64,000 bases of DNA from an uncultured Gammaproteobacteria bacterium (GTDB lineage Bacteria > Patescibacteriota > Microgenomatia > Levybacterales > UBA12049): contig CAYWEJ010000001.1 of the NCBI GenBank assembly GCA_964457465.1, positions 17,991 through 81,990 on the forward strand, read 5' to 3'. Shown in pieces: positions 1 through 64,000 of the stretch. The translations under genes and the position numbers were made by a program. How positions within the stretch are numbered: the stretch's first letter is position 1; every line of letters starts with the position of its first letter. Under the pieces are notes generated by a model that had not been told where the DNA came from, made no database searches, and saw only the letters and a list, made by a program, of their open reading frames with translations.

Positions 1-501
1 CATTTTGCCCAAGTTTATTTTTACCATTATCCGTTAGTTGGAAATATATTATCGTTTCCAAATAGAGCTGCAGCATCATATATTAAAAGAACTATCCATC
101 ACAAAAAAGTTGTTGCTCATGTCAGTAATCCACAGTTATGGGTAAGGGACTACTTTTTTTATACAAACACAATGAATAATTCTAACATACAGGAGATAAA
201 GCAAAAACTGAGAAATAAAGATTACAGTTTTAACAATCTTCAGTTCGTACAATGCACAGGCATTGTAGATGAAAAGAATGCTGTTGTGATTTATGAGGCA
301 TCCTGTACTCATAAATCACAACAAACTGCTCTTGAAATAGCACAATTGCGGGATAGTGCATCCGCATTTGAAATCTATAACGATTACTTATGTAAGCCAT
401 TTGGTCATAAAAGTTTTGTGTCATCAGTCCCACTCAAGAATTTGCATGTTGAGACAATTGAAGATAAGGAATTTTGTGAAACCTTTGTTATACAGTTGTA
501 A
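1..501 (+). CDS. hypothetical protein, probably 5'-truncated by the window edge (an internal ATG at 172 is an alternative start)
   Basis: Frame 1 has no stop codon from position 1 to the TAA at 499-501. The ORF track starts it at ATG 172. No recognisable domain. Convergent with the minus-strand gene that ends at 488. Confidence 0.3.
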   Translation, partial: HFAQVYFYHYPLVGNILSFPNRAAASYIKRTIHHKKVVAHVSNPQLWVRDYFFYTNTMNNSNIQEIKQKLRNKDYSFNNLQFVQCTGIVDEKNAVVIYEASCTHKSQQTALEIAQLRDSASAFEIYNDYLCKPFGHKSFVSSVPLKNLHVETIEDKEFCETFVIQL

Positions 502-2095
502 CTTTTTTCTTAAAGAAAAAAAGTATTGTCATAAAAAGTGATGCAACTGATATAAAATTAGAAATCATTCTAATTTTAGTCTCTTTAAATGCAATTTTTA
601 CTGCATGATTCCCTTCATTTATGCTGAAAGTAATTAATCCTTGATGATGCGGATCTTGAAATTGTATTGGTGTATTTTCGTTGTCAACATAAGCAGTCCA
701 ACCTGGGAAATAAAGAGTATTGTCTAATACTGTTATTTTTGTTGATGATTTCACATCAAAAGTATGAACGGTCGATAATCGTTGATAATTACTTACTTCC
801 CCTTCCCCTTCGATTATTTCAATTGGAGATTTGAATTTCTTTTCTGGGTCACCTGGTGACCAAATAGGAGTTGCTTCAGCACGAAATGTACTACTTCCTT
901 TATATGATTGGTAATACGTGTCGCTGTGTGTCGAACTTGGGAGCACTTTTATAAAAGGGAGGGCATATGCTGCTGAAAAAAGAGTAATAACAAAGAAAAA
1001 TTTCACTGACATTTTTTTATATAAGTGTACAAACAACATACAAGAAGCAATTGTCGGATAAAACATAAATCTCCATGGAAATTGAAATTTTTTGATAAAA
1101 TCACTTTTTTCCCAGATAAAATTTGATGCTTGCACGCTGAGAAATATCCCTCCTATAAAAATAAGGATCCAGAACAGAATTTGCACGTTCTTTTTAATAC
1201 CTTTTTTTATCAAGATAAAAGTACTTACTATCATGAGGAGCACTGCAGGAATTCCGATTTGGGCTGAGAGCCCTCCTATTTTGTTGATATCGTCGTCAAA
1301 TCCCCATGGAGAATAAATAAGGTGTAACAATGGAGCAAAGTGATCTTTGTACATATCTTTGTAAAAAATAAGAAAACTTGTGTATTTTGACTCAAGTAAG
1401 GAGGGTATCCAGAAGTAGGATGAAATACCAAGGCCTAAGATAATTACCGGGATCCATGAGGATAATGGATACTTCTTAAGTAGACAGTAGACTATAAAAA
1501 CAGGAGTGATCATAAGGCTTATTCCATTATGCGAGAGTAAGATTAGGCCAAAAGTAAGTGATCCTAGTATCGGCCTTTGCTTTTTAGCGTCAACTGAATA
1601 GAGCAATAGAGGGATAAGACTGAAAGCTAAAATTTCACCAATTGACCCTCTGACAAAAGTAGTTAAAAAACGGTACGGAAGTACAGTAGAAAAAATTGTT
1701 GCTAAGAACGCAAAATTTTTATCTGTAACTTCTTTTGCCCAAATAAACCAAAATAGTGGGCCAATTATAAAGGATAAACTGAGAAAAAAAATATATGCCT
1801 GCTCCAAACTTAGTCCAAGCATATGAAGTATTGCTGTGGCATAGCCTGCAAGGGGATAAAAAACAAGAAAAATTGGTGAGCCATATCCATAATTTAGTTC
1901 ATCAGCCCATCTTGGCGGGAACTGTCCTGCAAGGAATGCGTGTACGTAAGCATTTTCTCTTATTATATGTACAAATCCATCGTGTGTGATAAAAAAAGGA
2001 TGTATATAAATAGGCAAGAGCATGAGGAGTGAGATGCTAAGAATTATGAGAACGAGCATCTTATCAGAGAGATGAGTAAGCGAGCGCATATACAT
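488..2095 (-). CDS. polytopic membrane protein, YfhO-like (GT-C-type glycosyltransferase candidate)
   Basis: 535 aa with many hydrophobic helices. The C-terminal beta-rich domain '...TVLDNTLYFPGWTAYVDNE...' is followed by a C-terminal TM anchor. The same x-Y-x-P-x-W...V(D/N)G motif recurs in 7623-9842, 36344-39694 and 40050-41951. The family assignment is from memory of YfhO C-termini. Confidence 0.45.
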   Translation of the reverse strand: MYMRSLTHLSDKMLVLIILSISLLMLLPIYIHPFFITHDGFVHIIRENAYVHAFLAGQFPPRWADELNYGYGSPIFLVFYPLAGYATAILHMLGLSLEQAYIFFLSLSFIIGPLFWFIWAKEVTDKNFAFLATIFSTVLPYRFLTTFVRGSIGEILAFSLIPLLLYSVDAKKQRPILGSLTFGLILLSHNGISLMITPVFIVYCLLKKYPLSSWIPVIILGLGISSYFWIPSLLESKYTSFLIFYKDMYKDHFAPLLHLIYSPWGFDDDINKIGGLSAQIGIPAVLLMIVSTFILIKKGIKKNVQILFWILIFIGGIFLSVQASNFIWEKSDFIKKFQFPWRFMFYPTIASCMLFVHLYKKMSVKFFFVITLFSAAYALPFIKVLPSSTHSDTYYQSYKGSSTFRAEATPIWSPGDPEKKFKSPIEIIEGEGEVSNYQRLSTVHTFDVKSSTKITVLDNTLYFPGWTAYVDNENTPIQFQDPHHQGLITFSINEGNHAVKIAFKETKIRMISNFISVASLFMTILFFFKKKVTTV

Positions 2096-2164
2096 AATTT
2101 TATCGATTTTCCCTCTTGGTGTACAGATGACAATCGTGCAAAATAGATAGAGAATGTTTGCATT

Positions 2165-2905
2165 TTGTGTATAATAAATACTGTGAAATTATCAATTATT
2201 ATTCCAGCATATAACGAGGAAAAGACAATCACATCAATTTTGGAAGAGGTGCAAAATGTCAAAATCGACTCAGTAGATAAAGAAATAATTGTAGTCAATG
2301 ATCACTCAACCGACAGTACATCTAAAATTTTGGAAAAAATAGCCAAAACTAATTCTGCAATTAAAGTTTTTAGCCACGAAATTAATAAAGGAAAGGGTGC
2401 AGCAGTAAGAACCGGTTTTGAAAAAGCAACTGGTGACTATGTGGTCATCCAAGATGCAGATATGGAGTATAGTCCAAGCTATCTTGTTAGTTTATTAAAA
2501 CCAATCGTTTCTGGAGAAGCTCAGGTAGTTTTTGGAACAAGGCTTAGGGAAATCCCTGACTTAGAAGGGCATGGAACAATGTCAAAGACCCGTTTCCTTT
2601 TACACTTTTTTGGAAATAGATTTTTAAGTCTGATTACAAGCATTCTTTACTTCCAATGGATAACAGATATGGAGACATGCTACAAGATCTTCCCACGTAT
2701 TTTTTTAGAAAAAGCAAATTTGTCAGGTGAAGGTTTTAATTTTGAGCCAGAAATTACAGCAAAACTTATTAAGGCAGGCTATAAGATAGTTGAATTACCA
2801 ATTAAGACAAAGCCACGAGGTTATAACGAAGGAAAAAAACTACAAACATTTCCAGAGGGTTTTATCGCTCTGTGGACTCTTTTTAAGTACCGGTTCGTAA
2901 ATTAG
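2165..2905 (+). CDS. GT2 polyprenol-phosphate sugar synthase, Dpm1/GtrB-like (soluble form); true start probably GTG 2183 (MKLSIIIPAYNEE...)
   Basis: Contains IIIPAYNEE, 'VVNDHSTDST', 'IQDADMEY' (DXD) and 'DMETCYKIFPR' (D-x-x-C-G/Y-x-K motif of the Dpm1/GtrB/ArnC family). Its stop is one nucleotide before the start of an ArnT/PMT-like gene. Confidence 0.7.
   Translation: MCIINTVKLSIIIPAYNEEKTITSILEEVQNVKIDSVDKEIIVVNDHSTDSTSKILEKIAKTNSAIKVFSHEINKGKGAAVRTGFEKATGDYVVIQDADMEYSPSYLVSLLKPIVSGEAQVVFGTRLREIPDLEGHGTMSKTRFLLHFFGNRFLSLITSILYFQWITDMETCYKIFPRIFLEKANLSGEGFNFEPEITAKLIKAGYKIVELPIKTKPRGYNEGKKLQTFPEGFIALWTLFKYRFVN
2167..2175 (+). promoter_or_regulatory. extended -10 element (TGtgTATAAT) about 7 nt upstream of the in-frame GTG at 2183; putative leaderless promoter
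   Basis: Read directly: tgtgtataat. It lies inside the N-terminal extension that the ORF track assigns from TTG 2165. Confidence 0.35.
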
Positions 2906-2906
2906 T

Positions 2907-4586
2907 ATGTCAAAAGTGCTCGATTTTATTACAGAATGGTCGATTGGTATCTTAATAGCATTATTTCTATTAGCATCTTTTCTAAGATTGAATAGCCTTG
3001 ACCAAATCCCTGTTGGGCTCCACGCTGATGAAGCATACTTTGGATATAATGCTTACTCGATTGCTCAGACGCTAAGAGATGCTACTGGTAATTTTTTACC
3101 CATACATCTCCAGTCATTTTTATATAGCCCAGCAGGCTATTCATACATTGTTATTCCGAGTATGTATATTTTTGATCTCACGCCATTTGCAGTAAGATTG
3201 CCAGGGGTAATTTTTGGAATAGCAACGGTGGTTTTTTCATACTTTTTTGTCATGAAGCTATGCAAAAGCTTAAAATATAGCAAGCTTTTAGGACTCGCAG
3301 TCTGTGCGCTCCTTGCTATCTCTCCTTGGCATATCAATCTATCCCGAGCGTCAGCAGAGAATGTTGTCGTAGTTTTTCTTATAATGTGCGGTGTTTATTT
3401 TTACATTAAATGGGTCGACAAGCAGAAGAATTTGTTCATCATTCTTTCATTGGTTTTTTTCATAACGACATACTTTTTTTATCAAGCTCCTAGGGCTTTT
3501 CTTCCTCTTTTCTTACCAATTCTCTTTTTACTTTATAGACCAAGAGTCTCATTGAGAAAAGTTCTCATTATGGTAGGGCTATATGTATTTTGCATAGCTC
3601 TTCCTGTGTTTTTGATAATTTCATCTGACACTCTTTCGTATAGATTAAAAATGCTTTCTGTATTTAATTCCCCTAGAACAAATGCATTACTTTTTGAATC
3701 AATCACAGAGGACGGACATAGGCAGAGTCCAGTCCTGGAAGTCAGACTATTTCATAACAAAGTTGCAGGATATGCATCAGAGATATTTAGTGGCTATATG
3801 AAATATTTTTCGTATGACTTTTTATTTACAGACCAAAACTTTCCAGACAGGTATCGAGTTCCAAACATGGGCTTGCTTTACATTTTTGAATTACCATTTC
3901 TTATTGCTGGAATATACTTTATTTTTAGATATCGTGAGAAATTTGGGTATCTTTCTTTAGCTTGGGTTGCAATAGGCTTTATTGGTGCGTCTTTGACCTA
4001 CGATGATATCCCAAACCTTCAGAGAACCATTATTGTTTTTCCAGCACTGCATATTATTATTGGCTATGGAGTAATTAATGTATTCAGGTTTACCCCCAGG
4101 AAATATTTGCCTGCTTTTGGGATCATTTTTTCTTTAGTCGTACTATATTTCTTTAGCTATTATCTTCATCAATATTATGTTCATCAATTTGTTCGTAAGC
4201 CAATTTATCGTCAGCAGGGTTACAAAGAGCTTGTAGAGTCTTTGCAAATTGAGATTCCAAACTACAAGAGTTTTAATATTACTTCAAATGAATCGTCTCC
4301 ACTTATTATGTTTCTTTTTTACCTAAAATATGATCCGAAAGTATTTCAAAAATTTATTACAACTCAAAAACATAATTATCTTACAGAAGACTTTGGAAAA
4401 ATTAGTTTTGATCGATATAATTTTGTTCCCGAGGAATGCCCAAGTCATAAAAATACTGATCCGCTCATACTTTCTGTAGATTTAGGAAGATGCGGGGTGT
4501 CTGATAAAAAAAACATTGTCAAAGAAATCACCAGAAGCGATGGAAGTGTTGTTTTTAGGATTGTCAAGACAAATCGTAAGGAATAA
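2907..4586 (+). CDS. ArnT/PMT-like GT-C glycosyltransferase (GT39/GT83-like), paralog 1
   Basis: 559 aa. N-terminal TM followed by a loop with 'GLHADEAYFGYNAYSI' (acidic DE motif), then 'AISPWHINLSRASAENV', many TMs, and a C-terminal soluble domain 'LFYLKYDPKVFQKF'. Three paralogs at 10758-15715 share all of these. Confidence 0.65.
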   Translation: MSKVLDFITEWSIGILIALFLLASFLRLNSLDQIPVGLHADEAYFGYNAYSIAQTLRDATGNFLPIHLQSFLYSPAGYSYIVIPSMYIFDLTPFAVRLPGVIFGIATVVFSYFFVMKLCKSLKYSKLLGLAVCALLAISPWHINLSRASAENVVVVFLIMCGVYFYIKWVDKQKNLFIILSLVFFITTYFFYQAPRAFLPLFLPILFLLYRPRVSLRKVLIMVGLYVFCIALPVFLIISSDTLSYRLKMLSVFNSPRTNALLFESITEDGHRQSPVLEVRLFHNKVAGYASEIFSGYMKYFSYDFLFTDQNFPDRYRVPNMGLLYIFELPFLIAGIYFIFRYREKFGYLSLAWVAIGFIGASLTYDDIPNLQRTIIVFPALHIIIGYGVINVFRFTPRKYLPAFGIIFSLVVLYFFSYYLHQYYVHQFVRKPIYRQQGYKELVESLQIEIPNYKSFNITSNESSPLIMFLFYLKYDPKVFQKFITTQKHNYLTEDFGKISFDRYNFVPEECPSHKNTDPLILSVDLGRCGVSDKKNIVKEITRSDGSVVFRIVKTNRKE

Positions 4587-4590
4587 AAAC

Positions 4591-5505
4591 ATGAAAAAAG
4601 TTGTTATTTCAATATTAGATTATAACGGGCAAGACAAGACAAATGCATGTTTAAAATCTCTTGAAGGACTTAGTCTTCCAGATATATCGCTTCGAGTTCT
4701 TGTTATTGATAACTATCCTGAGGGAAAATTTGTTTTGACTGCGAAATTACCTAAGCTTACAGTTGATATTATTAAGACTAAAGAAAATAAGGGTTTTGCG
4801 GGAGGACATAATGTTGGCTTTGATTTTGCAATGAAAAATGGAGCAGACTACGTTATTATTCTGAACAATGATACCTTTGTTGATAAAAACCTTGTTAAAG
4901 AGTTAGTAAGCTCAGCAGAAGAAGATAATAATAGAGGTGCAATTGTCCCAAAAATCTATTTTGCAAAAGGCCATGAATATCACAAAGATGCATACAAAAC
5001 AAATGAACTAGGAAAAGTATTTTGGTATGCTGGAGGAAATATCGATTGGGATAACATTAATGGTGTTCATCGTGGTGTTGATCAAGTTGATAGAGGCCAA
5101 TACAACACTGAAGAAGAGACCGAGCTCCTTACTGGATGCTGTGTGCTTTTTACCGCTGAGGTATTACGAAAAACGAAAGGATTTGATGAAAGATATTTTC
5201 TGTATTACGAAGATGCTGATCTAAATGAGCGACTCAAGGCTCTTGGCTATATCGTTTGGTATAACCCTAAGGCAGTCTTGTGGCACATTAATGCAGGTTC
5301 AACGGGAGGGTCTGGTTCAAAACTTCAAGACTATTTTATAAGCAGAAATCGTATGCTTTTTGGATCTAAATTTGCGAGAACAAGAACAAAAATTGCGCTT
5401 CTGCGAGAGAGTATGAGAATACTTGCATCTGGACGAGAATGGCAAAAAAAAGGTGTGATAGATTTTTATAAAAGAAAATTTGGTAAAGGAAGTTTCGCTT
5501 TATGA
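4591..5505 (+). CDS. GT2 family glycosyltransferase
   Basis: In-frame ATG 5 nt after the upstream stop. Contains 'VVISILDYNGQDKT', 'IDNYPEG', 'YYEDADL' (DXD) and a long C-terminal region typical of GT2 rhamnosyl-/galactosyl-transferase-like proteins. Confidence 0.7.
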   Translation: MKKVVISILDYNGQDKTNACLKSLEGLSLPDISLRVLVIDNYPEGKFVLTAKLPKLTVDIIKTKENKGFAGGHNVGFDFAMKNGADYVIILNNDTFVDKNLVKELVSSAEEDNNRGAIVPKIYFAKGHEYHKDAYKTNELGKVFWYAGGNIDWDNINGVHRGVDQVDRGQYNTEEETELLTGCCVLFTAEVLRKTKGFDERYFLYYEDADLNERLKALGYIVWYNPKAVLWHINAGSTGGSGSKLQDYFISRNRMLFGSKFARTRTKIALLRESMRILASGREWQKKGVIDFYKRKFGKGSFAL

Positions 5506-6251
5506 ATGATAAGATTACAGCCGTAATAATTGCAAAAAATGAAGAGGAGATGATAGGAGATTGCCTGAGATCTCTCTCATTTTGTGATGCTCTCATCGTT
5601 GTTGATAATTCGTCTAGTGATAATACAGTGGGAATTGCAAAAAAGGTGGGTGCGAAAATAATTACTGTTAAATCAGATAATCTTTCAGAATTGAGAAGCG
5701 CACCTTTAAAAAAAATATCAACAGAGTATGTGCTCTATATAGATGCAGATGAACGAGTAACAAAAGAGCTTGCAGATGAGATACTCGGAACTATCTCATC
5801 AGGAACAGATGTTGTAGCATTTTACCTTTTTCGTCAAAATTATTATTTTGGCAACCATCCATGGCCTAAAAAAGAGCGACTTGAGCGATTGTTTAAGACA
5901 GAAGCATTAAAAGGTTGGAGAGGGATTCTTCACGAATCACCTATTTTTTTGGGAGAAACAGGTGAATTTAGAAATCCATTACTTCACTATACTCATAGGA
6001 ATTTTTCCTCAATGGTGACAAAGACAAATGACTGGTCAGTAAAGGAAGCTGAGTTAAGATTTCAAGCTCATCATCCACCTATGAGTTGGTGGAGATTTCC
6101 ACGTGTGATGATAGGCGCATTTTTCCAATCGTATATCGGAAGCCAAGGCTACAAAGCGGGAATGGTCGGATTATTAGAAAGTATATATCAGGCTTTTAGT
6201 ATGTTTGTTACATACGCTAAATTATGGGAGCTGCAACAGAGAGAAAAGTAG
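5502..6251 (+). CDS. GT2 family glycosyltransferase (short WaaE/KdtX-like type)
   Basis: 'ITAVIIAKNEEEMIGDCL', 'IVVDNSSSDNTVGIAKKVGAKII' and 'YIDADERV'. ATGA overlap with the upstream gene. A paralog lies at 19556-20323. Confidence 0.7.
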   Translation: MNDKITAVIIAKNEEEMIGDCLRSLSFCDALIVVDNSSSDNTVGIAKKVGAKIITVKSDNLSELRSAPLKKISTEYVLYIDADERVTKELADEILGTISSGTDVVAFYLFRQNYYFGNHPWPKKERLERLFKTEALKGWRGILHESPIFLGETGEFRNPLLHYTHRNFSSMVTKTNDWSVKEAELRFQAHHPPMSWWRFPRVMIGAFFQSYIGSQGYKAGMVGLLESIYQAFSMFVTYAKLWELQQREK

Positions 6252-6252
6252 C

Positions 6253-6492
6253 TTATTTAGAAGACTTTTTTAGTAGTTTTTTCCAGGATTTTATCTCTTC
6301 AATTGTTAACCTCTTTTTTGCAAATTTAAAAAGATAGATAATTTCAATAATTCCGATTGTGTTTATCACAAGAACTGCAACAAACCATATTTTTTGGTCA
6401 TTTTTACTTGCTCTCCATAGTGCAATCCCCTTCCAAACAAGTGACCAAAGTCCAATTATATAAAACCAGAACGGATAATTTACTGACGGCAT
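6253..6492 (-). CDS. small two-TM membrane protein of unknown function
   Basis: 79 aa: two hydrophobic helices with W/K-rich flanks and a Lys-rich tail. It is the only minus-strand ORF inside a + strand operon and fills a 295-bp gap. Confidence 0.3.
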   Translation of the reverse strand: MPSVNYPFWFYIIGLWSLVWKGIALWRASKNDQKIWFVAVLVINTIGIIEIIYLFKFAKKRLTIEEIKSWKKLLKKSSK

Positions 6493-6546
6493 ACAGCTAT
6501 CCTATCATAGGTACTCAAGAAATGCAAAACTTGTTACAATAGAAAT

Positions 6547-7626
6547 ATGAAGATAGCAATTTTCGATCCATATCTGAATACAATGTCGGGAGGAGAGAAG
6601 TATATGTTGTCTCTTGCGTTTTGTTTAAAGGAGGCACATGACGTCTCAATCATGTGGGATAAGTCACCAAAAGATGAGATAGTATCTCTTGCACGAAAAA
6701 GATTCTCATATAATCTTGAAGAATTTACATTTGTGTCTTCGATTTTCACCTCACAATTATCTATGCTTGATAGATATAGAAAAAGTAAGGAATATGATGT
6801 CGTTATCTATCTAAGTGATGGGAGTATCCCAGTTTTAGCATGTAGTCTTATTATTCATTTTCAGTCCCCTATGCTTTGGGTGCGAGGTAGGAGTATAAAA
6901 AATAGACTCAAACTAAAAAAAGCAAAAGATATAATATGCAATTCTAGATTCACCAAAAAATACATTGATAAATCATTTGGAGTTAATAGCACTGTTTTGT
7001 ATCCGCCGGTATTGCTTCAAGGATCAGTGAGTAATAAAAAAGAGAATCTCATTCTAAATGTAGGTAGATTCGGAATTAACCATGCTGGGTCAAGCTACAA
7101 GAAACAAGACGTTTTAGCTCAGGCTTTTGAAAAAATGGCAAAAGAGAATAACACGAAAGATTGGAGATTAGTTTTTATTATGAGCACTTTGGAGCAGGAT
7201 AGAGATGCTCTTGATGATTTTATTACAAAGTATAAAAAAAATAATATGGATTTTGTCATTAATCCTGATAACGATACATTATGGGAATATTATAGAAAAG
7301 CTAAAATTTATTGGCATGGAGCTGGATATGGCGAAGATGTCGACTTACATCCTGATCGAGCAGAACATTTCGGCATTTCAACAGTTGAAGCTATGGGAAT
7401 GGGGGCAGTGCCTGTTGTGTTTAGCGCTGGAGGTCAAAAAGAAATAGTTGATCATCAGGTAAATGGTATACTGTGGAGTACGCTAGATGAGTTAGAGCGA
7501 TACACTCTTGATCTTATGGAGAGTCAAGAACTCTTGGACAAGTTGTCAAAAAAGTCGATTATAGATGCTCAAAAGTATTCACTTGACTCATTCTGTCAGC
7601 ATATTAATGAAATAATCAGACAATGA
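6547..7626 (+). CDS. GT4 family glycosyltransferase
   Basis: N-terminal 'MKIAIFDPY...SGGEKYM' and C-terminal 'FGISTVEAMGMGAVPVVFSAGGQKEIV' (GT4 E-x7-E region). Confidence 0.7.
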   Translation: MKIAIFDPYLNTMSGGEKYMLSLAFCLKEAHDVSIMWDKSPKDEIVSLARKRFSYNLEEFTFVSSIFTSQLSMLDRYRKSKEYDVVIYLSDGSIPVLACSLIIHFQSPMLWVRGRSIKNRLKLKKAKDIICNSRFTKKYIDKSFGVNSTVLYPPVLLQGSVSNKKENLILNVGRFGINHAGSSYKKQDVLAQAFEKMAKENNTKDWRLVFIMSTLEQDRDALDDFITKYKKNNMDFVINPDNDTLWEYYRKAKIYWHGAGYGEDVDLHPDRAEHFGISTVEAMGMGAVPVVFSAGGQKEIVDHQVNGILWSTLDELERYTLDLMESQELLDKLSKKSIIDAQKYSLDSFCQHINEIIRQ

Positions 7627-9842
7627 AAAAAGATAAGATTTGGATTGCTCTTTTTTTATTCGCTGTATTAGCTTTTTTTCATCCCTTGCTCTCAAGCAAA
7701 GTCCCGATCCCTACTGATGTATTAGTAAACTTCTTTTATCCATTAAGGGATTCATATACAACTGAATACCCAAGAGGAGTCCCCTATAAGAACCCACTTA
7801 TAAGTGATCCTGTTACTCAACAAATTCCATGGAGAGCCCTCTCTGTAGATCTCATCAAAAGCGGACAGTTGCCTTTATGGAACCCATATCAAATGGCAGG
7901 ATACCCACTATTTCAAAATATTCAAAGTGCATCATTCTATATTTTTAATATTTTCTTCTTTATTTTTCCATTTATTGAGTCGTGGTCTCTATACATAATT
8001 TTAGAAGTTGTGTTAGCAGGAATTTTTATGTATTTATACTTGAGAAATCAGAATCTTTCTGCTGCTGCCGCGTTTTTTGGTGGGATTACTTTTTCATTTT
8101 CAGGTTTTTTTATATCTTGGTTAGAGTGGGGAACAATTGGACACACAGCGCTCTGGGCTCCACTTATGTTGTTAAGCGTTGATCGATTTCTTACATCAAG
8201 AAGGCTCTATTGGCTTGTGATTTTAGTATTTTCTCTTGCTTGCGCATTACTTGCTGGACATTTACAGACGTTCATTTATATTTTCTTGACTCTTTGTGGT
8301 TATATAATATACCAGGCTATTTGTCATAAAAAAATAACTTCAATTTTTCCTGTTTTTCTATCTATCATATTATTTATTTTTATTACAGCAGTTTTATGGA
8401 TTCCACAGCTACAATTTGTTCTTCAATCAGCAAGGAATGTAGATCAGGATTGGCATAGAGCAGGATGGTTTATCCCAATTCAAAATATAGTGCAATTTAT
8501 AGGACCAAATTTTTTTGGTAATCCAGCAACAGGAAATTATTGGGGATTATGGAACTATGGTGAATTTGTTGGTTATGTTGGGATTGCGCCATTGCTTTTT
8601 GCCATCTTGGCCTTGTGGAAAAAAGTAAGCGGTTATCTTTTTTGGTTTGTATTACTTGCCTTTGTTTTTCTATTTGCTTATGACAATCCTATTTCGCATA
8701 TTCCTTTTCAGCTATCTTTACCATTTATTGCCTCAACCCAGCCGACGCGATTAATTTTTTTAGCAGATCTCGCATTAAGTATTTTAGCAGCAAAAGGTTT
8801 AGAAAATTTTATGAGAGAGAAAAAAAACATCCTTCAGCCATTTATTTTGTTCTCAATATTATTTTTAGGAATATTTCTTTATGGTTTTATAGGGGTAAAA
8901 CTGCAAGTAATTTCTGCTGAGAATTTTAGAATCGCGTTTAAAAATCTTATAGTTCCTTTCATCTTATTTTTTGCAATTACAAGCGTATTAATTGTTAAAA
9001 AATGCATCAAAAAAATTCATTCCAATATATTTGTAATTTTTATAATTTTTTTGACAGTATTTGACCTTTTGTATTTTGCTCAAAAATATACAGTATTTTC
9101 GAATAAAGAATATTTTTATCCGAAAACAAAGATAATTAATTATTTAACCTCACAAAAAGATATATTTAGAGTAATGACCACAGATAGAAGCATTCTACAT
9201 CCAAATATATCAACCTTTTATAGAATACAAAGCGTAGATGGCTACGACCCGCTTTATCTGCAGCGATTTGGTGAATTTATGACTGCAGTTGATAGAGATC
9301 TACCTGACATAAGTGGACCTTTTGGCTTTAACAGAATAGTCCACAAAGATTATAAAGAATCTTCATTTTATAATCTCCTTGGTGTGAAGTATATATTGTC
9401 GTTAACAGATATAACGGAAAAGAATCTACGAAAAGTTTATCAAGAAGGTGAGACAAGAGTATATGAGAACGTAAACGTTTTTCCAAGAGTATTTTTTGTA
9501 GGTAGTGTTAAAAAAGCGTCTAGTAAAAATGAAGCAATTACTATGCTCTTTGAGCATAAATCTGATCTTTATAAAACTGCGATAGTGGAGAATACGCATC
9601 TACAAGATACAAATTTTTCAATTGGTGAAGTGACTATTTTAAAGTATTCTGAGAACAAAATAGTCATTAAAACTAAAAACAATGGAGAAGGATTTTTGGT
9701 TCTGACAGATGCATATTATCCTTCGTGGTCAGTTAGTATCGATGGAAAGAAACAGACGATAGTTCTTACAGATTTTACGTTTAGAGGAGTGGTTGTCCCC
9801 AAAGGCGATCATAAGGTAGAATTCAAGAATAATCTTATATGA
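7623..9842 (+). CDS. YfhO-like polytopic membrane protein (GT-C-type candidate)
   Basis: 739 aa with about 13 or more TM helices. C-terminal domain 'FLVLTDAYYPSWSVSIDGKKQTI...FRGVVVPKGDHKVEFKN' carries the shared YfhO-like motif. ATGA overlap upstream. Confidence 0.5.
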   Translation: MKKDKIWIALFLFAVLAFFHPLLSSKVPIPTDVLVNFFYPLRDSYTTEYPRGVPYKNPLISDPVTQQIPWRALSVDLIKSGQLPLWNPYQMAGYPLFQNIQSASFYIFNIFFFIFPFIESWSLYIILEVVLAGIFMYLYLRNQNLSAAAAFFGGITFSFSGFFISWLEWGTIGHTALWAPLMLLSVDRFLTSRRLYWLVILVFSLACALLAGHLQTFIYIFLTLCGYIIYQAICHKKITSIFPVFLSIILFIFITAVLWIPQLQFVLQSARNVDQDWHRAGWFIPIQNIVQFIGPNFFGNPATGNYWGLWNYGEFVGYVGIAPLLFAILALWKKVSGYLFWFVLLAFVFLFAYDNPISHIPFQLSLPFIASTQPTRLIFLADLALSILAAKGLENFMREKKNILQPFILFSILFLGIFLYGFIGVKLQVISAENFRIAFKNLIVPFILFFAITSVLIVKKCIKKIHSNIFVIFIIFLTVFDLLYFAQKYTVFSNKEYFYPKTKIINYLTSQKDIFRVMTTDRSILHPNISTFYRIQSVDGYDPLYLQRFGEFMTAVDRDLPDISGPFGFNRIVHKDYKESSFYNLLGVKYILSLTDITEKNLRKVYQEGETRVYENVNVFPRVFFVGSVKKASSKNEAITMLFEHKSDLYKTAIVENTHLQDTNFSIGEVTILKYSENKIVIKTKNNGEGFLVLTDAYYPSWSVSIDGKKQTIVLTDFTFRGVVVPKGDHKVEFKNNLI

Positions 9843-10786
9843 AAGTAAGTATTGTTGTACCAAATTACAACGGAGAAAGTTTGATCAAAGAAAATCTCCC
9901 TTCAATAGTAAAAGCTCTTGTTTTTGCTCAGAAGAAAAATGAGATTCTTGGTGAATTAGTAATTGTGGATGACGCTTCATCTGATGGGAGTGTAATATTC
10001 CTAAAAGAGTTTCAGCATGAAACAAAGAGCATTGAAGTTATTGTTCACGTGAATGAGAAAAATAAAGGCTTTTCACCAACAGTAAATACTGGGGTTAGAA
10101 AGTCTACTGGTGATTTGGTGGTTTTACTTAATTCAGACGTGATACCAGATGAAGATTTTCTTATCCCTCTAATTGCGCATTTTGAAGATGAGAATGTCTT
10201 CGCAGTTGCTTGTATGGATAAAAGTATAGAAGATGGTAAGACTGTGTTGAGAGGTAGAGGGGTTGGCACGTGGAAAAGAGGTTTTCTTGCACATAAGCTA
10301 GGTGATTTAGATGCTAACAACACACTTTGGGCAAGTGGAGGAAGTAGTATGTTTGATAGGAAAAAATGGGACAAGCTTGGAGGTCTATGTGAGTTATATG
10401 CACCTTACTATTGGGAGGATATTGATCTTTCATATCGTGCATTGAAGGCAGGGTATAAAATACTCTTTGAAAAAAAGAGTACAGTCGTTCATAAACACGA
10501 AGAAGGGTCTATTAAGAAAAGTCAATCGAAAGGGAAGGTGAGCAAGATCGTAAATAGAAATCAACACATATTCACCTTACTCAACGCTACTGACAAAAAT
10601 ATTCTATATAGTTATTTTGTTAATTGTCCAATGCATTTTTTAGCTGCAATTAAGAATAATGATACCTCATATATTTTGGGTACTCTGATGACGATTAAGA
10701 TGATGCCAAAAATCCTTGAGTATAGAAAGAGAGTTCAGAAAATGGCTGTAGTGTCTGATGCTGGTGTTATTTCGCTATTTACTTAG
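9839..10786 (+). CDS. GT2 family glycosyltransferase
   Basis: 'VSIVVPNYNGESLI', 'VIVDDASSDGS' and 'YWEDIDLSYR' (DXD). Confidence 0.7.
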   Translation: MKVSIVVPNYNGESLIKENLPSIVKALVFAQKKNEILGELVIVDDASSDGSVIFLKEFQHETKSIEVIVHVNEKNKGFSPTVNTGVRKSTGDLVVLLNSDVIPDEDFLIPLIAHFEDENVFAVACMDKSIEDGKTVLRGRGVGTWKRGFLAHKLGDLDANNTLWASGGSSMFDRKKWDKLGGLCELYAPYYWEDIDLSYRALKAGYKILFEKKSTVVHKHEEGSIKKSQSKGKVSKIVNRNQHIFTLLNATDKNILYSYFVNCPMHFLAAIKNNDTSYILGTLMTIKMMPKILEYRKRVQKMAVVSDAGVISLFT

Positions 10787-12473
10787 TTCAATTAAAGTGA
10801 GTAAAAAAAGTTTTTCTTCATTTTTAAATACAAACTTTTTTCTGATTCTTGTATTCGCTTTATCTGCTTTTATTCGATTCTATCAAATAAGCCAAGTTCC
10901 AGTTTCACTTTATTGGGATGAGATTGCAGTGGGGTACAATGCATATTCTATTTTACATACAGGTAAAGACGAGTATGGCAACTATCTACCAGTTCTTTTT
11001 GAGTCATACCATGACCAGAAAATGCCATTATTTGTTTATCTATCCTCAGTTAGTATTGCCTTTTTTGGCCTAAATGAGTTTGCTGTTAGATTCCCATCTG
11101 CCATTTTTGGCCTTACTGGAATAGTTTTCTTATTTTTTCTTATTAAAGAATTAACAAATAAAGTTGAAAAAAGCAAATACTATCTTGCACTCTTATCAGC
11201 ATTTATTTTTTGTATTACTCCTTGGCATATCATTTTTTCTAGAACTGGTTTTGAGGCTAATTTTGCTTTAACGTTTTTACTATCAGGTTTATATTTTTTT
11301 GTTAGAGGTCTAAATAGATCTTTGTATTTTTTGCTGTCAGTTATTTGTTATGTTCTGGCATGTTATACCTATAGAAGCTCATTGCTATTTGCATCATGTA
11401 TCCTATTTTTTCTAATAATTTATTTCTATAAAGATTTAAGAAAAATTGATATCAAAAAGATTATTCTTTTGATACTATTCGCTACAATATTATTTTTACC
11501 ACTTGGACTAAATTTCATACAAAAAGGCGATGAGAGGTTTTCGCAAGTAAGTATTTTTTCCAATCAGAATGAATCAATTGCAACTAATGTAAGGAAGATA
11601 CAGGAGAGTGGTAATTCATTTATTGCAAAAGCTCTTTTTAATAGAAGGATGGTATATGTAAATCAGTTTTTAACAGGGTATTTTTCTCATTTCAAACCTG
11701 ATTTTCTTTTCTCTGCAGGGGATGGGAACCCCCGTCATGGGGTAAAAGGAATGGGAGTCCTATATTACTGGCAGTTGCCCTTCATTTTGATAGGTATTTG
11801 GTATTTTTTGAAACATGATAGAAAGCTGAGTATTATTATGTTTGGTTGGCTTGCAATCTCTCCAATTTCGTCAAGTTTTGCTGTTCCCACACCGCATGCG
11901 TTGAGAGCTTTACCAATGGTTATTCCATTTGCAGTTTTTACCGCTGGAGGAATAATTTGTATACTCCAAATCTTAAAAAGTGAGAGAAATAAATATCTAT
12001 TTGGGATAGTTTTATTTTTTGTAATAATTCTTAATTTGTCTTTTTTTGTTAAACATTATTACATTCAAAACACAGAAATTGCGAATAACCAGTGGGGTGA
12101 TGGATACAAGCAGCTTGTAGTTGAGGTTGCAAATTTGAGCGACAAATACGATAAAGTTGTTGTTTCTGGACATTATTGGCAACCATATGCATACTTTCTC
12201 TTTTATTTAAAATATGATCCTGTTCTATATCAAAAAAATGGATCATCAGTGTCATTTGATAAATATATATTTGGTGGAACTGACTGGGACAAAAGTGTTG
12301 GAAGGGCTGAATTGAACGATGTCGATCTTAGAAGTTATGCAAACAACGCTAAAAAAATACTTGTTGCATTATCTCCTGCTGAATACCTCACACAAGTAAG
12401 TCATGTTATACCGATTAAAAATATAAAAAACCATAAAGGCGAAGTTGTTTTTATATTGGCTCAAGTAAATTAA
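10758..12473 (+). CDS. ArnT/PMT-like GT-C glycosyltransferase, paralog 2 (start may instead be the in-frame GTG at 10797)
   Basis: 'VSLYWDEIAVGYNAYSIL', 'CITPWHIIFSRTGFEANF' and a C-terminal 'FLFYLKYDPVLYQ'. The ORF-track start overlaps the upstream gene by 29 nt. Confidence 0.6.
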   Translation: MLVLFRYLLSSIKVSKKSFSSFLNTNFFLILVFALSAFIRFYQISQVPVSLYWDEIAVGYNAYSILHTGKDEYGNYLPVLFESYHDQKMPLFVYLSSVSIAFFGLNEFAVRFPSAIFGLTGIVFLFFLIKELTNKVEKSKYYLALLSAFIFCITPWHIIFSRTGFEANFALTFLLSGLYFFVRGLNRSLYFLLSVICYVLACYTYRSSLLFASCILFFLIIYFYKDLRKIDIKKIILLILFATILFLPLGLNFIQKGDERFSQVSIFSNQNESIATNVRKIQESGNSFIAKALFNRRMVYVNQFLTGYFSHFKPDFLFSAGDGNPRHGVKGMGVLYYWQLPFILIGIWYFLKHDRKLSIIMFGWLAISPISSSFAVPTPHALRALPMVIPFAVFTAGGIICILQILKSERNKYLFGIVLFFVIILNLSFFVKHYYIQNTEIANNQWGDGYKQLVVEVANLSDKYDKVVVSGHYWQPYAYFLFYLKYDPVLYQKNGSSVSFDKYIFGGTDWDKSVGRAELNDVDLRSYANNAKKILVALSPAEYLTQVSHVIPIKNIKNHKGEVVFILAQVN

Positions 12474-12494
12474 TTATTGGTATACTGAAATTGT

Positions 12495-14117
12495 ATGAGA
12501 AAAAATCTTTTGATATTGTTGTTGATTCTCAGTCTTGGAGCTTTCTTAAGATTTTGGAATCTGACAAAAGTCCCCCCAAGCCTTTATTGGGACGAAGTAT
12601 CTCAAGCATATAATGCATATTCAATATTAGAAACAGGGAAAGATGAGCACCAGGAGAGAATGCCGCTTGCCAGATTTCAGGCATTTGGTGATTATAAAGC
12701 ACCAGTAAACATATATCTTACTGTGGTTTCCATAGCATTTTTTGGGAAAAATGATTTCTCAGTAAGATTTCCTTCTGCTTTTTTAGGGACATTATCTATA
12801 GCTTTCGTTTTTTTGTTAGTTAAGTATCTTTTTAGTTCTGTCAAACATAAAGAGATAATTGCACTTGTTGCATCGTTTTTGCTTGCCATATCTCCTTGGC
12901 ATATCCAATTGTCAAGAGCAGCATTTGAAGGAAATGTTGCAACATTTTTTACTATTGCAGCGCTCTCTTTTTTCTTTATAGCTATAAGGAAAAGCATGTG
13001 GTTTATTTTGCCATGTATTTTTTGTTTTGTTATCGCGTTTTATTCTTTTAATGCGCATAGAGTATTTATTCCGCTTTTTGTTATTTTCTTAGGGGTGTTG
13101 TATTGGAAGAATTTACTTGAGAAGAAAAAAATTGTTGTTTTTGGAATTGTTGCTGGTTTTATGCTACTCCTCCCATTTGCAAATTTTTTCCGTTCTCCTG
13201 AAAGTAAGCTCCGATTTAACGAAGTGAATATATTTACTGATATTGGTGTAATTCAACAATCCAACAATCTTAATGCCCACAATAGCTCGCTTATTGGGAA
13301 AATTATTGACAACAGGAGAGTGCTTTATGGACAGTCCTTTCTTAAGCATTATTTTGATTTTTTTGATCCTAGATATCTTTTTATTACTGGTGATATTAAC
13401 CCAAGATTTTCAGATCAATTTAATGGTGAGTTATATTTGTGGGTTTTACCTCTATTTTGTTTCGGAGCATATACACTGTATGTACTTCGAAGTAAAGAAA
13501 CCTTTCTTATTGTCGCATGGTTATTCTTGGCTCCAGTGGCTGCGGCCACAGCAAGAGAGACGCCACATGCACTTAGGAGTGAGACATTTATTCCTGTGTT
13601 TGAAATAGTGGCCTCTGTTGGAGCAGCAACTATTTTTTTGTATTTTAAAAAGAAGAAAAAAATTTATACGGCTTTATTAACAGGAGCTATGTGCGTTGTA
13701 TTATTTTCTCTTTATTCCTTTTTACATAATTATTTTATTCATAATCCGAAAATTAATTCTTATGACTGGCAGTATGGCTACAAGGAAGTAGTTGAATACA
13801 CAGAAAGTATTAAAAACGATTACGATAGAATTTATTTCAGCAATATATATGGTAGACCTTCAATATATATTGCATGGTATGGCAATATAAAACCAGAGGA
13901 ATACTGGAAAGAGGCTCATATGACTAAAGATTTTGTAGGTTTTTTTAATACTTCACAACTTGGAAAGTATTATTTTGTTAATCAACCTCCAAAGGAGATT
14001 TCTTCAAAGACGCTTATCATAATGGAACCTTCAAAAATTCCTGAAAATGTTAAGATTCTTAAAGAAGTTGATTTTTTAAACGGTGAGCCAGCGTTCATTG
14101 TTGCAAAAGGCTTATGA
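12495..14117 (+). CDS. ArnT/PMT-like GT-C glycosyltransferase, paralog 3
   Basis: 'PSLYWDEVSQAYNAYSIL' and 'AISPWHIQLSRAAFEGNV'. Roughly 40-50% identical to the neighbouring paralogs, estimated by eye. Confidence 0.65.
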   Translation: MRKNLLILLLILSLGAFLRFWNLTKVPPSLYWDEVSQAYNAYSILETGKDEHQERMPLARFQAFGDYKAPVNIYLTVVSIAFFGKNDFSVRFPSAFLGTLSIAFVFLLVKYLFSSVKHKEIIALVASFLLAISPWHIQLSRAAFEGNVATFFTIAALSFFFIAIRKSMWFILPCIFCFVIAFYSFNAHRVFIPLFVIFLGVLYWKNLLEKKKIVVFGIVAGFMLLLPFANFFRSPESKLRFNEVNIFTDIGVIQQSNNLNAHNSSLIGKIIDNRRVLYGQSFLKHYFDFFDPRYLFITGDINPRFSDQFNGELYLWVLPLFCFGAYTLYVLRSKETFLIVAWLFLAPVAAATARETPHALRSETFIPVFEIVASVGAATIFLYFKKKKKIYTALLTGAMCVVLFSLYSFLHNYFIHNPKINSYDWQYGYKEVVEYTESIKNDYDRIYFSNIYGRPSIYIAWYGNIKPEEYWKEAHMTKDFVGFFNTSQLGKYYFVNQPPKEISSKTLIIMEPSKIPENVKILKEVDFLNGEPAFIVAKGL

Positions 14118-15715
14118 GAAAAAGCATTTTATTACTTTCTATTATTATACTTCTTGGTTTTTTCTTAAGGTTTTATCATATTGGCTCAGTGCCACCTTCT
14201 CTTAATTGGGATGAGGCATCAATTGGCTACAATGCATTCTCAATTCTAAACACCGGAAAAGATGAGTATGGAAAGCTTTTCCCGCTTACATTCCAATCCT
14301 TCGGTGATTTTAAGCAACCGGTATATATTTACTTAACGACAATTCCAATTTTATTTTTTGGACTAAATGAGATATCTGTAAGAATGCCATCTGCACTTTT
14401 GGGTTCTGTGAGCATCATCTTCGTCTTTCTGCTGGTTAAGGAGCTTTTTTACAACTCTAAAAGCAAACAATATTATGCACTAATTAGTGCTATATTGTAC
14501 GCATTTTCTCCTTGGTCTATACAATTTAGTAGATTTGCCTCGGAAGCAAATGTTGGCATATGTTTTATCATTGCTGGAGTTTTTTTCTTTCTTTATGCAG
14601 TAAGAAGAAACAAGCTTGGATATCTCCTTGTTGCTGACATGCTTTTTGTTTTAAGTATTTATACTTACCATAGCCAAAAGATTTTTACACCATTACTCAT
14701 TGGAGTTCTTTTTCTTAGTCATTATAAATATTTTTTAAAGAGTTGGTCAAAAGCAGTTATATTCATAATCTGCTTTGTTTTTTTGAATTTATTTTGGATT
14801 ATAGACCCATCCGCAACAGCTAGAGGAAAGAGCGTTTTATTTACTTCAGAGCAAACTCAGTTGTTAGAAAGCCCAATTAAGTATGAGTTGGAAGATAGGA
14901 ACAATGAAGATATACTTGGCTCTTTTTTGCATAATCGTCGAATAGTTTACGCAAAAACATTTTTAAATAACTATCTATCACATTTTAGTCCCACCTTCTT
15001 GTTTATAAATGGTGATAATGCAAGACATCATGCTCCATATATGGGTGTTGAGTATTTGGTAAGTTTCCCTTTTCTTATCGTCGGCATACTGTATCTGTGG
15101 AAGAATTATCGTCATCAAGCAAAAATAATTACCATTTGGATATTAATTGCTCCGATCACTTCTTCATTAGCAATTGACTCACCAAACGCTATTAGGAGCA
15201 TGATGTTTTTACCTGTCATTCAAATTTGTGTAGCGCTTGGGATTTGGAATTTCTATAGTGTTAAAAAAGAAAATATGAAAAGAGTCGTTCTAGTAGCTAT
15301 CTCACTTTTGTACATATCAAATGTAATATATTATGCTCATCAGTATTTTGATAATACAAATCTTCTGTATGCCAGATACTGGCAGTTTGGCTATAGAGAT
15401 GGAGTAAAATATGCCAACTCAGTTCAGGATAGTAAGGTGTTTTTTGCTTCTGACGTGGAACAGGCGTATATCTTTTATCTTTTTTATTCAAAGAAAGATC
15501 CAAGTACTTATTTAAGAAATGGGGGTTCAAAAATAACAAAAGGAGATTGTTACCAGATAGAAAATAGTTACTTTGGAGATTGTAGCAAGTATTTTGATAG
15601 CGGATATTTTGTTTCGTCAAAGCCGTTACCTTCTAACTTAGTTATGCAGGGCAGGGATGATATTCTATTTCCCGATAAAACTGTGGCACTTTCTATTTAT
15701 CAATTTAAAAAATAG
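14114..15715 (+). CDS. ArnT/PMT-like GT-C glycosyltransferase, paralog 4
   Basis: 'PSLNWDEASIGYNAFSIL' and 'AFSPWSIQFSRFASEANV'. ATGA overlap with paralog 3. Confidence 0.65.
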   Translation: MRKSILLLSIIILLGFFLRFYHIGSVPPSLNWDEASIGYNAFSILNTGKDEYGKLFPLTFQSFGDFKQPVYIYLTTIPILFFGLNEISVRMPSALLGSVSIIFVFLLVKELFYNSKSKQYYALISAILYAFSPWSIQFSRFASEANVGICFIIAGVFFFLYAVRRNKLGYLLVADMLFVLSIYTYHSQKIFTPLLIGVLFLSHYKYFLKSWSKAVIFIICFVFLNLFWIIDPSATARGKSVLFTSEQTQLLESPIKYELEDRNNEDILGSFLHNRRIVYAKTFLNNYLSHFSPTFLFINGDNARHHAPYMGVEYLVSFPFLIVGILYLWKNYRHQAKIITIWILIAPITSSLAIDSPNAIRSMMFLPVIQICVALGIWNFYSVKKENMKRVVLVAISLLYISNVIYYAHQYFDNTNLLYARYWQFGYRDGVKYANSVQDSKVFFASDVEQAYIFYLFYSKKDPSTYLRNGGSKITKGDCYQIENSYFGDCSKYFDSGYFVSSKPLPSNLVMQGRDDILFPDKTVALSIYQFKK

Positions 15716-15767
15716 AAACCCTGTTGCAAGTTGTAAAATAAGTCATATACAATCGTATGTATTATTG

Positions 15768-17501
15768 ATGAACAAGGCTAAGCGTTTCATTAAGGGAATA
15801 TACAGGTGGTTGGGAAAGAATGATCATGCCATTCTCTCTCTCTTTTTCGTTATAGTGCTAGCTATCCTCCTGGTAAATGCTTTTCATGAGGAGTATCCAG
15901 ATGAATTCGATAATATTTTAGGTGGTTGGTATATTATTCATGGTATTCCGATCTACAAAGGTTTTTTTACCCATCATGGACCTGTAGCATATATAATTTC
16001 TGCAATTATCGAATTATTTACTCGAAATTCTTTTGTAGCATTTCGTGTTTTATTTGCATGTGCAATTTTTGCCCAACTTCTTTGGTCTTATGTATATATA
16101 AGAAAGAAAATTGGTAAAGATAGAAGTTTGTTCTATCTAGCTTTCATTGGGATAATCTCTCTTGCTGGAAATTATTATTGGTTACATATGCTTCTTGCTG
16201 ATACAATTTCTGCATATTTTCTTGCTCCTGTAATAACAATCCTTCTTGTTACAAGCTTTTATAAAATTAGCTTAACTCGAAAAGATTTGATAGTCGTATC
16301 GATTCTAACATCTCTTACTGTATTAAGTTCTTTAACATTTCTTTTCCTATCCCTCATAATTTATTGTTATGCTTTTTACTATTATTTACGATGTAACCAT
16401 ATTCATATCTTTTCAAGAAAGTCATTACAAGCTCTCTTAATTTTTTTAGGTCCATACATTCTATTTTTCATATATTTATTTGCATCATCTAGTATAAAAG
16501 AGTATCTCTATCAGGGTTGGGTATTCAATCAAAAGTATTATATATATAATTACCCACGTCCAGATGGGATAACAAGAATTAATCCTGTTAGATTTGCTAT
16601 CGTAATTGCCAACACATTTTATAATAGCTACTTCACCTTACTTGAGCAAGTTAAAACACTTAATATTGGTTTTCCTTTAAACATCACATTAGCCTCTGGT
16701 ACATTTGGTACTGTGATATATTGTTTTATTAAAAAAAGATACATCTTTGGATTAACTTTTTTTACGTTTTTAGCTTACGCAAATGCAAGAAGTGAACCTC
16801 TTCACTCAAAAGAAACAGACTATCAGTCTGCAGTCTATATTATGATTGCTTTTGTAGTAATACCTTTTATTCTTATAGAAATTTTTCGAAAACTTGATAA
16901 CGATAAGAGATTTGGTGCAAATATTATTTCTATACTTCTTTTTATAGTTATTGGGTTTTATTCTCTGTTCTCCTCGCTTTTTCTTTTCCAAAAGTTTTTT
17001 AATAGAACCTATGAAAAATATATGGGTTATGCTTCATTAATTTATGATAGGCCTGAAATAGCACCAATTATTAACAAGATCGTGGCTGTAAATGAGCCTG
17101 TATGGATTGGACCTTTTGAATTTAAGGAACTTTTCTATACCCATGGCAAACCAGCTTCGAAATATCACATCTTTATTCCAGGAATGGGTTATTCTCCTGA
17201 AATCAGAAGCAAATTTATAGCAGAACTCGAGAAGAACAAGCCTTCAGTTGTTTACTTTCAAAAGACATTTTTTATTTTAGGAAGAAGTCCAGAGATGTAC
17301 GGGCAATTTTTTCTTGACTACTTAGATTCACATTATGTTTTACTTATGGACTATAAGGAAAACGGAATAAGATATAGGTCGCTAGTTCCAAGGTCAGGAA
17401 GGGTTGATCTTGAAGGAAGGCTATATATAAGAAAAGAAAATGTAAAAGAGACTATAAATAAAATGCTTAGTCAAAAATTAATAGTTGCTTCTCCTGAGTA
17501 G
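15768..17501 (+). CDS. polytopic membrane protein (GT-C-like candidate) with a soluble C-terminal domain
   Basis: In-frame ATG after the upstream stop. The first loop has acidic 'EEYPDEFDN', followed by about 12 or more TM helices and a roughly 130-aa hydrophilic C-terminus. Confidence 0.4.
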   Translation: MNKAKRFIKGIYRWLGKNDHAILSLFFVIVLAILLVNAFHEEYPDEFDNILGGWYIIHGIPIYKGFFTHHGPVAYIISAIIELFTRNSFVAFRVLFACAIFAQLLWSYVYIRKKIGKDRSLFYLAFIGIISLAGNYYWLHMLLADTISAYFLAPVITILLVTSFYKISLTRKDLIVVSILTSLTVLSSLTFLFLSLIIYCYAFYYYLRCNHIHIFSRKSLQALLIFLGPYILFFIYLFASSSIKEYLYQGWVFNQKYYIYNYPRPDGITRINPVRFAIVIANTFYNSYFTLLEQVKTLNIGFPLNITLASGTFGTVIYCFIKKRYIFGLTFFTFLAYANARSEPLHSKETDYQSAVYIMIAFVVIPFILIEIFRKLDNDKRFGANIISILLFIVIGFYSLFSSLFLFQKFFNRTYEKYMGYASLIYDRPEIAPIINKIVAVNEPVWIGPFEFKELFYTHGKPASKYHIFIPGMGYSPEIRSKFIAELEKNKPSVVYFQKTFFILGRSPEMYGQFFLDYLDSHYVLLMDYKENGIRYRSLVPRSGRVDLEGRLYIRKENVKETINKMLSQKLIVASPE

Positions 17502-17504
17502 AAT

Positions 17505-19514
17505 ATGGATCATTTTTCATTTTTAAGTATTTATTTCCCAATTTATTTAATTATTTTTTGTTTTTCAATCTTCTTTTCTTTTTATTTACCAGGAGAGCTT
17601 TTTTTCAGACATAAAAAAATAGACCCTTGCACTAGAGTACTTCTTTCTATAGTTATTGGTATAGTTCTGTGGGGTTTTCAGGGATATATTTTTGGCTATC
17701 TTCATATTCGTTTTTTAACATATGTCTATATTGCGATCATTGTTTATGTATCATTAAGGAAAAAAATAATTACATCCGAGAGATATAAAGAGATCTATAG
17801 TTTGCTTAAAAAGAACAAGCTAGGAGTTTTGTTCGTTGGTATTTGTATAATGCTACAGCTGGTTCCAATTTTTAGCTCAGGAATGCTATATGATGATGGA
17901 GTTAGATTTGTTGGCGTTAACTCAACTGATGGGGTTATGCATTTAGCTTTTATACAAAGTATGACGCATTATTTTCCACCTGTTGAGCCTGGATCGTTTT
18001 CAAACCCACTCACAAATTATCACTACTGGTCAGATTTAATTATGTCTGAAATAGCAAGGATATGGAGAATACCAGTATCCAGTATTTTCTTTCAGTTTTT
18101 CCCTTTAGTTTTATCAGCTCTTACGTCAATAGCGGCCTATCAGCTCGTTCGTAAGCTCGGATTTTCCTCGAAAGCAGGTTATGCTTCGGTTTTTTTACTT
18201 TTCTTTGGAGGAGATTTAACCTATCTTTTGATGTTTTTTGTTAGGCATACTGTATCTTTTTCAACGCCTGGTATTGATAACGGAGTGACTCAGTTCCTAA
18301 ATATGCCTAATGCATTCGCCAGGCCTATTTTCATAACTGGGGTAATAACACTTTTGTTTTGGCTTAAAGAAAAAAGTCCAAAGTGGGGAATAGCAACTAT
18401 TTTAATTTTCGCAAGTCTTTTTGGAGTTAAAATATACTACGGAATTTTTGTCTTCATCGGTATGACTTTTATTTTACTTTATAAAGCTATTCAAATAGTA
18501 GCGAATAAAAAAATAAATATACAAAAAATATTTTGGGAATTGTATCACGATAATTTTTTTATACTATATTTCCTCTTTATCTTTATTTCTTTTTTAATAT
18601 ATTTTCCTCCCAACAAAATGTCAGGAGGCCTTGGATGGTACCCTCTAGAGTGGCCTAAAATTTTTTTGGGAGCAGACGTACTTAATTGGGGAGATTGGTG
18701 GAATAGACATCTCGTCTATGAACAGGCACATAATATTAAAGGAATAATATTTCTCGATAGTATAGCTATTTTGATAGCGTTGCTATCGATCCATGGGACA
18801 AGACTTTTAGGAATTTTTTCATCTATTAGTATTAAAAGAAAAAGTGGTTTTGCAATGTTTTTATTCATTGTTCCTGGGATACTTATTTTTCATATTCTTG
18901 GTCTATTCACACTGCAATCATCTGGTGGGTTAAATGTCTTTAATTTTTTTGTAGTAAGCACAGTATTATTAAGTATTATGCTTGGTGTGATGGTGGATAC
19001 TTTCCCGATCAAAAGCAAAATAGTTAAAGTACTTTTTTTTATTCTTGTTGTAGGACTTACTGTTCCAAGGGCGATATCAGAGTTGGTTGGATATTCAGAT
19101 TCATCTGTCAACCCAAAAAAATATCATTTAATCTCAAATGACGAGGTACAAGCTTTTGAATATATTAAGAAAAATACTCATATTGGCGACATCGTGCAGT
19201 CGCATCCTGCAAATCCAGTCGAGGCTGATACTCCCTATGTGTCTTTTTTTACTGATAGACCGTCTTATTTGTCAGGTGTAAGGTTGCAAATAACGCATAA
19301 TCAACCAATTGAGAAGAGGAGTGAGATGCTTCAGTCACTTTTTTCATCAACTGATTCCCCAACTTTTTTTGCGAAGTCGAATGAGTTGGATATAAAAATA
19401 TTCTATCTACAGAAAAAAGCTGAGCAAAGGTTAAAATTCAACCCAGACAAAAATTTAATTATTCCAATTTTTGAAAATAATTCTACTTTAGTATATAAAA
19501 TTTCTGACAATTAG
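17505..19514 (+). CDS. polytopic membrane protein (GT-C-like candidate) with a C-terminal extracytoplasmic domain
   Basis: 669 aa. Contains 'LYDDGVRFVGVNSTDGVMHLAFIQSM', many TM helices and a roughly 150-aa C-terminal soluble region. Confidence 0.4.
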   Translation: MDHFSFLSIYFPIYLIIFCFSIFFSFYLPGELFFRHKKIDPCTRVLLSIVIGIVLWGFQGYIFGYLHIRFLTYVYIAIIVYVSLRKKIITSERYKEIYSLLKKNKLGVLFVGICIMLQLVPIFSSGMLYDDGVRFVGVNSTDGVMHLAFIQSMTHYFPPVEPGSFSNPLTNYHYWSDLIMSEIARIWRIPVSSIFFQFFPLVLSALTSIAAYQLVRKLGFSSKAGYASVFLLFFGGDLTYLLMFFVRHTVSFSTPGIDNGVTQFLNMPNAFARPIFITGVITLLFWLKEKSPKWGIATILIFASLFGVKIYYGIFVFIGMTFILLYKAIQIVANKKINIQKIFWELYHDNFFILYFLFIFISFLIYFPPNKMSGGLGWYPLEWPKIFLGADVLNWGDWWNRHLVYEQAHNIKGIIFLDSIAILIALLSIHGTRLLGIFSSISIKRKSGFAMFLFIVPGILIFHILGLFTLQSSGGLNVFNFFVVSTVLLSIMLGVMVDTFPIKSKIVKVLFFILVVGLTVPRAISELVGYSDSSVNPKKYHLISNDEVQAFEYIKKNTHIGDIVQSHPANPVEADTPYVSFFTDRPSYLSGVRLQITHNQPIEKRSEMLQSLFSSTDSPTFFAKSNELDIKIFYLQKKAEQRLKFNPDKNLIIPIFENNSTLVYKISDN

Positions 19515-19555
19515 CTCTCCTAGAAATAATATGTTCAATTCTCTACAATAAAACT

Positions 19556-20323
19556 ATGCAAACAATCTCTGTAGCATTGGCAACTTTTAATGAAGAAAAG
19601 AATATCTCTAAATGCTTAAGTTCAGTTAAAAGCTTTGCAGACGAAATTATTATTGTAGACGGAACCTCAAGTGACAGAACGGTAGAAGTTGCTAAGTCCT
19701 TTGGGGCAAAAGTTTTTATTGTTGAAAATAAGCAAAATTTTCATATTAATAAGCAAATTGCTATTGATAAAGCTACAAAAGATTGGATTCTTCAGTTGGA
19801 TGCAGATGAAATAGTTTCGTCTGATTTAAAAAAGGAGATTCTTGAAAAAACTAATATAGAAAATAATGAATATTCAGGCTACTGGATTCCAAGAAAGAAT
19901 TGGTTTTTAGGAAGATTTTTAACAAAAGGTGGACAGTATCCTGACTATACATTGAGACTTTATAAAAGAGGTAAAGGGAGTCTTCCTCAGAAGGATGTTC
20001 ATGAGCAAGCTGTTGTTGATGGAAAAACACAATATATGACTTGCGACTTACTGCATTATCCATATGAAGATTTCACACATTATTTTAAAAAATGGGTTCG
20101 TTATGTTAGTTTGACTTCAGTTCAATTAAGATCCAAGCCAGGCTTATGGAACCTAAGAAATGTAATAAGTTATCTATTGGTATTGCCATGTTATTGGTTT
20201 CTTTTAATTTTTGTTAGACATAAAGGTTTTTATGATTCATGGCAAGGATTTGTATTTGCTTTTTTCTCTGCGTTTAGGTACCCAGCTTCTTACATAAAAG
20301 CAATTTTCATTAATAGAAAGTAA
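19556..20323 (+). CDS. GT2 family glycosyltransferase (paralog of 5502-6251)
   Basis: 'ISVALATFNEEKNISKCL', 'IIVDGTSSDRTVEVAKSFGAKV' and 'QLDADEIV'. Confidence 0.7.
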   Translation: MQTISVALATFNEEKNISKCLSSVKSFADEIIIVDGTSSDRTVEVAKSFGAKVFIVENKQNFHINKQIAIDKATKDWILQLDADEIVSSDLKKEILEKTNIENNEYSGYWIPRKNWFLGRFLTKGGQYPDYTLRLYKRGKGSLPQKDVHEQAVVDGKTQYMTCDLLHYPYEDFTHYFKKWVRYVSLTSVQLRSKPGLWNLRNVISYLLVLPCYWFLLIFVRHKGFYDSWQGFVFAFFSAFRYPASYIKAIFINRK

Positions 20324-20324
20324 G

Positions 20325-21785
20325 ATGAAATTTTCCCATTGGATACATAGTCCGTTGAACATACTTTTAGTAATTATCTTTTTTGGAGGGATTTTTTTTA
20401 GGTTCGCAAATACTCCTGATAAGTTTGGATTTGATAAAGACCCAACAAGAGACGCTTTAATAACCCAGCACATTGCTGATGCCTTTAGCATCCCTTTGGT
20501 TGGACCACATTCTGGAATAGGATCCTTCAGCTTTGGGCCCTGGTATTATTATCAATTAGGTATTTTTAGGTTACTTACATTAGGAATGATCCCACCATTT
20601 TATTACATACCACTATTCTCGTTATTGTTTATTCTTGGAATGTACCTATTAGGTAAAGAGCTTTGGGATAAAAAAGAAGGTGTTATTTTTGCAGGTCTTG
20701 CTGCTTTTACTCCGGCACAACTAGGTCCAATAATTGGATTAAGTAATCCAAATCTTATTCCTGCACACGCTGTATTTTCACTCCTCTTTTTTGTTTATTT
20801 ACTTAAGAATAAGTTAAGCAGTAAAACTGCATTTCTTTGGGGGTTTATCATGGGAGTAGGAATTAATAATCATTATCAAATGCTTCCTTTGTTGATATTA
20901 CCACTGGTTGGATTTTTTTATAAAAGGGATCAAAAAAGGTATTTTATTTTATTTTCTTTATCATTACTTGCTTCTTTCATCCCATTTTTTATATTTAATT
21001 TTCAAACACATTGGTCATCTATCGAAGGTTTGCTTAAATACATGCGTGAAGGAGGAATATATGTTCCAAACAGTTGGACGATGTATCTTACGCAATTCTG
21101 GCCATCATATCTCTCAGAAGTTTTTGGAATAAATAGAGCAGTCATCGCGGTGCTTTATGCAATAATTTTGATTTTTCATATAGTATTCTTTTACAAAAAA
21201 AAGTTTTCAAAAGAATATAACCTATTTTTATTAATAAGTTTAGTTTTGTTTATACACTTAAGGTATTTCAAGGGGCAAAGAGAATATTATTACATGTTTT
21301 ATTTTTTACCTTTTATCCTTGTGATATTCGGTACATTTTTGAGAAATATAATGCAATTCAAAAAATTAAAGTTAGTTTCAGTATTTGCGATGCTCACTCT
21401 TTTTTTAGTTGCACTTCCAATTAATATTTCAAAACTACAGCCACGCGCTGATCAGGCAGAGGCAAGAGGCATTGCTAACTATCTTATTGATAAATATAAA
21501 GGAAAAAATATATCAGTTTATTCCTGTAGTGAAAAAAATATTAACATAGTTGAGGGTGTCGCATATTTTTTATATGAGAAAAGGATACTCAGAGATAATG
21601 GTGTAAAAATATTGCTTATTGCAAAAGGTGATGTATGTGGAGAATTTTCAGGAGTGAATTACTCCATGCAAACCAATATTGAAGATTTGACTCAAGTGTC
21701 AATAGGTGATCTAAAAAACCAAAATATCGTGAATGTTTCCCCATCAACAGTATATGCAAGTACTGTAGAGTGGTGGGGTAATTAA
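20325..21785 (+). CDS. polytopic membrane protein, PMT/ArnT-like (GT-C-like candidate)
   Basis: 486 aa. Its start is one nucleotide after the upstream stop. The first loop has 'FGFDKDPTRD'. Contains 'GPWYYYQLG' and about 12 TM helices. Confidence 0.4.
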   Translation: MKFSHWIHSPLNILLVIIFFGGIFFRFANTPDKFGFDKDPTRDALITQHIADAFSIPLVGPHSGIGSFSFGPWYYYQLGIFRLLTLGMIPPFYYIPLFSLLFILGMYLLGKELWDKKEGVIFAGLAAFTPAQLGPIIGLSNPNLIPAHAVFSLLFFVYLLKNKLSSKTAFLWGFIMGVGINNHYQMLPLLILPLVGFFYKRDQKRYFILFSLSLLASFIPFFIFNFQTHWSSIEGLLKYMREGGIYVPNSWTMYLTQFWPSYLSEVFGINRAVIAVLYAIILIFHIVFFYKKKFSKEYNLFLLISLVLFIHLRYFKGQREYYYMFYFLPFILVIFGTFLRNIMQFKKLKLVSVFAMLTLFLVALPINISKLQPRADQAEARGIANYLIDKYKGKNISVYSCSEKNINIVEGVAYFLYEKRILRDNGVKILLIAKGDVCGEFSGVNYSMQTNIEDLTQVSIGDLKNQNIVNVSPSTVYASTVEWWGN

Positions 21786-21870
21786 CTAAACAAATGATCA
21801 TGAGAGATATATTCTTAAAAAAATTACATATCTTATCCGTTTTGGCACCAGCTGCTTACTCTTTGATGCT

Positions 21871-21896
21871 TGTTGCAAGGGGCAATATTTTTTTTG
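21871..21896 (+). terminator. weak candidate intrinsic terminator after the first long operon
   Basis: Short stem ttgc-aaggg-gcaa followed by tatttttttt. Only about 4 bp of stem, so weak. Confidence 0.2.
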
Positions 21897-22038
21897 TTAT
21901 GATACTACATGTGATTTTTTGCTAGAGTAGGATAATCTTTCTGAAATAAAGATGTATAAAACATTCAGAGCAAGGAAAATAGGTGAGGAGGTCATAGTGA
22001 AACGTACTATCGCTTCTTAGAAATAAGAGTGGTATTAT

Positions 22039-22048
22039 TTGATATAAT
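22039..22048 (+). promoter_or_regulatory. extended -10 (TGaTATAAT) ending about 7 nt before the galE ATG; likely a leaderless transcript
   Basis: 'tttgatataatgtttttATG' read directly. No room for a Shine-Dalgarno sequence. Confidence 0.4.
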
Positions 22049-22054
22049 GTTTTT

Positions 22055-23029
22055 ATGGCTATATTAGTTACTGGTGGTGCTGGATATATCGGAAGCTTTA
22101 TGACTCAGCGCATTCTTGAAGATGGTGAGGAGGTTATCGTAATCGACTCTCTCGAAAGAGGTCATGGAGAAGTTCTAGATAAAAAAATTACTTTTCTTAA
22201 AGGTTCATTGCTTGACCGAGAATTTTTAATTAATACTTTCACCAATTATAAAATTTCTGCTGTAATGCATTTTGCAGGATATATTTCTGTTGCTGAATCA
22301 GTTAAAAAGCCAAGTGCATATATCACCAATAATGTAGTCGCTACATTAAATTTGCTTGATGAGATGATTAACGCTGATGTTAAGAAAATAATCTTCTCCT
22401 CAACTGCAGCTGTATATGGTAATCCTTTACAAATTCCAATTCCAGAAGATCATCCTAAGAATCCAGAAAGCCCATATGGAGATAGTAAATTAATTGTTGA
22501 AAAAATTCTCCATTGGTACCAAATGGCAAATGATCTTCGTTATGTTGCTCTTCGGTTTTTTAATGCCTCAGGTGCGGCGCTTGATGGTAGTATTGGTGAA
22601 AGTCATCACCCAGAAACACATATTATTCCAAATGCAATTCTGGCTGCTATACAAGGAGCTGAATTTAATTTATTTGGTACTGATTATAATACTCCAGATG
22701 GCACATGCGTTCGTGATTATATCCACGTTCTTGACTTAGTTGAGGCACATATATTAGCTTTGAATAAAATTACAAGAGATTCTGGAGGCTATCAGTATAA
22801 CGTTGGCACAGGCAATGGATATTCAAATAAAGAAGTTCTTAGTATGGTTGAGAAGGTGTCAGAAAAGAAAATGCATATTGTCCTAAAGGATAGGAGGCCA
22901 GGTGATTCAGACAGGCTTATTGCAGACCCAACTAAAATTTTTAAAGACCTATCTTTTAAGCCAAAATACTCAGATTTAGAGACAATCGTTTCCTCAGCAT
23001 GGAAGTGGCATAGTCGTAATATAGTCTAA
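22055..23029 (+). CDS. galE: UDP-glucose 4-epimerase
   Basis: 'MAILVTGGAGYIGS' Rossmann motif, 'PYGDSK' (YxxxK) and an overall GalE-like layout, 324 aa. Confidence 0.8.
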   Translation: MAILVTGGAGYIGSFMTQRILEDGEEVIVIDSLERGHGEVLDKKITFLKGSLLDREFLINTFTNYKISAVMHFAGYISVAESVKKPSAYITNNVVATLNLLDEMINADVKKIIFSSTAAVYGNPLQIPIPEDHPKNPESPYGDSKLIVEKILHWYQMANDLRYVALRFFNASGAALDGSIGESHHPETHIIPNAILAAIQGAEFNLFGTDYNTPDGTCVRDYIHVLDLVEAHILALNKITRDSGGYQYNVGTGNGYSNKEVLSMVEKVSEKKMHIVLKDRRPGDSDRLIADPTKIFKDLSFKPKYSDLETIVSSAWKWHSRNIV

Positions 23030-23070
23030 ACCTCTTCTCATTTTGTATTCATTCAACGTATAATAGATCT

Positions 23071-24117
23071 ATGATCATTGCTATTGACACCTCACCCCTT
23101 GAGTCAGGGCATAGCGTTCGAGGTGTTGGATTTTATCTTAAGCATCTAATTGATTCATTAGAAAAAAATTTTCCTAACAATTCATATATTTCATTTAAGG
23201 GAGAATTGCCTCAAGGAAATTTTGATGTTGTACATTATCCGTATTTTGATCCATTTTTTGTTAACTTACCTTTTAATCACAGAATTCCAATAGTAGTAAC
23301 CGTTCACGATCTTATTCCGATTTTGTTCCCCCAACATTTCCCTTCTGGGTTAAAAGGGCGTTTAAAGTGGGAGGCAAATAAGTATCTTTTACGAAAGGTT
23401 GAAACGGTTATTACTGATTCCAATTCATCAACTCAAGACGTTAAAAAGTTGATTGGCATGCCTGATGATAGAATCAAAACAGTTTACCTTGCCGCAGGTG
23501 AGGAATTTAAGGAAATTAAAACCGATTCGCAAAACCTAAGAAAAAAGTATAACCTTCCAGATGAGTTTCTTTTGTATGTAGGTGATATTACTTGGAATAA
23601 AAATCTTCCTTTACTGTCAAAAGCAGTAATTCAGACTAGTATTCCTATCGTAATGGTTGGTAAAGCAATTTCTGAGACTGATTATGATAAAAGTAATGTT
23701 TGGAATAAGGATAGACAAAATTTTAATAAAATTGTTGCTAACAGCTCCTTGTTCAATCTTTTAGGTTTTATTCCAACGGAAGACTTAATAGCTTTGTACA
23801 ATTCTGCCACTGCTCTTGTTATGCCTTCACTTTATGAGGGGTTTGGGCTCCCAATTATAGAGGCAATGCAATGTGGTTGTCCTGTTATTACGAGCAAAGA
23901 GGGGTCTATACCAGAAGTCGGTAGTGATGCTGTTTATTATGTAGAAGCGTATTCGCAAGAAAGTATAGCTAACGGTATAAAAAAAGTATTTTTTTCAAAA
24001 AAACTTCAGGATGAACTTTCACAAAAAGGCAAAAGACAAGCGATGTCGTTCAGTTGGAAAAAAACTGCAGAGCAAACAGTTGAGGTCTACAAGCATATAG
24101 CCAAAAACAATGAATAA
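23071..24117 (+). CDS. GT4 family glycosyltransferase
   Basis: 'MIIAIDTSPL' start and 'EGFGLPIIEAMQCGCPVITS'. Confidence 0.7.
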   Translation: MIIAIDTSPLESGHSVRGVGFYLKHLIDSLEKNFPNNSYISFKGELPQGNFDVVHYPYFDPFFVNLPFNHRIPIVVTVHDLIPILFPQHFPSGLKGRLKWEANKYLLRKVETVITDSNSSTQDVKKLIGMPDDRIKTVYLAAGEEFKEIKTDSQNLRKKYNLPDEFLLYVGDITWNKNLPLLSKAVIQTSIPIVMVGKAISETDYDKSNVWNKDRQNFNKIVANSSLFNLLGFIPTEDLIALYNSATALVMPSLYEGFGLPIIEAMQCGCPVITSKEGSIPEVGSDAVYYVEAYSQESIANGIKKVFFSKKLQDELSQKGKRQAMSFSWKKTAEQTVEVYKHIAKNNE

Positions 24118-25372
24118 GTTTAAAGAAAAAGTTACTCATATTATGAAAAAAGATCCAATTTTCCTTGCAACTTTTTGGATGTTTGTGGCGACTGGATTTC
24201 TTAATGTTGGAAATTATCTTTATCATCTTCTCATGATAATCTTAATTAAGTCCCCGAGAGTTTTTGGTGAGCTTGAGAGTGCAATTGCACTACTTTATAT
24301 ATTTTATGTTCCTCTGCAAGCAGTTTCACTTGTTATCGTAAAGTATATTTCAGAACAAAAAGGTAAAGGAAATACGAATAAGATTAATGCATTATATGGT
24401 TTTTTCAATAAATGCTTGCTTATCTTTGGTATTAGTGTCTCATTAATAATTATTACATTTTCATCATCTATCTCTAATCTTTTTCATTTCTCCTCGATAA
24501 TAATAGCTGTTTTGTTAGCATTTACTTTTATGACAAGTTTGCTATCAAATCTTATAAGGAGTGTTCTTCAAGGGGTTACTAATTTTTTTTCACTTGCAAT
24601 AATAAACTTTTTTGAAGTAACTTCTAAAATTGTTATTTCAGTAATGTTAATTTTCGCTGGGTACAACGCAATTGGAGGCCTTATTGGTTTTGCTCTATCA
24701 GGACTAATTGGATATTGCGTTGGACTCTTTTTTATTAGAAAGTCTCATATAGCTACTATGCATGAGAAAATTGATTATAAACCTATTATAAAATATGGAA
24801 TACCTGTTTTGCTCACAATCTTAGCCACCACATCTTTTATTACTTCAGACATTCTATTGGTCAGGAGATTTTTTTCTGGTGAAGAATCTGGATATTACTC
24901 TTTCTTGTCATTGGTTGGAAAGATTATTTTTTTTGCAGTTACACCGATTACCCTTGTTATGTTCCCACTAGTTTCAGAAGCTAAAGCAAGAGGAGGTAAA
25001 CATTCCCATCTGTTGCTTTTCAGTATTGTTGGAATGATGACGATTATGGTTCCATTAGTATTTTTTTACTTTTTGTACCCAGAAATAATTATTAGTCTCT
25101 TTTTAAGAAAGGATTACTTAATAGTTGCGCCACAGCTTGGAATGATTGCAGTCTTTTTTGCTCTTTATTCATGTAATGTTCTTTTTGCAAATTATTATCT
25201 TTCATTGCAAAAAAATAAAGCAAGTTTTTTTGTAATTTTGTTTGCAGTTTTGCAAATTTTGTTAATATATTTGTTTCATGAATCCCTGGCTCAGGTGATT
25301 CAAATGTCAGTTATTTCTTCTTTTGTTTTGTTAATTTCACTTTTGCTATACTACCCGTATGCAAAAAACTGA
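24110..25372 (+). CDS. polysaccharide/oligosaccharide flippase (Wzx/MOP-like)
   Basis: 420 aa with about 12 TM helices and no soluble domains, placed between glycosyltransferases. Assignment is by architecture only. Confidence 0.45.
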   Translation: MNKFKEKVTHIMKKDPIFLATFWMFVATGFLNVGNYLYHLLMIILIKSPRVFGELESAIALLYIFYVPLQAVSLVIVKYISEQKGKGNTNKINALYGFFNKCLLIFGISVSLIIITFSSSISNLFHFSSIIIAVLLAFTFMTSLLSNLIRSVLQGVTNFFSLAIINFFEVTSKIVISVMLIFAGYNAIGGLIGFALSGLIGYCVGLFFIRKSHIATMHEKIDYKPIIKYGIPVLLTILATTSFITSDILLVRRFFSGEESGYYSFLSLVGKIIFFAVTPITLVMFPLVSEAKARGGKHSHLLLFSIVGMMTIMVPLVFFYFLYPEIIISLFLRKDYLIVAPQLGMIAVFFALYSCNVLFANYYLSLQKNKASFFVILFAVLQILLIYLFHESLAQVIQMSVISSFVLLISLLLYYPYAKN

Positions 25373-26144
25373 AAAAGAGTACTCCTCCTTGTCTATTGTT
25401 GTCCCGGTATATAAACAAGAAAAAACAGTCCAAAGAAATGTAAAAAAAATAGAATCCTCGTTAATCTCACTTGGTTTGCCTTTTGAAGTAATTGTAGTTA
25501 TCGATGGAATTGTAGATAAATCTCATGAGAATGTTAACAAAATTAATTCTAAAAAGATAAAAGTAATATCATATACCATTAATCAAGGGAAAGGACATGC
25601 GGTCAGAACAGGTATGTTGCAGGCGAAAGGATCAATAGTAGGATTTATTGATGGAGGTACTGACGTGGACCCAGAAGGCCTTACAATGCTTTTAAATCAT
25701 ATGATTTGGTACGATGCAGATATTATTGTAGGAAGTAAGCTTCATCCTGTTTCTCAGGTGGATTATCCGTTGTTTAGAAAAATTTTGTCATGGGGTTATA
25801 GAAATATTATTAGATTTATGTTCGGTTTACGCGTAAGAGATACGCAGGTAGGAATAAAGCTCTTTAAGAGGAAGGTTGTAGAAGACGTTTTACCTAGGTT
25901 ACTAATAAAAAGATTTGCTTTTGATATTGAAGTACTCGCGGTAGCCTACAGTAGGGGATTTAAGAGAATCTACGAAGCTCCAGTTAGATTAAATTTTGAC
26001 AAAATGAGTTCAATAACAAATAGATCTTTTTGGAGAGTTGTTGTCTATATGTTAATTGATACCCTAGCTGTTTTTTATAGATTAAAAATTCTAAATTATT
26101 ATAACAGAGTCGGAAAAAAGAAAAGAAGCAAGAGAAAATCATGA
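25359..26144 (+). CDS. GT2 polyprenol-phosphate sugar synthase, Dpm1/GtrB-like
   Basis: 'LSIVVPVYKQEKTV', 'INQGKGHAVRTG' and 'RDTQVGIKLFKR' (GtrB-type D-x-Q-x-G-x-K-L-F motif). Confidence 0.6.
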   Translation: MQKTEKEYSSLSIVVPVYKQEKTVQRNVKKIESSLISLGLPFEVIVVIDGIVDKSHENVNKINSKKIKVISYTINQGKGHAVRTGMLQAKGSIVGFIDGGTDVDPEGLTMLLNHMIWYDADIIVGSKLHPVSQVDYPLFRKILSWGYRNIIRFMFGLRVRDTQVGIKLFKRKVVEDVLPRLLIKRFAFDIEVLAVAYSRGFKRIYEAPVRLNFDKMSSITNRSFWRVVVYMLIDTLAVFYRLKILNYYNRVGKKKRSKRKS

Positions 26145-27250
26145 AGATATTAATTTTAAATTGGAGAGATTTTCAAAATCCAAAATCGGGCGGAGCCGAA
26201 GTTTTAACATACGAAATCGCAAAGAGATGGGTTAAGCAAGGACATTCTGTTATATGGTTTGCATCAACATTCAAAAACTGTAAACAAAGCGAAGAGATTA
26301 GTGGTATTAAAATTGTTAGAGCAGGGAAACCTGATATTAGACATCTTCATAACTCAGTATATTTTAAGGCATTCATTTTTTATAGAAAAATTAGAAAAGC
26401 AGGATTAGATCTTGTCGTTGATGAAATACACGGCATACCTTTCTTTACAAATGTTTACGTTAGAGAAAAAAAAATTGCTTTTATCTGTGAGGTGGCAAAA
26501 GATATTTGGGATAGGATGTATCCATTCCCTTGGAATATTATCGGAAAAATTGTGGAAAGACTCTCACTGCTTAGCTATAGAGGAATTAAGTTTATAACTA
26601 TTTCAGATTCTACAAAAAAGGATTTAATTACTTATGGAATACCAATAAAAAATATAACCATTTTACCTATGGGTATAAGTAGATACAAGGTTGATAAAAA
26701 CAATAAAGAACATCATCCAACTGCGATTTTTGTTGCACGCCTGAATAAGATGAAGGGTGTTGAAGATGCAATTCTATCTTGGAAGCATGTTGTGGCAAAA
26801 TCTAAAAACGCTAAGTTGTGGATTGTTGGTAAGGGCGATGATCAATACGTCAGTTTTCTTAAAAGTCTGGTTGAGAGGTCGTCTTTGAATAATAACATCG
26901 TTTTTTGGGGATACATTTCTGAGAAAAAAAAATTTGAGTTAATGTCTAGATCACATGTAATTATTTCGCCATCTATTCGTGAAGGATTCGGATTAACTAT
27001 TCCAGAAGCAGGATCCGTTGGTACTCCAGCAGTTGTTTATAACTCTCCGGGACTGAGAGATATCGTTGACAATACAAATGGCATTGTTGTTAAAAAAAAT
27101 ACTCCACTTCATCTTGCAAATGCGGTGATTAAAATTTTTTCAGACGTGAAATTACGTGAGAATTTAAGTAGACAAGCATATAAAAAAAGTCTACAATACG
27201 ATTGGAACGAGACTGCAAAAAAGTTCACACAAGTAATGAAGTTATCATGA
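26141..27250 (+). CDS. GT4 family glycosyltransferase
   Basis: 'MKILILNWRDFQNPKSGGAE' and 'EGFGLTIPEAGSVGTPAVVY'. Confidence 0.7.
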   Translation: MKILILNWRDFQNPKSGGAEVLTYEIAKRWVKQGHSVIWFASTFKNCKQSEEISGIKIVRAGKPDIRHLHNSVYFKAFIFYRKIRKAGLDLVVDEIHGIPFFTNVYVREKKIAFICEVAKDIWDRMYPFPWNIIGKIVERLSLLSYRGIKFITISDSTKKDLITYGIPIKNITILPMGISRYKVDKNNKEHHPTAIFVARLNKMKGVEDAILSWKHVVAKSKNAKLWIVGKGDDQYVSFLKSLVERSSLNNNIVFWGYISEKKKFELMSRSHVIISPSIREGFGLTIPEAGSVGTPAVVYNSPGLRDIVDNTNGIVVKKNTPLHLANAVIKIFSDVKLRENLSRQAYKKSLQYDWNETAKKFTQVMKLS

Positions 27251-28404
27251 AAAAATTTATTCATTTTGCTCAACCTCTTTTTGGTCATGAAGAAAAAAAA
27301 GAAATTATTTCTGCTTTAGATTCTGGATGGGTTACCCTTGGTCCAAGAACAAGACAGTTTGAAGAGGAATTTGCTAAATATGTTGGTTCAAAATTTGCAA
27401 TCGCTGTATCGTCATGTACAGCTGGAATTCATATATCATTAATTGTTGCAGGCATTCAGCCTGGAGATGAGGTCATAACTACCCCGATGTCTTTCGTTGC
27501 AACTGTAAATCCGGTTGTCCATCTTGGAGCTAAACCTGTTTTCGTTGACATAGACCCTCTTACATTTAATATTGATGTAAGTAAGATTGAGAAAAAAATA
27601 ACAAAGAAAACTAAAGCTATTATTCCAGTTCATTATGGTGGGCAAGCAGCAAATATGGATAAGATAATGTCTTTGGCAAAAAAGTACAAACTTAAAGTTA
27701 TAGAAGATGCAGCTCATGGAACCGGTGGCTCATTCAAGGGTAGAAAAATTGGCACGCATGGAGATTTTGTTAATTTTTCATTCCATCCGATTAAGAATAT
27801 GTCAACTGGTGATGGAGGTATGATAACAACTAATAATGAAGAGGCTGCATCAAAGTTAATGATGCTTCGTCTTCATGGTATGAGTAGGGATGCATGGAAA
27901 AGACATGCTGCAAACGGATCATGGAGGTATGATATTGAGTATCCAGGATATAAATATAATATGACCGATTTGAGTGCAGCATTAGGCATCCGCCAGCTAG
28001 AGAAAGTTGATAGTTTCATAAAAACAAGAAAAGATTACGCTAAAATTTACGATTCACTACTTGCTGACATACCTGAGATTACTACCCCCTATGTTGGAAA
28101 GAATGAAGATCACATATATAGCCTTTACTCAGTTTTGCTTGATACATCCAATTTAAAAATCTCAAGGGACCAGGTGATCGAGGAATTAAAAAAAGCAAAT
28201 ATCGGTTCAAGTGTTTATTTCATCCCTATTCATTTGTTCACTTATTATAAAAAGACATATAAATATAAGTTAGGAGATTTTCCTGTAAGCGAGGAAGTTT
28301 TTGAAAAAATTATTTCCTTACCCCTTTACCCTAGAATGAAAAAAACAGATATACATTATGTTGTCAGGACATTAAAGAAAATAATTTCCTCTAATAGAAA
28401 ATGA
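27247..28404 (+). CDS. DegT/DnrJ/EryC1-family PLP-dependent sugar aminotransferase (ArnB/PglE/WecE-like)
   Basis: 'LGPRTRQFEEEFAKYVGSKFAIAVSSCTAG' and 'FSFHPIKNMSTGDGG' (Schiff-base lysine motif). ATG overlaps the upstream stop. Confidence 0.8.
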   Translation: MKKFIHFAQPLFGHEEKKEIISALDSGWVTLGPRTRQFEEEFAKYVGSKFAIAVSSCTAGIHISLIVAGIQPGDEVITTPMSFVATVNPVVHLGAKPVFVDIDPLTFNIDVSKIEKKITKKTKAIIPVHYGGQAANMDKIMSLAKKYKLKVIEDAAHGTGGSFKGRKIGTHGDFVNFSFHPIKNMSTGDGGMITTNNEEAASKLMMLRLHGMSRDAWKRHAANGSWRYDIEYPGYKYNMTDLSAALGIRQLEKVDSFIKTRKDYAKIYDSLLADIPEITTPYVGKNEDHIYSLYSVLLDTSNLKISRDQVIEELKKANIGSSVYFIPIHLFTYYKKTYKYKLGDFPVSEEVFEKIISLPLYPRMKKTDIHYVVRTLKKIISSNRK

Positions 28405-29120
28405 ACTACCTCTGGGAAGAGTCTCAATTTGATACAAGACTTTTTGGATTTAAGGTAGCAAAAATTTTAAATATCTCTTCAAGCATCTCCCTTAACGAGA
28501 TTTCAAATCTTGTCAACGAACTAAAAAAAAGGAAAGTTAAATATGCAACTGTAAGGTTTGAAGCTAATAATATTGAACTGATTGATATGTTATCGAAAAG
28601 AAGTTTTTATACTGTAGATATTATGTTAGCGCTGGAGAAAAACGTTGATCTAAAAAAAAAGAAAAAAGACAACGCCTCTATCAAGCCTGCAACTATAGAG
28701 GATATACCTTTTTTGAAGCAAATCGTTAAAGGAGGACTTTTTTATCATACTAGACTTTACCGAGATCCAATAGTTAAAAATTCATTGGCCGATAAATTAT
28801 ATAAAAAATGGATAGAGAACTCAGTAAATAGAAAAAATGCTGACGAGGTATATGTGTATAAAAAAAATAAATCACTTTGTGGTTTTATTACGCTAAAAAA
28901 AGATGGGCATATACCATTAATCGGAGTTTCAAAATTATACCAAGGTCAAGGAATAGCTAGCGCACTCTTACAACAAGCAGAATGCCACTTTAAAAAAAAT
29001 AATGTAGATAAAATGATGATTGAAACACAAGCAACAAATATTTCGGCATTACGTTCATATATTAAATATGGATTTATTCCATTTGGAACATTTATAACAC
29101 TTCGTTGGTCTGATATGTAA
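28401..29120 (+). CDS. GNAT-family N-acetyltransferase (WecD-like sugar N-acetyltransferase candidate)
   Basis: 239 aa. 'LIGVSKLYQGQGIASALL' (acetyl-CoA binding Q/R-x-x-G-x-G/A). ATGA-coupled to the aminotransferase. Confidence 0.5.
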   Translation: MNYLWEESQFDTRLFGFKVAKILNISSSISLNEISNLVNELKKRKVKYATVRFEANNIELIDMLSKRSFYTVDIMLALEKNVDLKKKKKDNASIKPATIEDIPFLKQIVKGGLFYHTRLYRDPIVKNSLADKLYKKWIENSVNRKNADEVYVYKKNKSLCGFITLKKDGHIPLIGVSKLYQGQGIASALLQQAECHFKKNNVDKMMIETQATNISALRSYIKYGFIPFGTFITLRWSDM

Positions 29121-29129
29121 ATTCGATAT

Positions 29130-30629
29130 TTAAATTTTTACAATTTTGACATCTCCAGACCCGTAAACCACCTGTTTTTGTGTAAGATGAAGCTCTTTCA
29201 ATGTAGCAAAGCTCTCTTTTAACAGTATGTGCGTGATATTATATTTTTTTGCTATCTCTTTAAGAGATAATCCTAAGATTGGATATATTTCCTGAATTTT
29301 CATGAGTCCTGGATTGTCAGCGTTAACTAACACCTGAGCTTTTGTATGGTATATTGTCATTGTTGTATTTTGATGTGGAATGCAGATGATTCGTAGTGGT
29401 GTTTTTTGTTTGTTGATATAATTAAAAACTTTTTTCATGTCGCTTGTAACACTTCTATTTCGATCTTTGATAACGCCTTTGACTTGAATGAAGACGATTA
29501 TCACTAAGTTTATAACGCACAACAAAATAAAAGAAATAATTGCAAGAGATCTGACTGGAGTTGGTAAGAAAGAATGAAAAATCCAGGAAGCTAATATTGC
29601 TGATGGAACAGTCGCCATTTCCATGTATCTTTGACCTTCACCTATGGGCATTAAATATTTTGTTTTAAGAACAACCACTCCAAGAAAATAAAAGAAGAGA
29701 ATCCAGATCCCAAACATGAATAGTATTGGTTCTACAGGGTAAAGTTTTAGCACAAAAAATCCTATAATAATAAATCCACTTATGCTCCAAGGATTAAGTC
29801 CAAAGAGAGCAATCGGTGAGAAAATAGAAAGAAACTTGTACAATCTATTGACGAAATCAGTTTTGGTTTCTTTTTTAACACTTCCTCTAACCTGATGAGA
29901 GAAACGGTAATCAAGGTTTTTAATCCAGAAATAGATGTTATATAGATGTCCTTTAAGGACACGTAGATAATATCCTTTTGTAAGAACAACTGCAAAAACA
30001 AAACCAAGAAGAAAACTCTGAATAAATATTGCAGTGTTAAAGAAAAAGGTAAAAAATATAGCCAAAAATAAAAATGATTGAATTGCAAAACGATGTGTTA
30101 AGAAGAGTATTGTGGTAAAAAATACTCCTATTACGTACCAATGGAATTGGCCATTATGAAAAAAAATAATCAATGGAAGCGTTGTTAGTGAAAAGATAAG
30201 ATATCCCAAAGAGCGAGGAGTTAAATAGCTATTTTCAATAGCAATCATTGGGGTCAATGTGTACATAACTTGTGCAGTGATTGCCAGCCAAAAATTATGA
30301 GTAAGAAAGAAAGCTGTATGAAATACGAGTAACACTTGTAAAGAATCAATGAACGGAGCAATGAAGCCCTGCAGGTTCAGGAGTGTTTTTTTAGGTAAAT
30401 ACGAAAGTATTGTTGGGAATACTGGAGGGTAGTCAAAATATCCATCAATAATAAATTGTCCTGTCAACTTATTTTTTGGAATCCTGTGATGACTTTTTCT
30501 AATATGATCTGTTTCAAGCAGTCTAGTCCAAACATCAACGCCAAATGATTTATTAAAAATTCTTGGATAAGACTGAAGAACAAAGCTAATAATTGGTATT
30601 ATGAATGGAATAAGAATATAGGTAAGCAT
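29130..30629 (-). CDS. polytopic membrane protein (GT-C-like candidate)
   Basis: 499 aa with many TM helices and a roughly 120-aa C-terminal soluble domain. Convergent with the GNAT gene, with only 9 nt between stops. Confidence 0.4.
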   Translation of the reverse strand: MLTYILIPFIIPIISFVLQSYPRIFNKSFGVDVWTRLLETDHIRKSHHRIPKNKLTGQFIIDGYFDYPPVFPTILSYLPKKTLLNLQGFIAPFIDSLQVLLVFHTAFFLTHNFWLAITAQVMYTLTPMIAIENSYLTPRSLGYLIFSLTTLPLIIFFHNGQFHWYVIGVFFTTILFLTHRFAIQSFLFLAIFFTFFFNTAIFIQSFLLGFVFAVVLTKGYYLRVLKGHLYNIYFWIKNLDYRFSHQVRGSVKKETKTDFVNRLYKFLSIFSPIALFGLNPWSISGFIIIGFFVLKLYPVEPILFMFGIWILFFYFLGVVVLKTKYLMPIGEGQRYMEMATVPSAILASWIFHSFLPTPVRSLAIISFILLCVINLVIIVFIQVKGVIKDRNRSVTSDMKKVFNYINKQKTPLRIICIPHQNTTMTIYHTKAQVLVNADNPGLMKIQEIYPILGLSLKEIAKKYNITHILLKESFATLKELHLTQKQVVYGSGDVKIVKI

Positions 30630-30670
30630 CTATAGTTCTGCGTCAAGGAGACATCTTAGATTTACATACA

Positions 30671-31630
30671 TTATGCATATGCTTCATTCTTCCATTGAAA
30701 TTTTTGAGCTAATAATAAAATTTCGTCTATACCCTTTTCAATTGAATATTTTGGCTCAAATCCAAGAATTTTTTTTGCAAGGGTGATATCAAGTTGTCCC
30801 CTAAAAACTTGAGTACTTGCAGGCTCCTTTACTTCGTAAGAAAACTTTGGAAAATATTTCTTTAATACTTCTGCAAATTCTTCAGCAGATCTTTCTTCTC
30901 CCATTGAAATATTAAATGTTTTATGCGATGCGCTATGAGACTCTATGCATAGATGAAATCCCCTTGCAACATCATCAACATAGGAAAAGTCCAGCATTTC
31001 ACCTTTTACAACCCACGCTGGTTTATTCTTAAATGCAGAATCTAAGAGCAACTGAGTAACTCTATTTGCACAGTCTGTGTATCCATAAACAGACGTAGGC
31101 CTGATAATCACCCACTCCTTTTTACTTAACTTAACAAAATACTCTCCTGCAGCTTTAGTTGCACCATAAGCGTTAATTGGTTCAAGAAGAACTTTTTCAC
31201 TTTGTGGAGTTTGTTTAAAGTGTCCATAAGTCATACTTGATGATGTGTATATCAGGCGACGAGCAGTCTGAGATTTTTCGAAAAGCTCAAGCACATTGAA
31301 TGTCCCATGCATGTTAATTGGGATCATTTCATTCTCGTGTTGTGGAAGTGGTCTGGCCATAGGCAACCCTGCTAGGTGAACAATAATTTCAGGTTTAAAA
31401 TCATCAAGTGCGTCTTGCAGTTCTTGCTTGTTTCTAATATCCCCTTTATAGTTTTTGGTAGGTTGTCGATAAAGGAGTTTTCTATGCTTGAGTGCAGTTT
31501 TATGATAATGTGGATTGTTAATAAATTGCAGTTTGCAATCGAAATCGGCCACTTCGTGCTCTGCCTCTACTAATCTATCAATCAATTTACTTCCTATAAA
31601 TCCTGAACCGCCTGTTACAAATATCTTCAT
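30671..31630 (-). CDS. NAD-dependent sugar epimerase/dehydratase (extended SDR)
   Basis: 'MKIFVTGGSGFIGSKL' and 'YGATKAAGE' (YxxxK), 319 aa. Confidence 0.7.
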   Translation of the reverse strand: MKIFVTGGSGFIGSKLIDRLVEAEHEVADFDCKLQFINNPHYHKTALKHRKLLYRQPTKNYKGDIRNKQELQDALDDFKPEIIVHLAGLPMARPLPQHENEMIPINMHGTFNVLELFEKSQTARRLIYTSSSMTYGHFKQTPQSEKVLLEPINAYGATKAAGEYFVKLSKKEWVIIRPTSVYGYTDCANRVTQLLLDSAFKNKPAWVVKGEMLDFSYVDDVARGFHLCIESHSASHKTFNISMGEERSAEEFAEVLKKYFPKFSYEVKEPASTQVFRGQLDITLAKKILGFEPKYSIEKGIDEILLLAQKFQWKNEAYA

Positions 31631-31638
31631 ACAGCCAC

Positions 31639-31666
31639 TTGTTTTTTAATATTCAAGTACTATAAA
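31639..31666 (+). promoter_or_regulatory. candidate promoter (TTGTTT - N16 - TATAAA) in the 44-bp divergent gap; its -10 ends about 8 nt before ATG 31675 (leaderless or near-leaderless)
   Basis: Read directly from the intergenic sequence 'cttgttttttaatattcaagtactataaactcaaaatATG'. Confidence 0.35.
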
Positions 31667-31674
31667 CTCAAAAT

Positions 31675-32376
31675 ATGAAAAATGCAAGAATGGAATTTAA
31701 TAAAAAAAGAGATAGTAACTCACTTGTTCCAGGACATCATTTTTTATTCAATTGGATTAAACCCTTTGTCAAAAAGAATACAAAAATTTTAGACATAGGA
31801 TGTTGGACTGGTCCTTTAGAAGAATTGTTTTCAAAAATAAATTGCCATGTAACAGGAATTGATATAGAAGACGAGCCTTTAAGTTTTGCAAGAAAAAAAT
31901 TCCCAAAATTTTCTTTTTTTAGATCATCAATTATAGATCCATTACCTTTTAAAAAAAAATCATTTGATATTGTTGCTTATTTTATGGTGATTGAGCATAT
32001 TCCAAAAGGTACTGAGTTAACTTCTTTAATTCAAATAAACAGAGTGTTAAAAAAATCAGGGATGTTATTTATGAATACTATGAATAATAATTTTATGTTT
32101 AATTTTTTTGACCCAGCATACTTCTTAGGCCATAGGCATTATTCTGAGAAAGAGTTAACAAAATTATTAAAAAAAGCAGGATTTTCTGTTAAGGAAATAA
32201 AGTATAATGGTGGTTTTTTTACAACCAGCTATATATTTTTGCTTTATTTTTTTAAACATGTTTTAAAAAGACCAGAACCTAGAAATAGAGTACTTGATAA
32301 ATTAATGGAGTTGGACTATAAAGATAGGGGATTTATTGAGATTGCAATCAGAGCAGAAAAAATAATTGATAAATGA
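31675..32376 (+). CDS. class I SAM-dependent methyltransferase
   Basis: 'ILDIGCWTGP' (motif I) and 'FDIVAYFMVIEHI'. Confidence 0.6.
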   Translation: MKNARMEFNKKRDSNSLVPGHHFLFNWIKPFVKKNTKILDIGCWTGPLEELFSKINCHVTGIDIEDEPLSFARKKFPKFSFFRSSIIDPLPFKKKSFDIVAYFMVIEHIPKGTELTSLIQINRVLKKSGMLFMNTMNNNFMFNFFDPAYFLGHRHYSEKELTKLLKKAGFSVKEIKYNGGFFTTSYIFLLYFFKHVLKRPEPRNRVLDKLMELDYKDRGFIEIAIRAEKIIDK

Positions 32377-33404
32377 AAAAAGTTTCTATAATTATTGTCA
32401 ATTGGAATGGTATCAATCATTTGAAAAAGTGTCTTCCCTCTTTAAATAAAATAACCTACAAAAACTACGAAGTAATCATTGTCGATAATGGGTCTCAAGA
32501 TGAATCTGTCAAGTATATTGAAAATAATTTTAAAAAAATCAAAATTGTAAAATGTAAAAAAAACTTAGGTTTTGCAGGAGGAAACAATAAGGGGTTGCCA
32601 CACGCAAGTGGAGATTTTATTCTTTTACTAAACAACGACACAATTGTTACAAAAAATTTTGTTACAGAACTTGTTGCTGAAATTAGCAAGGACGAAAAGA
32701 TAGGTGTTGTTCAAGGGAAATTAATATCAATGGAGCAAAATGAGAGACTTGATTCTGTAGGTGCATTTTTAACCAACACTGGATTTTTATATCACTATGG
32801 TTATTTGCAAAAAAACATCAAAAAATATGATAAATCAATTTATCTGTATACTGCAAAGGGTGCATGTATGCTAATAAGAAAAGAAGTAATTGAAAAAGTG
32901 GGTTTGTTTGACAATGATTTTTTTGCATATTTTGAGGAAACAGATTTTTGTCATAGAGTTTGGTTAGCTGGTTATAAAATTAAGTATGCTCCAAAGTCAG
33001 TTATCCAACATAAAATTGGCGGTACATCAAACACTATGAGAAGTGCATTTATTCAATTTCATTCATTCAAAAATAGAATAAATTCATACATTAAAAATTT
33101 AGGTGCTATTGAACTGATTATCATTCTACCTCAACATCTACTGCTCTGTGAGTTGGCTGCATTTTCATTCTTATTATTGAGAAAACCCGGGCATTTCTTG
33201 GCAATTAACAAAGCTATTTTTTGGAACCTACAAAATATGTCTTCAACTCTTCGTAAGAGGGAGCACGTTCAAAAAAGAATAAGACTAAAAACAGATAGAG
33301 AAATTATGAGAATAATTAAAAAAGGTGGTACATTGAAGTATTATTATTACCTATTTGCAAAAAGTCTTGTTGGTTATACTGAAGAAAAAACAATCCTAGC
33401 ATAA
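32373..33404 (+). CDS. GT2 family glycosyltransferase
   Basis: 'VSIIIVNWNG', 'IIVDNGSQDES' and 'FEETDFCHR'. Confidence 0.7.
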   Translation: MKKVSIIIVNWNGINHLKKCLPSLNKITYKNYEVIIVDNGSQDESVKYIENNFKKIKIVKCKKNLGFAGGNNKGLPHASGDFILLLNNDTIVTKNFVTELVAEISKDEKIGVVQGKLISMEQNERLDSVGAFLTNTGFLYHYGYLQKNIKKYDKSIYLYTAKGACMLIRKEVIEKVGLFDNDFFAYFEETDFCHRVWLAGYKIKYAPKSVIQHKIGGTSNTMRSAFIQFHSFKNRINSYIKNLGAIELIIILPQHLLLCELAAFSFLLLRKPGHFLAINKAIFWNLQNMSSTLRKREHVQKRIRLKTDREIMRIIKKGGTLKYYYYLFAKSLVGYTEEKTILA

Positions 33405-33407
33405 TTC

Positions 33408-35624
33408 ATGATTACACCAAATTTTGAATTTAATGCAAGAAAGTTTTCAAAAAAGATTTTATTTAGAATTGACACTCTAGTTTTATTTTCCCTTTTTCTC
33501 CTTGTTGCATTTTTTTATAGGAAAGCATTTTTAGGTTATTTTCAGGGTGATGAATGGTATTATTTTTCTCAGTACTTGCCACTGACAAAAAATGGTGGTG
33601 GATTATTTGGAGCAATCTCAAAAAGCATATTTTCTTTTGGAGAAATTTCAGGAGGTGGTCACTTAACTCCTGTCTATTCAGCAATCTGGTATATTCATAA
33701 TAAGTTCTTTGGTCTACATGCGAATTTGTATATTGTTGCAAGTTTAATTGTACACGCGTTAAATAGTTTCCTCATTTATTTAATTGTAAAAAAGTTTTGT
33801 AAAAATTTTATAATAGCTTTTTTATCTGGGTTTTTCTTTGCATGTTCATATCAGCATTTTCAAGCGGTGACATGGATTATGGCATATGTTCCTACTGTAT
33901 ACTCGGTACTTTTTTCTCTTTTATCGTTATATTTCTTGCAGTGGTATTGCTATAAATCGAATGTAATATATATTCTTTTAACTTTTACTTTTCTAGTTCT
34001 TGCTTTACTAACAAAAGAAACCGCATTTATTATTCTTGTTGTGAGTCCAATCGTTGTCTACTTCCTTAAAAGGAAATTTTTTAAAAAAGTAGTTTTATTT
34101 AATGTATTAACAGCAATTTCGTATATAGCTTTTCGTTTCGGTATGCCTGCTGTTCTTCATGAAAATTCTTCTCAAAATTTTTTAAGTGTTTATACTCCAC
34201 AGTTGTTTATTTTTAGGTTGTTTACATATCCAGTTAGACTTCTTGTAGAGATGTACATTCCACAAGAGTTTGTTCTTAGACTTATTGAATATATTACTCC
34301 ACTGGGTTATCCAACGTATGGCGCAGAAAAGCTTGTAAGAGGAATAAATTTTTTAACATTTACTCAAGGACCTGGAAGTGACCTTTTTATATATCCTGCA
34401 GGAGTGTTCTTTGTGCTAATAATCTTATTATTACTGTTCTCACAAAGAAGAAAAAAAAATATATACAACCTTGTATTTATCGGTCTTGCAATAATATTTT
34501 TATCAGCGCTACCCCTTCTTCTCATTGCTTTGTATGCACCAGGATGGGCTTATGTTACATTTATTGATTCGAGGCATTTATATTTTCCATCAATAGGAGG
34601 ATCAATGATTTTTGCTGCTCTGGTTTATAGCATAACGAAATATATTAAAAAATATATTGATAGCAATATGCTATTTTATATCTGGTTTGTGTTGATCGCT
34701 TTATGGATATACGCGCAATATTTCTTATTTCAGACCCAACTAAGCAAAGAGCTTCTTACAGGACAGCAAAGAAAAACAGTAATAAGTAAAATATTGACTT
34801 CTGTCCCAGAGATTAGGAAGGATGCATTCTTTTTAGTTCAGAGCAACACAGGCTATTATGGCTTTGGTCCAATACCACCATTCCAAACAAATCTTAGTCA
34901 AATTTTGGCTATACAGTATTTTGCTTTAAAGCAGCTGCCACAGGAATTTTTAACTGACTATAGTATTACCTCAAAAGGTTTGTCAGGTGAGGGAATACTA
35001 AAACATAATGATAGGCAGTTTGGATTTTTTATTAACCAATCAACATTAATAAACAAGCTACTTGATCAAAAAATATCAAAAAATGATATTTACGCTTTTT
35101 CGTGGGATGGAAATGCAAATTCAATCAGTGATATTTCAGAGGATATAAGAAATAAATTTAATATGGCTAAAAGTCGCTATGATAAATATCATTCATGGGA
35201 TAGAATTTATCTATCAAAGTCAAATATTAGAATGATGGTTCCAAGAAGTTTTGTTATCAGTAAGCCTTTACTCGAAACTAATCAGCAAGATAATCTTATG
35301 TTAAGCTTAGGCCCTGAGAGGTACCAAATAATAGTTTGGAAGAAGACAGTTAATAAGGGTATCTTTGAAGATATAGCATTTTTGAATAATAGTGATGGTG
35401 AAGAAATAGGAGAGAATTTTTATTACCGTGACATTGAGCGTATTGATGGTGAAAAAATTATTTCTAGGATGTCTTTAAAAGGTAGTTCAATGCAATATTT
35501 TTTGCCAACAATAAGCTCAGGATATATCGTGGAAGTTCGAGTTCTTGATAAGAGTAGCATCCTTAATGGGCATGATGATTTTGCTGAAGATTTAATTAGG
35601 CTTTTCTCAAACATTGATGAGTAA
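33408..35624 (+). CDS. polytopic membrane protein (GT-C-like candidate) with a large C-terminal extracytoplasmic domain
   Basis: 738 aa. The first loop has 'FQGDEWYYFSQY', followed by about 11 TM helices and a roughly 300-aa hydrophilic C-terminus. Confidence 0.4.
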   Translation: MITPNFEFNARKFSKKILFRIDTLVLFSLFLLVAFFYRKAFLGYFQGDEWYYFSQYLPLTKNGGGLFGAISKSIFSFGEISGGGHLTPVYSAIWYIHNKFFGLHANLYIVASLIVHALNSFLIYLIVKKFCKNFIIAFLSGFFFACSYQHFQAVTWIMAYVPTVYSVLFSLLSLYFLQWYCYKSNVIYILLTFTFLVLALLTKETAFIILVVSPIVVYFLKRKFFKKVVLFNVLTAISYIAFRFGMPAVLHENSSQNFLSVYTPQLFIFRLFTYPVRLLVEMYIPQEFVLRLIEYITPLGYPTYGAEKLVRGINFLTFTQGPGSDLFIYPAGVFFVLIILLLLFSQRRKKNIYNLVFIGLAIIFLSALPLLLIALYAPGWAYVTFIDSRHLYFPSIGGSMIFAALVYSITKYIKKYIDSNMLFYIWFVLIALWIYAQYFLFQTQLSKELLTGQQRKTVISKILTSVPEIRKDAFFLVQSNTGYYGFGPIPPFQTNLSQILAIQYFALKQLPQEFLTDYSITSKGLSGEGILKHNDRQFGFFINQSTLINKLLDQKISKNDIYAFSWDGNANSISDISEDIRNKFNMAKSRYDKYHSWDRIYLSKSNIRMMVPRSFVISKPLLETNQQDNLMLSLGPERYQIIVWKKTVNKGIFEDIAFLNNSDGEEIGENFYYRDIERIDGEKIISRMSLKGSSMQYFLPTISSGYIVEVRVLDKSSILNGHDDFAEDLIRLFSNIDE

Positions 35625-35675
35625 ATAGTAAATTAATTATCTAAAAATGAATCTAAAAAGGTATACTATAATTAT

Positions 35676-36347
35676 ATGAAAAAATTTGAAAAAAATTATT
35701 TTTCAGGATGGTATAAAGGTGCGGTCGGTGATTTTACAGTTAGTGATCTAAACAGATCAAAAAATTGGTTTTGGGCATGGCTTAAAAAATTAGATACTTA
35801 CGTACATGTTCAGCAAGGAAAGAATAGGGATGTGCTGGAAGTTGGTTGTTCAATTGGGGCAGTTGCTTCCCTTCTTAGTGAGAGAGGTTTTAATGTTTGG
35901 GCCTCGGATGTATCTAGATATGCTGTTAGCAAGGCGAAAAAATTAACGCCTAAAGCGCACTTCTTGACAATTGATATTCAGAAGAAGTTAAACATCAAAA
36001 AAAAGTTTAACATTATTATAGCCTTTGAGGTTGTAGAGCATTTAGAAAAACCACAGTTAGGCATTAATAATATTTTTGCAGGATTGAAGAGAGGTGGTGT
36101 TGCCGTTATTTCAACGCCATATCCATACAAGTGGAATTTCCGAGACCCTACTCATATAAATGTAAAATATCCAGATGAATGGGTGAGCATGATGAGGAAG
36201 GCTGGGTTTGTCAATGTAAAGTATTATAGGTTTACACTACTACCGTTCTTCTACCGTTTTAATAGACACTTTCAAATTATCATACCTTTTGCAATCCCAT
36301 TACCTTATGTTAACAGCCCAATATTTTTTATTGGGTACAAAAAATGA
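35676..36347 (+). CDS. class I SAM-dependent methyltransferase
   Basis: 'VLEVGCSIGAVAS' and 'IIIAFEVVEHL'. Confidence 0.6.
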   Translation: MKKFEKNYFSGWYKGAVGDFTVSDLNRSKNWFWAWLKKLDTYVHVQQGKNRDVLEVGCSIGAVASLLSERGFNVWASDVSRYAVSKAKKLTPKAHFLTIDIQKKLNIKKKFNIIIAFEVVEHLEKPQLGINNIFAGLKRGGVAVISTPYPYKWNFRDPTHINVKYPDEWVSMMRKAGFVNVKYYRFTLLPFFYRFNRHFQIIIPFAIPLPYVNSPIFFIGYKK

Positions 36348-39300
36348 TTAAAAAATTATTTTCTATTAAGAACATAGAGATTCTATTTATCCTGATAATA
36401 GGACTTGCTCCTCTTTTATGGTTTTCTTATTCTCAGGTTATTTTAGGCCATGATGCTGGCCTCCCAATAGATCCTCAAAATCATTTTCAAGATCGACTTT
36501 TTGCATGGACTGAAAGATATGCATTTGGATCTGACCAGACATATGCGTTACCTGGATTTTTTATTCATGGGTTTGAAGCTCTAGTTTCATCTATTGGCTT
36601 TTCATTATTTTGGGAACAAAAAATTACTTTTATTTTTTGGTTTTTAATTCCAGGGGTAACGATGTATTTCTTGGGAAGATACCTTGAGAAGAAATTTTCG
36701 ATATCCCACCTTGCCTTTCCAGCTACTGTTTTATATATGTATAATCATTTTTTACTTCAAGGTTGGTTTGTTGCTGAGAGAACAAAATTTTCCCTGTATG
36801 CAGCTCTCCCTCTACTGTTGTTAATTCTTTTTAAGTGGCAAGAGAAAAATATAGGCACTCTTAAATCTAGTATATATATTTCACTTTTGTTTTTTATTTT
36901 AAACGGTATGGCGAGCTTGCCTCTTTTTGGAGGTATATTCGTTTGCTTGATTGTGTATGTAATTTTTTATTTCTTAGAAAATTTAACCATTAAAGGACTT
37001 CTAGACTTACTACAATTAATTATTTTTACTGGAATAATAAGTGTGCTCTTGCAGTCATATTGGTTGATTTCCTATGCAGACTATTTACTTGGTTCATATT
37101 CTCAGTCTGTAGTTTTTTTTGGAGGGTTTGATGGTGTCATAAGTTGGGTTAAATATATCAGTGAGAACACATCACTTATTAATTTGTTAAGACTACAGGG
37201 GATTCCGGAGTGGTATCAAAACCCTTTGCACCCATACGCTAAAGATTATCTTAACAATGTGTTTTTCATTGGTGTTAGCATGGTTTTTCCAATACTTGCT
37301 TTTTTGCCTTTAGTTCTCTTTAAGGCTAAAAAAATTAAAAAATATGTATTGTTTTTTTCTTTCCTCGCTCTTTTTTCTATGATCTTTATTGGTGGTTCAC
37401 ATCCTCCATTCGGTGGGCTCTATCTTTTGTTCATAAAAATTATTCCTGGATTCTTAGCATTTAGAACTCCATTCTATAAATTTTCTCCAGCTTTATGGAT
37501 TTCTTATTCAATACTAATCGGTTTAAGTATAAGTTATTTTACAGTTTTTTTGAAAAAAAGATCTGTAAATGTCTCTTATCTTTTTTATTTTCTCTTTGCC
37601 GTATGTGTTATCTTTTATAGTTATCCTTTTTTAACAGGGAGCTTTTTTGATTACATGAAAAATGTTAGGACAATGAGGACCAATTTGCCACATTATGTTC
37701 TCGATTTTTCAAAATGGACGCAATCTCCTGAAAATAGTAATAAAAGAATATTGATGCTACCAGCTCCTAATCCAGATAGTAAGATTGAGGCATATACATG
37801 GGGCTACTGGAGCCTTGCACCCTTAAGCACATTATATTCCAACGCATCAATTATTAATGATAGTCACTACTTCAGTGATAACGAAAAAATGATCCTTCAA
37901 GATATGTTTGAGGCAATTCGAAAAAATGATCCTTCATGGACAAAATTTATAAAAATTTTAGGAATAGATTCTGTAGTTGTCAGGAAAGATTTTGCCTGGA
38001 ATCTTCCTGACTCTCCGACACAGTCTCCTGATGCCTATATTCAAGCTTTGCATAAAAGCAAGATTAAAAAAACGAAGTCTTTTGGAGAATGGGATCTATA
38101 TACAATATCTGAGACTTCGGGTGAAAAAATAAATTCATCATCAAAAGTTCATTATTTTGACGGCTCAGGGAAAGACATAGGTAAATTGATAGAAGTACCG
38201 GGTTTTGATGTGAGCATACCTATCTATGCGTCGTCGGACCCTTCAGATAATCAAGATAAGGTATTTAATGCAAGCGCGGACTACATTATTCATCCAGCTT
38301 GTCTTATGTGTGACCTTCAATATAAATATATTGACCCTGCAAAATATTCTTCGCTAATAACAAGGGATTCACTATTTTATCAGTACACAAAGCAGAAAAA
38401 TAGCATAGATATGAATAATCAGGACATGGTTACTGTTTTTTATCAGATATACAGAGAATATTTGCAGTTTTCAAGGCTAATAATTGAAGATAAAGATCAA
38501 CAGTTAATCATTGACAGTGGGAAAGATATGGAGAAAATGATTCAGTTGGCTCAAGAAAAGTTGTCATCAGCGATTAGTGATAGAAAACTACCCAATGAGT
38601 ATGAGCTAAATGATCTCGTTAGTGTTATGAGATCGGTTCAAATGGGCCTTGCGAAAAATATAAAAGATGTATCTGGACGATATAATGATTATCAGGTTTT
38701 TAGCATTATTCAGTCAAACATTGATTCCGTGATTAGTGCTAAGACAAGACTGATTGGTCTTATTGGACTTACGAGCAATAAGGCTTCAAAAAGTTTTATA
38801 GTTAACTCAAAAATAAGTGGGAAGTTCGATCTTTTTTATAAATTAAACGATCAGGTTGCAAAGAGCAAAATTCAAATAAAAATAAATGGTGTAAATAGTG
38901 AGATCAGCCAGATTGACCCTGCTAAGGATTGGTATACACAAAAAAATATACTGTTATCTAGGGGTAAAAACACTCTAGAGGTCTTTCAGTCGTCAATTGA
39001 TTTCTATGAGGGGGATAGAGAACATCTTGTAGTAGCTAAACCATCAGGAGGGTGCTTTATTTCAAAAACAATCTCTGGAAATGTGGGTGATGTTGTAAAG
39101 ACATCTTTTCTCTATAAAACAATTCAAGGCGATCAGTCATTTTATGTTAAATTTATTAAGGAAAAAGATAAGAGGAATTATCTTGATTCTGAAGATGAAC
39201 TTAGGCCTGCTGCTGTGAATATTCAATACACAAACCTTTTCGTTCTTCAAACGCATGAACCTTATGTTTTAGAGATTTGCAACAGACCATTTGCTAATCC

Positions 39301-39694
39301 TGATACAGATTTTGTAACAACGCTTCAAGTTGAAGACTTTTCCTTAATTAGGTTAGTAAGCCCTGAGGCATTTTTTGTTAGTCAACTTTCAAAAGGCAAC
39401 AGCTCAACAGTGGTGTATGAGAGAAAAGATCAGACAAAATATGAAGTTTCTTCAATTACTGGTAATGACATCCTCATCTTAAATGATTCTTACAGTCCAA
39501 GATGGAAAACAGATTTTCCAACGAGTATTCATTTTATGGCAAATGGCTACAGTAATGCATGGCTTGTGGAAGGGAGCAAATCAGGGGCTGTGTCGTATTC
39601 TCCACAAAGAACTGTTTTAATTGGTTTTTTGATTTCATCAGTCACGCTTTTAGTGGTAACATCATATGTATTACTTCGTAAAAAGAAAAAATGA
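36344..39694 (+). CDS. very large YfhO/AftD-like membrane protein (1116 aa): N-terminal polytopic region, large extracytoplasmic domain, C-terminal TM anchor
   Basis: About 13 TM helices in the first ~430 aa. The C-terminus carries 'LILNDSYSPRWKTDF...' (shared YfhO-like motif) and then the TM anchor 'LIGFLISSVTLLVVTSYVLL'. Confidence 0.45.
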   Translation: MIKKLFSIKNIEILFILIIGLAPLLWFSYSQVILGHDAGLPIDPQNHFQDRLFAWTERYAFGSDQTYALPGFFIHGFEALVSSIGFSLFWEQKITFIFWFLIPGVTMYFLGRYLEKKFSISHLAFPATVLYMYNHFLLQGWFVAERTKFSLYAALPLLLLILFKWQEKNIGTLKSSIYISLLFFILNGMASLPLFGGIFVCLIVYVIFYFLENLTIKGLLDLLQLIIFTGIISVLLQSYWLISYADYLLGSYSQSVVFFGGFDGVISWVKYISENTSLINLLRLQGIPEWYQNPLHPYAKDYLNNVFFIGVSMVFPILAFLPLVLFKAKKIKKYVLFFSFLALFSMIFIGGSHPPFGGLYLLFIKIIPGFLAFRTPFYKFSPALWISYSILIGLSISYFTVFLKKRSVNVSYLFYFLFAVCVIFYSYPFLTGSFFDYMKNVRTMRTNLPHYVLDFSKWTQSPENSNKRILMLPAPNPDSKIEAYTWGYWSLAPLSTLYSNASIINDSHYFSDNEKMILQDMFEAIRKNDPSWTKFIKILGIDSVVVRKDFAWNLPDSPTQSPDAYIQALHKSKIKKTKSFGEWDLYTISETSGEKINSSSKVHYFDGSGKDIGKLIEVPGFDVSIPIYASSDPSDNQDKVFNASADYIIHPACLMCDLQYKYIDPAKYSSLITRDSLFYQYTKQKNSIDMNNQDMVTVFYQIYREYLQFSRLIIEDKDQQLIIDSGKDMEKMIQLAQEKLSSAISDRKLPNEYELNDLVSVMRSVQMGLAKNIKDVSGRYNDYQVFSIIQSNIDSVISAKTRLIGLIGLTSNKASKSFIVNSKISGKFDLFYKLNDQVAKSKIQIKINGVNSEISQIDPAKDWYTQKNILLSRGKNTLEVFQSSIDFYEGDREHLVVAKPSGGCFISKTISGNVGDVVKTSFLYKTIQGDQSFYVKFIKEKDKRNYLDSEDELRPAAVNIQYTNLFVLQTHEPYVLEICNRPFANPDTDFVTTLQVEDFSLIRLVSPEAFFVSQLSKGNSSTVVYERKDQTKYEVSSITGNDILILNDSYSPRWKTDFPTSIHFMANGYSNAWLVEGSKSGAVSYSPQRTVLIGFLISSVTLLVVTSYVLLRKKKK

Positions 39695-40053
39695 AAAATA
39701 TCATTAGAGAAATTAGCTTGGTATTTAGTTACATTGAAAAAAATAGTTTTAAGATATTATTTTCAATTGGGATTTTTCTTCTTTTTTCATATATTTTTTC
39801 ATTGCCTTACATAAATCTTCTTGATGCATTTTTCGGATATTTTCCGCACGTTTTTTCTTTGATGGTGTTGTTATTTTTATTAAAACCACCTAAAAATGCT
39901 CTTTTACTAACAGCGCTTATTTTATTTTTATCGTCATATATTTTTATTGTGTTAAACATTAAATTTGTTGCAGATCTTTTAGGAACTATATGCTACTTTC
40001 TTTTAATGACATACGTAATACATGAGATAAAGAGCTCGTTTTTAGACACATGA
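39691..40053 (+). CDS. small four-TM membrane protein (GtrA/GtcA-like candidate)
   Basis: 120 aa with four hydrophobic helices. ATGA-coupled between two YfhO-like genes and two genes upstream of the GtrB-like synthase. Confidence 0.35.
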   Translation: MKNIIREISLVFSYIEKNSFKILFSIGIFLLFSYIFSLPYINLLDAFFGYFPHVFSLMVLLFLLKPPKNALLLTALILFLSSYIFIVLNIKFVADLLGTICYFLLMTYVIHEIKSSFLDT

Positions 40054-41951
40054 TTGATATACTAGGAGCAGATTGGCGTTTTTTTTGGCCTGAAAATATA
40101 CATTTTTTTTCTGGGACTCCACAAGCATGGGATGCAAGTCTTAATTCAGGTTTAGGAATTTCTGGACTCGCAACGATGTGGATAACAAGTTATCTTAATA
40201 TAACTGCGGTATTCGCAAAGATAGGCATTCCATGGTTAGTAGTCGGAATTTTTTTTTGGATTCTACCAATCTTCATTGTTTCATTTATTGCTTCTGCACT
40301 ATTATTTAAAAAAACAGTCTCAGCAGAAAAGAAGTATTATTTATTCTCAGGTTTGGTATATGCATGGAACACGTATATTCTCGGGATAGTGGGTGGAGGT
40401 CAATTGGGGGTTGGTTTGTCCTATTCAATTTTACCCTTAATTTTTTTAAGTTTTTATTTCTTACATAAAAAACCAAACTTTACTAGAAGCATTTTGTTTT
40501 CCTTAGTTTGTAGTCTTCAAATTTTATTTGATCCTCGTTTTTTCTATATTAGTTTGATTGGGCTCATCGTTTTCTATTTCGGGATATGTAACAAATTTCG
40601 CATCAACCTTAGGAATGTCATTTTTATTTTTATCGTCCCAGTTGTTATTATTTTTGTATTCAATGCATATTGGCTCATTCCGTTACTGCTGGCAACCTCT
40701 TCGTCTCTTCCTGAAAAAATTAGCACTCAAAGCAGCCTAACTTTTTTGAGTTTTGCTCGTTTTTCGCAGGCAATTTCACTTCTTCATCCCAATTGGCCAG
40801 AAAATATATTTGGAAAGGTATATTTTTTTCAGCCACAATTTCTTTTCTCACCGATACTATTAGCAGTAGGGCTTTTTTTACAGAAAAAAAATAGCAGAAT
40901 TTTTTTAAGCTATATTTTGCTTATTGTAATAGGGGTATTTATATCAAAAGGAGTTAATGAGCCTTTTGGGATAATTAATGTAATACTTTTTCACCATATC
41001 CCTGGTATGGTTTTATTTAGAGATCCCACAAAGTTCTACATATTGACTGCAATTTCATATGCAATGCTCCTCCCATTTGCTATGCAGCAGTTAAGTGCTT
41101 GGCAGAATAAAAAAAGGACATTCATAGTTTTATTAATAGTTAGTTTTTGGGTTTTACTTCCATTTTCAACTTTTTATCTTGGAAACGGATTTGAAAATTT
41201 TGTACCAAAGAAAATACCAGAAAAATATGTACTTCTTAAAAATTTTCTATTGTCAACGAAGGGTTTTTCTCGAACTTATTGGGTACCAGAATGGGAGAAG
41301 TATGGCTATTTCTCAAATAAGACTCCAGCTTTGGGAATGAGCGAATTTTTTGACAAGAAAGACGTGAAAATAAATCAGCAATCCATCCTGCCTACTCGTG
41401 ATGATTTGGCAAATCTATCTGTTAAATATGTGATTTTATCAAAAAACGATAGTAGTCTTAAGACAAACCCTGCTAGGGAGATTCTTCAGTACGAAGAAAA
41501 TAGAAAATATCTTGACTCAACTCCATGGCTTAGACATGTAACATCCTTCGACGATTTACGAGTATATAGCTTTTCTGATGGCAAAGCACATTTTTGGAGT
41601 GATAATAAAGATTTATTGATACGAACATTATCTGCTTCACAGAGTGAACACAAACTTTTGGTAAGCAATGTCAAAAAAGAAAGTACTATTATTTTCACTG
41701 AAACCTATGATCCAAATTGGGAGATGATTGTTAACGGCATATCATTCCGCTCTAGTCCCTATAGAAATCAATATAATAAATTTACTCTTAATAAAGAGGG
41801 TAATTATGAAATAGTAATTTCATATAGGCTTCAAAACGTTGTTCAGAAAACGATAATTGCTAGCAACTCTATAATTTTTCTTCTATTCCTTTATGTAGTT
41901 CTTTCTCTCCAATTCCCAAAGCTAAAGATACGTAGCTTTCGAAAGAAGTAG
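40050..41951 (+). CDS. YfhO-like polytopic membrane protein (GT-C-type candidate)
   Basis: 633 aa with many TM helices. C-terminal 'IIFTETYDPNWEMIVNGISF...' motif plus a terminal TM anchor. Confidence 0.45.
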   Translation: MIDILGADWRFFWPENIHFFSGTPQAWDASLNSGLGISGLATMWITSYLNITAVFAKIGIPWLVVGIFFWILPIFIVSFIASALLFKKTVSAEKKYYLFSGLVYAWNTYILGIVGGGQLGVGLSYSILPLIFLSFYFLHKKPNFTRSILFSLVCSLQILFDPRFFYISLIGLIVFYFGICNKFRINLRNVIFIFIVPVVIIFVFNAYWLIPLLLATSSSLPEKISTQSSLTFLSFARFSQAISLLHPNWPENIFGKVYFFQPQFLFSPILLAVGLFLQKKNSRIFLSYILLIVIGVFISKGVNEPFGIINVILFHHIPGMVLFRDPTKFYILTAISYAMLLPFAMQQLSAWQNKKRTFIVLLIVSFWVLLPFSTFYLGNGFENFVPKKIPEKYVLLKNFLLSTKGFSRTYWVPEWEKYGYFSNKTPALGMSEFFDKKDVKINQQSILPTRDDLANLSVKYVILSKNDSSLKTNPAREILQYEENRKYLDSTPWLRHVTSFDDLRVYSFSDGKAHFWSDNKDLLIRTLSASQSEHKLLVSNVKKESTIIFTETYDPNWEMIVNGISFRSSPYRNQYNKFTLNKEGNYEIVISYRLQNVVQKTIIASNSIIFLLFLYVVLSLQFPKLKIRSFRKK

Positions 41952-41991
41952 TTTATTTGGATTCCCCGAACGTACATGGTAAAATAAAGAA

Positions 41992-42930
41992 ATGATTAGT
42001 GTAGTTGTGCCCGTTTACAATGAAGAAGAAAGTGTTGAGCACTTTTTTGAGGCCTTAATTACAGAATTGCAAAAAATCAAAGAGGATTTTGAGATATTGT
42101 TTATTGACGATGGGTCTAAAGATAGATCGTTTGAGATTTTAAGTAACATTGTTAAAAAGAATAAAAAAGTTTCACTTTTTTCCTTAAGAAGAAACGTTGG
42201 CAAAGCTGAGGCTTTATCATTAGGTTTTCTTAAGGCTAAAGGAGATATTATTGTGACTCTAGATGCTGATCTTCAAGACCAACCGAGCGAAATAAAAAAT
42301 CTGCTATCTGTTTTTAGACAAGGATTTGATGTTGTTTGCGGATGGAGAAAAAACAGAAAAGACAAATCAAGAATGAAAATTATTTCCAAACTATTTAATC
42401 TGCTTGTAGGTACGATTTTTGAAGTAAAAATCCATGATTACAATTGTGGTCTGAAACTCTATTCAAGTGAAGCCGCGAAAAGTCTAAGGCTATATGGTGG
42501 GCTTCATAGATTTATACCGATTTTAGCACACGAGCAAGGATTTAGTGTAACTGAGGTAGTTGTAGATCACAAACCAAGAGAGTTTGGGAAATCGAAGTAC
42601 GGATTCTCTAAAATTTTTAAGGATGTTCCAGATATGTTCACGATGATGTTTTTAGTGAAATACATGAAGCAACCTTTGCATTTTTTTGGAACGATTGGAG
42701 GGCTGTTAATAGTATCTGGTTTTATTATCTTAGGCTATCTATCAGTTCTTAGGTTTTTCGGAGAGAAGATAGGAACACGGCCGCTTTTCTTATTTGGTAT
42801 TTTATTATTTCTCGCAGGAATACAAATTTTCTTTACAGGATTTCTTGCAGAACTGTTAATTAGTATTACTCATAGAAAAGATTCTGTGCATTTTCCGATA
42901 TCATATGACAGTTCAAAAGATGGTGAATAA
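41992..42930 (+). CDS. GT2 polyprenol-phosphate glycosyltransferase with two C-terminal TM helices (GtrB/CsbB/ArnC/Ppm1-like)
   Basis: 'ISVVVPVYNEEESV', 'LFIDDGSKDRS', 'RRNVGKAEALSLGF', 'TLDADLQD' (DXD), 'DYNCGLKLY' and two C-terminal helices. Confidence 0.75.
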   Translation: MISVVVPVYNEEESVEHFFEALITELQKIKEDFEILFIDDGSKDRSFEILSNIVKKNKKVSLFSLRRNVGKAEALSLGFLKAKGDIIVTLDADLQDQPSEIKNLLSVFRQGFDVVCGWRKNRKDKSRMKIISKLFNLLVGTIFEVKIHDYNCGLKLYSSEAAKSLRLYGGLHRFIPILAHEQGFSVTEVVVDHKPREFGKSKYGFSKIFKDVPDMFTMMFLVKYMKQPLHFFGTIGGLLIVSGFIILGYLSVLRFFGEKIGTRPLFLFGILLFLAGIQIFFTGFLAELLISITHRKDSVHFPISYDSSKDGE

Positions 42931-42939
42931 AAACGTTTA

Positions 42940-43149
42940 ATGAAACCACAAGACCTTATTTTTTTAAGTATTATGTTATTATTGCTTTTTAGTAAAAATC
43001 ACAAAATATTTGCTGCACTTGCTATTGGGTTGTTGATAATTGCTATACCTCTTTTTGAATTCTGGAAATTTTTTACTGCAGAGCGCATGGTGTTGTATTC
43101 TGCAATTTGCATCGTTATCTCAGTTATATTTCTTCAAAAAAAGAAATAG
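42940..43149 (+). CDS. small two-TM membrane protein of unknown function
   Basis: 69 aa, hydrophobic, directly after the GtrB-like gene. Confidence 0.3.
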   Translation: MKPQDLIFLSIMLLLLFSKNHKIFAALAIGLLIIAIPLFEFWKFFTAERMVLYSAICIVISVIFLQKKK

Positions 43150-43153
43150 TATT

Positions 43154-43693
43154 ATGAAGATTGGAATAGACATCTCACAACTTACGTATCAGCATACAGG
43201 TGTTGCAAAATATCTTGAAGGCTTGCTCTCAGCATTGATTAAGGATAAGGATGGAAATGAATATGTGCTGTTTTACTCTTCATTAAGAGGAAATCTTTCT
43301 CCAGTTTTTGAAAAAAAATTGGATCTGCCTAATGTTACTATCAAAAAGTTTAAAATTCCTCCATTACTCCTTGATCTTATATGGAACAAATTGCATATTT
43401 TTCCGATAGAGACATTTATTGGAAATGTTGATATTTTCCTTACTTCAGACTGGACAGAGCCTCCAGCCCGCAAAGCCCTAAAGGCAACCATTCTATATGA
43501 TTTGATCATATACCTCTTCCCTGAGGAGTCAACAGAAAAAATTGTTCTAACCCAAAAGAGGAAGCTCTCGTGGGTTAAGAAAGAGTCAAATGCTATTTTT
43601 TGTATTTCTGATGCGACAATGAAAGATGCTATAGAAATTTTAAAAATAAGCAGAGACAAACTCCACGTTATTCATCCAGGATTCAAAATATGA
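43154..43693 (+). CDS. GT4 N-terminal (acceptor) domain only: a truncated paralog of the next gene, possibly a pseudogene or a split glycosyltransferase
   Basis: 'MKIGIDISQLTYQHTGVAKY...LHVIHPGFKI*'. It ends exactly where the full-length paralog 43690-44817 continues ('IHVVYPGIKEV...'). Its stop TGA overlaps the next ATG. Confidence 0.45.
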   Translation: MKIGIDISQLTYQHTGVAKYLEGLLSALIKDKDGNEYVLFYSSLRGNLSPVFEKKLDLPNVTIKKFKIPPLLLDLIWNKLHIFPIETFIGNVDIFLTSDWTEPPARKALKATILYDLIIYLFPEESTEKIVLTQKRKLSWVKKESNAIFCISDATMKDAIEILKISRDKLHVIHPGFKI

Positions 43694-44817
43694 AGATAGG
43701 TATTGATGCAAATGAGGCAAATGTCGAAAAAAAAGTGGGAATTAGTGAGTATGTCTATGAGCTATTATTAAAATTATATCCACTAGCATCATCCAATGAT
43801 AATTTCATAATATATCTAAAAGATCAACCAATCGGGTTCCCACAAACATCAGCTTATTGGACTTACAAGATATTTGGACCTAAGAAACTTTGGACACAAT
43901 TTGCTCTTCCATTAAAACTTTTTACTCATAGAAAAAAACCTGATATTTTCTTCTCTCCAGCACATTATGCTCCAAGAATTTCGCCAGTCCCAACAGTAAT
44001 ATCCATTATGGATCTCGCTTTTTTTCATTTTCCTGATTATTTTACAAAAAAGGATCTTACCCAACTACATAGATGGACAAATTATTCAGTTAAACAAGCA
44101 AAGGCTATTATTACGATAAGTGAAGCGTCTAAAAATGATATAATCAGTTTGTATCACATTAATAAAGAAAAAATTCACGTTGTCTATCCAGGAATTAAAG
44201 AAGTTAAATCTTTAGATCCACATATTTATTCTATGGAAGAATTACAAAGCAGATATAATATTTCCAAGAACTATCTCCTTTTTGTTGGCACTCTGCAGCC
44301 ACGAAAGAATATTGCTCGTTTAATAGAGGCATTCTCAAAAGTTGTGGCAAAGGAAGGTGTGAGTACTGAGTTGCAACTTGTTGTTGTTGGCAAGAAAGGT
44401 TGGAAATATGAAGAGATTTTAAACGCACCTCGAAAATTTGGCGTTGAAGATAGAGTAAAATTTCTTGATTTTGTTGATGATAGTAATTTGGTTTTACTCT
44501 ATAAAAATGCACAGATTTTTGTCTGGCCTAGTCTCTACGAGGGTTTTGGTCTTCCTATTCTTGAAGCAATGCAAAATAATTGCCCTGTTATTACAAGTAA
44601 TATAAGCAGTATGCCTGAGGCGGGTGGTGATGCAGCGTTATATGTTGATCCTATGGACGTGGACGATATTGCCAAAAAGATTCAAAAAGTACTTTCTGAT
44701 AAGAAGTTGAGATTACATATGATAGAAAAAGGAAATAAGCATATTAAGAAATTTAGTTGGGATCATGCTGCAAAGAAGACTCTGGAAGTTCTGCGGGAAG
44801 TCGCTCATAATAGATAG
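43690..44817 (+). CDS. GT4 family glycosyltransferase
   Basis: 'MKIGIDANEANVEKKVGISEYV' and 'EGFGLPILEAMQNNCPVITS'. Confidence 0.7.
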   Translation: MKIGIDANEANVEKKVGISEYVYELLLKLYPLASSNDNFIIYLKDQPIGFPQTSAYWTYKIFGPKKLWTQFALPLKLFTHRKKPDIFFSPAHYAPRISPVPTVISIMDLAFFHFPDYFTKKDLTQLHRWTNYSVKQAKAIITISEASKNDIISLYHINKEKIHVVYPGIKEVKSLDPHIYSMEELQSRYNISKNYLLFVGTLQPRKNIARLIEAFSKVVAKEGVSTELQLVVVGKKGWKYEEILNAPRKFGVEDRVKFLDFVDDSNLVLLYKNAQIFVWPSLYEGFGLPILEAMQNNCPVITSNISSMPEAGGDAALYVDPMDVDDIAKKIQKVLSDKKLRLHMIEKGNKHIKKFSWDHAAKKTLEVLREVAHNR

Positions 44818-44818
44818 T

Positions 44819-45424
44819 ATGAAAGATAAGAGTGGCACAGCATTGTCTGCAAATGAGGCAATAAGGAGAGGAGCTAATAGAATGTCAGCTATCTCACTTG
44901 AGGCGACCAATTTCGTACTTCATATAATAGGTATGATCCCTTCTCATCACCTTCGACGATTTTTTTACCGTTTGGGAGGTATGGAGATTGGGAGTGGATC
45001 AAGTATTCATATGGGTATGAGAGTGTATGACTCATCCCATATTGTTGTTGGTAAAGATACTATTATTGGAGAGGGTGCAGTGCTTGATGGGAGAGCAGAA
45101 CTTCATATTGGGAATCATGTTGATATAGCATCAGAAGTAATGATTTATAACTCTGAACATAATATCCATGCGGAGGATTTTGCTGGTAAGGACGGCGTTG
45201 TAAAAGAGAAAGTTGTTATTGAAGATTATGTATTTATAGGTCCTCGTGCAATTATTTTACCTGGTGTGACTGTAGGAAAAGGAGCAGTTATTGGGGCAGG
45301 GGCTGTCGTTACAAAAGATGTAAAACCATTTTCAATTGTAGCAGGCGTACCTGCTAAAGAGATAGGCGAGAGAAGTAATAAAGAACCTTCTTATACGTTA
45401 GGGAGGGCTGCATGGTTTCGATAA
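44819..45424 (+). CDS. hexapeptide-repeat (LbH) sugar O/N-acetyltransferase
   Basis: In-frame ATG 1 nt after the upstream stop. Imperfect hexapeptide repeats 'IGEGAVLDGRAELHIGNHVDIASEVMIYNSEHN...IGPRAIILPGVTVGKGAVIGAGAVV'. Confidence 0.7.
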   Translation: MKDKSGTALSANEAIRRGANRMSAISLEATNFVLHIIGMIPSHHLRRFFYRLGGMEIGSGSSIHMGMRVYDSSHIVVGKDTIIGEGAVLDGRAELHIGNHVDIASEVMIYNSEHNIHAEDFAGKDGVVKEKVVIEDYVFIGPRAIILPGVTVGKGAVIGAGAVVTKDVKPFSIVAGVPAKEIGERSNKEPSYTLGRAAWFR

Positions 45425-46260
45425 TAATACTTTCGTATAACAGGAGTGATCTATTAAGTGCTTGCCTTGCATCATTATATAAAGATATCAAGACTGATTT
45501 TGAGGTAATTGTAGTTGACAACGCTTCAAAAGACGATAGTGTTGCAGTTGTCAAAAGAAATTTTAAGAAGGTTAATCTTATTGAAAATAATGAAAATTCT
45601 GGGTTTGCAAAAGGTTGTAATTTAGGTGCAAAGCAAGCTAAAGGTAATTTTTTATTATTTCTCAATAGCGACGCATCAGTTATTGACGATCCACTACCAG
45701 ATCTCTTAAGAACATTTGAGCAATATCCTGAAGCTGCTGTTGTAGGGGGACTTCTTCTTAATCATGATCATACTCTGCAACGTTCTTTCGGTGGATTTTA
45801 TTTCCTTAAAAATGTTTTTAGAATGCTATTTCAAGGAGAAAAAGGTGAACTTGAAAAATATAAAAGTACCACAGTTCTTGAGGTAGATTGGGTGAGTGGT
45901 GGTTTTATGATGGTCAGAAAAGATGTGTTTGATAAGGTTAAAGGGTTTAACGAATCATATTTCATGTATATAGAAGATATGGATTTATGTTATAGAATTA
46001 AGAAAATAGGTTCAAAAATATATGTCAATCCCAATGCAAAAGTTGAGCATTTAGGGCAAGGTAGTAGCAATAAGACATTTGCAATTGTACACATTTATAA
46101 AGGTCTGCAAATTTTTTATAAACAACAGCGCAGTACCTTTGAATATTACTTAGTAAAATGCATGCTTGCCATCAAAGGTATGCTATCGCTTGTGATAGGG
46201 GTTCTTACTTTCAATAAGTATCTTATTCGTACGTACATCGGAGCACTTAGGACATTATGA
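45412..46260 (+). CDS. GT2 family glycosyltransferase
   Basis: 'VSIIILSYNRSDLL', 'VVDNASKDDS' and 'YIEDMDLCYR'. Confidence 0.7.
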   Translation: MVSIIILSYNRSDLLSACLASLYKDIKTDFEVIVVDNASKDDSVAVVKRNFKKVNLIENNENSGFAKGCNLGAKQAKGNFLLFLNSDASVIDDPLPDLLRTFEQYPEAAVVGGLLLNHDHTLQRSFGGFYFLKNVFRMLFQGEKGELEKYKSTTVLEVDWVSGGFMMVRKDVFDKVKGFNESYFMYIEDMDLCYRIKKIGSKIYVNPNAKVEHLGQGSSNKTFAIVHIYKGLQIFYKQQRSTFEYYLVKCMLAIKGMLSLVIGVLTFNKYLIRTYIGALRTL

Positions 46261-49200
46261 AAATAATTTCATATATCAAAAATAATTTTCTATTGTTATT
46301 GACGCTTTTCTTTTTGGCTTTCATACCTTTATATCCAAAGCTTCCTCTTTTAGACATCAAACATACATGGGTCTATATTCGTATCGAAGATGTGCTCGTT
46401 GCATTTGCGTGGGGTGTCTTCTTTGTCTCCTATTTCCGTAGAAAAGCTACCCTTAAGACGCCTTTAACATTACCGATAGCTGTGTTTTGGGCGATTGGCG
46501 CATTGGCAACTCTAAGCGGGGTTATATTTATTTTTCCACGTCTTGAAGGGGTTTTTCCAAATTTGGCATTTTTAAGTTTTTTAAGACGAGTTGAGTATCT
46601 TTCCCTCTTTTTTCTAGCGTTTTCATCCATTAAGAATAAAAATGCTATTAATCCTATCGTCACAACTCTTTCCTTGACATTATCGGCTGTTTTTATTTAT
46701 GGCATTGGGCAAAGAATGTGGGGTTTTCCTGCGTTTTTGACAATGAATGAAGAATTCGCAAAAGGAATTCCTCTTCGCTTATCAGCACTTGCAAGGATAC
46801 CATCAACTTTTGCTGGGCATTACGATCTTGCTGCGTATCTTATCCTTCTTATTCCTATCATGGGAAGTATGATTTTTGGTTATAAAAAATGGTATCTCAA
46901 AATAATTTTCTTTTTGCTAGGAGTAGGTGGTCTTATTTTACTTCTTATGACTGCATCTAGGGTCTCATTTGCTGTTTATCTTGTATCTGTAGCGTTTCTT
47001 CTTATTTTGCAAAAACAAAAAAAATATATTATTCCTGTATTTATTCTTAGTATTTTATTGTTGAAGTCTTTTACCGGTCTTTCTCAGCGTTTTTCTCAAA
47101 CATTTACCCAAGTTGATCTTATTGTTGATTCTCGTACAGGAAAAGCCATTGGAATAGCATCAGAAATCGGAGGAGATTCGATTACTATTGAAGACAAGCA
47201 GTCGACAGGTGAAAACCTTCCAGCGGGATCAAAATATATTAACTTTCCATCTTCACAAGGACAGCAGCTGGACTCCCAAATTGTCTATAAAAAACTCAAA
47301 CCTGGTGGAGAGGGAGAGGAGATAATTACTAAAGCTGGAAAAGTAATAGTTAAGAAAGCATTTGCATATGATGTATCTTTTACAACTCGTTTTCAAGGTG
47401 AGTGGCCAAGAGCAATAGAGGCGTTTAAGAGAAATATTTTACTGGGGAGTGGGTATGGGTCGATTAGCCTTGCAACAGACAATAGCTTTTTAAGAATGCT
47501 TGGCGAAACGGGGCTCCTTGGATTTTTCTCTTTTGTTCTTATTTTTATCTTTATTGCAATCTATCTATTTAGAATTGTTGATGATATCGATGACAAAAGA
47601 ATTAGAGCGCTTGTATATGGTGTGTTAGCAGGATCGTTTGGTCTTGCATTAAATGCCATTCTTATTGATGTATATGAAGCATCAAAGGTTGCATTTGTAT
47701 TATGGACTGTTGTTGGTGCAACTCTTGGTCTTGCAAAACTATATCAGAAGAAAGATATTAAGTATTTTGTAGAAATGAAGAGGATTTTTACCTCAACTCC
47801 TGCTTTGATTGTAATTATTGTTGTTGCTGGGTTTTTGTTTTTTTCACGATCTCTTTCAAATTATTTTGCAGGCGATGATTTTACATGGCTTAGGTGGGCA
47901 GCTGATTGCCATCGGTTATTAAGTTCTACTGAGCAGTGTTCGTCAATTTTTAGTACTATTAGTCATTATTTTTCTCATTCTGAGGGATTTTTCTATCGTC
48001 CAGGGACAAGGTCGTATTTTCTTTTGGCTTATCCTGTCTTTGAGCTTTTCCCTTTACCATTCCATGTTATATCTTTACTGCTTCATCTATCGGCGACTCT
48101 TTTTGTATTTTTTATTCTTAAAAAGTTATTGCAACATACGCTTCTTGGTTTTGTCGGAGCTATATTTTTTCTATTTTTAAGTATTCATGCAGAGGCAGTT
48201 TATTGGATATCAGTAACAGGACATTTGATTGCAACTAATTTTATATTCATGTCATTCCTTTTCTTTATGTATTGGGTTGAGACTAAAAAGAAATTCCTTT
48301 TTATTTTTTCTTCATTTGCGGTAATGATCGCAACATTTTTTCATGAATTTGGAACAATAGGATCATTTCTTTTGATTGCTTATGATTTGATTTATCTTAC
48401 ACCATCAGTCAAAAATCTTTTTAGAAAATGGTACTACCTTCTCTTGATTCTTCCTGTGGTAATGTACTATGTCTTGAGGACTCAGGCATCAAGCGTATGG
48501 TTTCAAGGAGATTATTCATACAATTTTTCCATGCTACCTTTAAATGTGCTAGGCAACAGTATCGGCTATCTTATTACTAGCATCTTAGGACCTGTTTTTA
48601 TCCCATCATATTCTGCAATTCGTCTTTACAGTGGGCAGCATATTGGAGCGAGTGTTATTGTAGCACTTGCTCTTTGCATCGCTCTTGCTTTTATTGGTTA
48701 TAGAAATAAAGAGAAAATTTCAAAGACATCATGGAAATCGCTATTTCTAGGTGCAGCGTTATTTATTATTCCTCTCTCTCCGTTTTTGGGTCTTGGAAAC
48801 CTCAGTCCTCGATATGCTTATACAGGATCAATCGGAGTAGTATTCATTTTGGCTTACTTAATGAAAGGACTACTTATGACAAAAACTAAAAGAAGAAAAG
48901 TTCTCGTAGGTGGACTTGTTATTATCAGTTCACTTTTCATTCTTTTTCATATAAAACAATTAGACAAGAGTAACAACGAATGGAGGAAGGCTGGAGAAAT
49001 TACAAATAGTGCACTTGTTGGTATCAACTATGCATATGTAGTGAATAGCACATTGCAACCAGGTTCAACGTTTTACTTTGTTGACGTTCCAATTAAGTAC
49101 GCTGATGCTTGGGTATTTCCTCAAGGATTAGAGGATCCTTTGTGGTTCTCATTCCAGAACACAGCTCCTCAAATTAAAAACGCTTCATCAGAGAAAGAGG

Positions 49201-49334
49201 CTCTTTTAATGGTAAAGAATGATCCTGTTCGTATAAAGGCATTTAAGTTCCAAAAGGACGGCTCTTTGGTTGAGATAAATCTACCAATACCTACTACTAC
49301 CACCGTAACAACGGTAAATTCTTATGCGAAATAA
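46257..49334 (+). CDS. fusion protein: N-terminal Wzy_C (O-antigen ligase / PglL-like) domain plus a second polytopic GT-C-like domain and a C-terminal soluble domain (1025 aa)
   Basis: The N-terminal half has 'TFAGHYDLAAYLIL', 'MTASRVSFAVYLVS' and 'LGSGYGSISLATDNSFLRMLGETGLLGF', which match the conserved loop motifs of the O-antigen ligase/polymerase family. The C-terminal half begins with the acidic loop 'FAGDDFTWLRW' and has about 10 more TM helices. Confidence 0.55.
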   Translation: MKIISYIKNNFLLLLTLFFLAFIPLYPKLPLLDIKHTWVYIRIEDVLVAFAWGVFFVSYFRRKATLKTPLTLPIAVFWAIGALATLSGVIFIFPRLEGVFPNLAFLSFLRRVEYLSLFFLAFSSIKNKNAINPIVTTLSLTLSAVFIYGIGQRMWGFPAFLTMNEEFAKGIPLRLSALARIPSTFAGHYDLAAYLILLIPIMGSMIFGYKKWYLKIIFFLLGVGGLILLLMTASRVSFAVYLVSVAFLLILQKQKKYIIPVFILSILLLKSFTGLSQRFSQTFTQVDLIVDSRTGKAIGIASEIGGDSITIEDKQSTGENLPAGSKYINFPSSQGQQLDSQIVYKKLKPGGEGEEIITKAGKVIVKKAFAYDVSFTTRFQGEWPRAIEAFKRNILLGSGYGSISLATDNSFLRMLGETGLLGFFSFVLIFIFIAIYLFRIVDDIDDKRIRALVYGVLAGSFGLALNAILIDVYEASKVAFVLWTVVGATLGLAKLYQKKDIKYFVEMKRIFTSTPALIVIIVVAGFLFFSRSLSNYFAGDDFTWLRWAADCHRLLSSTEQCSSIFSTISHYFSHSEGFFYRPGTRSYFLLAYPVFELFPLPFHVISLLLHLSATLFVFFILKKLLQHTLLGFVGAIFFLFLSIHAEAVYWISVTGHLIATNFIFMSFLFFMYWVETKKKFLFIFSSFAVMIATFFHEFGTIGSFLLIAYDLIYLTPSVKNLFRKWYYLLLILPVVMYYVLRTQASSVWFQGDYSYNFSMLPLNVLGNSIGYLITSILGPVFIPSYSAIRLYSGQHIGASVIVALALCIALAFIGYRNKEKISKTSWKSLFLGAALFIIPLSPFLGLGNLSPRYAYTGSIGVVFILAYLMKGLLMTKTKRRKVLVGGLVIISSLFILFHIKQLDKSNNEWRKAGEITNSALVGINYAYVVNSTLQPGSTFYFVDVPIKYADAWVFPQGLEDPLWFSFQNTAPQIKNASSEKEALLMVKNDPVRIKAFKFQKDGSLVEINLPIPTTTTVTTVNSYAK

Positions 49335-50757
49335 TAGTAAGTTCTTTTTGTTGATACTAATGCTTTTCTTTGGTCTTTTTGTAAGGCTTTATGAATTCCA
49401 TAAACCTATCGCTGACTGGCATAGTTGGAGGCAGGCAGATACAGCATCTGTATCAAGGAATTTTACTGAGAAAGGTGTTGATATGCTCCATCCTACTTTT
49501 GGTGATATATCAAACGTTCCATCAGGGAGAGATAATCCGAACGGTTATCGCTTTGTTGAGTTTCCTATCTATAACCTTTTTCAAGCCACTTTATTTAATG
49601 TTTTGGGACATTTCACACTTGAAGAGTGGGGAAGATTAGTTAGTATTTTTTCGTCACTATTTGCAGGATATTTCCTTTATCTTATCGTTAAGAAGTATTC
49701 TGGTGAGCGGATTGGATTATCAGTTTTGTTTTTTTATCTATTTGTTCCGTTTAATATCTATTATAGTCGGACAATCCTTCCCGACCCCTCAATGGTAATG
49801 GCTATCTTAGGAGGAATTTATTTTTTTGGTCTTTGGGTAGATTCTAAAACTAAAAGTATATTATTTTTTATTCTAGCAGCTGTGTTTACAGGTGCGGCAA
49901 TTTTAATAAAACCCTATGCACTTTTTTATATTTTTGTGTTTTTCTCAATAACAGCTTCTAAACAATTGGAAATACTAAAGAATAAAAAACTCCTTATTTT
50001 TGGAGCAACTGTAATTGCACCATTTCTGTTTTGGAGATTGTGGATGCTTCAGTACCCGGAAGGTATTCCTGCAAGTAATTGGCTTTTTAACGGGAACGGC
50101 ATTCGATTCAAGCCATCTTATTTTCGTTGGATTGTTTATGAAAGATTAGTGAAGCTTATTTGTGGTTTTGCCGGTGTAGTTTTTTTAATTAAAGGAATTT
50201 ATGAAGTCTTAAGAGAAAAGAAAATCCAATTATACTCATCATTTATTCTTAGTGCCTTTATGTATCTTATTGTTGTTGCAACTGGAAATGTACAGCACGA
50301 TTATTATCAAATTGTCATTATGCCTTCGATTGCAATATTGTTAGGATTGGGTTTCTCAGCGTTAACATCCTTAAGAGCTTTGCAGCGGTTGGCACTTGGA
50401 TGGTTACTTGCAGTTATTATTACAATATTCTCTTTCTTCTTTGCTTGGGAAGAGGTCAAAGAATATTATTACATAAATAACCCATCTATCGTTGAGGCTG
50501 GGCGTGCAGTCGATAGGCTAACTCCAAAAAACTCATTGATAATTGCTAGTTATAATGGCGATACCTCATTTTTATACCATACAAATAGAAGCGGATGGGC
50601 TAGTTTTCAAAATTCAATCCCAGAGCTGATCAAGAAGGGGGCAGACTATCTTGTTTTCGCAAATCCAAATGAATCAGAGTTAAATTTCGCTTCAGAATAT
50701 AAAATTGTAGAGCAGAAAAAAAACTACATAATATACGATCTTCATCAGAAACCATGA
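49324..50757 (+). CDS. polytopic membrane protein, ArnT/PMT-like (GT-C-like candidate)
   Basis: 477 aa. The first loop has 'ADWHSWRQADTASVSRNF', followed by about 11 TM helices and a short soluble C-terminus. Confidence 0.45.
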   Translation: MRNNSKFFLLILMLFFGLFVRLYEFHKPIADWHSWRQADTASVSRNFTEKGVDMLHPTFGDISNVPSGRDNPNGYRFVEFPIYNLFQATLFNVLGHFTLEEWGRLVSIFSSLFAGYFLYLIVKKYSGERIGLSVLFFYLFVPFNIYYSRTILPDPSMVMAILGGIYFFGLWVDSKTKSILFFILAAVFTGAAILIKPYALFYIFVFFSITASKQLEILKNKKLLIFGATVIAPFLFWRLWMLQYPEGIPASNWLFNGNGIRFKPSYFRWIVYERLVKLICGFAGVVFLIKGIYEVLREKKIQLYSSFILSAFMYLIVVATGNVQHDYYQIVIMPSIAILLGLGFSALTSLRALQRLALGWLLAVIITIFSFFFAWEEVKEYYYINNPSIVEAGRAVDRLTPKNSLIIASYNGDTSFLYHTNRSGWASFQNSIPELIKKGADYLVFANPNESELNFASEYKIVEQKKNYIIYDLHQKP

Positions 50758-51944
50758 AAATACTTGTTGTTTCTTCATATCTACCTTACCCTTTAATAAA
50801 TGGTGGGAATATTCGTCTCTATAATCTTCTGAAATTTCTTCAAAAAAATCACGAGATCACTCTTGTCTGTGAGAAAAGACCATCACAAAATATAAGCGAT
50901 ATAAAGGAAGTCGAAAAAGTTTGTTATAAGGTTTTTACAGTTGATCGTAAAAAGCAGTGGTCTGCAAGCAATATACTCAAGACAGGTTTCTCTTTTGATT
51001 CTTTTCTTATAACCGGACACAAACTTGATGAAATGTCTAGCATTATTCATGAGTTGTTAGCTCATGAAACATTTGATGCGATCCATGTTGAAACATTTTA
51101 TGTTTTTCAAAACATTCCGAACACATCTATCCCTGTCGTTCTTGTTGAGCATAATGTTGAATATCTTGTTTATGAAAGATTTAGGGAAAAAGCATTCTCA
51201 CTTATGAAACCTTTATTAAAGATAGATGTTCAAAAAATTAAATATGCCGAAATTGCAGCATGGAAAAGAGCAGATGTTGTAGTGGCAGTATCTGAAAACG
51301 AAAAAAAAATAATAGGAGAGAAGTGTAGTTTTGTTGTTCCAAACGGAGTTGATACAAAAACTTTTACTTTAAAAAAAATTCAGGAAGGCAAAGAAGATGA
51401 AAAAAAGAAAATTCTTTATATAGGAGACTATACATGGATTCAGAATCGAGACGCAGTAGCTTATATTATTAAGGAAATTTGGCCTCATATTAAAAAAGAA
51501 CTTGCTTGCACTCTTTGGATTGTTGGAAAAAATATGCCAGCAGGGTTTAAGGATTTGGCTAAGAACGATCATGATATTTTTTTTGATGATACTAATCCTG
51601 ATACTGCAGCAGAAATCTTTACAAAGGCTGATATACTTTTGGCACCTAAGCGTGTTGGAGGAGGTACAAGTTACAAAATTATTGAGTCACTTGCTGTTGG
51701 CACACCGGTAGTTACAAATTCATTTGGGCTTGAAGGGTTAGATATTGTAAAAAATGAAGAAATTATCGTTGAGGATAAGCCTGAAAATTTAGCGAAAGAG
51801 ACAGTCAGAGTGCTAAGGCAAAAAAAACAATATGTAGAGCTTTCAAGAAATGGCAGAAGAGCCATTGAGAAAAAGTATGACTGGCACGTAATTGCAAATC
51901 AGATGGATAAAGTCTATCAATCTGTAGTAAAAAAATCATTATGA
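50754..51944 (+). CDS. GT4 family glycosyltransferase
   Basis: 'MKILVVSSYLPYPLINGGNIR' and 'VGGGTSYKIIESLAVGTPVV'. Confidence 0.7.
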   Translation: MKILVVSSYLPYPLINGGNIRLYNLLKFLQKNHEITLVCEKRPSQNISDIKEVEKVCYKVFTVDRKKQWSASNILKTGFSFDSFLITGHKLDEMSSIIHELLAHETFDAIHVETFYVFQNIPNTSIPVVLVEHNVEYLVYERFREKAFSLMKPLLKIDVQKIKYAEIAAWKRADVVVAVSENEKKIIGEKCSFVVPNGVDTKTFTLKKIQEGKEDEKKKILYIGDYTWIQNRDAVAYIIKEIWPHIKKELACTLWIVGKNMPAGFKDLAKNDHDIFFDDTNPDTAAEIFTKADILLAPKRVGGGTSYKIIESLAVGTPVVTNSFGLEGLDIVKNEEIIVEDKPENLAKETVRVLRQKKQYVELSRNGRRAIEKKYDWHVIANQMDKVYQSVVKKSL

Positions 51945-53053
51945 GAATCGGAATTGATGCGAGATTTTGGAACGAAACAGGAGTTGGCAGGTATATTAAA
52001 AACTTGATTCTTGTTTTGGAAAAAATTGATAAGAACAATTCCTATGTTATTTTCACCTTGCCAAAGAACTTTGAAGGAATTAAGAGCGTAATTAATAGTC
52101 CACGTTTTGAAATAAAAAGTGCTGCTGTTCCATGGCATTCATTTAGAGAGCAGTACCAGTTCTCAAAGATTATTGATAAAGAAAAACTTGATCTTATGCA
52201 TTTTCCTTATTTTTCGGTCCCGCTATTTTATACAAGGCCATTTATCATTACCATTCACGATCTCATCCTGCATCATTTTTCAACAGGCGAGGCTACAACG
52301 TTGCCGATACCATTATATAGAGCTAAGTTATTAGCATATAAATATATCATTGCAAAGGTAGCAAAGAAATCTAGGAAGATTATAACTGTTTCACAAGCAA
52401 CAAAGGATGAAATAGTTGATCATTTGTCGATAAGTCCTGAAAAAATATCGGTAATTTATGAAGGAGTTGACGATGCTTTGATCACGCCCAACCAAGATAA
52501 AAAAAACTCTAAGAAGTTTTTACTTCATGTTGGCAATGTATACCCTCACAAGAATATAGATCGTCTCATTGATGCATTTATTCGCGCAGACTTACATGAT
52601 GTTGATTTATTATTTGTTGGAAAAAAAGATTACTTTATGAAGAAATTAGAGAAAAAAGTCAGCAGGATAGGAGTAAAGAACATACAGTTTTTAGGTTTTG
52701 TTGAAGATAAAGACCTTGCGTTACTTTACAGAAATGCTATTGCAACAATCGTGCCATCTCTCATGGAAGGCTTTGGTTTGCCTGTTCTTGAAGCTATGGC
52801 AAATAATTCTCTTGTAATTGCCTCGAATGTCCCTTCCTTAAAGGAGATCGCTAAGGATGGTGCGGTGTATATTGATCCTTTCAATATAGAGGAAATTTCT
52901 GATAAGATTCGAAGCATTGCTTATGCTGAAAAAAACTCTTTTACATCACTTAAAGAAAAAGGTCAAAAAATTGCAAAATCATACTCATGGGAAGATATGG
53001 GTAAACAAACACTAGAAATATATGAAAGTTGCCTTGGTATACGATCGGATTAA
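51941..53053 (+). CDS. GT4 family glycosyltransferase
   Basis: 'MRIGIDARFWNETGVGRY' and 'EGFGLPVLEAMANNSLVIAS'. Confidence 0.7.
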   Translation: MRIGIDARFWNETGVGRYIKNLILVLEKIDKNNSYVIFTLPKNFEGIKSVINSPRFEIKSAAVPWHSFREQYQFSKIIDKEKLDLMHFPYFSVPLFYTRPFIITIHDLILHHFSTGEATTLPIPLYRAKLLAYKYIIAKVAKKSRKIITVSQATKDEIVDHLSISPEKISVIYEGVDDALITPNQDKKNSKKFLLHVGNVYPHKNIDRLIDAFIRADLHDVDLLFVGKKDYFMKKLEKKVSRIGVKNIQFLGFVEDKDLALLYRNAIATIVPSLMEGFGLPVLEAMANNSLVIASNVPSLKEIAKDGAVYIDPFNIEEISDKIRSIAYAEKNSFTSLKEKGQKIAKSYSWEDMGKQTLEIYESCLGIRSD

Positions 53054-54119
53054 TAAATGGGGAGGAGCTGAGAGAGTGCTTCTTGCCTTGCATGAATTAT
53101 TTCCCGATGCTCCGCTTTTTACCTCGGTTCATAATAAGAAGAAAGCCAAGTGGATTAGAGATTTATCAATTACCCCATCTTTTCTTCAGGACTTTCCGTT
53201 CGCAAAAGATGCTCATGAACTTTATCCTCTTTTAATGCCTGCAGCATTTGAGCAGTTTAATCTTGATGATTTTGATGTCGTTATTTCAGTAACCAGCGAA
53301 TCTGCAAAAGGGATTATTACAAAACCTCACACAATTCACATTTGCTATTGTCTAACTCCTACTCGATATTTATGGAGTGGGTATGAAGAATATTTTAATA
53401 AAAAAGTTATTAGGTTTCTTTCGTATCCGGCTACATGGTATTTGAGAAAATGGGATAAAATTGCCTCAAAAAGACCTGATGTCTTTGTTGCAATTTCAGA
53501 AGAGGTCAATAGAAGAATAAAAACCTATTACCAGTTAGAATCAGAAATTATTCATCCTCCTGTAGATCTATTTTTACATAGACAGCAGAAAAAGACAGTG
53601 CAAAAAAAGAATTATTTTTTAGTAGTTTCTAGGCTCGTCTCTTATAAAAGAATTGATATTGCGATAGATTCATGCAATCAGCTAAAGATTCCTCTAAAGA
53701 TAGTTGGTGTAGGAAGTCAGTATCATGCCTTGAGAAAGAAGGCAGGTCCTACGATAGAGTTTTTAGGAGAAGTATCTGACGAGAAGTTAAGACTGCTATA
53801 TGAGGAGGCACAAGCACTTCTTTTCCCTGGCTTTGAAGATTTTGGGATAGTTATGGTTGAGGCGCTTGGTCATGGTACACCAGTAATCGCCTATAACAAA
53901 GGTGGGGCAAAAGATATTGTCACTCATAAAAAATCAGGTATTCTCTTCTCAGATCAAACAAGTAGATCATTGTCGCAAGCTATTGGAGAATTCAAAAAAT
54001 CGAATTTCAAAAGATCAGATTTATATAAAGATGCATTCCGATTTAAGAAAGAAATTTTTTTTAAAAAAATCTTAAAACTTGTCAACGACAGATTGCAAAA
54101 CTCATCAAAGAGATTATAA
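53022..54119 (+). CDS. GT4 family glycosyltransferase
   Basis: 'MKVALVYDRINKWGGAERV' and 'FEDFGIVMVEALGHGTPVIAY'. Overlaps the upstream gene by 32 nt in a different frame. Confidence 0.65.
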   Translation: MKVALVYDRINKWGGAERVLLALHELFPDAPLFTSVHNKKKAKWIRDLSITPSFLQDFPFAKDAHELYPLLMPAAFEQFNLDDFDVVISVTSESAKGIITKPHTIHICYCLTPTRYLWSGYEEYFNKKVIRFLSYPATWYLRKWDKIASKRPDVFVAISEEVNRRIKTYYQLESEIIHPPVDLFLHRQQKKTVQKKNYFLVVSRLVSYKRIDIAIDSCNQLKIPLKIVGVGSQYHALRKKAGPTIEFLGEVSDEKLRLLYEEAQALLFPGFEDFGIVMVEALGHGTPVIAYNKGGAKDIVTHKKSGILFSDQTSRSLSQAIGEFKKSNFKRSDLYKDAFRFKKEIFFKKILKLVNDRLQNSSKRL

Positions 54120-54132
54120 TAATAATGGATTT

Positions 54133-55215
54133 ATGAAAATTCTTATTTTTGCCGGTGGAGTTGGCTCAAGACTTTGGCCTTTGTCGAGAAAAAACACACC
54201 TAAGCAGTTTGGCCAAATAATTGGTGATAAATCCACTCTTCAACAGACGATTGATAGATTAAGTCCTGAATTTAGTCCAGAAGATATTTATATTGCAACA
54301 GGTATTCAATATAAAGATACTGTTACTGCTCAGCTTAACAAAATTCCGGAGGAAAATTTTATTTTTGAACCTACTATGAGGGATGTCGGTCCGGCAATCG
54401 GTCTCAATGCATTTTTACTTGCCAAATTGCATCCTGACGAACCTATTGCAATTCTTTGGAGTGATCATATGGTAAAAAATCACGTTATGTTTCGACATGT
54501 ACTGAGGCTGGCTGAGGAAAGTATTACGAAATATGATGCAAATTTTGTTTTTATAGGACAGGAGCCACGATTTGCAAATCAAAATTTAGGATGGATTCAG
54601 CTTGGAGAAAAGATTAAGGAGGAGAATGGTGCTGAAATTTACGAATTCAATAAGCTTCTTTATAGGCCGAAACTTGAACAAGCTGAAGATTATTTCTCCT
54701 CTGAAAATTATGTATGGAACTTAGGCTACTTCGTAACTACACCACGATTTTTAGTCTCGTTATTTCAAGAACATGCACCGGAAATGTACGAAAGATTACT
54801 AGAGATTCAGCAGGCATATCAGACACCCGAATTTGAGTCTGTTGTTCAAGATATATACCCTACCCTTGAAAAAATTAGCTTTGACGATGCGATTCTGGTC
54901 AAGATGTCATCAAGAAATGTGTTTGTTATTTCTACTGATCTTGGCTGGAGCGATATTGGAGCTTGGGATGCGCTTAAAGAGGCATTAGCAGAATCTTCTG
55001 AGGAAAATATCACAAAAGGTAAAGTGCTTTTGGAGGACACAAGAGATTCCCTTGTTTTTAATTATACTGACCAGCTATCAGTAGGTATAGATCTTGCAGA
55101 AATGTTAGTTATTAATACTGATGATGTATTATTGGTTTGTCCAAAAAGTTCAGTTCCGAAAATAAAGAAGTTAGTTGAGAATTTGAAAGGTACTTCTCAT
55201 GAACATTTAGCATAG
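54133..55215 (+). CDS. manC: mannose-1-phosphate guanylyltransferase-like sugar nucleotidyltransferase
   Basis: In-frame ATG. 'MKILIFAGGVGSRLWPLSRKNTPKQF' is a classic ManC/GMP N-terminus. About 360 aa. Confidence 0.7.
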   Translation: MKILIFAGGVGSRLWPLSRKNTPKQFGQIIGDKSTLQQTIDRLSPEFSPEDIYIATGIQYKDTVTAQLNKIPEENFIFEPTMRDVGPAIGLNAFLLAKLHPDEPIAILWSDHMVKNHVMFRHVLRLAEESITKYDANFVFIGQEPRFANQNLGWIQLGEKIKEENGAEIYEFNKLLYRPKLEQAEDYFSSENYVWNLGYFVTTPRFLVSLFQEHAPEMYERLLEIQQAYQTPEFESVVQDIYPTLEKISFDDAILVKMSSRNVFVISTDLGWSDIGAWDALKEALAESSEENITKGKVLLEDTRDSLVFNYTDQLSVGIDLAEMLVINTDDVLLVCPKSSVPKIKKLVENLKGTSHEHLA

Positions 55216-55217
55216 CT

Positions 55218-55883
55218 ATGCCATACGTAGAAATTAAAAAAAGTAAGTGGCATGAGTTTGCGAAGAGGTTTATTGATATAGCTGCAGCCCTCGTAATTCT
55301 GTTGTTATTTCTTCCGATTATCATAGCAGTTGCAGTTGCAATAAAAGTTGATTCTCAAGGCCCTGTATTAGCAGACACTCCAGAAAGAGTTGGCAAGAAT
55401 GGAAGACTTTTTAAAATGTTTAAATTTCGTTCAATGATACCTAATGCACACGAAATTTTACGAAAAGATCCTCAGTTTGCAGCCCTCTATGATCAATATA
55501 AGAAAGGTAGCTATAAACTAAAAAATGACCCACGAATTACCAGGGTAGGTCGATTTATCAGAAAGCACTCATTAGATGAAGTGCCTCAGTTTATTAATGT
55601 TCTCAGGGGGGATATGAGTATTGTTGGGCCAAGAGCTTATTATCCTGATGAGCTTCGTGAGCAACAAAAAAAGTATCCGGACACACAGGATGCAGTTAAG
55701 ATAGTGCTATCAGTAAGGCCAGGAATTACAGGATACTGGCAGGTTTCTGGGAGAAGTGAGATTAATTTTGACAAGAGAATTGAGATGGATGCCGACTATG
55801 TAAGAAAAAGATCAATACTTTACGATTTGATGATTATTTTTCTTACTCCTGGTGCGATGCTAACAGGAAAAGGTGCAAGGTAA
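55218..55883 (+). CDS. small (PglC/WbaP C-domain type) polyprenyl-phosphate hexose-1-phosphate transferase: the initiating phosphoglycosyltransferase
   Basis: Single N-terminal TM helix, then 'LFKMFKFRSM' and 'VRPGITGYWQVSGRSE' (bacterial sugar transferase signature). Confidence 0.8.
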   Translation: MPYVEIKKSKWHEFAKRFIDIAAALVILLLFLPIIIAVAVAIKVDSQGPVLADTPERVGKNGRLFKMFKFRSMIPNAHEILRKDPQFAALYDQYKKGSYKLKNDPRITRVGRFIRKHSLDEVPQFINVLRGDMSIVGPRAYYPDELREQQKKYPDTQDAVKIVLSVRPGITGYWQVSGRSEINFDKRIEMDADYVRKRSILYDLMIIFLTPGAMLTGKGAR

Positions 55884-55996
55884 CATTTTCTGTCAAGTTG
55901 ACAATAAATAGTATCCTCACGTATCATAAGTTAATGTCAGGGTTCGAAAAAATAGATTTGGATCTCAAAAATGATACAACAACACCAGGAGAGCCT

Positions 55997-57874
55997 ATGC
56001 CAAAAAAATCTTCAAAAAAATTTCATTTGAAAAATATAAAAAAACCAGCGATTATCTCTGCCGTGGTGTTATTGGTAATTTTTATTGGGGTTATTCTACC
56101 TGTTATTTCTGTTGCTAAGTCAGCAAAGAAAACATATCTTCAGTCAAAATTGCTTTCTCTTGCAATTAAGCAACAAAACATAGAGGCGGCATCTACTGAG
56201 CTTGTTAAGACACAGGCAGCTCTCCAGGATACTAAAAAGAAGATGGGAATGATATTTTATTTTCATTTTATCCCAGTTGTTAATTTTTATTACAACGACG
56301 CAATTCACATTGTTAATGCTGGAGAAGAAGGTCTTAAGGCTGGTTCAACAGTCATCGAGTCACTTAAGCCATATGCAGATGTATTAGGTTTAAAGGGGCA
56401 AGGGACTTTTGTTGGAGGATCTGCAGAGGAACGAATTAAAACTGCCGTTTTATCAATGGGGCATATTACGCCAAAAATTGATGAAATTGCTGATCGACTT
56501 ATCAAAGTGAGGGCAGAGGTTGACAAGATTGACGCACGGCACTATCCTGCTTTTCTTTTCGGAAAGAAGTTGCGTAATCAAATAAATCAACTAAAAGAGT
56601 TAACTGATCAAGGAGTTTCATTTGTTGATGAAGCTCGGCCTTTAGTTAAGGTATTTCCAGAGCTCCTCGGCGAGAACGAGGAAAAAAGATACCTTGTTCT
56701 TTTCCAGAATGATAAAGAATTGAGGCCAACAGGTGGTTTTATTACCGCATATGCTGTATTTAGGCTTGATAAAGGTGTAATTCATCTTGATTCTTCAAAT
56801 GATATTTATCCACTTGATGATTCAATTCCAAACAAGCCTGCAGCTCCTGCTCCTATTAGAAAATATCTCCCAAAAGTGTACTCATTCAATTTAAGGGATA
56901 GCAATCTTTCTCCTGATTTTATTGAGTCTATGAAAACTTTCAATCAGATGTACAATAAGGCATCTGGACGAGCTGATGTTGATGGTATCATTGCTATCGA
57001 CACTAATGTTCTGACCTCGACTATTAAAATACTCGATGATCAAATTGTGGTAGGTGGCCAAACATTCACTACAAAGCCTGATAGTAGATGTGGGGGATGT
57101 GCACAAGTGATTTATGAACTTGAAAATAGCATCTCTCGACCTGTAAATTATGTCAAGACAGATAGGAAAGGGTTATTGGGGGATATGCTCTCAGCGCTCA
57201 TGAGTAAAGCTTTGTCATCATCTCCAAAAATTTACTGGGGTCCTCTGTTTCAGTCATTCCTAAGCCAAACTCATGAAAAGCATGTATTATTTTATCTTTT
57301 TGATGAGGATGCTCAAAGTGGCATAGAAGCATTAAAAGCTGCAGGGAGAATAGAAAAGTTCGATGGAGACTATCTTCATATTAATGAAGCAAATTTTGGA
57401 GGAGCTAAATCAAATCTGTTTGTTGATGAAGCCGTTGAGAATTCGTATGTGACAAAGTCTGATGGCACAATTACCAAGACGGTTACTATTAATTACAACA
57501 ACCCTCAGCCACCATCGGATTGTAATTTAGAGCGTGGTGGACTATGTCTTAATGCAGAGCTTCGAGACTGGATTCGTATTTACGTTCCTAAAGGAAGTGT
57601 TTTAAAAGACAGTAGTGGTTCTGAGGTAAAGATGACAACCTCTGAAGAATTTGGTAAAACTGTTTTTGAAGGATTTTTGACAGTCAGACCTTTAGGGAAA
57701 AAAACATTTACCATCACCTATACACTTCCATTTAAGGTAAAAAATTCTCAGTTGCCAGTTCTCATTCAGAAGCAGCCTGGACCAGCAGGATTTCCCTACG
57801 TAGTTAAAGTTAATGGAAGAACCGTTGAAAAATTCGATCTTACAACAGATAAAGAAATTAAGCTCCGAGTCTAA
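55997..57874 (+). CDS. DUF4012-like exported or membrane-anchored protein
   Basis: In-frame ATG preceded by AGGAG. N-terminal TM helix. 'RYLVLFQNDKELRPTGGFITAYAVFRLDKG' resembles the conserved core of DUF4012 proteins, recalled from memory. Directly downstream of the PglC-like gene. Confidence 0.45.
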   Translation: MPKKSSKKFHLKNIKKPAIISAVVLLVIFIGVILPVISVAKSAKKTYLQSKLLSLAIKQQNIEAASTELVKTQAALQDTKKKMGMIFYFHFIPVVNFYYNDAIHIVNAGEEGLKAGSTVIESLKPYADVLGLKGQGTFVGGSAEERIKTAVLSMGHITPKIDEIADRLIKVRAEVDKIDARHYPAFLFGKKLRNQINQLKELTDQGVSFVDEARPLVKVFPELLGENEEKRYLVLFQNDKELRPTGGFITAYAVFRLDKGVIHLDSSNDIYPLDDSIPNKPAAPAPIRKYLPKVYSFNLRDSNLSPDFIESMKTFNQMYNKASGRADVDGIIAIDTNVLTSTIKILDDQIVVGGQTFTTKPDSRCGGCAQVIYELENSISRPVNYVKTDRKGLLGDMLSALMSKALSSSPKIYWGPLFQSFLSQTHEKHVLFYLFDEDAQSGIEALKAAGRIEKFDGDYLHINEANFGGAKSNLFVDEAVENSYVTKSDGTITKTVTINYNNPQPPSDCNLERGGLCLNAELRDWIRIYVPKGSVLKDSSGSEVKMTTSEEFGKTVFEGFLTVRPLGKKTFTITYTLPFKVKNSQLPVLIQKQPGPAGFPYVVKVNGRTVEKFDLTTDKEIKLRV

Positions 57875-58428
57875 TGGTAAGAAATATTACCACTCCTGGA
57901 ATAGTTATCAAGAGGCGCAACGCGGGTGAAGCAGATAGAGTTATAACTGCATACACGAAAGATTTTGGTAAAATAGTTCTTAAGGCTAAGGGTGTTAGGC
58001 GTATTACCAGTAGAAGAAGTTCCCACATCGAGCTGCTTAATTATGCACAAATTTCTTTTTACAAAGGTTCACATACACCTGTACTCACCGAGGCTCAGAT
58101 GGTGAATAGTTTTTCACATATCAAAGATGATCTCTACAAAACAGGACTTGCTTACCACATTTGTGAACTTGTTGATGGGCTCTGTCCTGAAGGGCAGGAG
58201 CAGCAGTCAGTTTTTGAACTTCTCAAAAATGTATTAAATGATATTGCTGCGGCAAAAAAGGAAGAACTTGTTGTTATCACTCATAATTTTGAGGTTGAAC
58301 TCCTTTCACTTCTTGGTTATTGGCACAAAGATGCAAAAGATTTTTCAGATATTGATACGCTAGAATTTATCGAAGGAATTTTGGAGAGAAAATTGAAAAG
58401 TCATAAAATCTTTGCAAAATTAAGCTAA
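57874..58428 (+). CDS. recO: DNA repair protein RecO (short form, 184 aa)
   Basis: The N-terminal OB-fold 'GIVIKRRNAGEADRVITAYTKDFGKIVLKAKGVRR' aligns to RecO N-termini. 'ELLSLLGYW' matches the helical region. The zinc-binding C-terminus is absent. Confidence 0.6.
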   Translation: MVRNITTPGIVIKRRNAGEADRVITAYTKDFGKIVLKAKGVRRITSRRSSHIELLNYAQISFYKGSHTPVLTEAQMVNSFSHIKDDLYKTGLAYHICELVDGLCPEGQEQQSVFELLKNVLNDIAAAKKEELVVITHNFEVELLSLLGYWHKDAKDFSDIDTLEFIEGILERKLKSHKIFAKLS

Positions 58429-58468
58429 CTCTCTTCACGCCTCATCAAATTTCTGCTATTATTGCCTC

Positions 58469-59938
58469 ATGAGTGAGAATAAAATGGATTTGCTTCAAGC
58501 ACTGTTTAAAAGACGAGGTTTTGTGTATCCTGGATCTGAGTTGTATGGTGGCGTTGCCAACACCTATGACTATGGACCAGTAGGCACAGAGCTACTTCGT
58601 AATATCAAAAATCTATGGTGGAAGTATTTTGTCCAAAAAAGAGATGATATTGTTGGGTTAGATGCAAGTCTAATATCTCATCATAGAGTGTGGGAAGCAT
58701 CGGGTCATGTGGCAGGATTTGCGGATGCCTTAGTTGATTGCAAGAGCTGTAGAACAAGAATAAGAGCTGATCATTTGATTGAAGAGTATATTGATTCACA
58801 TAAGGATGAATTAGTAGGAAGCGCTCGCAGGTCTGATTATATTGAAGATCCCTTAACAGTAGACTTGATCGAGAAGGTTACAGAAACAGGAAAAGTTGAA
58901 GGGCTTTCTGTTCAGCAGTTAAACGCATTAATCAAAATGTTTAGTATTCCGTGTCCCAACTGTTCGGAGTTTGCTTGGACAGATGTTCGGAGGTTTAACC
59001 AGCTTTTTCCTGTTCAATTGGGTATTATCGAAGGAGAACAAGGGATGGCATTTCTCCGAGGAGAGACGGCACAAGGTATGTTTGTAGCTTTTGATAATAT
59101 CGTTAACTCAACGCGAGTCAGATTGCCTTTTGGTATTGCACAGGTTGGAAAAAGTTTTCGAAATGAAATAACGCTTGGCAACTCTGTTTTTCGAACCATT
59201 GAATTTGAGCAAGCTGAGATCGAATATTTCTTCGACCATACTAAAAATAATTGGGAAGAGTTATTTACTCAGTGGAAAGACTTAATGTGGAAGTTTATCA
59301 CGCAACAGCTCGGAGTAAAAGAAGACAATTTGCGTTGGAGGGAGCATAGTGACGAGGAGCGATCATTTTATAGCAAAAGGACAGAAGATATGGAGTACAA
59401 TTTCCCTTTTGGATTCAAAGAGCTTTGGGGGCTTGCATATAGAACGGATTATGACCTTAGTCAGCATGAGGAGTATTCTGGTAAAGAGCTCACCATAACC
59501 GATCCTGAGACCAATCAAAAGATAAAGCCTCATGTTATCGAGCCTGCTGTAGGCATTAACAGACTATTTCTCATGGTATTGGCTGATGCCTACTCTGTAG
59601 AAGGTGAAAGAGTGGTTTTGAAGCTAGCTCCTCGTCTTGCTCCATACAAGGTTGCAGTTTTTCCACTACTTAAAAACAAGCTTGAACTTGTCCAGAAAGC
59701 AAAACAAGTATACACTCACTTGAAAGATCAGATTGATGGAGTGGTTGTATGGGATGATAGAGGAAATATCGGCAAGAGATATTTATCGCAAGATGAGATT
59801 GGTACACCTTTCTGTGTTACAGTTGATTTTGATTCATTAAACGATGATACAGTTACTCTTCGCGATAGAGATACAGCGCAACAGGAGAGAATAAAAATAT
59901 CAGACCTTTCAAGGATTATTCAGGATAAAATTAGTTAA
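58469..59938 (+). CDS. glyQS: glycine--tRNA ligase (dimeric alpha2 type)
   Basis: 'LQALFKRRGFVYPGSELYGGVANTYDYGPVGTELLRNIKNLWW' is a canonical GlyRS N-terminus. 489 aa. Confidence 0.85.
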   Translation: MSENKMDLLQALFKRRGFVYPGSELYGGVANTYDYGPVGTELLRNIKNLWWKYFVQKRDDIVGLDASLISHHRVWEASGHVAGFADALVDCKSCRTRIRADHLIEEYIDSHKDELVGSARRSDYIEDPLTVDLIEKVTETGKVEGLSVQQLNALIKMFSIPCPNCSEFAWTDVRRFNQLFPVQLGIIEGEQGMAFLRGETAQGMFVAFDNIVNSTRVRLPFGIAQVGKSFRNEITLGNSVFRTIEFEQAEIEYFFDHTKNNWEELFTQWKDLMWKFITQQLGVKEDNLRWREHSDEERSFYSKRTEDMEYNFPFGFKELWGLAYRTDYDLSQHEEYSGKELTITDPETNQKIKPHVIEPAVGINRLFLMVLADAYSVEGERVVLKLAPRLAPYKVAVFPLLKNKLELVQKAKQVYTHLKDQIDGVVVWDDRGNIGKRYLSQDEIGTPFCVTVDFDSLNDDTVTLRDRDTAQQERIKISDLSRIIQDKIS

Positions 59939-61505
59939 CCCCACGTTGATAAATAACGCCATCTGCAGATATTGGATATTTTCCAGTAATACATCCTCCA
60001 CATTCTCCATTGTGGAGAAATATCTCTCTTACATCTTTTGGAGTTATTATTTCGCCACTTTCCTTTCTAGCTTTTATAAAATCATGAGGGGTAATAAAAG
60101 TAACACTATCTGCTCCTATTGCTTCTGCAATTTTAATTGGATCACCGCCACACATAGCAGCAATTAGCTCCTCTCTTGTTCTCATACTAACACCTAAATG
60201 GCATGTATGTTGAACTGGTGGAAAACCAACAGCCCAGTGTACTTCTGCTGCTCCAACAGCAAAAAGAGCTTTAGTAATTGCTTTTGCTACCTTTGATCTA
60301 ACAATAGTGTCATCGCCTAATATGATCTTTTTTTCTTTAAAAGCTTCTCCAGGAACAAGTGATAGTTTGACAAGAACTTTTCTTTCTATGCTTTCCATAT
60401 CGTCATCTCCCTGGAAAAGTCTTCTATCTGATTCTTGATCATAATGATCTCTAATAATAAGAGGTCTGTATGGAATTCCTGCACCTATCGCAACACCTGC
60501 TGCAAATGGCACACCAGAGTCAGGAATTCCAATGACATAGTCTGCTTTCTGAAAGTCAGGATTGCCTTTTGCAACAGCGATTCCTGCCCTCTCTCTTGCT
60601 TCGTAATTTGATAACCATCTTTCAGGATGATAACTGTCATCTGGAGCCTCAAATGTGGGCGATTGAGAGGTTGGGTCACCAAAATAGCTTACTTCAAAAC
60701 TGCAAAAATTTCCTTGTCCCTCTAGCCCCTCTCTAAGCGTCGTGATGCCTGTTTTATCTATTCGTAAGATCTCATTTCGTAAGATTTCTCTTTCAGGTGT
60801 GGATCCTATTTTTTTTAATGCACGAGTTTCAGAAGTGGCAATCCATCCATCTTGGAGTTTCCCAAGCACAAATGGTCTAATACCAAAGCTGTCTCTAGCT
60901 AGGTACAGTTTGTCTTGATAGCCAATCGCCAGGCTGTAAGCACCGTTGGCTCCATCTAGCTCGTCAAGTGATCTAACTATCTTTTCATCCATTGTTTCTC
61001 CATTAATCCCTGCAAGATAGTGAGCGTAGAGAAGGGTATCACTAATATCTTCAGGAAATGTTTCACCTGTCTGGTTCTCTATCTTTTCTCTCAAGCCATC
61101 AGTTGCAACAAATTGCCCGTTATGAATTATGGTAATAGGATTTTTCGTCCCCTTTTCATGAACTATAGCAGGCTGAAAGTTTATAGGATTGTAGCCACCA
61201 TTTGTGCCATAGCGTGTATGGATCAAGAACCATCCTTGAGGGTTGTCTTCAGTAAAGGTTGAGACTGTCTGGTTAGTAAAAACATCTCTTAGTAGTCCTG
61301 AACCAACATAATGTCTGTATCCCTCAAAAGTTGGATATGCGATGCCTGCACCAAGTTGACCACGATGTTGTACGCCGGTTGCTGCCTGCAGACCAAGTCT
61401 AACTGCGTGAGGAGTGTCAATGCTTGGGAGGTAGAGTGCTACGAGACCGCATGCTTCTTGAACCGGCTCATCTTCTACATATTGCGATCTCTCAGATTCT
61501 GACAT
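59931..61505 (-). CDS. purF: amidophosphoribosyltransferase-like protein (class II glutamine amidotransferase plus phosphoribosyltransferase)
   Basis: An N-terminal propeptide precedes the catalytic Cys ('...EACGLVALY'). PRPP-binding 'KIILGDDTIVRSKVAKAI'. C-terminal Cys cluster 'CGGC'. The 3' end overlaps glyQS by 8 nt in convergent orientation. Confidence 0.65.
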   Translation of the reverse strand: MSESERSQYVEDEPVQEACGLVALYLPSIDTPHAVRLGLQAATGVQHRGQLGAGIAYPTFEGYRHYVGSGLLRDVFTNQTVSTFTEDNPQGWFLIHTRYGTNGGYNPINFQPAIVHEKGTKNPITIIHNGQFVATDGLREKIENQTGETFPEDISDTLLYAHYLAGINGETMDEKIVRSLDELDGANGAYSLAIGYQDKLYLARDSFGIRPFVLGKLQDGWIATSETRALKKIGSTPEREILRNEILRIDKTGITTLREGLEGQGNFCSFEVSYFGDPTSQSPTFEAPDDSYHPERWLSNYEARERAGIAVAKGNPDFQKADYVIGIPDSGVPFAAGVAIGAGIPYRPLIIRDHYDQESDRRLFQGDDDMESIERKVLVKLSLVPGEAFKEKKIILGDDTIVRSKVAKAITKALFAVGAAEVHWAVGFPPVQHTCHLGVSMRTREELIAAMCGGDPIKIAEAIGADSVTFITPHDFIKARKESGEIITPKDVREIFLHNGECGGCITGKYPISADGVIYQRGVN

Positions 61506-61554
61506 TTCTCAGCATACCAACCATACAAGATGCGTGCGGTGATTGCAAGCGGTA

Positions 61555-61584
61555 TTGACAAAATGTAACAAATATGACGATAAT
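61555..61584 (+). promoter_or_regulatory. candidate sigma70-type promoter TTGACA - N18 - GATAAT, placing the TSS at or near the in-frame GTG at 61591 (leaderless)
   Basis: Read directly: 'ttgacaaaatgtaacaaatatgacgataattttgtaGTG'. Confidence 0.4.
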
Positions 61585-61590
61585 TTTGTA

Positions 61591-62091
61591 GTGAAGAACA
61601 AACAATTGCTTATCGTAGGAGTTGTAGTACTCCTTTTAGTCGTAGGAGGAGGATTCTTTTTTGTTCGAAATTCTCATCAAGATGATGAGGTAGAAAATAC
61701 CCAGACTTTTGAAGAAGATGCGATAAGCGTTTCTCCTGAGGAAGTTGGTTTGAAGTTAACAACAAAGAACAACAAAAGAGAGATAAAATTCTCAGTTAGC
61801 GCTTTGAAAGACGTTAAGACCATAGAGTGGGATTTTACCTATGATGCAGATATTCCGCCAGAATACCAAGAGGAGGGTGGCTCGGGCAAGGTGACACAAA
61901 GATTTGGTAGCAGTGAGCCTGTCGATGTTGCTGGTAAGTCATCATATGAGTCACAGTACCGTGAGATTGGCACATGCTCAAGTGGCCGTTGTAGGTTTGA
62001 TACAGGTGTTGAAGAGATACATTTTGTTCTTAAAATGGTGAAGACTGATGGTAAGAACTACCAAGTGGAAGATTCTATCAGCCTCGAATAG
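61591..62091 (+). CDS. hypothetical signal-anchored exported protein
   Basis: In-frame GTG start. The ORF-track TTG start at 61543 lies upstream of the promoter. 'MKNKQLLIVGVVVLLLVVGGGFFFV' is a signal anchor. The C-terminal region has 'CSSGRC'. No recognisable domain. Confidence 0.35.
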   Translation: MKNKQLLIVGVVVLLLVVGGGFFFVRNSHQDDEVENTQTFEEDAISVSPEEVGLKLTTKNNKREIKFSVSALKDVKTIEWDFTYDADIPPEYQEEGGSGKVTQRFGSSEPVDVAGKSSYESQYREIGTCSSGRCRFDTGVEEIHFVLKMVKTDGKNYQVEDSISLE

Positions 62092-62137
62092 TCCTCATTT
62101 TTTCCTTTCCTAATTTATTTTTTCGTATTATTTTGGC

Positions 62138-62143
62138 TTGACA
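62138..62143 (+). promoter_or_regulatory. TTGACA -35-like hexamer of the putative mraZ promoter
   Basis: Exact consensus hexamer about 90 nt upstream of the mraZ ATG. The -10 is not convincingly identified. Confidence 0.3.
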
Positions 62144-62173
62144 AGTCAGTAAAATTCAGTCATGATTACTAAA

Positions 62174-62200
62174 TAGTGATTATTAGTGATTTGTAGTGAA
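62174..62200 (+). promoter_or_regulatory. three direct repeats TAGTGAT / TAGTGAT / TAGTGAA at exactly 10-bp spacing: candidate MraZ operator
   Basis: Read directly: 'aaaTAGTGATtatTAGTGATttgTAGTGAAttc'. It lies 32 nt upstream of the mraZ start codon. MraZ proteins are known to bind phased direct repeats in their own promoter region. Confidence 0.5.
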
Positions 62201-62231
62201 TTCTGTAATCACGTCTGCTCATTTACAAGTT

Positions 62232-62669
62232 ATGCTTTTAGGTCAAGTCGAGTCAAAGCTTAGTCAGCAATTCCAGACGGCATTCCCAAAAAAATTTAGG
62301 GATGAACTCGGAAACAGAATTATTATCACGAAAGGGATAGACAAGTGCTTACTTGCTGTGTCTGAACAAAATTGGGAAACATTATTAGAGGGGACAAGAG
62401 AGATGCCATTTCTTGATAAAGCGACAAGAGAACTGCAAAGATATCTTTTTGGAAGTGCTGATGTAATAAAAATAGACAAACAAGGAAGGTTTTTTATGCC
62501 TGAGTATTTAAGAGTATATGCAAATATGTCACGAGAAATAGTATTTGTTGGAGTTCAAAGATATGTTGAGATTTGGGATTTGAATTTATGGGAAAGTCAT
62601 CAAAAAAGCATAGCAAATAGCATTGAGTTACTCACTATAAATCTGTCCAAAACTAAAGGACATGAATAA
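62232..62669 (+). CDS. mraZ: transcriptional regulator MraZ
   Basis: In-frame ATG. 'MLLGQVES...AFPKKFRDELGNRIIITKGIDKCLL' and a second-half 'IDKQGRFFMPEYLR' (DxxGR motif), 146 aa. Aligns to B. subtilis MraZ. The first DxxGR motif is degenerate. Confidence 0.7.
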   Translation: MLLGQVESKLSQQFQTAFPKKFRDELGNRIIITKGIDKCLLAVSEQNWETLLEGTREMPFLDKATRELQRYLFGSADVIKIDKQGRFFMPEYLRVYANMSREIVFVGVQRYVEIWDLNLWESHQKSIANSIELLTINLSKTKGHE

Positions 62670-63531
62670 TTATCATATATCAGTTCTTTTACAAGAAGTA
62701 CTTCAATACCTGAAAGTAACGAAAGGTGAAGATTATATTGACTGCACCCTGGGTGGAGGAGGTCATACTATTGCAATAGCAAAGCTTGGGGGAAGAGTTT
62801 TATCACTTGATGTAGATCAAGATGCTATAGATCATGTTGAGAAGCTGATTGAGAAGTCGTTGCGCGTTGATATAGTCAGAGAAAATTTTTTACATGCTGT
62901 TGACATTGCACAACAAAAAGGAATAAGCAAAGTAGCGGGAATCTTAATAGATCTTGGTGTCTCCAGCCATCAGTTTGACGAAAAGAACAGGGGATTTAGC
63001 TTTGCGAACGGGCCGCTTGATATGCGGATGGATCAAAGACTGCAAGTTCGGGCAAAAGACTTAGTGAATGGTTTGACAGAAAAAGAATTAAGACATCTTT
63101 TTGAAAAACTGGGAGAAGAGCGATTTGCAAAGAAAATTGCGAAAGTAATAGTCGAGAAAAGGAAAGAGGGCCAAATTGAGACAACAGAAGAGCTTGCAAA
63201 TCTTATCAAGGGATCAGTCTTTCGTTCTGAGCATGATATTCATCCTGCAACTCGAATTTTTCAGGCTTTAAGAATAGCGGTAAATGATGAATTGAATATT
63301 CTTGAAGAGACAATTCCAAAGATGGTATCACTTCTCAAGCCTGGGGGGAGATTGGTTATCATCTCATTCCATTCTTTAGAAGATAGAATCGTTAAAAAAT
63401 CGTTCGAACAACTCGAACAAGAGAATAAAGGAAAAATAGTCACTAAAAAACCAGTTCAAGCATCAGAAGAAGAAGTACTTTTTAATAAAAGAGCGAGAAG
63501 CGCAAAGCTGCGTGTTTTTGAAAAAATATGA
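62662..63531 (+). CDS. rsmH: 16S rRNA (cytosine1402-N4)-methyltransferase
   Basis: 'HISVLLQEVL', 'CTLGGGGH', 'LDVDQDAI' and 'IDLGVSSHQFD' (MraW signature). Confidence 0.85.
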   Translation: MNNYHISVLLQEVLQYLKVTKGEDYIDCTLGGGGHTIAIAKLGGRVLSLDVDQDAIDHVEKLIEKSLRVDIVRENFLHAVDIAQQKGISKVAGILIDLGVSSHQFDEKNRGFSFANGPLDMRMDQRLQVRAKDLVNGLTEKELRHLFEKLGEERFAKKIAKVIVEKRKEGQIETTEELANLIKGSVFRSEHDIHPATRIFQALRIAVNDELNILEETIPKMVSLLKPGGRLVIISFHSLEDRIVKKSFEQLEQENKGKIVTKKPVQASEEEVLFNKRARSAKLRVFEKI

Positions 63532-63809
63532 AAAAACCAGTTATTTTTATAGTTATCAATATTGCGATTATTGTCGGACTTTCAATAGTTCAGGTCGTCG
63601 TTGCAAATGGTATTTCAACATCAGGAATTGAGTTGAGTAAGGTGCAGCAGCAGATTGGTGAATTAAAAAGATCAAATGCTATGCTTCATGAGCAGATACT
63701 GACTGCATCATCGCTAACATCAATTGCATCAATAGCATCAAGTATGGGATTTGAGGAAGAAAAATCACCATTAGTTATATCCTCACCACTTCCTCTCGCA
63801 CGAAGATGA
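63528..63809 (+). CDS. ftsL: FtsL-like cell-division protein (single TM plus short coiled coil)
   Basis: 93 aa. An N-terminal TM helix is followed by a heptad-like region 'LSKVQQQIGELKRSNAMLHEQIL'. Sits between rsmH and the PBP gene. Confidence 0.4.
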   Translation: MKKPVIFIVINIAIIVGLSIVQVVVANGISTSGIELSKVQQQIGELKRSNAMLHEQILTASSLTSIASIASSMGFEEEKSPLVISSPLPLARR

Positions 63810-64000
63810 CATGGCGTTACCAATTTGTACTGCTCTTTTTTACCGGACTTTTTATCCTCATTTCACTGAGGCTCTTTTATTGGCAAGGGTTTAAGTCTAG
63901 CGAACTATCAGCCCTTGGTGAATCTCAGTATGGACAAAATATTAAAATAAATCCTACAAGAGGTGAAATCAAAACTTCAGATGGTTTCGCCTTAGCATCA
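63806..64000 (+). CDS. ftsI: penicillin-binding protein (FtsI/PBP2-like transpeptidase), N-terminal fragment truncated by the window end
   Basis: 'MTWRYQFVLLFFTGLFILISLRL' TM helix followed by 'INPTRGEIKTSDGFALAS' (PBP dimerisation-domain start, R-G-x-I-x-D-x-N-G type). The ATG overlaps the ftsL stop. Confidence 0.5.
   Translation, partial: MTWRYQFVLLFFTGLFILISLRLFYWQGFKSSELSALGESQYGQNIKINPTRGEIKTSDGFALAS

Follow-up and report, generated by a model that had tools for sequence, protein, structure and literature searches.

The window, a stretch of 64,000 nucleotides from a Levybacteria-type genome (Microgenomates, Patescibacteria), contains a surface-glycan biosynthesis locus of more than 55 kb, in which the four membrane proteins considered here, P1 to P4, are encoded. 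The first-pass annotation had named four open reading frames (ORFs), and all are confirmed at the coordinates below, with lengths of 535, 739, 1116 and 633 aa. Together with NDP-sugar enzymes and many GT2 and GT4 genes, the locus includes the following features:

488..2095, minus strand: P1, 535 aa, GT-C membrane protein of family PF10131 (PTPS_related)
2165..2905, plus strand: short GT2 of AglJ/PpgS/DPMS type, presumed polyprenyl-phosphate sugar synthase, divergent from P1
7623..9842, plus strand: P2, 739 aa, bona fide YfhO-family GT-C protein
9839..10786, plus strand: generic GT-A GT2 (PF00535, 86 bits) overlapping the P2 stop codon
24110-25372, strand not given: flippase (Wzx), locus machinery
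33408..35624, plus strand: polytopic membrane protein, 738 aa, with weak PMT_2/GT-C signals (PMT_2 E 0.0015)
35676..36347, plus strand: class I SAM methyltransferase (Pfam Methyltransf_23/11/25) overlapping the P3 start codon
36344..39694, plus strand: P3, 1116 aa, AftD-like GT-C protein
39691..40053, plus strand: conserved four-TM ORF, 120 aa, overlapping the P3 stop and the P4 start, each by ATGA
40050..41951, plus strand: P4, 633 aa, MmpA/AftD-like GT-C protein, without Pfam family
41992..42930, plus strand: GT2 of GtrB/ArnC type by PDB and NCBIfam matches, polyprenyl-phosphate sugar synthase, presumed donor-maker for P4
46257-49334, strand not given: Wzy_C, locus machinery
55218-55883, strand not given: initiating transferase (Bac_transf), locus machinery

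The four proteins have a common plan: a transmembrane (TM) core with an Asp in its first loop, an extracytoplasmic α/β domain, and a terminal β-sandwich of ~75 residues carrying a [YF]xPxW motif. P1 has about nine TM helices, followed by the β-domain (aa ~428-508, motif at nt 677-733) and a C-terminal TM helix (aa 510-528). In P2, the β-domain (motif at nt 9696-9749) forms the end of the protein, with no TM helix after it. P3 consists of a TM core (1-431), a soluble α/β GT-C domain (~436-650), a four-helix bundle (665-807), and two β-sandwiches (815-940 and 951-1085, the second containing the motif at nt 39473-39517), before a last TM helix (aa 1087-1115, nt 39602-39688). The very large extracytoplasmic part predicted for it at first reading does exist, and spans ~650 aa between the core and this last helix. 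In P4 the motif (nt 41688-41738) again lies in the β-domain, and the final helix occupies aa 593-619 (nt 41826-41906). The motif strings originally quoted are present at residues 455 of 535, 692 of 739, 1044 of 1116 and 547 of 633 in P1 to P4, respectively. The additional C-terminal TM helix claimed for three of the proteins is found in P1, P3 and P4 by hydropathy scan, with AF2 models placing it at the residues given above for P3 and P4. This helix, which returns the β-domain to the membrane, is a family-wide trait (P1 34/34, P3 35/35, P4 33/34), as opposed to 4/35 in the YfhO family of P2.

The Asp found right after TM1, in the first extracytoplasmic loop, is invariant in the families of P1 (D39), P3 (D37) and P4 (D8), and nearly invariant in that of P2 (D32). 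A basic residue is likewise invariant in a "FRxPxKF / PWRF / PTRL" loop. In the P1 family, H38 and D39 show little or no variation, while full invariance is seen for H36, D37, R374 and K379 in the P3 family and for D8, R324, D325 and K328 in the P4 family, the latter aligning with D37 and R374/K379 of P3 (hhalign). P4 begins within the first extracytoplasmic loop and is devoid of TM1; its ATG is preceded, 8 codons away, by an in-frame stop, TM1 is missing in 30 of the 34 family members, and the charge distribution puts the Asp-bearing N-tail outside the membrane.

Could so short a motif be shared by accident? Its conserved core is just Y/F, P and W, and the strict form occurs in a minority of the P3 (13/35) and P4 (15/34) families, as would fit a coincidence, by chance or by composition, among AT-rich, β-rich tails. 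The probability of such a coincidence is nevertheless negligible. Exactly 4 of the 49 window ORFs, namely P1 to P4, carry [YF]xPxW in their last 110 residues, against a mean of 0.33 ORFs in shuffled sequences (P about 0.001). When the C-terminal sub-alignments of the four families are compared by hhalign, E-values run from 2.9e-22 (P3 and P4) through 1.6e-15 (P1 and P2), 6.8e-14 (P2 and P4), 1.7e-9 (P1 and P4) and 1.1e-6 (P2 and P3) to 1.6e-5 (P1 and P3), whereas 72 reversed or column-shuffled controls reach a probability of at most 5.2% and a best E of 0.0075. The comparisons with P2 involve no TM helix whatsoever, yet their E-values are 1e-6 to 1.6e-15. The Trp is invariant across all 42 aligned C-terminal domains, 22 of which match the YfhO C-terminus of PF09586 when taken in isolation. 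In the AF2 models the motif lies within a β-hairpin, made of strands 546-552/557-561 (P4) or 1042-1046/1054-1056 (P3). Judged from these sequences, the [YF]xPxW stretch of P1 to P4 is a true homology.

All four had initially been called "YfhO-like", a label that suits P2 (PF09586, 95.6 bits over most of the model length) and the C-terminus of P1, but not the set as a whole, as the families differ. P1 scores 38.4 bits with PF10131 (gathering score 26.4), over profile positions 3-286 of 621 only, and a sub-threshold 18.3 bits with the YfhO model, restricted to its last ~60 positions (763-825 of 835). P3 matches PF11847 with 30.1 bits (gathering score 26), and the Pfam search gave no family for P4. 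The P2 family is made up of 36,837 representative clusters (E<=1e-3); P1 orthologues occur in Levybacteria, and P3 family members, of 1100-1190 aa, are found across Patescibacteria. As for the description "paralog family", common homology that extends to the TM cores holds true, but close kinship does not. Recent duplication within the genome or lineage would account for one locus housing all four, with architecture and motif in common, yet it is extremely improbable and already effectively refuted. Mutual identity is under 27%, and BLASTP within the window links only P3 to P4 (E 2e-4, 26.6% identity) and P4 to P2 (E 0.006), with no match between P1 and any of the other three, whereas among the true PMT_2 paralogs of this window E is 1e-43 to 1e-92. 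Other Microgenomates, moreover, encode separate orthologues of each of the four, 40-60% identical, and the Pfam assignments differ. It is at the profile level that the relationship appears: TM-core hhalign comparisons give E 2e-31 (P3 and P4), 3e-20 (P1 and P2), ~1e-17 to 1e-19 (P1 and P4), ~1e-12 (P1 and P3) and 7e-11 (P2 and P4). In like-for-like comparisons most pairs reach 91-99% probability with each other's profiles, against <=74% for nine other polytopic window proteins. We consider it quite probable that P1 to P4 are anciently diverged, representing four branches of one GT-C class rather than recent copies, within the YfhO / PTPS_related / AftD-MmpA sub-branch of the GT-C superfamily. 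The four-protein find is therefore real but mostly ordinary, adding new members to a known class; more interesting leads are the MmpA-like family that lacks TM1, the frequency with which it is paired with an AftD-like gene, and the conserved four-TM ORF of 120 aa between the two.

Homologues of this small ORF directly follow P3 homologues in loci L001, L003, L004 and L005, and it is always 3′ of a P3-type gene. It has no counterpart in Pfam, NCBIfam or the PDB and does not resemble E. coli GtrA; it is the only small membrane ORF of the window, in which no GtrA-type flippase was found. Upstream of P3 homologues, the methyltransferase gene is conserved (loci L001, L003 and L004), and ORF 33408-35624 is in turn conserved upstream of the methyltransferase/P3 pair. 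This ORF does not belong to the subgroup of the four: the C-terminal motif is absent, and hhalign against the four profiles gives <=74% probability.

Two of the neighbouring GT2s resemble polyprenyl-phosphate sugar synthases. The one downstream of P4 has full-length PDB matches to ArnC (E 1e-45), GtrB sll0501 (E 1.5e-38) and DPMS, and NCBIfam matches to ArnC (185 bits), PgfS and AglJ; E. coli GtrB/YfdH is 29.8% identical to it in a full-length alignment of 292 aa. A GtrB/ArnC-type GT2 lies within 10 kb downstream of the P4-like gene in 38 of 75 species-level loci. The short GT2 facing P1, a divergent arrangement also seen in locus L086, matches AglJ (119.6 bits) and PpgS (63.8 bits) over almost its full length, with DPMS (5MLZ, E 1.8e-15) as best PDB match. 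The GT2 overlapping P2 is of no clear polyprenyl-phosphate synthase type, its best PDB and NCBIfam matches covering the N-terminal half only, and P3 lacks a GtrB-like neighbour of its own.

Paired GT-A and GT-C genes are what defines multi-component transmembrane glycosylation systems (PMC8035078), and in AftD and GT136 enzymes the acceptor is bound by C-terminal β-sandwich CBMs (10.1101/2019.12.22.885152; PMC11127046). P1 to P4 are most likely GT-C glycosyltransferases that act outside the cytoplasm, depend on lipid-linked sugars and decorate a surface glycan, with donor, acceptor and catalysis as we infer them; by analogy, the β-domain is probably an acceptor binder. Family knowledge suggests four steps. 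The cytoplasmic GT2s beside the GT-C genes (41992-42930 and 2165-2905) would load a monosaccharide onto polyprenyl phosphate, and the lipid-linked sugar would then be flipped to the other side of the membrane. There, each GT-C would transfer the sugar to a surface glycopolymer, presumably the product of the locus's own Wzx/Wzy-type machinery. The acceptor glycan would most likely be held by the β-domain, helped in P3 by the extra β-sandwich, in the manner of the CBM-like domains of AftD, Emb and GT136.

AftD is Rv0236c, a mycobacterial arabinofuranosyltransferase (PF11847, GT-C_AftD; PDB 6W98). The resemblance of the 1116-aa protein to it, suggested at first reading, is borne out by the PF11847 score and by the AF2 model of P3 (pLDDT 87.6, pTM 0.80), for which 6W98 is the top Foldseek match (E 7e-15). 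For the P3 and P4 models alike (pLDDT 83-88), AftD is the best PDB match, followed by STT3, PglB, ArnT and AftA. Since sequence-profile searches of the PDB do not retrieve AftD significantly (E 0.058 with P3, none with P4), the link rests on the marginal Pfam score and fold similarity. The order of parts is the same, from N-terminal GT-C TM core through soluble GT-C domain and CBM-like β-sandwiches to a single TM re-entry, and the core likewise has a conserved Asp near residue 40. Is P3 then a genuine arabinofuranosyltransferase, using polyprenyl-phospho-arabinofuranose? The above-threshold score, AftD as top structural match over the whole length, and the PGAP name "alpha-(1->3)-arabinofuranosyltransferase family protein" given to P3 homologues would favour this, but it is improbable: identity in the structural alignment is ~10%, P3 lacks TM13-16 (the ACP-binding membrane domain), and two β-sandwiches plus a four-helix bundle stand in place of three CBMs and a structural sandwich. 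In addition, no arabinose-donor pathway is seen near P3, with no UbiA-type phosphoribosyl transferase or DprE1/E2-like gene among the window ORFs scanned, and to our knowledge sugar specificity is not conserved over such evolutionary distances in GT-C families.

The nearest relatives of P4 are P3 and mycobacterial MmpA (NCgl2761 / Rv0226c), a membrane protein of Corynebacterineae needed for trehalose-mycolate export. P4 matches the NCBIfam MmpA model (NF053599) locally at 34.9 bits (E 6.8e-9), far under the equivalog cutoff of 210, and its own model (pLDDT 83.1) has AftD as top Foldseek match (E 1e-7). It has the published MmpA layout of polytopic core, one extracytoplasmic domain and last TM helix; it is likewise a short relative of the N-terminal half of AftD, with an AftD-type gene and a methyltransferase gene in its vicinity. 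It differs from MmpA in the first TM helix, which its family has lost, and in its pairing with a GtrB-like GT2. P4, and possibly P3, could instead be non-enzymes with a vestigial GT-C fold, acting as scaffold or lipid-handling factors like MmpA, annotated as a trehalose-lipid delivery protein. In favour of this, MmpA is the only NCBIfam match of 31 of the 34 P4-family members (best E 2e-11, aa 270-364), and the canonical TM1 is absent. We regard it as rather unlikely, given the invariant residues aligned with those of P3, the Asp-bearing tail kept outside, and the donor synthase directly downstream, such a gene being nearby in half of the species loci; furthermore, Patescibacteria are not known to make mycolates. 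MmpA itself has been described as a lipid-transport factor and not an enzyme, its mutants having lipid-transport phenotypes with no transferase activity demonstrated (PMC8698533), whereas a preprint suggests that it may be a glycosyltransferase (10.64898/2026.07.31.741767).

Among the other known systems, the uncharacterised GT-C clan family PTPS_related takes in P1 and its orthologues above threshold over the TM core, but the P1 C-terminus is recognised by the YfhO model instead. In Bacillus, Staphylococcus and Listeria, YfhO serves as the GT-C enzyme of teichoic-acid glycosylation by the CsbB/GtcA/YfhO systems. The C-terminal β-domain, with Y-x-P-x-W and then V/I-D-G, matches the end of the YfhO model; P2 likewise overlaps a downstream GT2 gene, although the latter is not clearly CsbB/GtrB-like. 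P2 alone passes the YfhO threshold, and P1, P3 and P4 have the added helix that is mostly absent from that family. Finally, the 120-aa ORF, P4 and GT2 set equals in component sizes the Gtr-type three-component O-antigen glucosylation systems (GtrA flippase, GtrB and a serotype-specific GT-C), but the gene order here is different, and the small ORF, dissimilar to GtrA, tracks the P3 gene and not P4.

The four GT-C membrane proteins compared here, P1 to P4, are encoded by ORFs that were all confirmed as follows:

488-2095, minus strand, P1, 535 aa
7623-9842, plus strand, P2, 739 aa
36344-39694, plus strand, P3, 1116 aa
40050-41951, plus strand, P4, 633 aa

A hydropathy scan gives each of them a polytopic N-terminal half, and the first-pass annotation, which had joined them by a shared C-terminal motif, proved right on this point: the quoted strings are present, 47-90 residues from the C-termini. 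Within the last 110 residues, [YF]xPxW occurs in 4 of the 49 window ORFs, exactly P1-P4 (shuffled mean 0.33, P ~0.001), and the similarity exceeds chance. The same scan bears out an extra C-terminal hydrophobic helix in three of the four (P1 510-528, P3 1091-1109, P4 602-620) and none in P2. This helix is a family trait, being found in 34/34 members of the P1 family, 35/35 of the P3 family and 33/34 of the P4 family, versus 4/35 of the YfhO (P2) family.

The resemblance goes well beyond the motif. Family alignments were built for P3 (A1, 35 sequences), P4 (A2, 34), P1 (A3, 34) and P2 (A4, 35), and hhalign of the C-terminal domains alone connects every pair: P3 with P4 (E 2.9e-22), P1 with P2 (E 1.6e-15), P2 with P4 (E 6.8e-14), P1 with P4 (E 1.7e-9), P2 with P3 (E 1.1e-6) and P1 with P3 (E 1.6e-5). 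Controls made of 12 reversed and 60 column-shuffled profiles stayed at or below 5.2% probability (best E 0.0075). The motif tryptophan is invariant in the joint alignment (42/42 domains), and 22 of these 42 isolated domains, drawn from the four families, match the YfhO model PF09586 (best E 1.1e-11). The AF2 models place the motif in a terminal β-sandwich, as the turn of a β-hairpin (strands 546-552/557-561 in P4 and 1042-1046/1054-1056 in P3). A YfhO-type C-terminal β-domain is thereby defined that is common to PF09586, PF10131, an AftD-like family and an MmpA-like family.

As whole proteins, the four belong to different families. P2 passes PF09586 with 95.6 bits against a gathering threshold of 28.5 bits. 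P1 reaches 18.3 bits, its sole YfhO signal being the alignment of aa 441-505 at its C-terminus with positions 763-825 of the 835 in the model, and P3 and P4 have no match; membership of YfhO over the whole protein is therefore confined to P2. P1 matches PTPS_related (PF10131, 38.4 bits over aa 79-361, gathering threshold 26.4), as do most of its orthologues. P3 passes GT-C_AftD (PF11847) marginally, with 30.1 bits over aa 39-584 for a gathering score of 26; this model is present in many P3 orthologues and in only 2/34 members of the P4 family. P4 matches no Pfam family. P1 and P2 both fall within families of the Pfam GT-C clan CL0111, where PTPS_related is listed (PMC7801869), and Foldseek matches of the P3 and P4 models include AftD, STT3, PglB, ArnT and AftA. 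The polytopic N-terminal core and GT-C fold are accompanied by an acidic residue in the first extracytoplasmic loop, an aspartate that is invariant in P1 (D39), P3 (D37) and P4 (D8) and nearly so in P2 (D32).

Are these proteins then paralogs, as had been proposed under the name of a YfhO-like family? Within the window, BLASTP pairs only P3 with P4 (E 2e-4, with 26.6% identity in the TM core) and P4 with P2 (E 0.006). The PMT_2 paralogs of the same locus, which match each other at E 1e-43 to 1e-92, are its true recent paralogs:

10758-15715, plus strand, three tandem PMT_2-type GT-C paralogs, mutual identity 36-37% (E ~1e-89 to 1e-92)
2907-4586, plus strand, fourth PMT_2-type copy, 26-29% identical to the tandem three

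Other Microgenomates carry separate orthologues of each of P1-P4, 40-60% identical, and the YfhO relatives of P2 fill 36,837 representative clusters. Over the TM core, hhalign nevertheless relates P3 to P4 (E 2e-31), P1 to P2 (E 3e-20), P1 to P4 (E ~1e-17 to 1e-19), P1 to P3 (E ~1e-12), P2 to P4 (E 7e-11) and, most weakly, P2 to P3 (E 3e-5). When single sequences are set against profiles, most P1-P4 pairs score 91-99% probability versus at most 74% for nine other polytopic window proteins. Together, the core homology and this gap make P1-P4 a real, ancient GT-C sub-branch with a YfhO-type terminal β-domain. The paralog claim thus holds loosely, as homology at the profile level, but fails for a close family, given the different Pfam assignments, the weak BLASTP scores and the separate orthologue sets. 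Now sorted into their correct families, the four look-alikes add members to known GT-C families within the glycan locus of a Patescibacteria genome; they are no recently expanded set of YfhO paralogs. Nine large membrane ORFs were tried as further members of the subgroup (15657-17501, 17505-19514, 29130-30629, 33408-35624, 20325-21785, 2907-4586, 10758-12473, 49324-50757 and 46257-49334) and rejected, the best giving 74% probability (E 2.8e-5) and none carrying the motif.

The surrounding locus is devoted to surface glycans. Nine of its genes are of type GT2 and six of type GT4, and one short ORF has a GT4 N-terminal domain only. Others encode NDP-sugar epimerases/dehydratases, a DegT aminotransferase, a GNAT and a hexapeptide acyltransferase, two methyltransferases, a flippase of the Wzx type, an initiating transferase of the WbaP type, a fusion protein with Wzy_C and several GT-C proteins of the PMT_2 type. 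The first housekeeping genes (recO, an aminoacyl-tRNA synthetase, mraZ, rsmH) appear only at ~57.9 kb, just after the end of the glycan locus:

55898-57874, plus strand, DUF4012 protein, 658 aa, just before recO

GC content is ~33%, and metagenome bins of Candidatus Levybacteria and other Microgenomates/Patescibacteria contain the nearest homologues of P1, P3 and P4. Many GTDB species-representative records with Levybacteria-type P4 genes (L009, L012, L014-L018 and others) are titled "uncultured Gammaproteobacteria bacterium" (TPA_asm), which looks like a placeholder or a wrong taxonomic label. With four GT-C proteins of the YfhO/AftD branch, seven more membrane proteins with a PMT_2-type GT-C signal and three large polytopic proteins without a family, a small-genome Patescibacteria lineage gives a very large locus to extracytoplasmic glycosylation.

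Several other genes of the locus deserve mention. The Wzy_C protein (46257-49334, plus strand, 1025 aa, ~20 TM helices) has its O-antigen polymerase/ligase domain in the N-terminal half (aa 223-427) and BLAST similarity to PMT_2-type GT-C proteins in the C-terminal half (aa ~528-695); proteins of ~1010 aa occupy the same position in the homologous loci L005 and L003, the latter cut by the contig end. The short GT4 ORF (43040-43693, plus strand, 217 aa) is immediately followed by a full-length GT4 gene (43690-44817, plus strand), which it overlaps; this pair is also kept in L003 (190 + 392 aa) and L005 (177 + 374 aa). The three polytopic proteins of 614, 669 and 499 aa (15657-17501 and 17505-19514, plus strand; 29130-30629, minus strand) match no Pfam or NCBIfam family and resemble the four GT-C families, at profile level, weakly or not at all.

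Three of the four GT-C genes adjoin a GT2 gene. Along its full length, the one after P4 (41992-42930, plus strand) matches ArnC (E 1e-45), GtrB (E 1.5e-38) and DPMS, and it shares 29.8% identity with E. coli GtrB. P1 and a short AglJ/PpgS/DPMS-like GT2 (2165-2905, plus strand) form a divergent pair, an arrangement kept in a Levybacteria relative (L086) where a P2 orthologue lies in the same cluster. The GT2 that overlaps the P2 stop codon (9839-10786, plus strand) is generic, its ArnC/DPMS match covering the N-terminal half only. GT-A/GT-C gene pairs are known from the literature (PMC8035078), as are CBM-like C-terminal domains of GT-C enzymes (PMC11127046), and the mechanism best supported by fold, homology, conserved residues and gene neighbourhood would have four steps. 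A cytoplasmic GT2 would load a sugar on polyprenyl phosphate, the lipid-linked sugar would be flipped, and the GT-C enzyme would move it, outside the membrane, to a surface glycopolymer made by the Wzx/Wzy machinery of the locus, the acceptor being held with the help of the terminal β-domain. The donor, acceptor, catalysis, topology and β-domain role that this scheme assigns to P1-P4 are putative.

The AF2 model of P3 (pLDDT 87.6, pTM 0.80) divides the protein, in residues, as follows:

1-431, TM core
~436-650, α/β domain
665-807, four-helix bundle
815-940 and 951-1085, β-sandwiches
1087-1115, final helix

In the PDB, Foldseek places AftD (6W98_A) first by far (E 7e-15, TM-score 0.47/0.41), with STT3, PglB and AftA next, and individual β-sandwiches match CBM-type modules. 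At the sequence level, phmmer with P3 and P2 and hmmsearch with the P3, P4 and combined C-terminal-domain profiles found nothing significant among PDB sequences; AftD appears at E 0.058 only, through the terminal β-domain (P3 profile 1041-1114 against AftD 1198-1272). The likeness to AftD suggested for the 1116-aa ORF is therefore one of architecture and remote homology, not of orthology, and the PGAP name "arabinofuranosyltransferase" on P3 homologues is probably an over-interpretation that over-names the family. Four cysteines in the extracytoplasmic region (C653, C656, C904, C979) are invariant in the 35 family members. The four-helix bundle comes after the soluble GT-C domain and before the β-sandwiches, and PF18915 (DUF5667) is assigned to some homologues.

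P4 has a single named relative, the NCBIfam family MmpA (NF053599), which it matches locally with 34.9 bits over aa 270-364; as the equivalog cutoff is 210, P4 is a relative and not a member of MmpA. This local match recurs in 31/34 members of the P4 family (best E 2e-11) and in 2/35 of the P3 family. The best structural match of the P4 model (pLDDT 83.1) is AftD (E 1e-7). GT-C enzymes normally have TM1 before the catalytic loop, with a cytoplasmic N-terminus, as do P1, P2 and P3, but not P4: its start, MIDILGAD8W (window 40050-40230), falls straight into the region that in P3 forms the first extracytoplasmic loop, and an in-frame stop is found 8 codons upstream. TM1 is absent in 30/34 family members and present in distant ones only. 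Over its ~60 residues the N-tail carries a net negative charge (K+R 1.9, D+E 3.8), and the first TM helix is followed by a strongly positive loop, mirroring the first extracytoplasmic loop of P3 and its next cytoplasmic loop. From this pattern the tail is predicted to be translocated, giving an N-out topology with the invariant aspartate outside. The family, now annotated "hypothetical protein," gains a better annotation, together with a testable link between unannotated Patescibacteria proteins and mycobacterial MmpA, an essential protein of unclear biochemical role.

Between P3 and P4 lies a 120-aa ORF with four TM helices (39691-40053, plus strand), which overlaps the stop codon of P3 and the start codon of P4, each by ATGA. 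Homologues follow every P3-type gene examined (L001 13354-13716, L003 5223-5591, L004 13480-13887, L005 13384-13755). The ORF has no Pfam match at E<=1 and no NCBIfam family; its family has no PDB match at E<=10, so that AftD, with its TM13-16, was not detected; and hhalign with E. coli GtrA (YfdG) gave 0.1% probability, a weak test given a five-sequence family. To see in it a flippase, or a detached AftD TM13-16, is speculation. The order methyltransferase, P3-type gene, four-TM ORF of 120-135 aa is kept in five loci (the window, L001, L003, L004 and L005), with no methyltransferase called in L005. P4-type and GtrB-like GT2 genes follow directly in the window, L003 and L005. In L001 (13717-18538) and L004 (13884-19993), an inserted sugar-nucleotide block on the opposite strand separates the P3/small-ORF pair from the P4/GT2 pair; it encodes SIS, GHMP kinase, nucleotidyltransferase and epimerase domains, with HAD-type phosphatase domains also in L001, and probably serves NDP-heptose synthesis. 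Of 80 species-level loci that carry a P4-type gene, 38/75 have a GtrB/ArnC-like GT2 no more than 10 kb downstream of it and 29/69 have a P3-type gene no more than 10 kb upstream. Still unproven, this TM1-less MmpA-like family, its frequent pairing with an AftD-like protein and the conserved four-TM ORF between them are of more interest than the shared motif itself.

According to a 2026 preprint, mmpA, aftD and the methyltransferase gene mtrP share one conserved, phenotypically correlated locus, and MmpA may be a glycosyltransferase (10.64898/2026.07.31.741767). It is conceivable, though rather doubtful, that the Microgenomates block of methyltransferase, P3, 120-aa protein, P4 and GtrB-like GT2 is a deep evolutionary counterpart of this Mycobacteriales cell-envelope locus; the window methyltransferase (35676-36347, plus strand), checked for identity with MtrP, has generic class I methyltransferase matches only. 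Were the correspondence true, the P4 family would provide a first MmpA relative from outside Corynebacterineae. It would also be an unusual GT-C that has lost TM1 and whose catalytic loop is exposed as an N-terminal tail carried across the membrane. MmpA itself would then be, or derive from, a polyprenyl-phosphate-sugar-dependent glycosyltransferase beside AftD, and the small four-TM protein might match the detached TM13-16 module.

How do these proteins compare with the systems already known? YfhO systems combine a CsbB/GtrB-type GT2 with a GtrA-family flippase and act on teichoic acid; P2 adjoins a generic GT2, and the window has no GtrA-like ORF. AftD is built of 11 TM helices, a soluble GT-C domain, three CBMs, a structural β-sandwich, a single re-entrant TM12 and TM13-16 (10.1101/2019.12.22.885152). 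Up to TM12, P3 keeps the same order of TM core, soluble GT-C domain, β-sandwiches and single re-entrant helix, but its inserted modules differ, and the C-terminal TM13-16 bundle, which binds acyl carrier protein in AftD, is absent, P3 ending one residue past helix 1087-1115. The essential AftD residues are K39, D41, E251, K361 and D474; as putative counterparts, P3 has invariant H36-D37 and R374/K379 at comparable positions. AftD uses decaprenyl-phospho-arabinofuranose to build arabinan; the window ORFs scanned include no DPA-pathway genes. [quoted passage not shown]

Follow-up and report, generated by a model that had tools for sequence, protein, structure and literature searches.

Multi-component glycosylation by GT-C enzymes is established for the wall polymers of Gram-positive bacteria (PMC8035078) and also for O-antigen systems (PMC11127046), and the envelope of CPR bacteria is thought to be Gram-positive-like (PMC6744442). 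[quoted passage not shown] To our knowledge, there is no known glycan structure for any member of the Microgenomates. We consider it likely, with a probability of roughly 0.7, that the host assembles its cell-envelope glycans chiefly through this locus, in which a Wzx/Wzy-type lipid-linked pathway is combined with a battery of GT-C enzymes and the acceptor is a polymer or a protein. No published description of such an ensemble was found in the full-text literature, the coverage of which is incomplete, so that this is absence of evidence and not proof.

The closest match to the window was a Ca. Levyibacteriota metagenome-assembled genome, and a related record of the Patescibacteria group consists of a single contig of 1.08 Mb, in agreement with the small, AT-rich genome proposed in the initial annotation. 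The habitat is groundwater and the host an ultra-small CPR bacterium. Across positions 2165-55883 the GC content was 29-36% and the GC skew was positive throughout, which fits a single genome. The window stems from a metagenome-assembled genome, the taxonomic titles of two related records are discordant and several large ORFs lacked a Pfam match, all of which could point to an assembly or binning chimera, or to large membrane proteins that are transporters or permeases instead of glycosyltransferases. Nevertheless, the sequence or the gene order was matched by three independent contigs of a single sequencing run and by a fourth from another sample. Independent Logan contigs matched the window at 10488-24489 (99.98%), 38538-48664 (99.95%) and 58333-61938 (100%), covering 28 kb at 99.95-100% identity, and the contig from the other sample had an identical order of g17-g26, including the strand switch. 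As the gene order of at least four relatives and the uniform composition were concordant with this, a chimera was rejected; at the joints at ∼2.2-10.5 kb and ∼48.7-58.3 kb the rejection is based solely on synteny. This explanation is therefore highly improbable, and already refuted for the regions covered by independent contigs and gene order.

The ORF listing and Pfam scans showed that positions 2165-55883 hold a near gap-free series of glycan-assembly genes (Table 1), with gene lengths totaling 53.2 kb in a span of 53.7 kb when overlaps are counted twice. In the span, 42 non-nested ORFs reached a length of 100 aa or more; together with the DUF5652 gene and a 69-aa membrane ORF, they amount to ∼44 genes and not the ∼48 claimed initially. 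Strict co-orientation had also been claimed, but three genes (6253-6492, 29130-30629 and 30671-31630) are on the minus strand. The packing was operon-like, and translational coupling was borne out in part: 25 of the 41 junctions overlapped, none merely abutted and 37 were at most 50 nt long. Intergenic gaps of 269-295 nt occurred twice, and one gene pair was inverted. The block itself is real, but its proposed boundaries were slightly narrow, leaving out g02 on the left and g45 on the right; the whole gene block, dedicated to surface sugar polymers, measures ∼57 kb, of which roughly half encodes GT-C membrane enzymes. The g02 protein matched Pfam PTPS_related (38.4 bits, cut-off 26.4) and, below the cut-off, YfhO at its C-terminus; it had 12 predicted TM segments and an HD motif after TM1, and a homologue is present in the equivalent locus of one relative. 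In the g45 protein, one N-terminal TM segment precedes a large extracytoplasmic part. Its gene adjoins the PGT gene in four relatives, and its synteny with the locus extended to every relative examined. The DUF4012 family has been found enriched among CPR and Gram-positive bacteria, and it is also represented in a Bifidobacterium EPS cluster (PMC6744442). Two relatives carry an 85-aa DUF5652 gene at the equivalent position.

Table 1. Features of the locus (positions counted from the first nucleotide of the window; TM, transmembrane segment).
Gene	Position	Strand	Assignment	Evidence or remark
g02	488..2095	-	535-aa polytopic PTPS_related/YfhO-like protein	GT-C-like candidate, left of the initial span
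g03	2165..2905	+	soluble GT2 of DPM1/AglJ/PpgS type	Pfam GT2 119.6 bits
g04	2907..4586	+	GT-C of PMT/PMT_2 type	Pfam PMT 23.6 bits (cut-off 22.7)
g05, g06	4516..6251	+	GT2 Leloir glycosyltransferases	Pfam GT2 34 and 54 bits
DUF5652 gene	6253..6492	-	small membrane protein, 79 aa	Pfam DUF5652 81.7 bits
g07	6547..7626	+	GT4 glycosyltransferase	Pfam Glycos_transf_1 70 bits
g08	7623..9842	+	GT-C of YfhO type, 739 aa	Pfam YfhO 95.6 bits (cut-off 28.5); 12 predicted TM
g09	9839..10786	+	GT2 glycosyltransferase	Pfam GT2 86 bits
g10, g11, g12	10758..15715	+	tandem PMT_2 (ArnT/PMT-like) GT-C paralogues	
g13	15657..17501	+	CPR family without earlier name	GT-C fold
g14	17505..19514	+	Microgenomates family without earlier name	GT-C fold
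g15	19556..20323	+	GT2 glycosyltransferase	Pfam GT2 75.7 bits
g16	20325..21785	+	GT-C, divergent PMT_2-like	Pfam PMT_2 22.5 bits, under 26.1 cut-off
g17	22055..23029	+	NAD-dependent sugar epimerase/dehydratase	Pfam Epimerase 194 bits, GDP_Man_Dehyd 189 bits
g18	23071..24117	+	GT4 glycosyltransferase	Pfam Glycos_transf_1 98.9 bits
g19	24110..25372	+	Wzx-type flippase	Pfam Polysacc_synt_3 52.4 bits; 12 predicted TM
g20, g21	25359..27250	+	GT2; GT4	Pfam
g22, g23	27202..29120	+	DegT-type sugar aminotransferase; GNAT N-acetyltransferase	
g24	29130..30629	-	499-aa polytopic protein, highly conserved family without name	
g25	30671..31630	-	NAD-dependent epimerase/reductase (RmlD-like)	Pfam Epimerase 129.5 bits, RmlD_sub_bind 85.6 bits
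g26, g27	31675..33404	+	SAM methyltransferase; GT2	Pfam
g28	33408..35624	+	738-aa GT-C, subtype of g38 C-terminal half	
g29	35676..36347	+	SAM methyltransferase	Pfam Methyltransf_23 66.7 bits
g30	36344..39694	+	1116-aa AftD-like GT-C	Pfam GT-C_AftD 30.1 bits (cut-off 26), residues 39-584
g31	39691..40053	+	120-aa protein	4 predicted TM
g32	40050..41951	+	633-aa AftD/YfhO-like GT-C	
g33	41992..42930	+	ArnC/GtrB/PgfS-type membrane-anchored GT2	two C-terminal TM
69-aa ORF	42940..43149	+	two-TM ORF, uncertain status	weak DUF7657 match, E 0.0033
g34	43154..43693	+	N-terminal half of GT4 only, 179 aa	Pfam Glyco_transf_4 25.5 bits only
g35, g36, g37	43690..46260	+	GT4; hexapeptide acyltransferase; GT2	Pfam
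g38	46257..49334	+	1025-aa fusion: N-terminal Wzy_C module, C-terminal PMT_2-like GT-C module	
g39	49324..50757	+	GT-C of PMT_2 type	Pfam PMT_2 39.1 bits (cut-off 26.1)
g40, g41, g42	50754..54119	+	three GT4 glycosyltransferases	Pfam
g43	54079..55215	+	ManC-like sugar-1-phosphate nucleotidyltransferase	Pfam NTP_transferase 82 bits
g44	55218..55883	+	small monotopic PGT, initiating enzyme	Pfam Bac_transf 208.8 bits
g45	55898..57874	+	DUF4012 protein, auxiliary envelope protein	Pfam DUF4012 83.2 bits; right of the initial span

Far from being confined to this genome, the locus is a conserved, lineage-wide feature of the Microgenomates. Comparison with relatives showed that gene order is kept over nearly the whole length (collinear stretches g06-g21, g17-g31 and g37-g51). 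Protein identity over g06-g21 was 42-79%, with only 27-29% for the Wzx protein g19. The block adjoins RecO-GlyRS and the MraZ-RsmH start of the dcw cluster, a neighbourhood that, together with the conserved collinearity, fits a core envelope function and not a mobile capsule island. The inverted g24-g25 pair has the same arrangement in two relatives.

The Pfam census of the lipid-linked pathway gave one PGT, one Wzx and one Wzy_C protein, nine GT2 and seven GT4 enzymes plus a GT4 fragment, as well as sugar-modification genes. The sole PGT in the window, g44, matched NCBIfam EPS_sugtrans (265.6 bits) with an alignment to the C-terminal catalytic domain, and g19 is the sole Wzx-type flippase. 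In g38, the Wzy_C match (33.8 bits, cut-off 31.7) covered residues 223-427 of a protein with ∼23 predicted TM segments; its C-terminal module aligned to the PMT_2 profile (hhalign, 93.4%, E 2.5e-7) with an invariant GDDFTW motif, and orthologues in three relatives were 34-78% identical. The module could be of the polymerase, ligase or O-OTase type, and its role is ambiguous because O-antigen ligases and PglL/PilO-type protein O-oligosaccharyltransferases contain Wzy_C domains as well. The window yielded no LCP-type ligase, no Wzz/PCP co-polymerase and no ABC exporter. Among the Leloir enzymes, g05 is similar to rhamnosyltransferases and g40-g42 are conserved in four relatives, while the fragment g34, called identically in an independent assembly, is either a remnant or a split gene. 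For sugar supply, g22 matched DegT_DnrJ_EryC1 (446 bits) and g23 Acetyltransf_10 (56.8 bits), and their joint product would be an acetamido sugar; g43 also matched ManC_GMP_beta-helix (24.9 bits, under the 27-bit cut-off).

Several independent glycan pathways (wall polysaccharide, lipoglycan and decoration modules) might instead have accreted side by side, the locus being a neighbourhood and not a machine. Sub-blocks do recur separately elsewhere, such as a Wzx-GT2-GT4-DegT-GNAT-g24-MTase block with co-directional g24 in Daviesbacteria, and g38-g45 is kept as a unit in four genomes. Gene content also varies within the conserved frame: L018 has an additional Mannosyl_trans2-like gene, L009 additional 514-aa and 380-aa genes, and L010 two Wzx genes and an MptA_B/GT87 gene. 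The gaps and the inverted pair point in the same direction. Against this, the 57 kb encode a single PGT, a single Wzx and a single Wzy_C protein, too few for another complete lipid-linked pathway to be put together from the window by itself, and both the cross-species collinearity and the majority of overlapping junctions speak for one system. We therefore regard accretion as possible but rather unlikely, and prefer a single assembly locus.

Candidate synthases of lipid-linked donors were present as well. The alignments of g33 to NCBIfam ArnC (185 bits, residues 2-290 on a 316-position profile) and PgfS (151 bits) were full length yet under the equivalog cut-offs, and g33 is predicted to be a polyprenyl-phosphate-sugar synthase that makes the donor. 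Near-full-length alignments of g03 to AglJ (119.6 bits), PpgS and Dol-P-hexose transferase, all far under the equivalog cut-offs, make it a candidate polyprenyl-phosphate-hexose synthase supplying lipid-linked donor; g20, with weak near-full-length alignments to PpgS and ArnC, is possibly a further polyprenyl-P-sugar synthase. The g31 gene overlaps each neighbour by 4 nt and has a 122-aa counterpart in L018. It had no significant Pfam match and resembled no known flippase family, GtrA and SMR being absent among the reported matches; we infer a candidate small flippase for polyprenyl-P-sugar.

The dominance of GT-C enzymes proposed initially was strengthened: 13 genes (∼8,700 aa) occupy ∼49% of the span, and one more is a probable 14th. 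The large ORFs were all polytopic, with 7-23 hydropathy-predicted TM segments, and Pfam and topology analysis upheld their reading as GT-C enzymes and not transporters. In GT-C structures, the catalytic base sits shortly after the first TM helix. An acidic motif was found soon after TM1 in 13 of the 14 polytopic candidates (in g38, after a module-internal helix of the second module). Three families lacking a Pfam match, mainly from CPR genomes, are newly assigned to GT-C. The paralogues g10, g11 and g12 matched PMT_2 at 38, 39 and 53 bits (cut-off 26.1), shared 36-37% identity and had an invariant WDE motif in the first loop; g04, with a HADE motif after TM1, was 26-28% identical to them over nearly the full length (E 1e-47 to 1e-56). 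The divergent g16 aligned to the PMT_2 paralogue profile (hhalign, 83.8%, E 8e-6, 329 columns), and its orthologue in a relative had a weak PMT_2 match. The PMT_2 match of g28 was under the cut-off (19.2 bits, E 0.0015), while its alignment with the second module of g38 (93.7%, E 1.8e-7, 165 columns) included the YFxGD(D/E) motif. The orthologue of g30 in L018 (1124 aa) likewise matched GT-C_AftD; the C-terminal ∼530 aa of g30 had no Pfam match. Although g32 itself had no Pfam match, its family (2,140 cluster representatives at E <= 1e-3) aligned with the N-terminal 550 aa of g30 (98.9%, E 1.6e-17, 484 columns) and with the YfhO-type g08 (84%). A GT-C fold was shown for g13, which probably starts at 15768, giving 577 aa. 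The g24 protein had no Pfam, NCBIfam or PDB sequence match but at least 399 homologues (50-77% identity among the 120 matches listed), with FGVDVWTR..E and DGYFDYPP motifs invariant after TM1. Its last TM segment and C-terminal domain aligned with the same part of the g14 family (70%, E 4e-5, 169 columns), and g24 is, judged by sequence, the probable 14th GT-C-like enzyme.

The g14 protein has a GT-C fold and an OST/ArnT-like C-terminal extracytoplasmic domain, and protein oligosaccharyltransferases are its closest structural neighbours. The WWDYG motif is absent and no conserved acidic motif was found after TM1; because of the latter and the structural neighbours, g14 leans towards protein glycosylation. 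The initial annotation had allowed for proteins, an S-layer or a wall polymer as acceptor. In an alternative reading, the main role of the locus would be to glycosylate proteins, be it an S-layer protein, pilins or other proteins of the envelope. The PMT_2 enzymes would then serve as protein O-glycosyl (mannosyl) transferases, g14 would be OST-like, and the flipped lipid-linked glycan would be transferred to proteins by the Wzy_C module of g38, working as a PglL-type O-oligosaccharyltransferase. The PMT/PMT_2 Pfam families are named after protein O-mannosyltransferases, but the ArnT family is also PMT_2; Wzy_C is common to PglL/PilO O-OTases, but 16 Leloir glycosyltransferases and a polymerase-type module suggest a long polymer. 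The missing LCP ligase for wall attachment would fit protein acceptors, as would the prominence of type IV pili and sortase substrates in CPR bacteria (PMC6744442). However, the only known acceptors of AftD- and YfhO-type enzymes are glycans or teichoic acids (PMC8035078), the window encodes no candidate acceptor protein, and g14 lacks both motifs, which also counts against this role. Protein glycosylation as the main function is thus improbable, even more so than accretion, and we retain an envelope glycan assembly locus as the preferred reading.

From the observed enzyme identities and folds, gene order, conservation and taxon, we infer how intermediates would flow and which donors and acceptor would be used, as follows. 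The PGT g44 would prime polyprenyl phosphate, and ∼16 Leloir GT2/GT4 enzymes would lengthen the unit on the cytoplasmic face, with sugars supplied or modified by the ManC-like nucleotidyltransferase, two epimerase/dehydratases, the DegT aminotransferase, GNAT and hexapeptide acyltransferases and two methyltransferases. The lipid-linked unit would then be flipped by Wzx g19 and polymerised or ligated by the Wzy_C module of g38. In parallel, g33, g03 and perhaps g20 (ArnC/GtrB and DPM1/AglJ types) would put single sugars on polyprenyl phosphate, and these would be flipped, possibly by the 4-TM protein g31. The 13-14 GT-C enzymes (PMT_2, YfhO, AftD-like and the three families lacking a Pfam match) could use such lipid-linked donors on the outer face of the membrane, either for branching, extension or decoration of the polymer or for glycosylation of envelope proteins, and need not all act on one product. 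Mycobacterial arabinogalactan/LAM assembly likewise employs GT-C enzymes that are fed by polyprenyl-phosphate-sugar synthases.

The block of co-directional genes at 2165-55883 combines a dense set of GT-C-type membrane glycosyltransferases with the parts of a Wzx/Wzy-type pathway. The ORF listing contained 42 non-nested ORFs with a length of ≥100 aa in this span and, together with Pfam, gave a total of about 44 genes, fewer than the ~48 counted in the initial annotation. Forty-one of these lie on the plus strand, genes overlapped at 25 of 41 junctions, and 37 of the 41 junctions were ≤50 nt. The description as a single co-oriented, coupled block was thus borne out for most of the span, but three genes (the DUF5652 gene and the pair formed by g24 and its neighbor) lie on the minus strand. 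The GC content of the window was ~33% and the GC skew was positive throughout. Scans of the window for tRNA genes and Rfam families returned none, and scans for sigma-70 promoters and intrinsic terminators gave the same counts as shuffled sequence, so that transcription units are not definable. The Pfam scans took in all 51 ORFs of the window and identified 16 Leloir glycosyltransferases (9 GT2 and 7 GT4) plus the N-terminal half of a further GT4. Sugar modification was represented by two NAD-dependent epimerase/dehydratases, a DegT aminotransferase (446 bits), a GNAT protein, a hexapeptide acyltransferase, two methyltransferases and a ManC-like nucleotidyltransferase.

Features of the window and of related loci (window positions unless a locus is named)
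Feature	Position	Strand	Match or remark
g02, PTPS_related/YfhO-like gene	488-2095	minus	just outside the span
g03, GT2 putative donor synthase	2165-2905		
g04	2907 (start)	plus	PMT 23.6 bits, cut-off 22.7; marginal
DUF5652 gene, 79 aa	6253-6492	minus	Pfam 81.7 bits
g08	7623 (start)	plus	YfhO 95.6 bits
g10, g11, g12, g39	10758, 12495, 14114, 49324 (starts)	plus	PMT_2 38-53 bits
g16	20325		PMT_2, below cut-off
g19, Wzx-type flippase	24110-25372	plus	Polysacc_synt_3 52.4 bits
g24, candidate GT-C	29130-30629	minus	
Neighbor of g24	30671-31630	minus	
g28	33408		PMT_2, below cut-off
g30	36344 (start)	plus	GT-C_AftD 30.1 bits, cut-off 26
g32	40050-41951		
g33, GT2 putative donor synthase	41992-42930		
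Two-TM ORF, 69 aa	42940-43149	plus	DUF7657, weak, E 0.0033
Half-GT4, 179 aa	43154-43693	plus	Pfam, N-terminal half only
g38	46257 (start)	plus	Wzy_C 33.8 bits, cut-off 31.7
g44, small phosphoglycosyl transferase (PGT)	55218-55883	plus	Bac_transf 208.8 bits; EPS_sugtrans 265.6 bits
g45, DUF4012 protein	55898-57874		
GATase-domain gene, 524 aa	59931-61505	minus	between GlyRS and the MraZ-RsmH start of dcw
Wzx genes of relatives	L012 18166-19431; L009 19054-20322		
Extra Mannosyl_trans2-like gene, 366 aa	L018 16604-17704		GPI-mannosyltransferase-type GT-C
Extra unannotated genes, 514 and 380 aa	L009 14297-15841 and 16850-17992		
MBOAT and AlgX-like pair, plus 487-aa protein	Daviesbacteria L015/L016 12831-16881		487-aa protein without assigned function

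Some small genes stood out in the layout. The gene of the DUF5652 membrane protein runs antisense to the block, and its position between GT2 and GT4 genes was kept in the related loci L012 and L010. The 69-aa ORF occupies the 223-nt gap between the ArnC-like GT2 gene (g33) and the half-GT4 gene, and may encode a small membrane partner protein or else be no gene. The half-GT4 corresponds to the N-terminal Rossmann half, overlaps the full-length GT4 gene directly downstream by 4 nt, and was called in the same way in an independent assembly; it represents a tandem duplicate in decay or else one part of a split enzyme.

The span contained 13 GT-C-type genes, which amount to about 8,700 aa and roughly 49% of its length. 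All of them, as well as the candidate g24, were polytopic; a Kyte-Doolittle hydropathy scan predicted 7-13 TM segments per large protein and about 23 in the 1025-aa g38. Seven polytopic proteins scored above a curated GT-C family cut-off in Pfam, and Pfam returned nothing at E ≤ 10 for four of the large ORFs and for an ORF of 120 aa. Matches to recognized GT-C families were obtained by Pfam (g04, g08, g10, g11, g12, g30, g39, and g38 through Wzy_C), by structure (g13, g14) and by hhalign (g32, the C-terminal half of g38, g28 and g16); g16 aligned with the PMT_2 profile (83.8%) and g28 with the second module of g38 (93.7%). Values listed with the annotation, with no quantity named, were PglB 17.0, Pmt4 16.9, ALG12 16.2, AglB 15.3, AftA 15.2, ArnT 14.2 and AftD 12.6. 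An NCBIfam scan of the membrane ORFs yielded a weak MmpA match for g32 and otherwise noise, and a lookup of proteins identical to g28 and g30 found none on record. Pfam, hhalign and structure together place the 13 genes in GT-C, in agreement with the proposed dominance of this fold among the large membrane proteins.

In solved GT-C structures, the first extracytoplasmic loop, which follows TM1, provides the catalytic base. Of the 14 polytopic candidates, 13 had an acidic motif a short distance downstream of TM1; in g38 it was found in the second module, after a module-internal helix. The motifs were WDE/ADE (g04, g10-g12), HEEYPDEFDN (g13), FDKD (g16), GVDVW (g24), GDEW (g28), GHDAG (g30), GADW (g32), GDDFTW (C-terminal half of g38), TDV (g08) and ADW (g39), and they were invariant wherever family alignments were built. 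ArnC/GtrB-type and DPM1-type synthases were co-located with the GT-C genes, which bears on the predicted use of polyprenyl-phosphate(-diphosphate)-linked donors at the extracytoplasmic face.

The AF2 models of g13 and g14 were helical bundles, and g14 showed the arrangement of an oligosaccharyltransferase (OST), with a GT-C core followed by a C-terminal extracytoplasmic domain. It was also the exception to the motif after TM1 and instead carried a conserved D142/H146/NYHYW in a later loop. Unlike STT3/AglB/PglB, g14 lacked the WWDYG motif in the C-terminal domain and the DXD motif in the first external loop after TM1, both of which were absent from its sequence, the family consensus and the invariant columns, and g14 was not accepted as a true OST for this reason. 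No relation between the g14 family and the PMT_2 paralogues was found by hhalign. Searches of PDB chains with the family profiles of g14, g24 and g32 and with g30 likewise gave no sequence-level link. The minus-strand g24 had at least 399 homologues, with 50-77% identity among the 120 listed, and its very conserved family showed numerous polar positions without variation, among them FGVDVWTR..E directly behind TM1. The alignment with the g14 family was confined to the last TM helix and the C-terminal domain of g24 and the corresponding part of g14 (hhalign 70%, E 4e-5), and hhalign against the g13, PMT_2, g32 and g38 profiles detected no relation. We regard g24 as a probable 14th GT-C. The families of g13, g14 and g24 have been found mainly in genomes of the CPR.

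The GT-C_AftD domain of g30 covered residues 39-584, and the L018 orthologue matched GT-C_AftD too. The remaining C-terminal 532 aa of g30 had no Pfam match and no detectable CBM, and a PDB sequence search with g30 had no match. The family of g32 was large (2,140 cluster representatives at E ≤ 1e-3), and its profile aligned over 484 columns with the AftD-like N-terminal 550 residues of g30 (hhalign 98.9%, E 1.6e-17) and also with the YfhO protein g08 (84%). As no CBMs were found and Pfam detected no UbiA/DprE-type genes of the DPA pathway in the window, g30 and g32 were not classed as AftD orthologues and are regarded as AftD-like in kind. Among the homologues of g32, P0466 is a fusion protein of 1541 aa. 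In g38, the C-terminal half aligned with the PMT_2 paralogue profile (hhalign 93.4%) and carried an invariant motif, for which reason g38 is a fusion of Wzy_C and GT-C modules. The Wzy_C domain fits a polymerase, a ligase or an O-OTase alike.

Candidates for donor synthesis were found among the GT2 proteins. The product of g33 aligned over its full length with ArnC (185 bits) and the GtrB-like PgfS (151 bits) in NCBIfam and has two C-terminal TM helices, and by similarity it would be a membrane-anchored GT-A that makes a polyprenyl-P-sugar. Near-full-length NCBIfam alignments to AglJ, PpgS and Dol-P-hexose transferase were obtained for g03 and, more weakly, with the same synthase types for g20. 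All of these scores were below the equivalog cut-offs, so that the sugars cannot be named. The 4-TM, 120-aa protein g31 is encoded between the AftD-like g30 and g32, adjoining g33, and is a positional candidate for a donor flippase. It had no match to flippase families at E ≤ 10 in Pfam, and its assignment as a GtrA or SMR flippase was rejected since neither Pfam nor NCBIfam gave a family match. The g31 gene overlaps that of g32, which it precedes, and was kept as a 122-aa gene in L018. Relative to its homologues g32 lacks a ~25-aa N-terminal TM segment, with alignments starting around residue 25-30 of the homologues; the missing helix or helices may be provided in trans by g31, which could alternatively be a flippase.

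The integrity of the locus was assessed with independent assemblies and relatives. Logan assemblies of run SRR8893623 reproduced 10488-24489, 38538-48664 and 58333-61938 at 99.95-100% identity, and a contig from another sample reproduced the order g17-g26, strand switch included. For about 2.2-10.5 kb and 48.7-58.3 kb of the window, the support for the assembly is that of synteny alone. The locus L012 was collinear over g06-g21 with 55-79% protein identity and L009 over g07-g21 with 42-66% (g19 left out of both), and further collinear stretches comprised g17-g31 in L018 and g37-g51 in relatives. Four other Patescibacteria records contained syntenic loci in which the order g37/38-g45, RecO, GlyRS, MraZ, RsmH was kept, and a groundwater MAG of Ca. 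Levyibacteriota encoded a protein with 88% identity to the DUF4012 protein. More distant Microgenomates also had GT-C-rich loci, namely L010 (MptA_B/GT87, PMT_2, PTPS_related) and a Daviesbacteria locus (PMT_2, PTPS_related, g24 family). An assembly chimera was therefore rejected, and the independent contigs and collinear relatives show that the locus is real and vertically conserved, a type of locus and not a one-off.

Variation between the loci was observed at several positions. The Wzx protein shared 27-29% identity with those of L012 and L009, compared with 41-79% in the collinear flanking genes, a pattern suggestive of allelic replacement, or else of diversifying selection acting on the flipped unit. 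The Mannosyl_trans2-like gene of L018 and the two extra genes of L009 lie inside the conserved frame and indicate that GT-C content varies within a fixed scaffold. The MBOAT and AlgX-like pair and the 487-aa protein of the Daviesbacteria loci have no counterpart in the window and point to an O-acetylated exported polymer in Daviesbacteria. The GATase-domain gene was 51% identical in the closest relative, where its neighbors were 71-88% identical, was absent from three other syntenic loci and had a local GC of 0.41 vs about 0.33 elsewhere; it resembles a gene that is variable or was acquired. Two records, L003 (CAZHKZ010000002.1, titled 'uncultured Gammaproteobacteria') and L005 (DATIIS010000049.1, 'Candidatus Saccharimonadales'), carried a Levybacteria-type locus with the housekeeping flank in full synteny and proteins of 31-77% identity, mostly 50% or more; probably, either these taxonomic titles are erroneous or the bins were mis-assigned.

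The initiating PGT g44, the Wzx g19 and the Wzy_C module of g38 constitute the core of a Wzx/Wzy-type pathway, and DUF4012 (g45) holds a conserved place beside the PGT. Among the 51 window ORFs, no Pfam family of a Wzz/PCP chain-length regulator, an LCP ligase or Wza-like export was found. With a single PGT, a single Wzx and a single Wzy_C module beside 16 Leloir GTs and the sugar modification enzymes, the window points to one putative lipid-linked repeat-unit or oligosaccharide pathway; that several adjacent pathways are present, which would partly overlap with this model, is doubtful. Two to three polyprenyl-P-sugar synthases would feed 13-14 GT-C enzymes, a ratio that indicates extensive extracytoplasmic elaboration. 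The acceptor could alternatively be a protein, and g14 with its OST-like fold, the PMT_2 enzymes and a reading of Wzy_C as a PglL-type transferase would fit such a protein glycosylation system, a serious but less likely rival. We favor the synthesis of a core envelope polymer, because the locus adjoins the dcw cluster and is vertically conserved. The earlier reading as an elaborate extracytoplasmic glycosylation locus is thereby supported, with minor corrections to gene tally and strands. A Gram-positive-like envelope is assumed for CPR bacteria, and the protein families with enrichment in CPR and Gram-positive bacteria include DUF4012 (PMC6744442). In a cultured Saccharibacterium grown with its host, predicted EPS genes were essential or caused a growth deficit on inactivation (PMC10633639).

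The CPR envelope is the interface for attachment and feeding of ultra-small, probably host-dependent bacteria, and its composition is essentially unknown. In this Levybacteria-like genome, about 57 kb devoted to glycan assembly would represent roughly 5% of the total, if this is ~1 Mb as in a related Patescibacteria-group record that consists of a single 1.08-Mb contig. To our knowledge, a GT-C density of about half of a locus is otherwise approached by mycobacterial cell-wall clusters alone. A full-text literature search of incomplete coverage found no prior description of GT-C-rich loci or of the ensemble in CPR, Patescibacteria or Levybacteria, and an earlier description is possible. New are the scale and proportion of GT-Cs in a single conserved locus, within a genome of presumably ~1 Mb, the Wzy_C/GT-C fusion, and the assignment to GT-C of three to four families without Pfam match (g13, g14, g32, and probably g24). 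Three or four widespread 'hypothetical' membrane families, mainly of CPR, can now be annotated as GT-C glycosyltransferases; of the 35 families enriched in Microgenomates, most were hypothetical and 14 were predicted membrane proteins (Méheust et al., 2019). Together, these points offer defined starting material for structure determination, for assays in heterologous hosts, and for the study of CPR enrichments by glycomics or cryo-ET. A far-reaching and rather improbable extension would be that Microgenomates assemble the bulk of the envelope glycan, or else a layer of general protein glycosylation, extracellularly and from lipid-linked monosaccharides by a lineage-specific GT-C radiation with at least three unrecognized families (g13, g14, g24), in which g14 is a divergent OST-like protein glycosylator without WWDYG and the conserved 55-kb locus by dcw is as central to the envelope of CPR as the arabinogalactan cluster is to mycobacteria.

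Every mechanistic element has precedent and the locus is therefore not a new kind of system; its logic appears to be that of known three-component and arabinogalactan-type systems, with no new mechanism. As in Wzx/Wzy capsule, O-antigen and secondary cell-wall polysaccharide loci, a PGT, Wzx, Wzy_C, a GT2/GT4 set and nucleotide-sugar modification are united in one co-directional cluster. In contrast to these, Wzz/PCP, tyrosine kinase, export and LCP components are absent from the window, Wzy_C and GT-C modules are joined in one protein, and the locus is not hypervariable but collinear and conserved between species, with Wzx as the one strongly divergent gene. In three- or multi-component transmembrane glycosylation, a membrane-anchored GT-A makes a polyprenyl-P-sugar, which is flipped and transferred by a GT-C onto an external polymer (PMC8035078; PMC11127046). 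The GtrA/GtrB/GtrC, CsbB/GtcA/YfhO, GacI/J/K/L, ArnC/ArnE-F/ArnT and GT136 pentofuranose systems share this logic with the ArnC/PgfS-like g33, the YfhO protein g08 and the PMT_2/ArnT-like g10-g12 and g39. Those systems have one synthase per GT-C for an accessory decoration, a recognizable GtrA-, SMR- or MATE-type flippase is missing from the present locus, and three of its GT-C families (g13, g14, probably g24) are Pfam-less and found mainly in CPR. In scale, the locus most resembles the mycobacterial and corynebacterial assembly of arabinogalactan and LM/LAM (EmbA/B/C, AftA-D, MptA/B, PimE, Ppm1, DPA synthesis). Both would start from a cytoplasmic lipid-linked primer and then employ many GT-Cs outside that use polyprenyl-phosphate monosaccharides, and in both the genes lie together with those of GT2 enzymes and of a small protein with 4 TM segments; g30 scored above the GT-C_AftD cut-off and g32 is its paralogue, and an MptA_B/GT87 gene occurs in the equivalent locus of L010. 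The differences are that sequence orthology is limited to the marginal AftD domain match, that the window lacks a UbiA/DprE-type DPA pathway, Emb proteins and mycolate genes, that a Wzx/Wzy_C/PGT core, which arabinogalactan synthesis lacks, is added in the present locus, and that the organism is a CPR bacterium with a genome of presumably ~1 Mb in which GT-C genes make up about half of a 54-kb block.

Follow-up and report, generated by a model that had tools for sequence, protein, structure and literature searches.

The window, that is, the whole stretch of 64,000 nucleotides that was analysed, comes from a genome of Candidatus Levybacteria (CPR/Patescibacteria) and represents an island of ~58 kb for glycosylation of the cell envelope. 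The island encodes 11 or more membrane glycosyltransferases of the GT-C type. Of the nine GT2 genes found in the window, three (ORF1, ORF2 and ORF3) fall within the lineage of the polyprenyl-phosphate glycosyltransferases (Pren-P GTs). They are real ORFs (246, 261 and 312 aa, respectively), as a sequence-only reading had proposed; all of them contain the PF00535 GT2 domain and lie among GT-C genes. The main features are collected in Table 1. The array formed by YfhO and three PMT_2 paralogs includes potential users of lipid-linked donors, and the small Bac_transf phosphoglycosyl transferase (PGT) is the initiator of a polyprenyl-diphosphate-linked glycan. Related to the sugar donors, the ManC-like and GalE genes are indeed present, the match of the former being limited to the guanylyltransferase part of TIGR01479. 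They had been considered the only obvious nucleotide-sugar enzymes, a list that has to be extended with the DegT-family aminotransferase, the WecD-like and WcaF-like acetyltransferases and a second SDR protein. A GalE homologue was found in 22 of 80 metagenome loci, and an SDR epimerase lies upstream of the ORF2 block in a 1.08-Mb Patescibacteria genome.

Table 1. Genes and features of the glycosylation island (positions counted from the first nucleotide of the window).
Feature	Position	Strand	Remarks
ORF1, TM-less DPMS/AglJ/PpgS-like polyprenyl-phosphate glycosyltransferase candidate	2165-2905	+	PF00535 1.7e-34
PMT_2/PMT-type GT-C glycosyltransferase	2907-4586	+	PF02366 23.6 bits (cutoff 22.7); PMT_2 20.1 bits
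GT-C gene array	7623-15715	+	YfhO and three PMT_2, Leloir GT2 interposed
YfhO (GT-C)	7623-9842	+	YfhO 3.5e-27; bona fide YfhO
Leloir GT2	9839-10786	+	between YfhO and PMT_2 paralogs
Three tandem PMT_2 paralogs	10758-12473, 12495-14117, 14114-15715	+	PMT_2 2e-9 to 7e-14
GalE, UDP-glucose 4-epimerase	22055-23029	+	TIGR01179 397 bits (cutoff 262)
GT4 upstream of Wzx	23071-24117	+	Glycos_transf_1 3.1e-28; position kept in loci L008 and L010
Wzx/MOP-family flippase	24110-25372	+	Polysacc_synt_3 6e-14; 12 predicted TM helices
ORF2, divergent DPMS-like GT2	25359-26144	+	acceptor-phosphate site kept; DXD and A-loop remodelled
GT4 downstream of ORF2	26141-27250	+	Glycos_transf_1 7.2e-36
DegT-family sugar aminotransferase (PseC/ArnB-like)	27202-28404	+	PF01041 1.3e-133; PseC model 392 bits, ArnB model 372 bits
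WecD-like GNAT amino-sugar N-acetyltransferase	28401-29120	+	NF008212 98 bits; GNAT domains
Second SDR dehydratase/epimerase	30671-31630	-	
Small 4-TM membrane protein, 120 aa	39691-40053	+	four predicted TM helices; 4-nt overlap with next gene
Polytopic membrane protein, remote GT-C (AftD/YfhO-like)	40050-41951	+	family-level Pfam matches only
ORF3, canonical ArnC/GtrB-type polyprenyl-phosphate glycosyltransferase	41992-42930	+	two C-terminal TM helices, predicted at residues 235-253 and 265-283
WcaF-like acetyltransferase	44765-45424		
Wzy_C-type protein	46257-49334		
ManC-like mannose-1-phosphate guanylyltransferase, GMP domain only	54133-55215	+	TIGR01479 229 bits, model positions 4-349 of 467
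Small Bac_transf phosphoglycosyl transferase	55218-55883	+	PF02397 5.8e-62; TIGR03025 266 bits

The three GT2s had been grouped by a short motif, which is present as 'DMETCYKIF' in ORF1, 'DTQVGIKLF' in ORF2 and 'DYNCGLKLY' in ORF3, and no other of the nine GT2 genes is matched by a loose regular expression of it. As a signature of the clade the motif fails, because the same position reads 'PPNTGDFRLM' in GtrB and 'DPVSGFFAL' in PfDPMS, neither of which matches. The placement itself holds: curated-model coverage and, for ORF1 and ORF2, Foldseek neighbours set the three ORFs on the DPMS/GtrB/ArnC side of GT2, apart from the window's GT2s of the ordinary Leloir type. Nearly the whole length of ORF1-3 is covered by the curated models of ArnC, PgfS, AglJ and PpgS, whereas on the other six GT2s these models cover the first ~100 residues only; Leloir models align over more than 200 residues in four of these six, and the GT2s at 5502-6251 and 19556-20323 match every model only in the N-terminal part. 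The best PDB neighbours of the AF2 models of ORF1 (top 23; pLDDT 85.8) and ORF2 (top 19) are exclusively ArnC, PfDPMS and GtrB. The ORF1-family and ORF2-family profiles align with each other over 203 columns (hhalign probability 99.7). Beyond the N-terminal nucleotide-binding half, the signal of ORF1 and ORF2 to the solved Pren-P GTs is weak: their C-terminal-half profiles reach 10-18 bits against DPMS (decoys, 6 bits at most) and give nothing against ArnC or GtrB. The residue equivalences given below come from an alignment that recovers those published among the solved enzymes. No TM helix was predicted in ORF1 and none is present in ORF2; since PfDPMS without its TM domain retains activity and membrane binding (PMC5526996), this is no bar for either of them.

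ORF3 aligns with the ArnC structures over residues 2-289 (160 bits) and with GtrB (136 bits), the span including its TM helices. Like both enzymes it has the sequence DADLQ (D91, D93 and Q95) together with R119, S132, R196 and K202. Directly upstream lies the polytopic membrane protein gene, and a gene of this type occupies the same position in the three related loci that cover the region (L012, L013 and L014). This gene had been called YfhO-like, which is valid only in a remote sense: the product alone has no Pfam match, and among 62 family members YfhO was matched by four (best 1.8e-6), GT-C_AftD by five (best 1.4e-8) and PTPS_related by two. The GT-C assignment of this protein comes from weak matches in a minority of its family. 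The small 4-TM protein encoded before it gave no Pfam match even at E<=10, and neither GtrA nor any other flippase is recognisably related to it; its candidate functions are those of a flippase or an accessory subunit. Small ORFs with a '[FL]PY[IV]N[LI]' motif are found at the equivalent position in L012 and L013 and are absent in L014. ORF3, the 4-TM protein and the remote GT-C most likely constitute a three-component system, in which a Pren-P-sugar would be synthesised, flipped and used for sugar transfer outside the membrane.

To judge from the N-terminus 'MKLSIIIP' of its homologues, ORF1 probably starts at the GTG at 2183. AglJ is the top-scoring curated model (119.6 bits, residues 9-242), the PpgS model aligns over its full length, and PfDPMS is matched by the family profile from position 1 to 234 (84.6 bits), through both IF helices and the A-loop. 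D97, D99, E101, R126, S155, D168, R218 and K224 show no variation across 61 homologues, and every catalytic and acceptor residue that could be mapped is present, the alignment of JM1 being ambiguous (R143/H147 with hhalign vs R152/S155 with MAFFT). Two predicted helices (141-162 and 228-244) resemble those of ORF3 in their hydrophobic and amphipathic character and would hold ORF1 at the membrane. It is very unlikely that ORF1 is instead a soluble GT2 that, like GpgS or MpgS, transfers sugar to an acceptor other than a lipid, for example a small phosphorylated one, its location within a glycosylation cluster being incidental. The lack of predicted TM helices, the weak signal of the C-terminal half and the presence of GpgS and MpgS structures among the Foldseek matches (TMq 0.63-0.69) would agree with such an enzyme. 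Nevertheless, the 23 best structural matches are all Pren-P GTs, the DPMS alignment spans the IF helices and A-loop, the lipid-phosphate and A-loop equivalents R126, R218 and K224 are invariant, the two helices are of the ORF3 type, the gene is always found amid GT-C genes in the window and its five relatives, and TM-less Pren-P GTs are already known (human DPM1, GacI and PpgS).

ORF1 was confirmed to lie directly upstream of the PMT-like gene, with a gap of 1 nt. The product of this gene, which shows a 'HADE' motif after TM1, is a paralog of the three tandem PMT_2 proteins (158-197 bits), in which 'WDE' is found there, and its ortholog in the related locus L001 is 70% identical. A GT-C gene follows ORF1 in all six genome contexts (the window and five relatives); its identity varies, being orthologous in the closest relative only and elsewhere a different PMT_2 protein, a relative of the protein encoded at 20325 or a YfhO protein. 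The specific pairing of ORF1 with the PMT-like gene is thus not conserved beyond the closest relative. Considering ORF1 as a membrane-held Pren-P GT, it would most likely supply a second Pren-P-sugar common to several PMT_2/YfhO-type GT-Cs, comparable to mycobacterial PPM.

ORF2 overlaps the end of the wzx gene by 14 nt and the downstream GT4 gene by 4 nt. In metagenome loci, the homologue of ORF2 is immediately preceded by a Wzx gene in 40-44 of 60 cases and has a GT4 gene downstream in 38 of 65. Of 150 family representatives, at least 19 combine Wzx and ORF2-like domains in one protein, and Wzx::GT2, GT2::GT4 and Wzx::GT2::GT4 proteins, confirmed by Pfam, occur on independent contigs. The attribution of DXD and N-terminal motifs to all three GT2s does not apply to ORF2, which lacks a canonical DXD and has 'YKQE' instead of 'YNEE'. 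It reads I-D98-G-G100-T-D102, so that the first Asp is kept and the second one is gone; in its family the sequence is 'IDAGMDIDP', and 56 of 61 homologues have Gly. The Arg equivalent to GtrB R200, described as universally conserved in lipid-phosphate GTs (PMC4728340), is missing. On the other hand, the acceptor-phosphate residues are conserved in nearly all of the 150 representatives (K127 in 147, R140 in 150 and S144 in 145), and the profile covers IF helix 1 of DPMS ('RKILS' in the ORF2 family vs 'RKLIS').

In the favoured reading, ORF2 represents a separate, widespread family. Its first Asp, its JM helices and the Lys/Arg/Ser site for the acceptor phosphate are retained; the Arg/Lys of the A-loop are gone, as is, in this lineage, the second DXD Asp. 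With these losses and the fixation to Wzx and GT4 by overlap, synteny and fusions, ORF2 fits an enzyme that primes or extends a flipped lipid-linked oligosaccharide better than one that makes a free monosaccharide donor. A flipped lipid-linked glycan is its more likely substrate, and a function as a source of free donor is less likely. It would most likely prime polyprenyl phosphate, as AglJ does, or act early on the lipid-linked glycan, which the GT4s would extend and Wzx would flip. A possible, although doubtful, alternative is that ORF2 is not a Pren-P GT at all. In such a case it would be a membrane-associated Leloir GT2 adding a sugar to a polyprenyl-diphosphate-linked oligosaccharide initiated by the Bac_transf protein. 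The flanking GT4s would take part in building this oligosaccharide, Wzx would flip it and the Wzy_C-type protein would handle it. The order GT4-Wzx-GT2-GT4 is that of a classical Wzx/Wzy locus, fusions to Leloir GT2 domains exist as well as those to GT4, the window contains both a PGT and a Wzy_C protein, other GT2 folds are only modestly more distant in structure, and the residues lost include the R200/R202 equivalent, K208 and E12, besides the second Asp in this lineage. However, the best-conserved part of the family is that which holds the acceptor phosphate in DPMS and ArnC (K127, R140, S144 and the 'RKILS' helix), the first Asp, for which a role as base towards the phosphate nucleophile has been proposed, shows no variation, the closest folds belong to the three solved Pren-P GTs, and the PGT lies 30 kb away, outside the conserved block.

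The sequence-only reading had considered the three GT2s as independent polyprenyl-phosphate monosaccharide synthases making three donors for the GT-Cs, with one branch following actinobacterial Ppm1/Pmt logic: GDP-Man from ManC, polyprenol-P-Man from ORF1 and protein O-mannosylation by the PMT-like enzyme. Its part on the Pren-P GT side of GT2 stands for all three, and it can also be defended with the 1-nt distance between ORF1 and a GT-C with a DE motif, with a Dol-P-Man synthase as the best solved relative of ORF1, with the ManC-like gene itself (NTP_transferase 5.9e-23; ManC beta-helix 24.9 bits) and with the GacI/GacK precedent, where a Wzx protein beside a TM-less GT2 is proposed to flip monosaccharide-P-Und. 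Nevertheless, the scheme as a whole is unlikely. The ORF1-PMT pairing is confined to the closest relative, the model with the best score for ORF1 is that of AglJ, a Dol-P-hexose enzyme, and no residue pattern separates GDP-Man from UDP-sugars, the equivalent of DPMS D39 being found in all, including the UDP-using ArnC and GtrB. The ManC-like protein has no PMI domain. Its gene, ~51 kb from ORF1, sits between the PGT gene and three GT4 genes (the nearest at 53022-54119), so the route from GDP-Man to Ppm1/Pmt-type transfer stays conjecture; ManC would most simply feed the adjacent GT4s. No sequence feature assigns GDP-Man to ORF1, ORF2 or ORF3, nothing ties ManC to ORF1, and the sugar specificities of the three GT2s are not inferable from sequence. 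Three synthases need not mean three donors either: ORF2 lacks the second DXD Asp and the R200 Arg and is bound to Wzx and GT4, its fusions to GT4s and Leloir GT2s being unexpected for a stand-alone donor synthase. On balance, two roles among the three GT2s are favoured: ORF1 and ORF3 would be lipid-monophosphate sugar synthases and ORF2 a member of the separate Wzx/GT4-linked family.

Among known systems, ORF3 is closest to ArnC (Und-P Ara4FN transferase; PDB 9hwj, 9bhc and 8vxh) and GtrB (Und-P glucosyltransferase; 5ekp), with which it aligns end to end (GT-A domain, both JM and both TM helices), and 'HDYNCGLKLY' matches the ArnC pattern 'GDYGCMLRAY'. As in the three-component Gtr and Arn systems, its neighbours encode a GT-C and a small membrane protein. 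However, ORF3 falls far below the curated equivalog cutoffs (185 vs 529 bits for NF007986), its GT-C belongs to a Pfam-orphan family instead of being ArnT or GtrC, and the 4-TM protein is outside the GtrA and ArnE/F families of Pfam; in ORF1 and ORF2 the two TM helices of ArnC and GtrB are absent. The CsbB/GtcA/YfhO system of LTA glycosylation (Bacillus and Listeria) also combines a GtrB-type GT2 with two further proteins, one polytopic and YfhO-like and the other a small membrane protein, and the window has a bona fide YfhO. In this case, the protein encoded beside ORF3 has no more than a remote similarity to YfhO/AftD, and a GtrA-family flippase is absent. To our knowledge, LTA synthesis is not known in CPR bacteria.

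ORF1 resembles the actinobacterial Ppm1/Pmt pair in that a DPMS-like GT2 adjoins a PMT/PMT_2-type GT-C with a DE motif after TM1 in an island encoding a GDP-Man-forming enzyme, but the pairing is not kept among relatives and the PMT-like gene is one of four paralogs, barely over the PF02366 threshold. In GacI/GacJ/GacK/GacL of Streptococcus pyogenes and PpgS/Rv3632/Rv3779 of Mycobacterium tuberculosis, a TM-less GT2 makes HexNAc-P-polyprenol that is used by a GT-C; the PpgS model covers ORF2 as well as ORF1 in full length, and no GacJ/DUF2304 partner was found near either of them. GacK is a Wzx-family protein proposed as a monosaccharide-lipid flippase, whereas the Wzx of the ORF2 family overlaps or is fused with the GT2 in a unit with GT4, an arrangement undescribed for Gac.

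The best solved sequence relative of both ORF1 and ORF2 is the dolichyl-phosphate mannose synthase PfDPMS (5mlz). Both share with this type of enzyme (PfDPMS, DPM1) and with AglJ and AglD the first Asp, the R117-equivalent position, IF helix 1 (a basic residue and Ser) and IF helix 2. ORF1 differs from DPMS in 'DADMEY' (Glu for Gln) and in an insertion of ~14 residues before IF helix 1, and ORF2 in having Lys for R117, Gln for E12 and Gly for D91 and neither R202 nor K208. Further differences are that ORF1 and ORF2 are TM-less and that their host is a bacterium of the CPR. In haloarchaea, AglJ primes Dol-P for extension by further GTs, whereas AglD, AglR (Wzx-like) and AglS use a Dol-P-monosaccharide; this priming and this donor use are the two roles proposed here for the GT2s of the island.

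The three GT2 genes designated ORF1, ORF2 and ORF3 (all PF00535) are members of the lipid-phosphate sugar synthase lineage located in a GT-C-rich island, as the sequence-only reading had correctly spotted; the open reading frames and the strings quoted from them do exist. On sequence grounds, ORF3 is predicted to be an ArnC/GtrB-type enzyme of the routine kind, whose conserved module includes an unusual GT-C, and ORF1 a well-conserved DPMS-like enzyme without TM helices. ORF2 represents a divergent family that is coupled to a Wzx flippase and a GT4, some members being fused with them. Most of this is annotation of known enzyme types and not a new mechanism, ORF2 being the one lead worth an experiment. 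Nothing specific on these enzymes in CPR/Patescibacteria was found in the literature.

The G+C content of the window is around 33%, and the plus strand carries nearly all the genes. The closest homologues of its proteins belong to Candidatus Levybacteria and other Patescibacteria: ORF1 shares 75% identity with its homologue in GCA_016214555.1, and a protein recorded in NCBI and Logan is 100% identical to ORF2. Pfam and NCBIfam scans (51 ORFs) reveal one glycan-assembly island, beyond whose end RecO, an aminoacyl-tRNA synthetase, MraZ and RsmH are encoded. Nine GT2s and eight GT4s, fragments included, are joined there by a Wzx flippase, a Wzy_C-containing protein, a small Bac_transf phosphoglycosyl transferase, GalE, ManC, a DegT aminotransferase, a WecD-like N-acetyltransferase, a second SDR, a WcaF-like acetyltransferase and two methyltransferases. 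In addition, at least 11 polytopic proteins show GT-C-clan matches (four paralogous PMT_2 proteins, three further PMT_2-like proteins, YfhO, a PTPS_related/YfhO-like protein, an AftD-like protein and the family of the GT-C preceding ORF3).

Coordinates of the features discussed, with strand where reported
Feature	Position	Strand	Remarks
Glycan-assembly island	~490-57,900		
ORF1	2183-2905	+	Longest frame opens at TTG 2165
GT-C after ORF1	2907-4586		PMT/PMT_2 type
GT2	5502-6251		
Small membrane protein	6253-6492	-	79 aa, DUF5652 (81.7 bits); between a GT2 pair and a GT4/YfhO block
PMT_2 paralogues	10758-15715		Three in tandem
Polytopic protein	15657-17501	+	
Polytopic protein	17505-19514	+	Another Levybacteria genome has a counterpart with 29% identity in its GT-C array (L002:9436-11433)
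GT2, 'DADE' type	19556-20323		C-terminal TM helix; not of the Pren-P GT type
GT-C	20325-21785		1 nt after the 'DADE' GT2
ORF2	25359-26144	+	
Aminotransferase and N-acetyltransferase	27202-29120		PseC/ArnB-like and WecD-like
Polytopic protein	29130-30629	-	
SDR dehydratase-like gene	30671-31630		
AftD-like protein	36344-39694	+	1,116 aa; N-terminal GT-C_AftD (E 1.6e-7), large extracytoplasmic part, C-terminal TM helix
Small 4-TM protein	39691-40053		120 aa; overlaps the next gene by 4 nt
GT-C before ORF3	40050-41951		Remote GT-C
ORF3	41992-42930	+	
Wzy_C-containing protein	46257-49334	+	1,025 aa, ~23 predicted TM segments; Wzy_C (O-antigen ligase/polymerase, residues 223-427) is the sole recognised domain

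Several other members of the island deserve mention. The Wzy_C-containing product is unusually large for a Wzy/WaaL-type protein, and the three large polytopic proteins have 7-13 predicted TM helices and no Pfam match at E<=10. The DUF5652 gene is found at the same place in four related loci (L001, L002, L005 and L103). The 'DADE' GT2 and the GT-C behind it form a second GT2/GT-C pair, with which the GT2 at 5502-6251 is grouped, and in the loci L010 and L011 a similar 250-aa GT2 overlaps a YfhO gene. The related locus L012 (CAZHKZ010000002.1) is syntenic with the window over eight genes, with protein identities of 29-66% (60-69% for six of them); its contig title, 'uncultured Gammaproteobacteria bacterium', is probably a binning or taxonomy error.

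The placement of the three enzymes was based on the coverage of curated HMMs, profile-to-PDB searches and a fold search, and ORF1-3 fall on the side of the polyprenyl-phosphate glycosyltransferases (Pren-P GT), not with the ordinary Leloir GT2 enzymes whose company had been named as the refuting case. Curated models of the Pren-P GT kind (ArnC, PgfS, AglJ, PpgS, haloarchaeal Dol-P hexose transferase) span essentially the whole of ORF1-3 and cover, in the six other GT2s of the window, the first ~100 residues only. Leloir models (EpsD, MftF, PgaC, HpsN and rhamnosyltransferase) match more than 200 residues in four of these other GT2s, and in ORF1-3 the N-terminus only; in the remaining two, 5502-6251 and the 'DADE' GT2, all curated models match N-terminally only. 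For ORF3 the sequence scores over 288 residues, both TM helices included, are 160 bits (ArnC) and 136 bits (GtrB). The top sequence match of ORF1 and ORF2 among solved structures is PfDPMS, which scores 84.6 bits against the ORF1 family profile (over 1-234) and 75.5 bits against that of ORF2 (over 6-175); these two profiles are homologous to each other over 203 columns, acceptor half included (hhalign probability 99.7). The predicted fold is GT-A, with solved Pren-P GTs as the nearest relatives. When restricted to the C-terminal half, the profiles reach 10-18 bits against DPMS and decoys at most 6 bits, margins that are small but consistent; the same comparison with ArnC or GtrB gave no signal for ORF1 or ORF2, and single-sequence phmmer searches, in which the nine GT2s were compared with the C-terminal half of DPMS, of ArnC and of GtrB, were informative for ORF3 only, ORF1 and ORF2 being marginal.

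The motif D-x-x-[CQ]-G-x-K-[LI]-[FY], initially proposed as the signature of the clade, does not hold as such, because archetypal GtrB, PfDPMS and ArnC do not match it. At the aligned position they read P-P-N-T-G-D157-F-R-L-M (GtrB_Syn), D-P-V-S-G-F-F-A-L (PfDPMS) and D-Y-G-C-M-L-R-A-Y (ArnC), GtrB D157 being Met in ArnC and Gly in DPMS (bioRxiv 10.1101/2025.01.29.634835), and ORF1 itself reads T-C where [CQ]-G is demanded. A looser form sets ORF1-3 apart from the other six GT2s and is a local discriminator in the window only.

Residues with described functions are more useful. In GtrB, D94/D96 and the 'universally conserved' R122 and R200 have been described, together with two juxtamembrane (JM) helices (PMC4728340). 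In PfDPMS, which carries the motif 89-DADLQH-94, the Dol-P phosphate is held at S135 with R117 and R131, the A-loop residues R202/K208 are locked to E12, and the TM domain is dispensable whereas the interface (IF) helices are required (PMC5526996). For ArnC the residues named are the first Asp, as the base, and R128, R137 and R205 (bioRxiv 10.1101/2025.01.29.634835). Within 'DADLQ', the first Asp is the proposed base (D89/D94/D100), and the second Asp and the Gln are metal ligands. The equivalences published for GtrB, PfDPMS and ArnC are all recovered by a MAFFT alignment, whose residue mapping was therefore trusted.

Equivalent residues in PfDPMS, GtrB or ArnC, and the three window enzymes
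PfDPMS	GtrB / ArnC	ORF3	ORF1	ORF2
E12		E11	E18	Q20
D39		D40	D46	D49
D89 (first Asp)		D91	D97	D98
D91 (second Asp)		D93	D99	G100
Q93		Q95	E101	D102
R117	R122 / R128	R119	R126	K127
R131/S135	ArnC R137/S141	R127 or K129 / S132	[RK]152/S155 (MAFFT) or R143/H147 (hhalign)	R140/S144
R202/K208	R200 / R205	R196/K202	R218/K224	Absent
TM helices		Two	None	One hydrophobic C-terminal helix

As judged from these alignments, ORF1 and ORF3 appear to carry every Pren-P GT feature that can be tested. The 'DADLQ' feature is present in ORF3 as D91-A-D93-L-Q95 and in ORF1 as D97-A-D99-M-E101, with Glu for Gln; both enzymes have the A-loop Arg and Lys, and a basic residue stands at the acceptor-phosphate position where JM1 starts (PfDPMS R117) in all three, ORF1 R126 being conserved in 61/61 homologues. 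The tabulated residues of ORF1 are invariant in those 61 homologues, apart from the further basic residue on JM1 (the R131 equivalent). The two amphipathic helices are also predicted, at 141-162 and 228-244 in ORF1 and at 138-155 and 221-260 in ORF2 (AF2 predictions), and ORF3 aligns with the JM helices of ArnC.

ORF2 agrees with the Pren-P GTs in its predicted fold and acceptor site and departs from them in the A-loop Arg and, in its CPR sub-lineage, in the second Asp. DXD and N-terminal motifs had been attributed to it; the canonical DXD and the N-terminal 'YNEE' are both absent: the sequence reads D98-G-G100-T-D102, with the first Asp invariant and a carboxylate instead of Gln. Of 61 close homologues, 56 have Gly in the second-Asp column; the 150 family representatives have Asp there in 115 cases and Gly in 34. 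K127 is a conservative replacement (Lys in 147/150 representatives, Arg in 3/150). The A-loop Arg column corresponds to D214 and is variable in the family (R 34, Q 30 and K 20 of 150), and T220 or a gap stands at that of K208. Residues D98, R140, D161, G165 and K167 are invariant across the 150 representatives, and R140 (150/150) and S144 (145/150) lie within 'RKILS', which is 'RKLIS' in DPMS.

The genes around ORF2 stand in the order GT4 - Wzx - ORF2 (14-nt overlap) - GT4 (4-nt overlap), which Woesebacteria and a 1.08-Mb Patescibacteria genome share. Among 80 metagenome loci, Wzx lies directly upstream of the ORF2 homologue in 40-44 of 60 informative ones, and 38 of 65 have a GT4 downstream of it. 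Searching 1.84 billion representatives with a profile identified 1,604 family members at E<=1e-30, and the best 150 of these include at least 19 Wzx(Polysacc_synt)::GT2 fusions, 7 GT2::GT4 fusions, 2 Wzx::GT2::GT4 fusions (1,061 and 1,093 aa) and about 10 GT2::Leloir-GT2 fusions. The fusions (P0404, P0413, P0456, P0509 and P0386 among them, and one from Acidimicrobiales, HVM04502.1) occur on independent contigs, and their architectures were confirmed with Pfam on a sample. They speak for a common lipid-linked intermediate on which ORF2, the flippase and the GT4 would all act.

Three functions may be considered for ORF2. It could work like GacI/GacK, in which a TM-less synthase is combined with a Wzx for a monosaccharide lipid; it could prime like Haloferax AglJ, which acts on Dol-P before further GTs extend the chain and the product is flipped; or it could perform an ordinary Leloir step on an Und-PP-glycan. 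A tentative version of the second, to which we assign a low probability, is that the ORF2 family constitutes an undescribed Pren-P GT branch forming one physical unit with Wzx and GT4, sometimes as a single polypeptide, which would prime and extend an oligosaccharide on a polyprenyl monophosphate, as haloarchaeal AglJ does, and deliver it to the GT-Cs of the island. The branch would be marked by Lys for the JM1 Arg, the absence of the A-loop Arg and, in the CPR sub-lineage, D-A-G-x-D in place of DXD. If true, CPR bacteria and some Actinobacteria would be able to make flipped lipid-linked glycans independently of a PGT. The Wzx::GT2(::GT4) fusions offer a concrete, expressible construct for studying the coupling of lipid-linked sugar synthesis and flipping. 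Next to the ORF2 block lie the aminotransferase, N-acetyltransferase and SDR dehydratase-like genes; in relatives the DegT gene has other companions (GFO_IDH_MocA, a hexapeptide acyltransferase and a FemAB-like protein in L010), which suggests the same core block with variable amino-sugar donors.

With regard to the donors, GalE is secure (397 bits, above its cutoff), and the ManC-like protein is a predicted guanylyltransferase: it matches NTP_transferase (5.9e-23) and the guanylyltransferase part of TIGR01479 (229 bits, model positions 4-349 of 467). It lacks the PMI cupin domain that bifunctional ManC/CpsB forms have in addition, which is why it stays under the cutoff of 373 set for the full-length model; its beta-helix match reaches 24.9 bits, the cutoff being 27. 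The two are not the only nucleotide-sugar enzymes, as had been thought, several others being present (DegT, WecD-like, the second SDR and WcaF-like). GT4 enzymes commonly use GDP-Man, and the ManC gene, at distances of 51 kb to ORF1 and 11 kb to ORF3, has three GT4 genes on one side and the phosphoglycosyl transferase on the other; the adjacent GT4s are thus its simplest clients. Assignment of the donor sugar from nucleotide-contacting residues was attempted and rejected, the equivalent of DPMS D39 occurring also in UDP-using enzymes, and no residue separates GDP- from UDP-sugar use among these GT2s. The idea that the three synthases make three different lipid-linked donors is plausible as far as two of the enzymes are concerned, with ORF2 a doubtful case.

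The ORF1 and ORF2 families are highly conserved in CPR (for each, the best 120 homologues listed show 58-75% identity), so the assignments would transfer widely. Some 58 kb are dedicated to envelope glycosylation in a tiny CPR/Patescibacteria genome, GT-C enzymes outnumbering lipid-sugar synthases there in a way reminiscent of mycobacteria, and identifying the makers of the lipid-linked donors provides an entry point to the surface display of uncultured, often host-attached cells.

Among known systems, the first comparison is with the Ppm1/Pmt pair, in which a Pren-P-Man synthase specific for GDP-mannose works together with a GT39 protein mannosyltransferase, the model for the proposed path from GDP-Man through Pren-P-Man to a PMT. 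The homologues of ORF1 begin with 'MKLSIIIP', so that its true start is probably GTG 2183, and the reported 1-nt gap to the next gene is correct. A GT-C-type gene follows ORF1 within 15 nt in the window and in five related genome contexts. It is an ortholog of the window gene in the closest relative only (70% identity); elsewhere it is a different PMT_2 protein, a protein like the GT-C of the 'DADE' pair, or YfhO, and this change of partner indicates that ORF1 associates with GT-C arrays generally and not with one PMT. The window partner matches PF02366 marginally (23.6 bits, cutoff 22.7) and is one of four paralogs sharing an [AW]DE motif after TM1, a lineage-specific expansion of one GT-C type; the three in tandem score 294-300 bits against each other. 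Compared with Ppm1/Pmt, the adjacency is real and the path coherent, but the PMT match is marginal, the partner differs among relatives and the donor cannot be derived from sequence, which leaves the path without specific support.

The second comparison is with the three-component Gtr system, where the genes for a GtrB-type synthase, a GtrA-family flippase and a GT-C transferase lie together. An ortholog of the GT-C before ORF3 is encoded upstream of the ORF3 ortholog in the 3/3 related loci with upstream sequence (60-64% identity), directly adjoining it in two; in L013 a 435-aa ORF intervenes. The AftD-like protein is kept upstream of the module in L012. This GT-C had been called YfhO-like and is not recognisably so by itself: its family is a Pfam orphan, with YfhO reached by 4 and GT-C_AftD by 5 of 62 members, and sequence searches of the PDB with it, the GT-C after ORF1 and the A3 profile gave no meaningful matches. 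A small multi-TM ORF overlaps the start of the GT-C by 4 nt in the window and in two of the three relatives (L012:3680-4075 and L013:2177-2698), sharing a '[FL]PY[IV]N[LI]' motif. The window protein has the right size, topology and position for a GtrA-like flippase; as GtrA it was rejected at the family level, PF04138 being absent and no Pfam family matching it at E<=10; the same-position ORFs of the relatives have no family either. A role as flippase or as subunit of the GT-C is conceivable. The ORF3 module, with ORF3 itself as the GtrB-type component, a remote GT-C and a small protein outside the GtrA family, has the layout of a three-component system, with a candidate flippase and a putative transferase outside the classical families.
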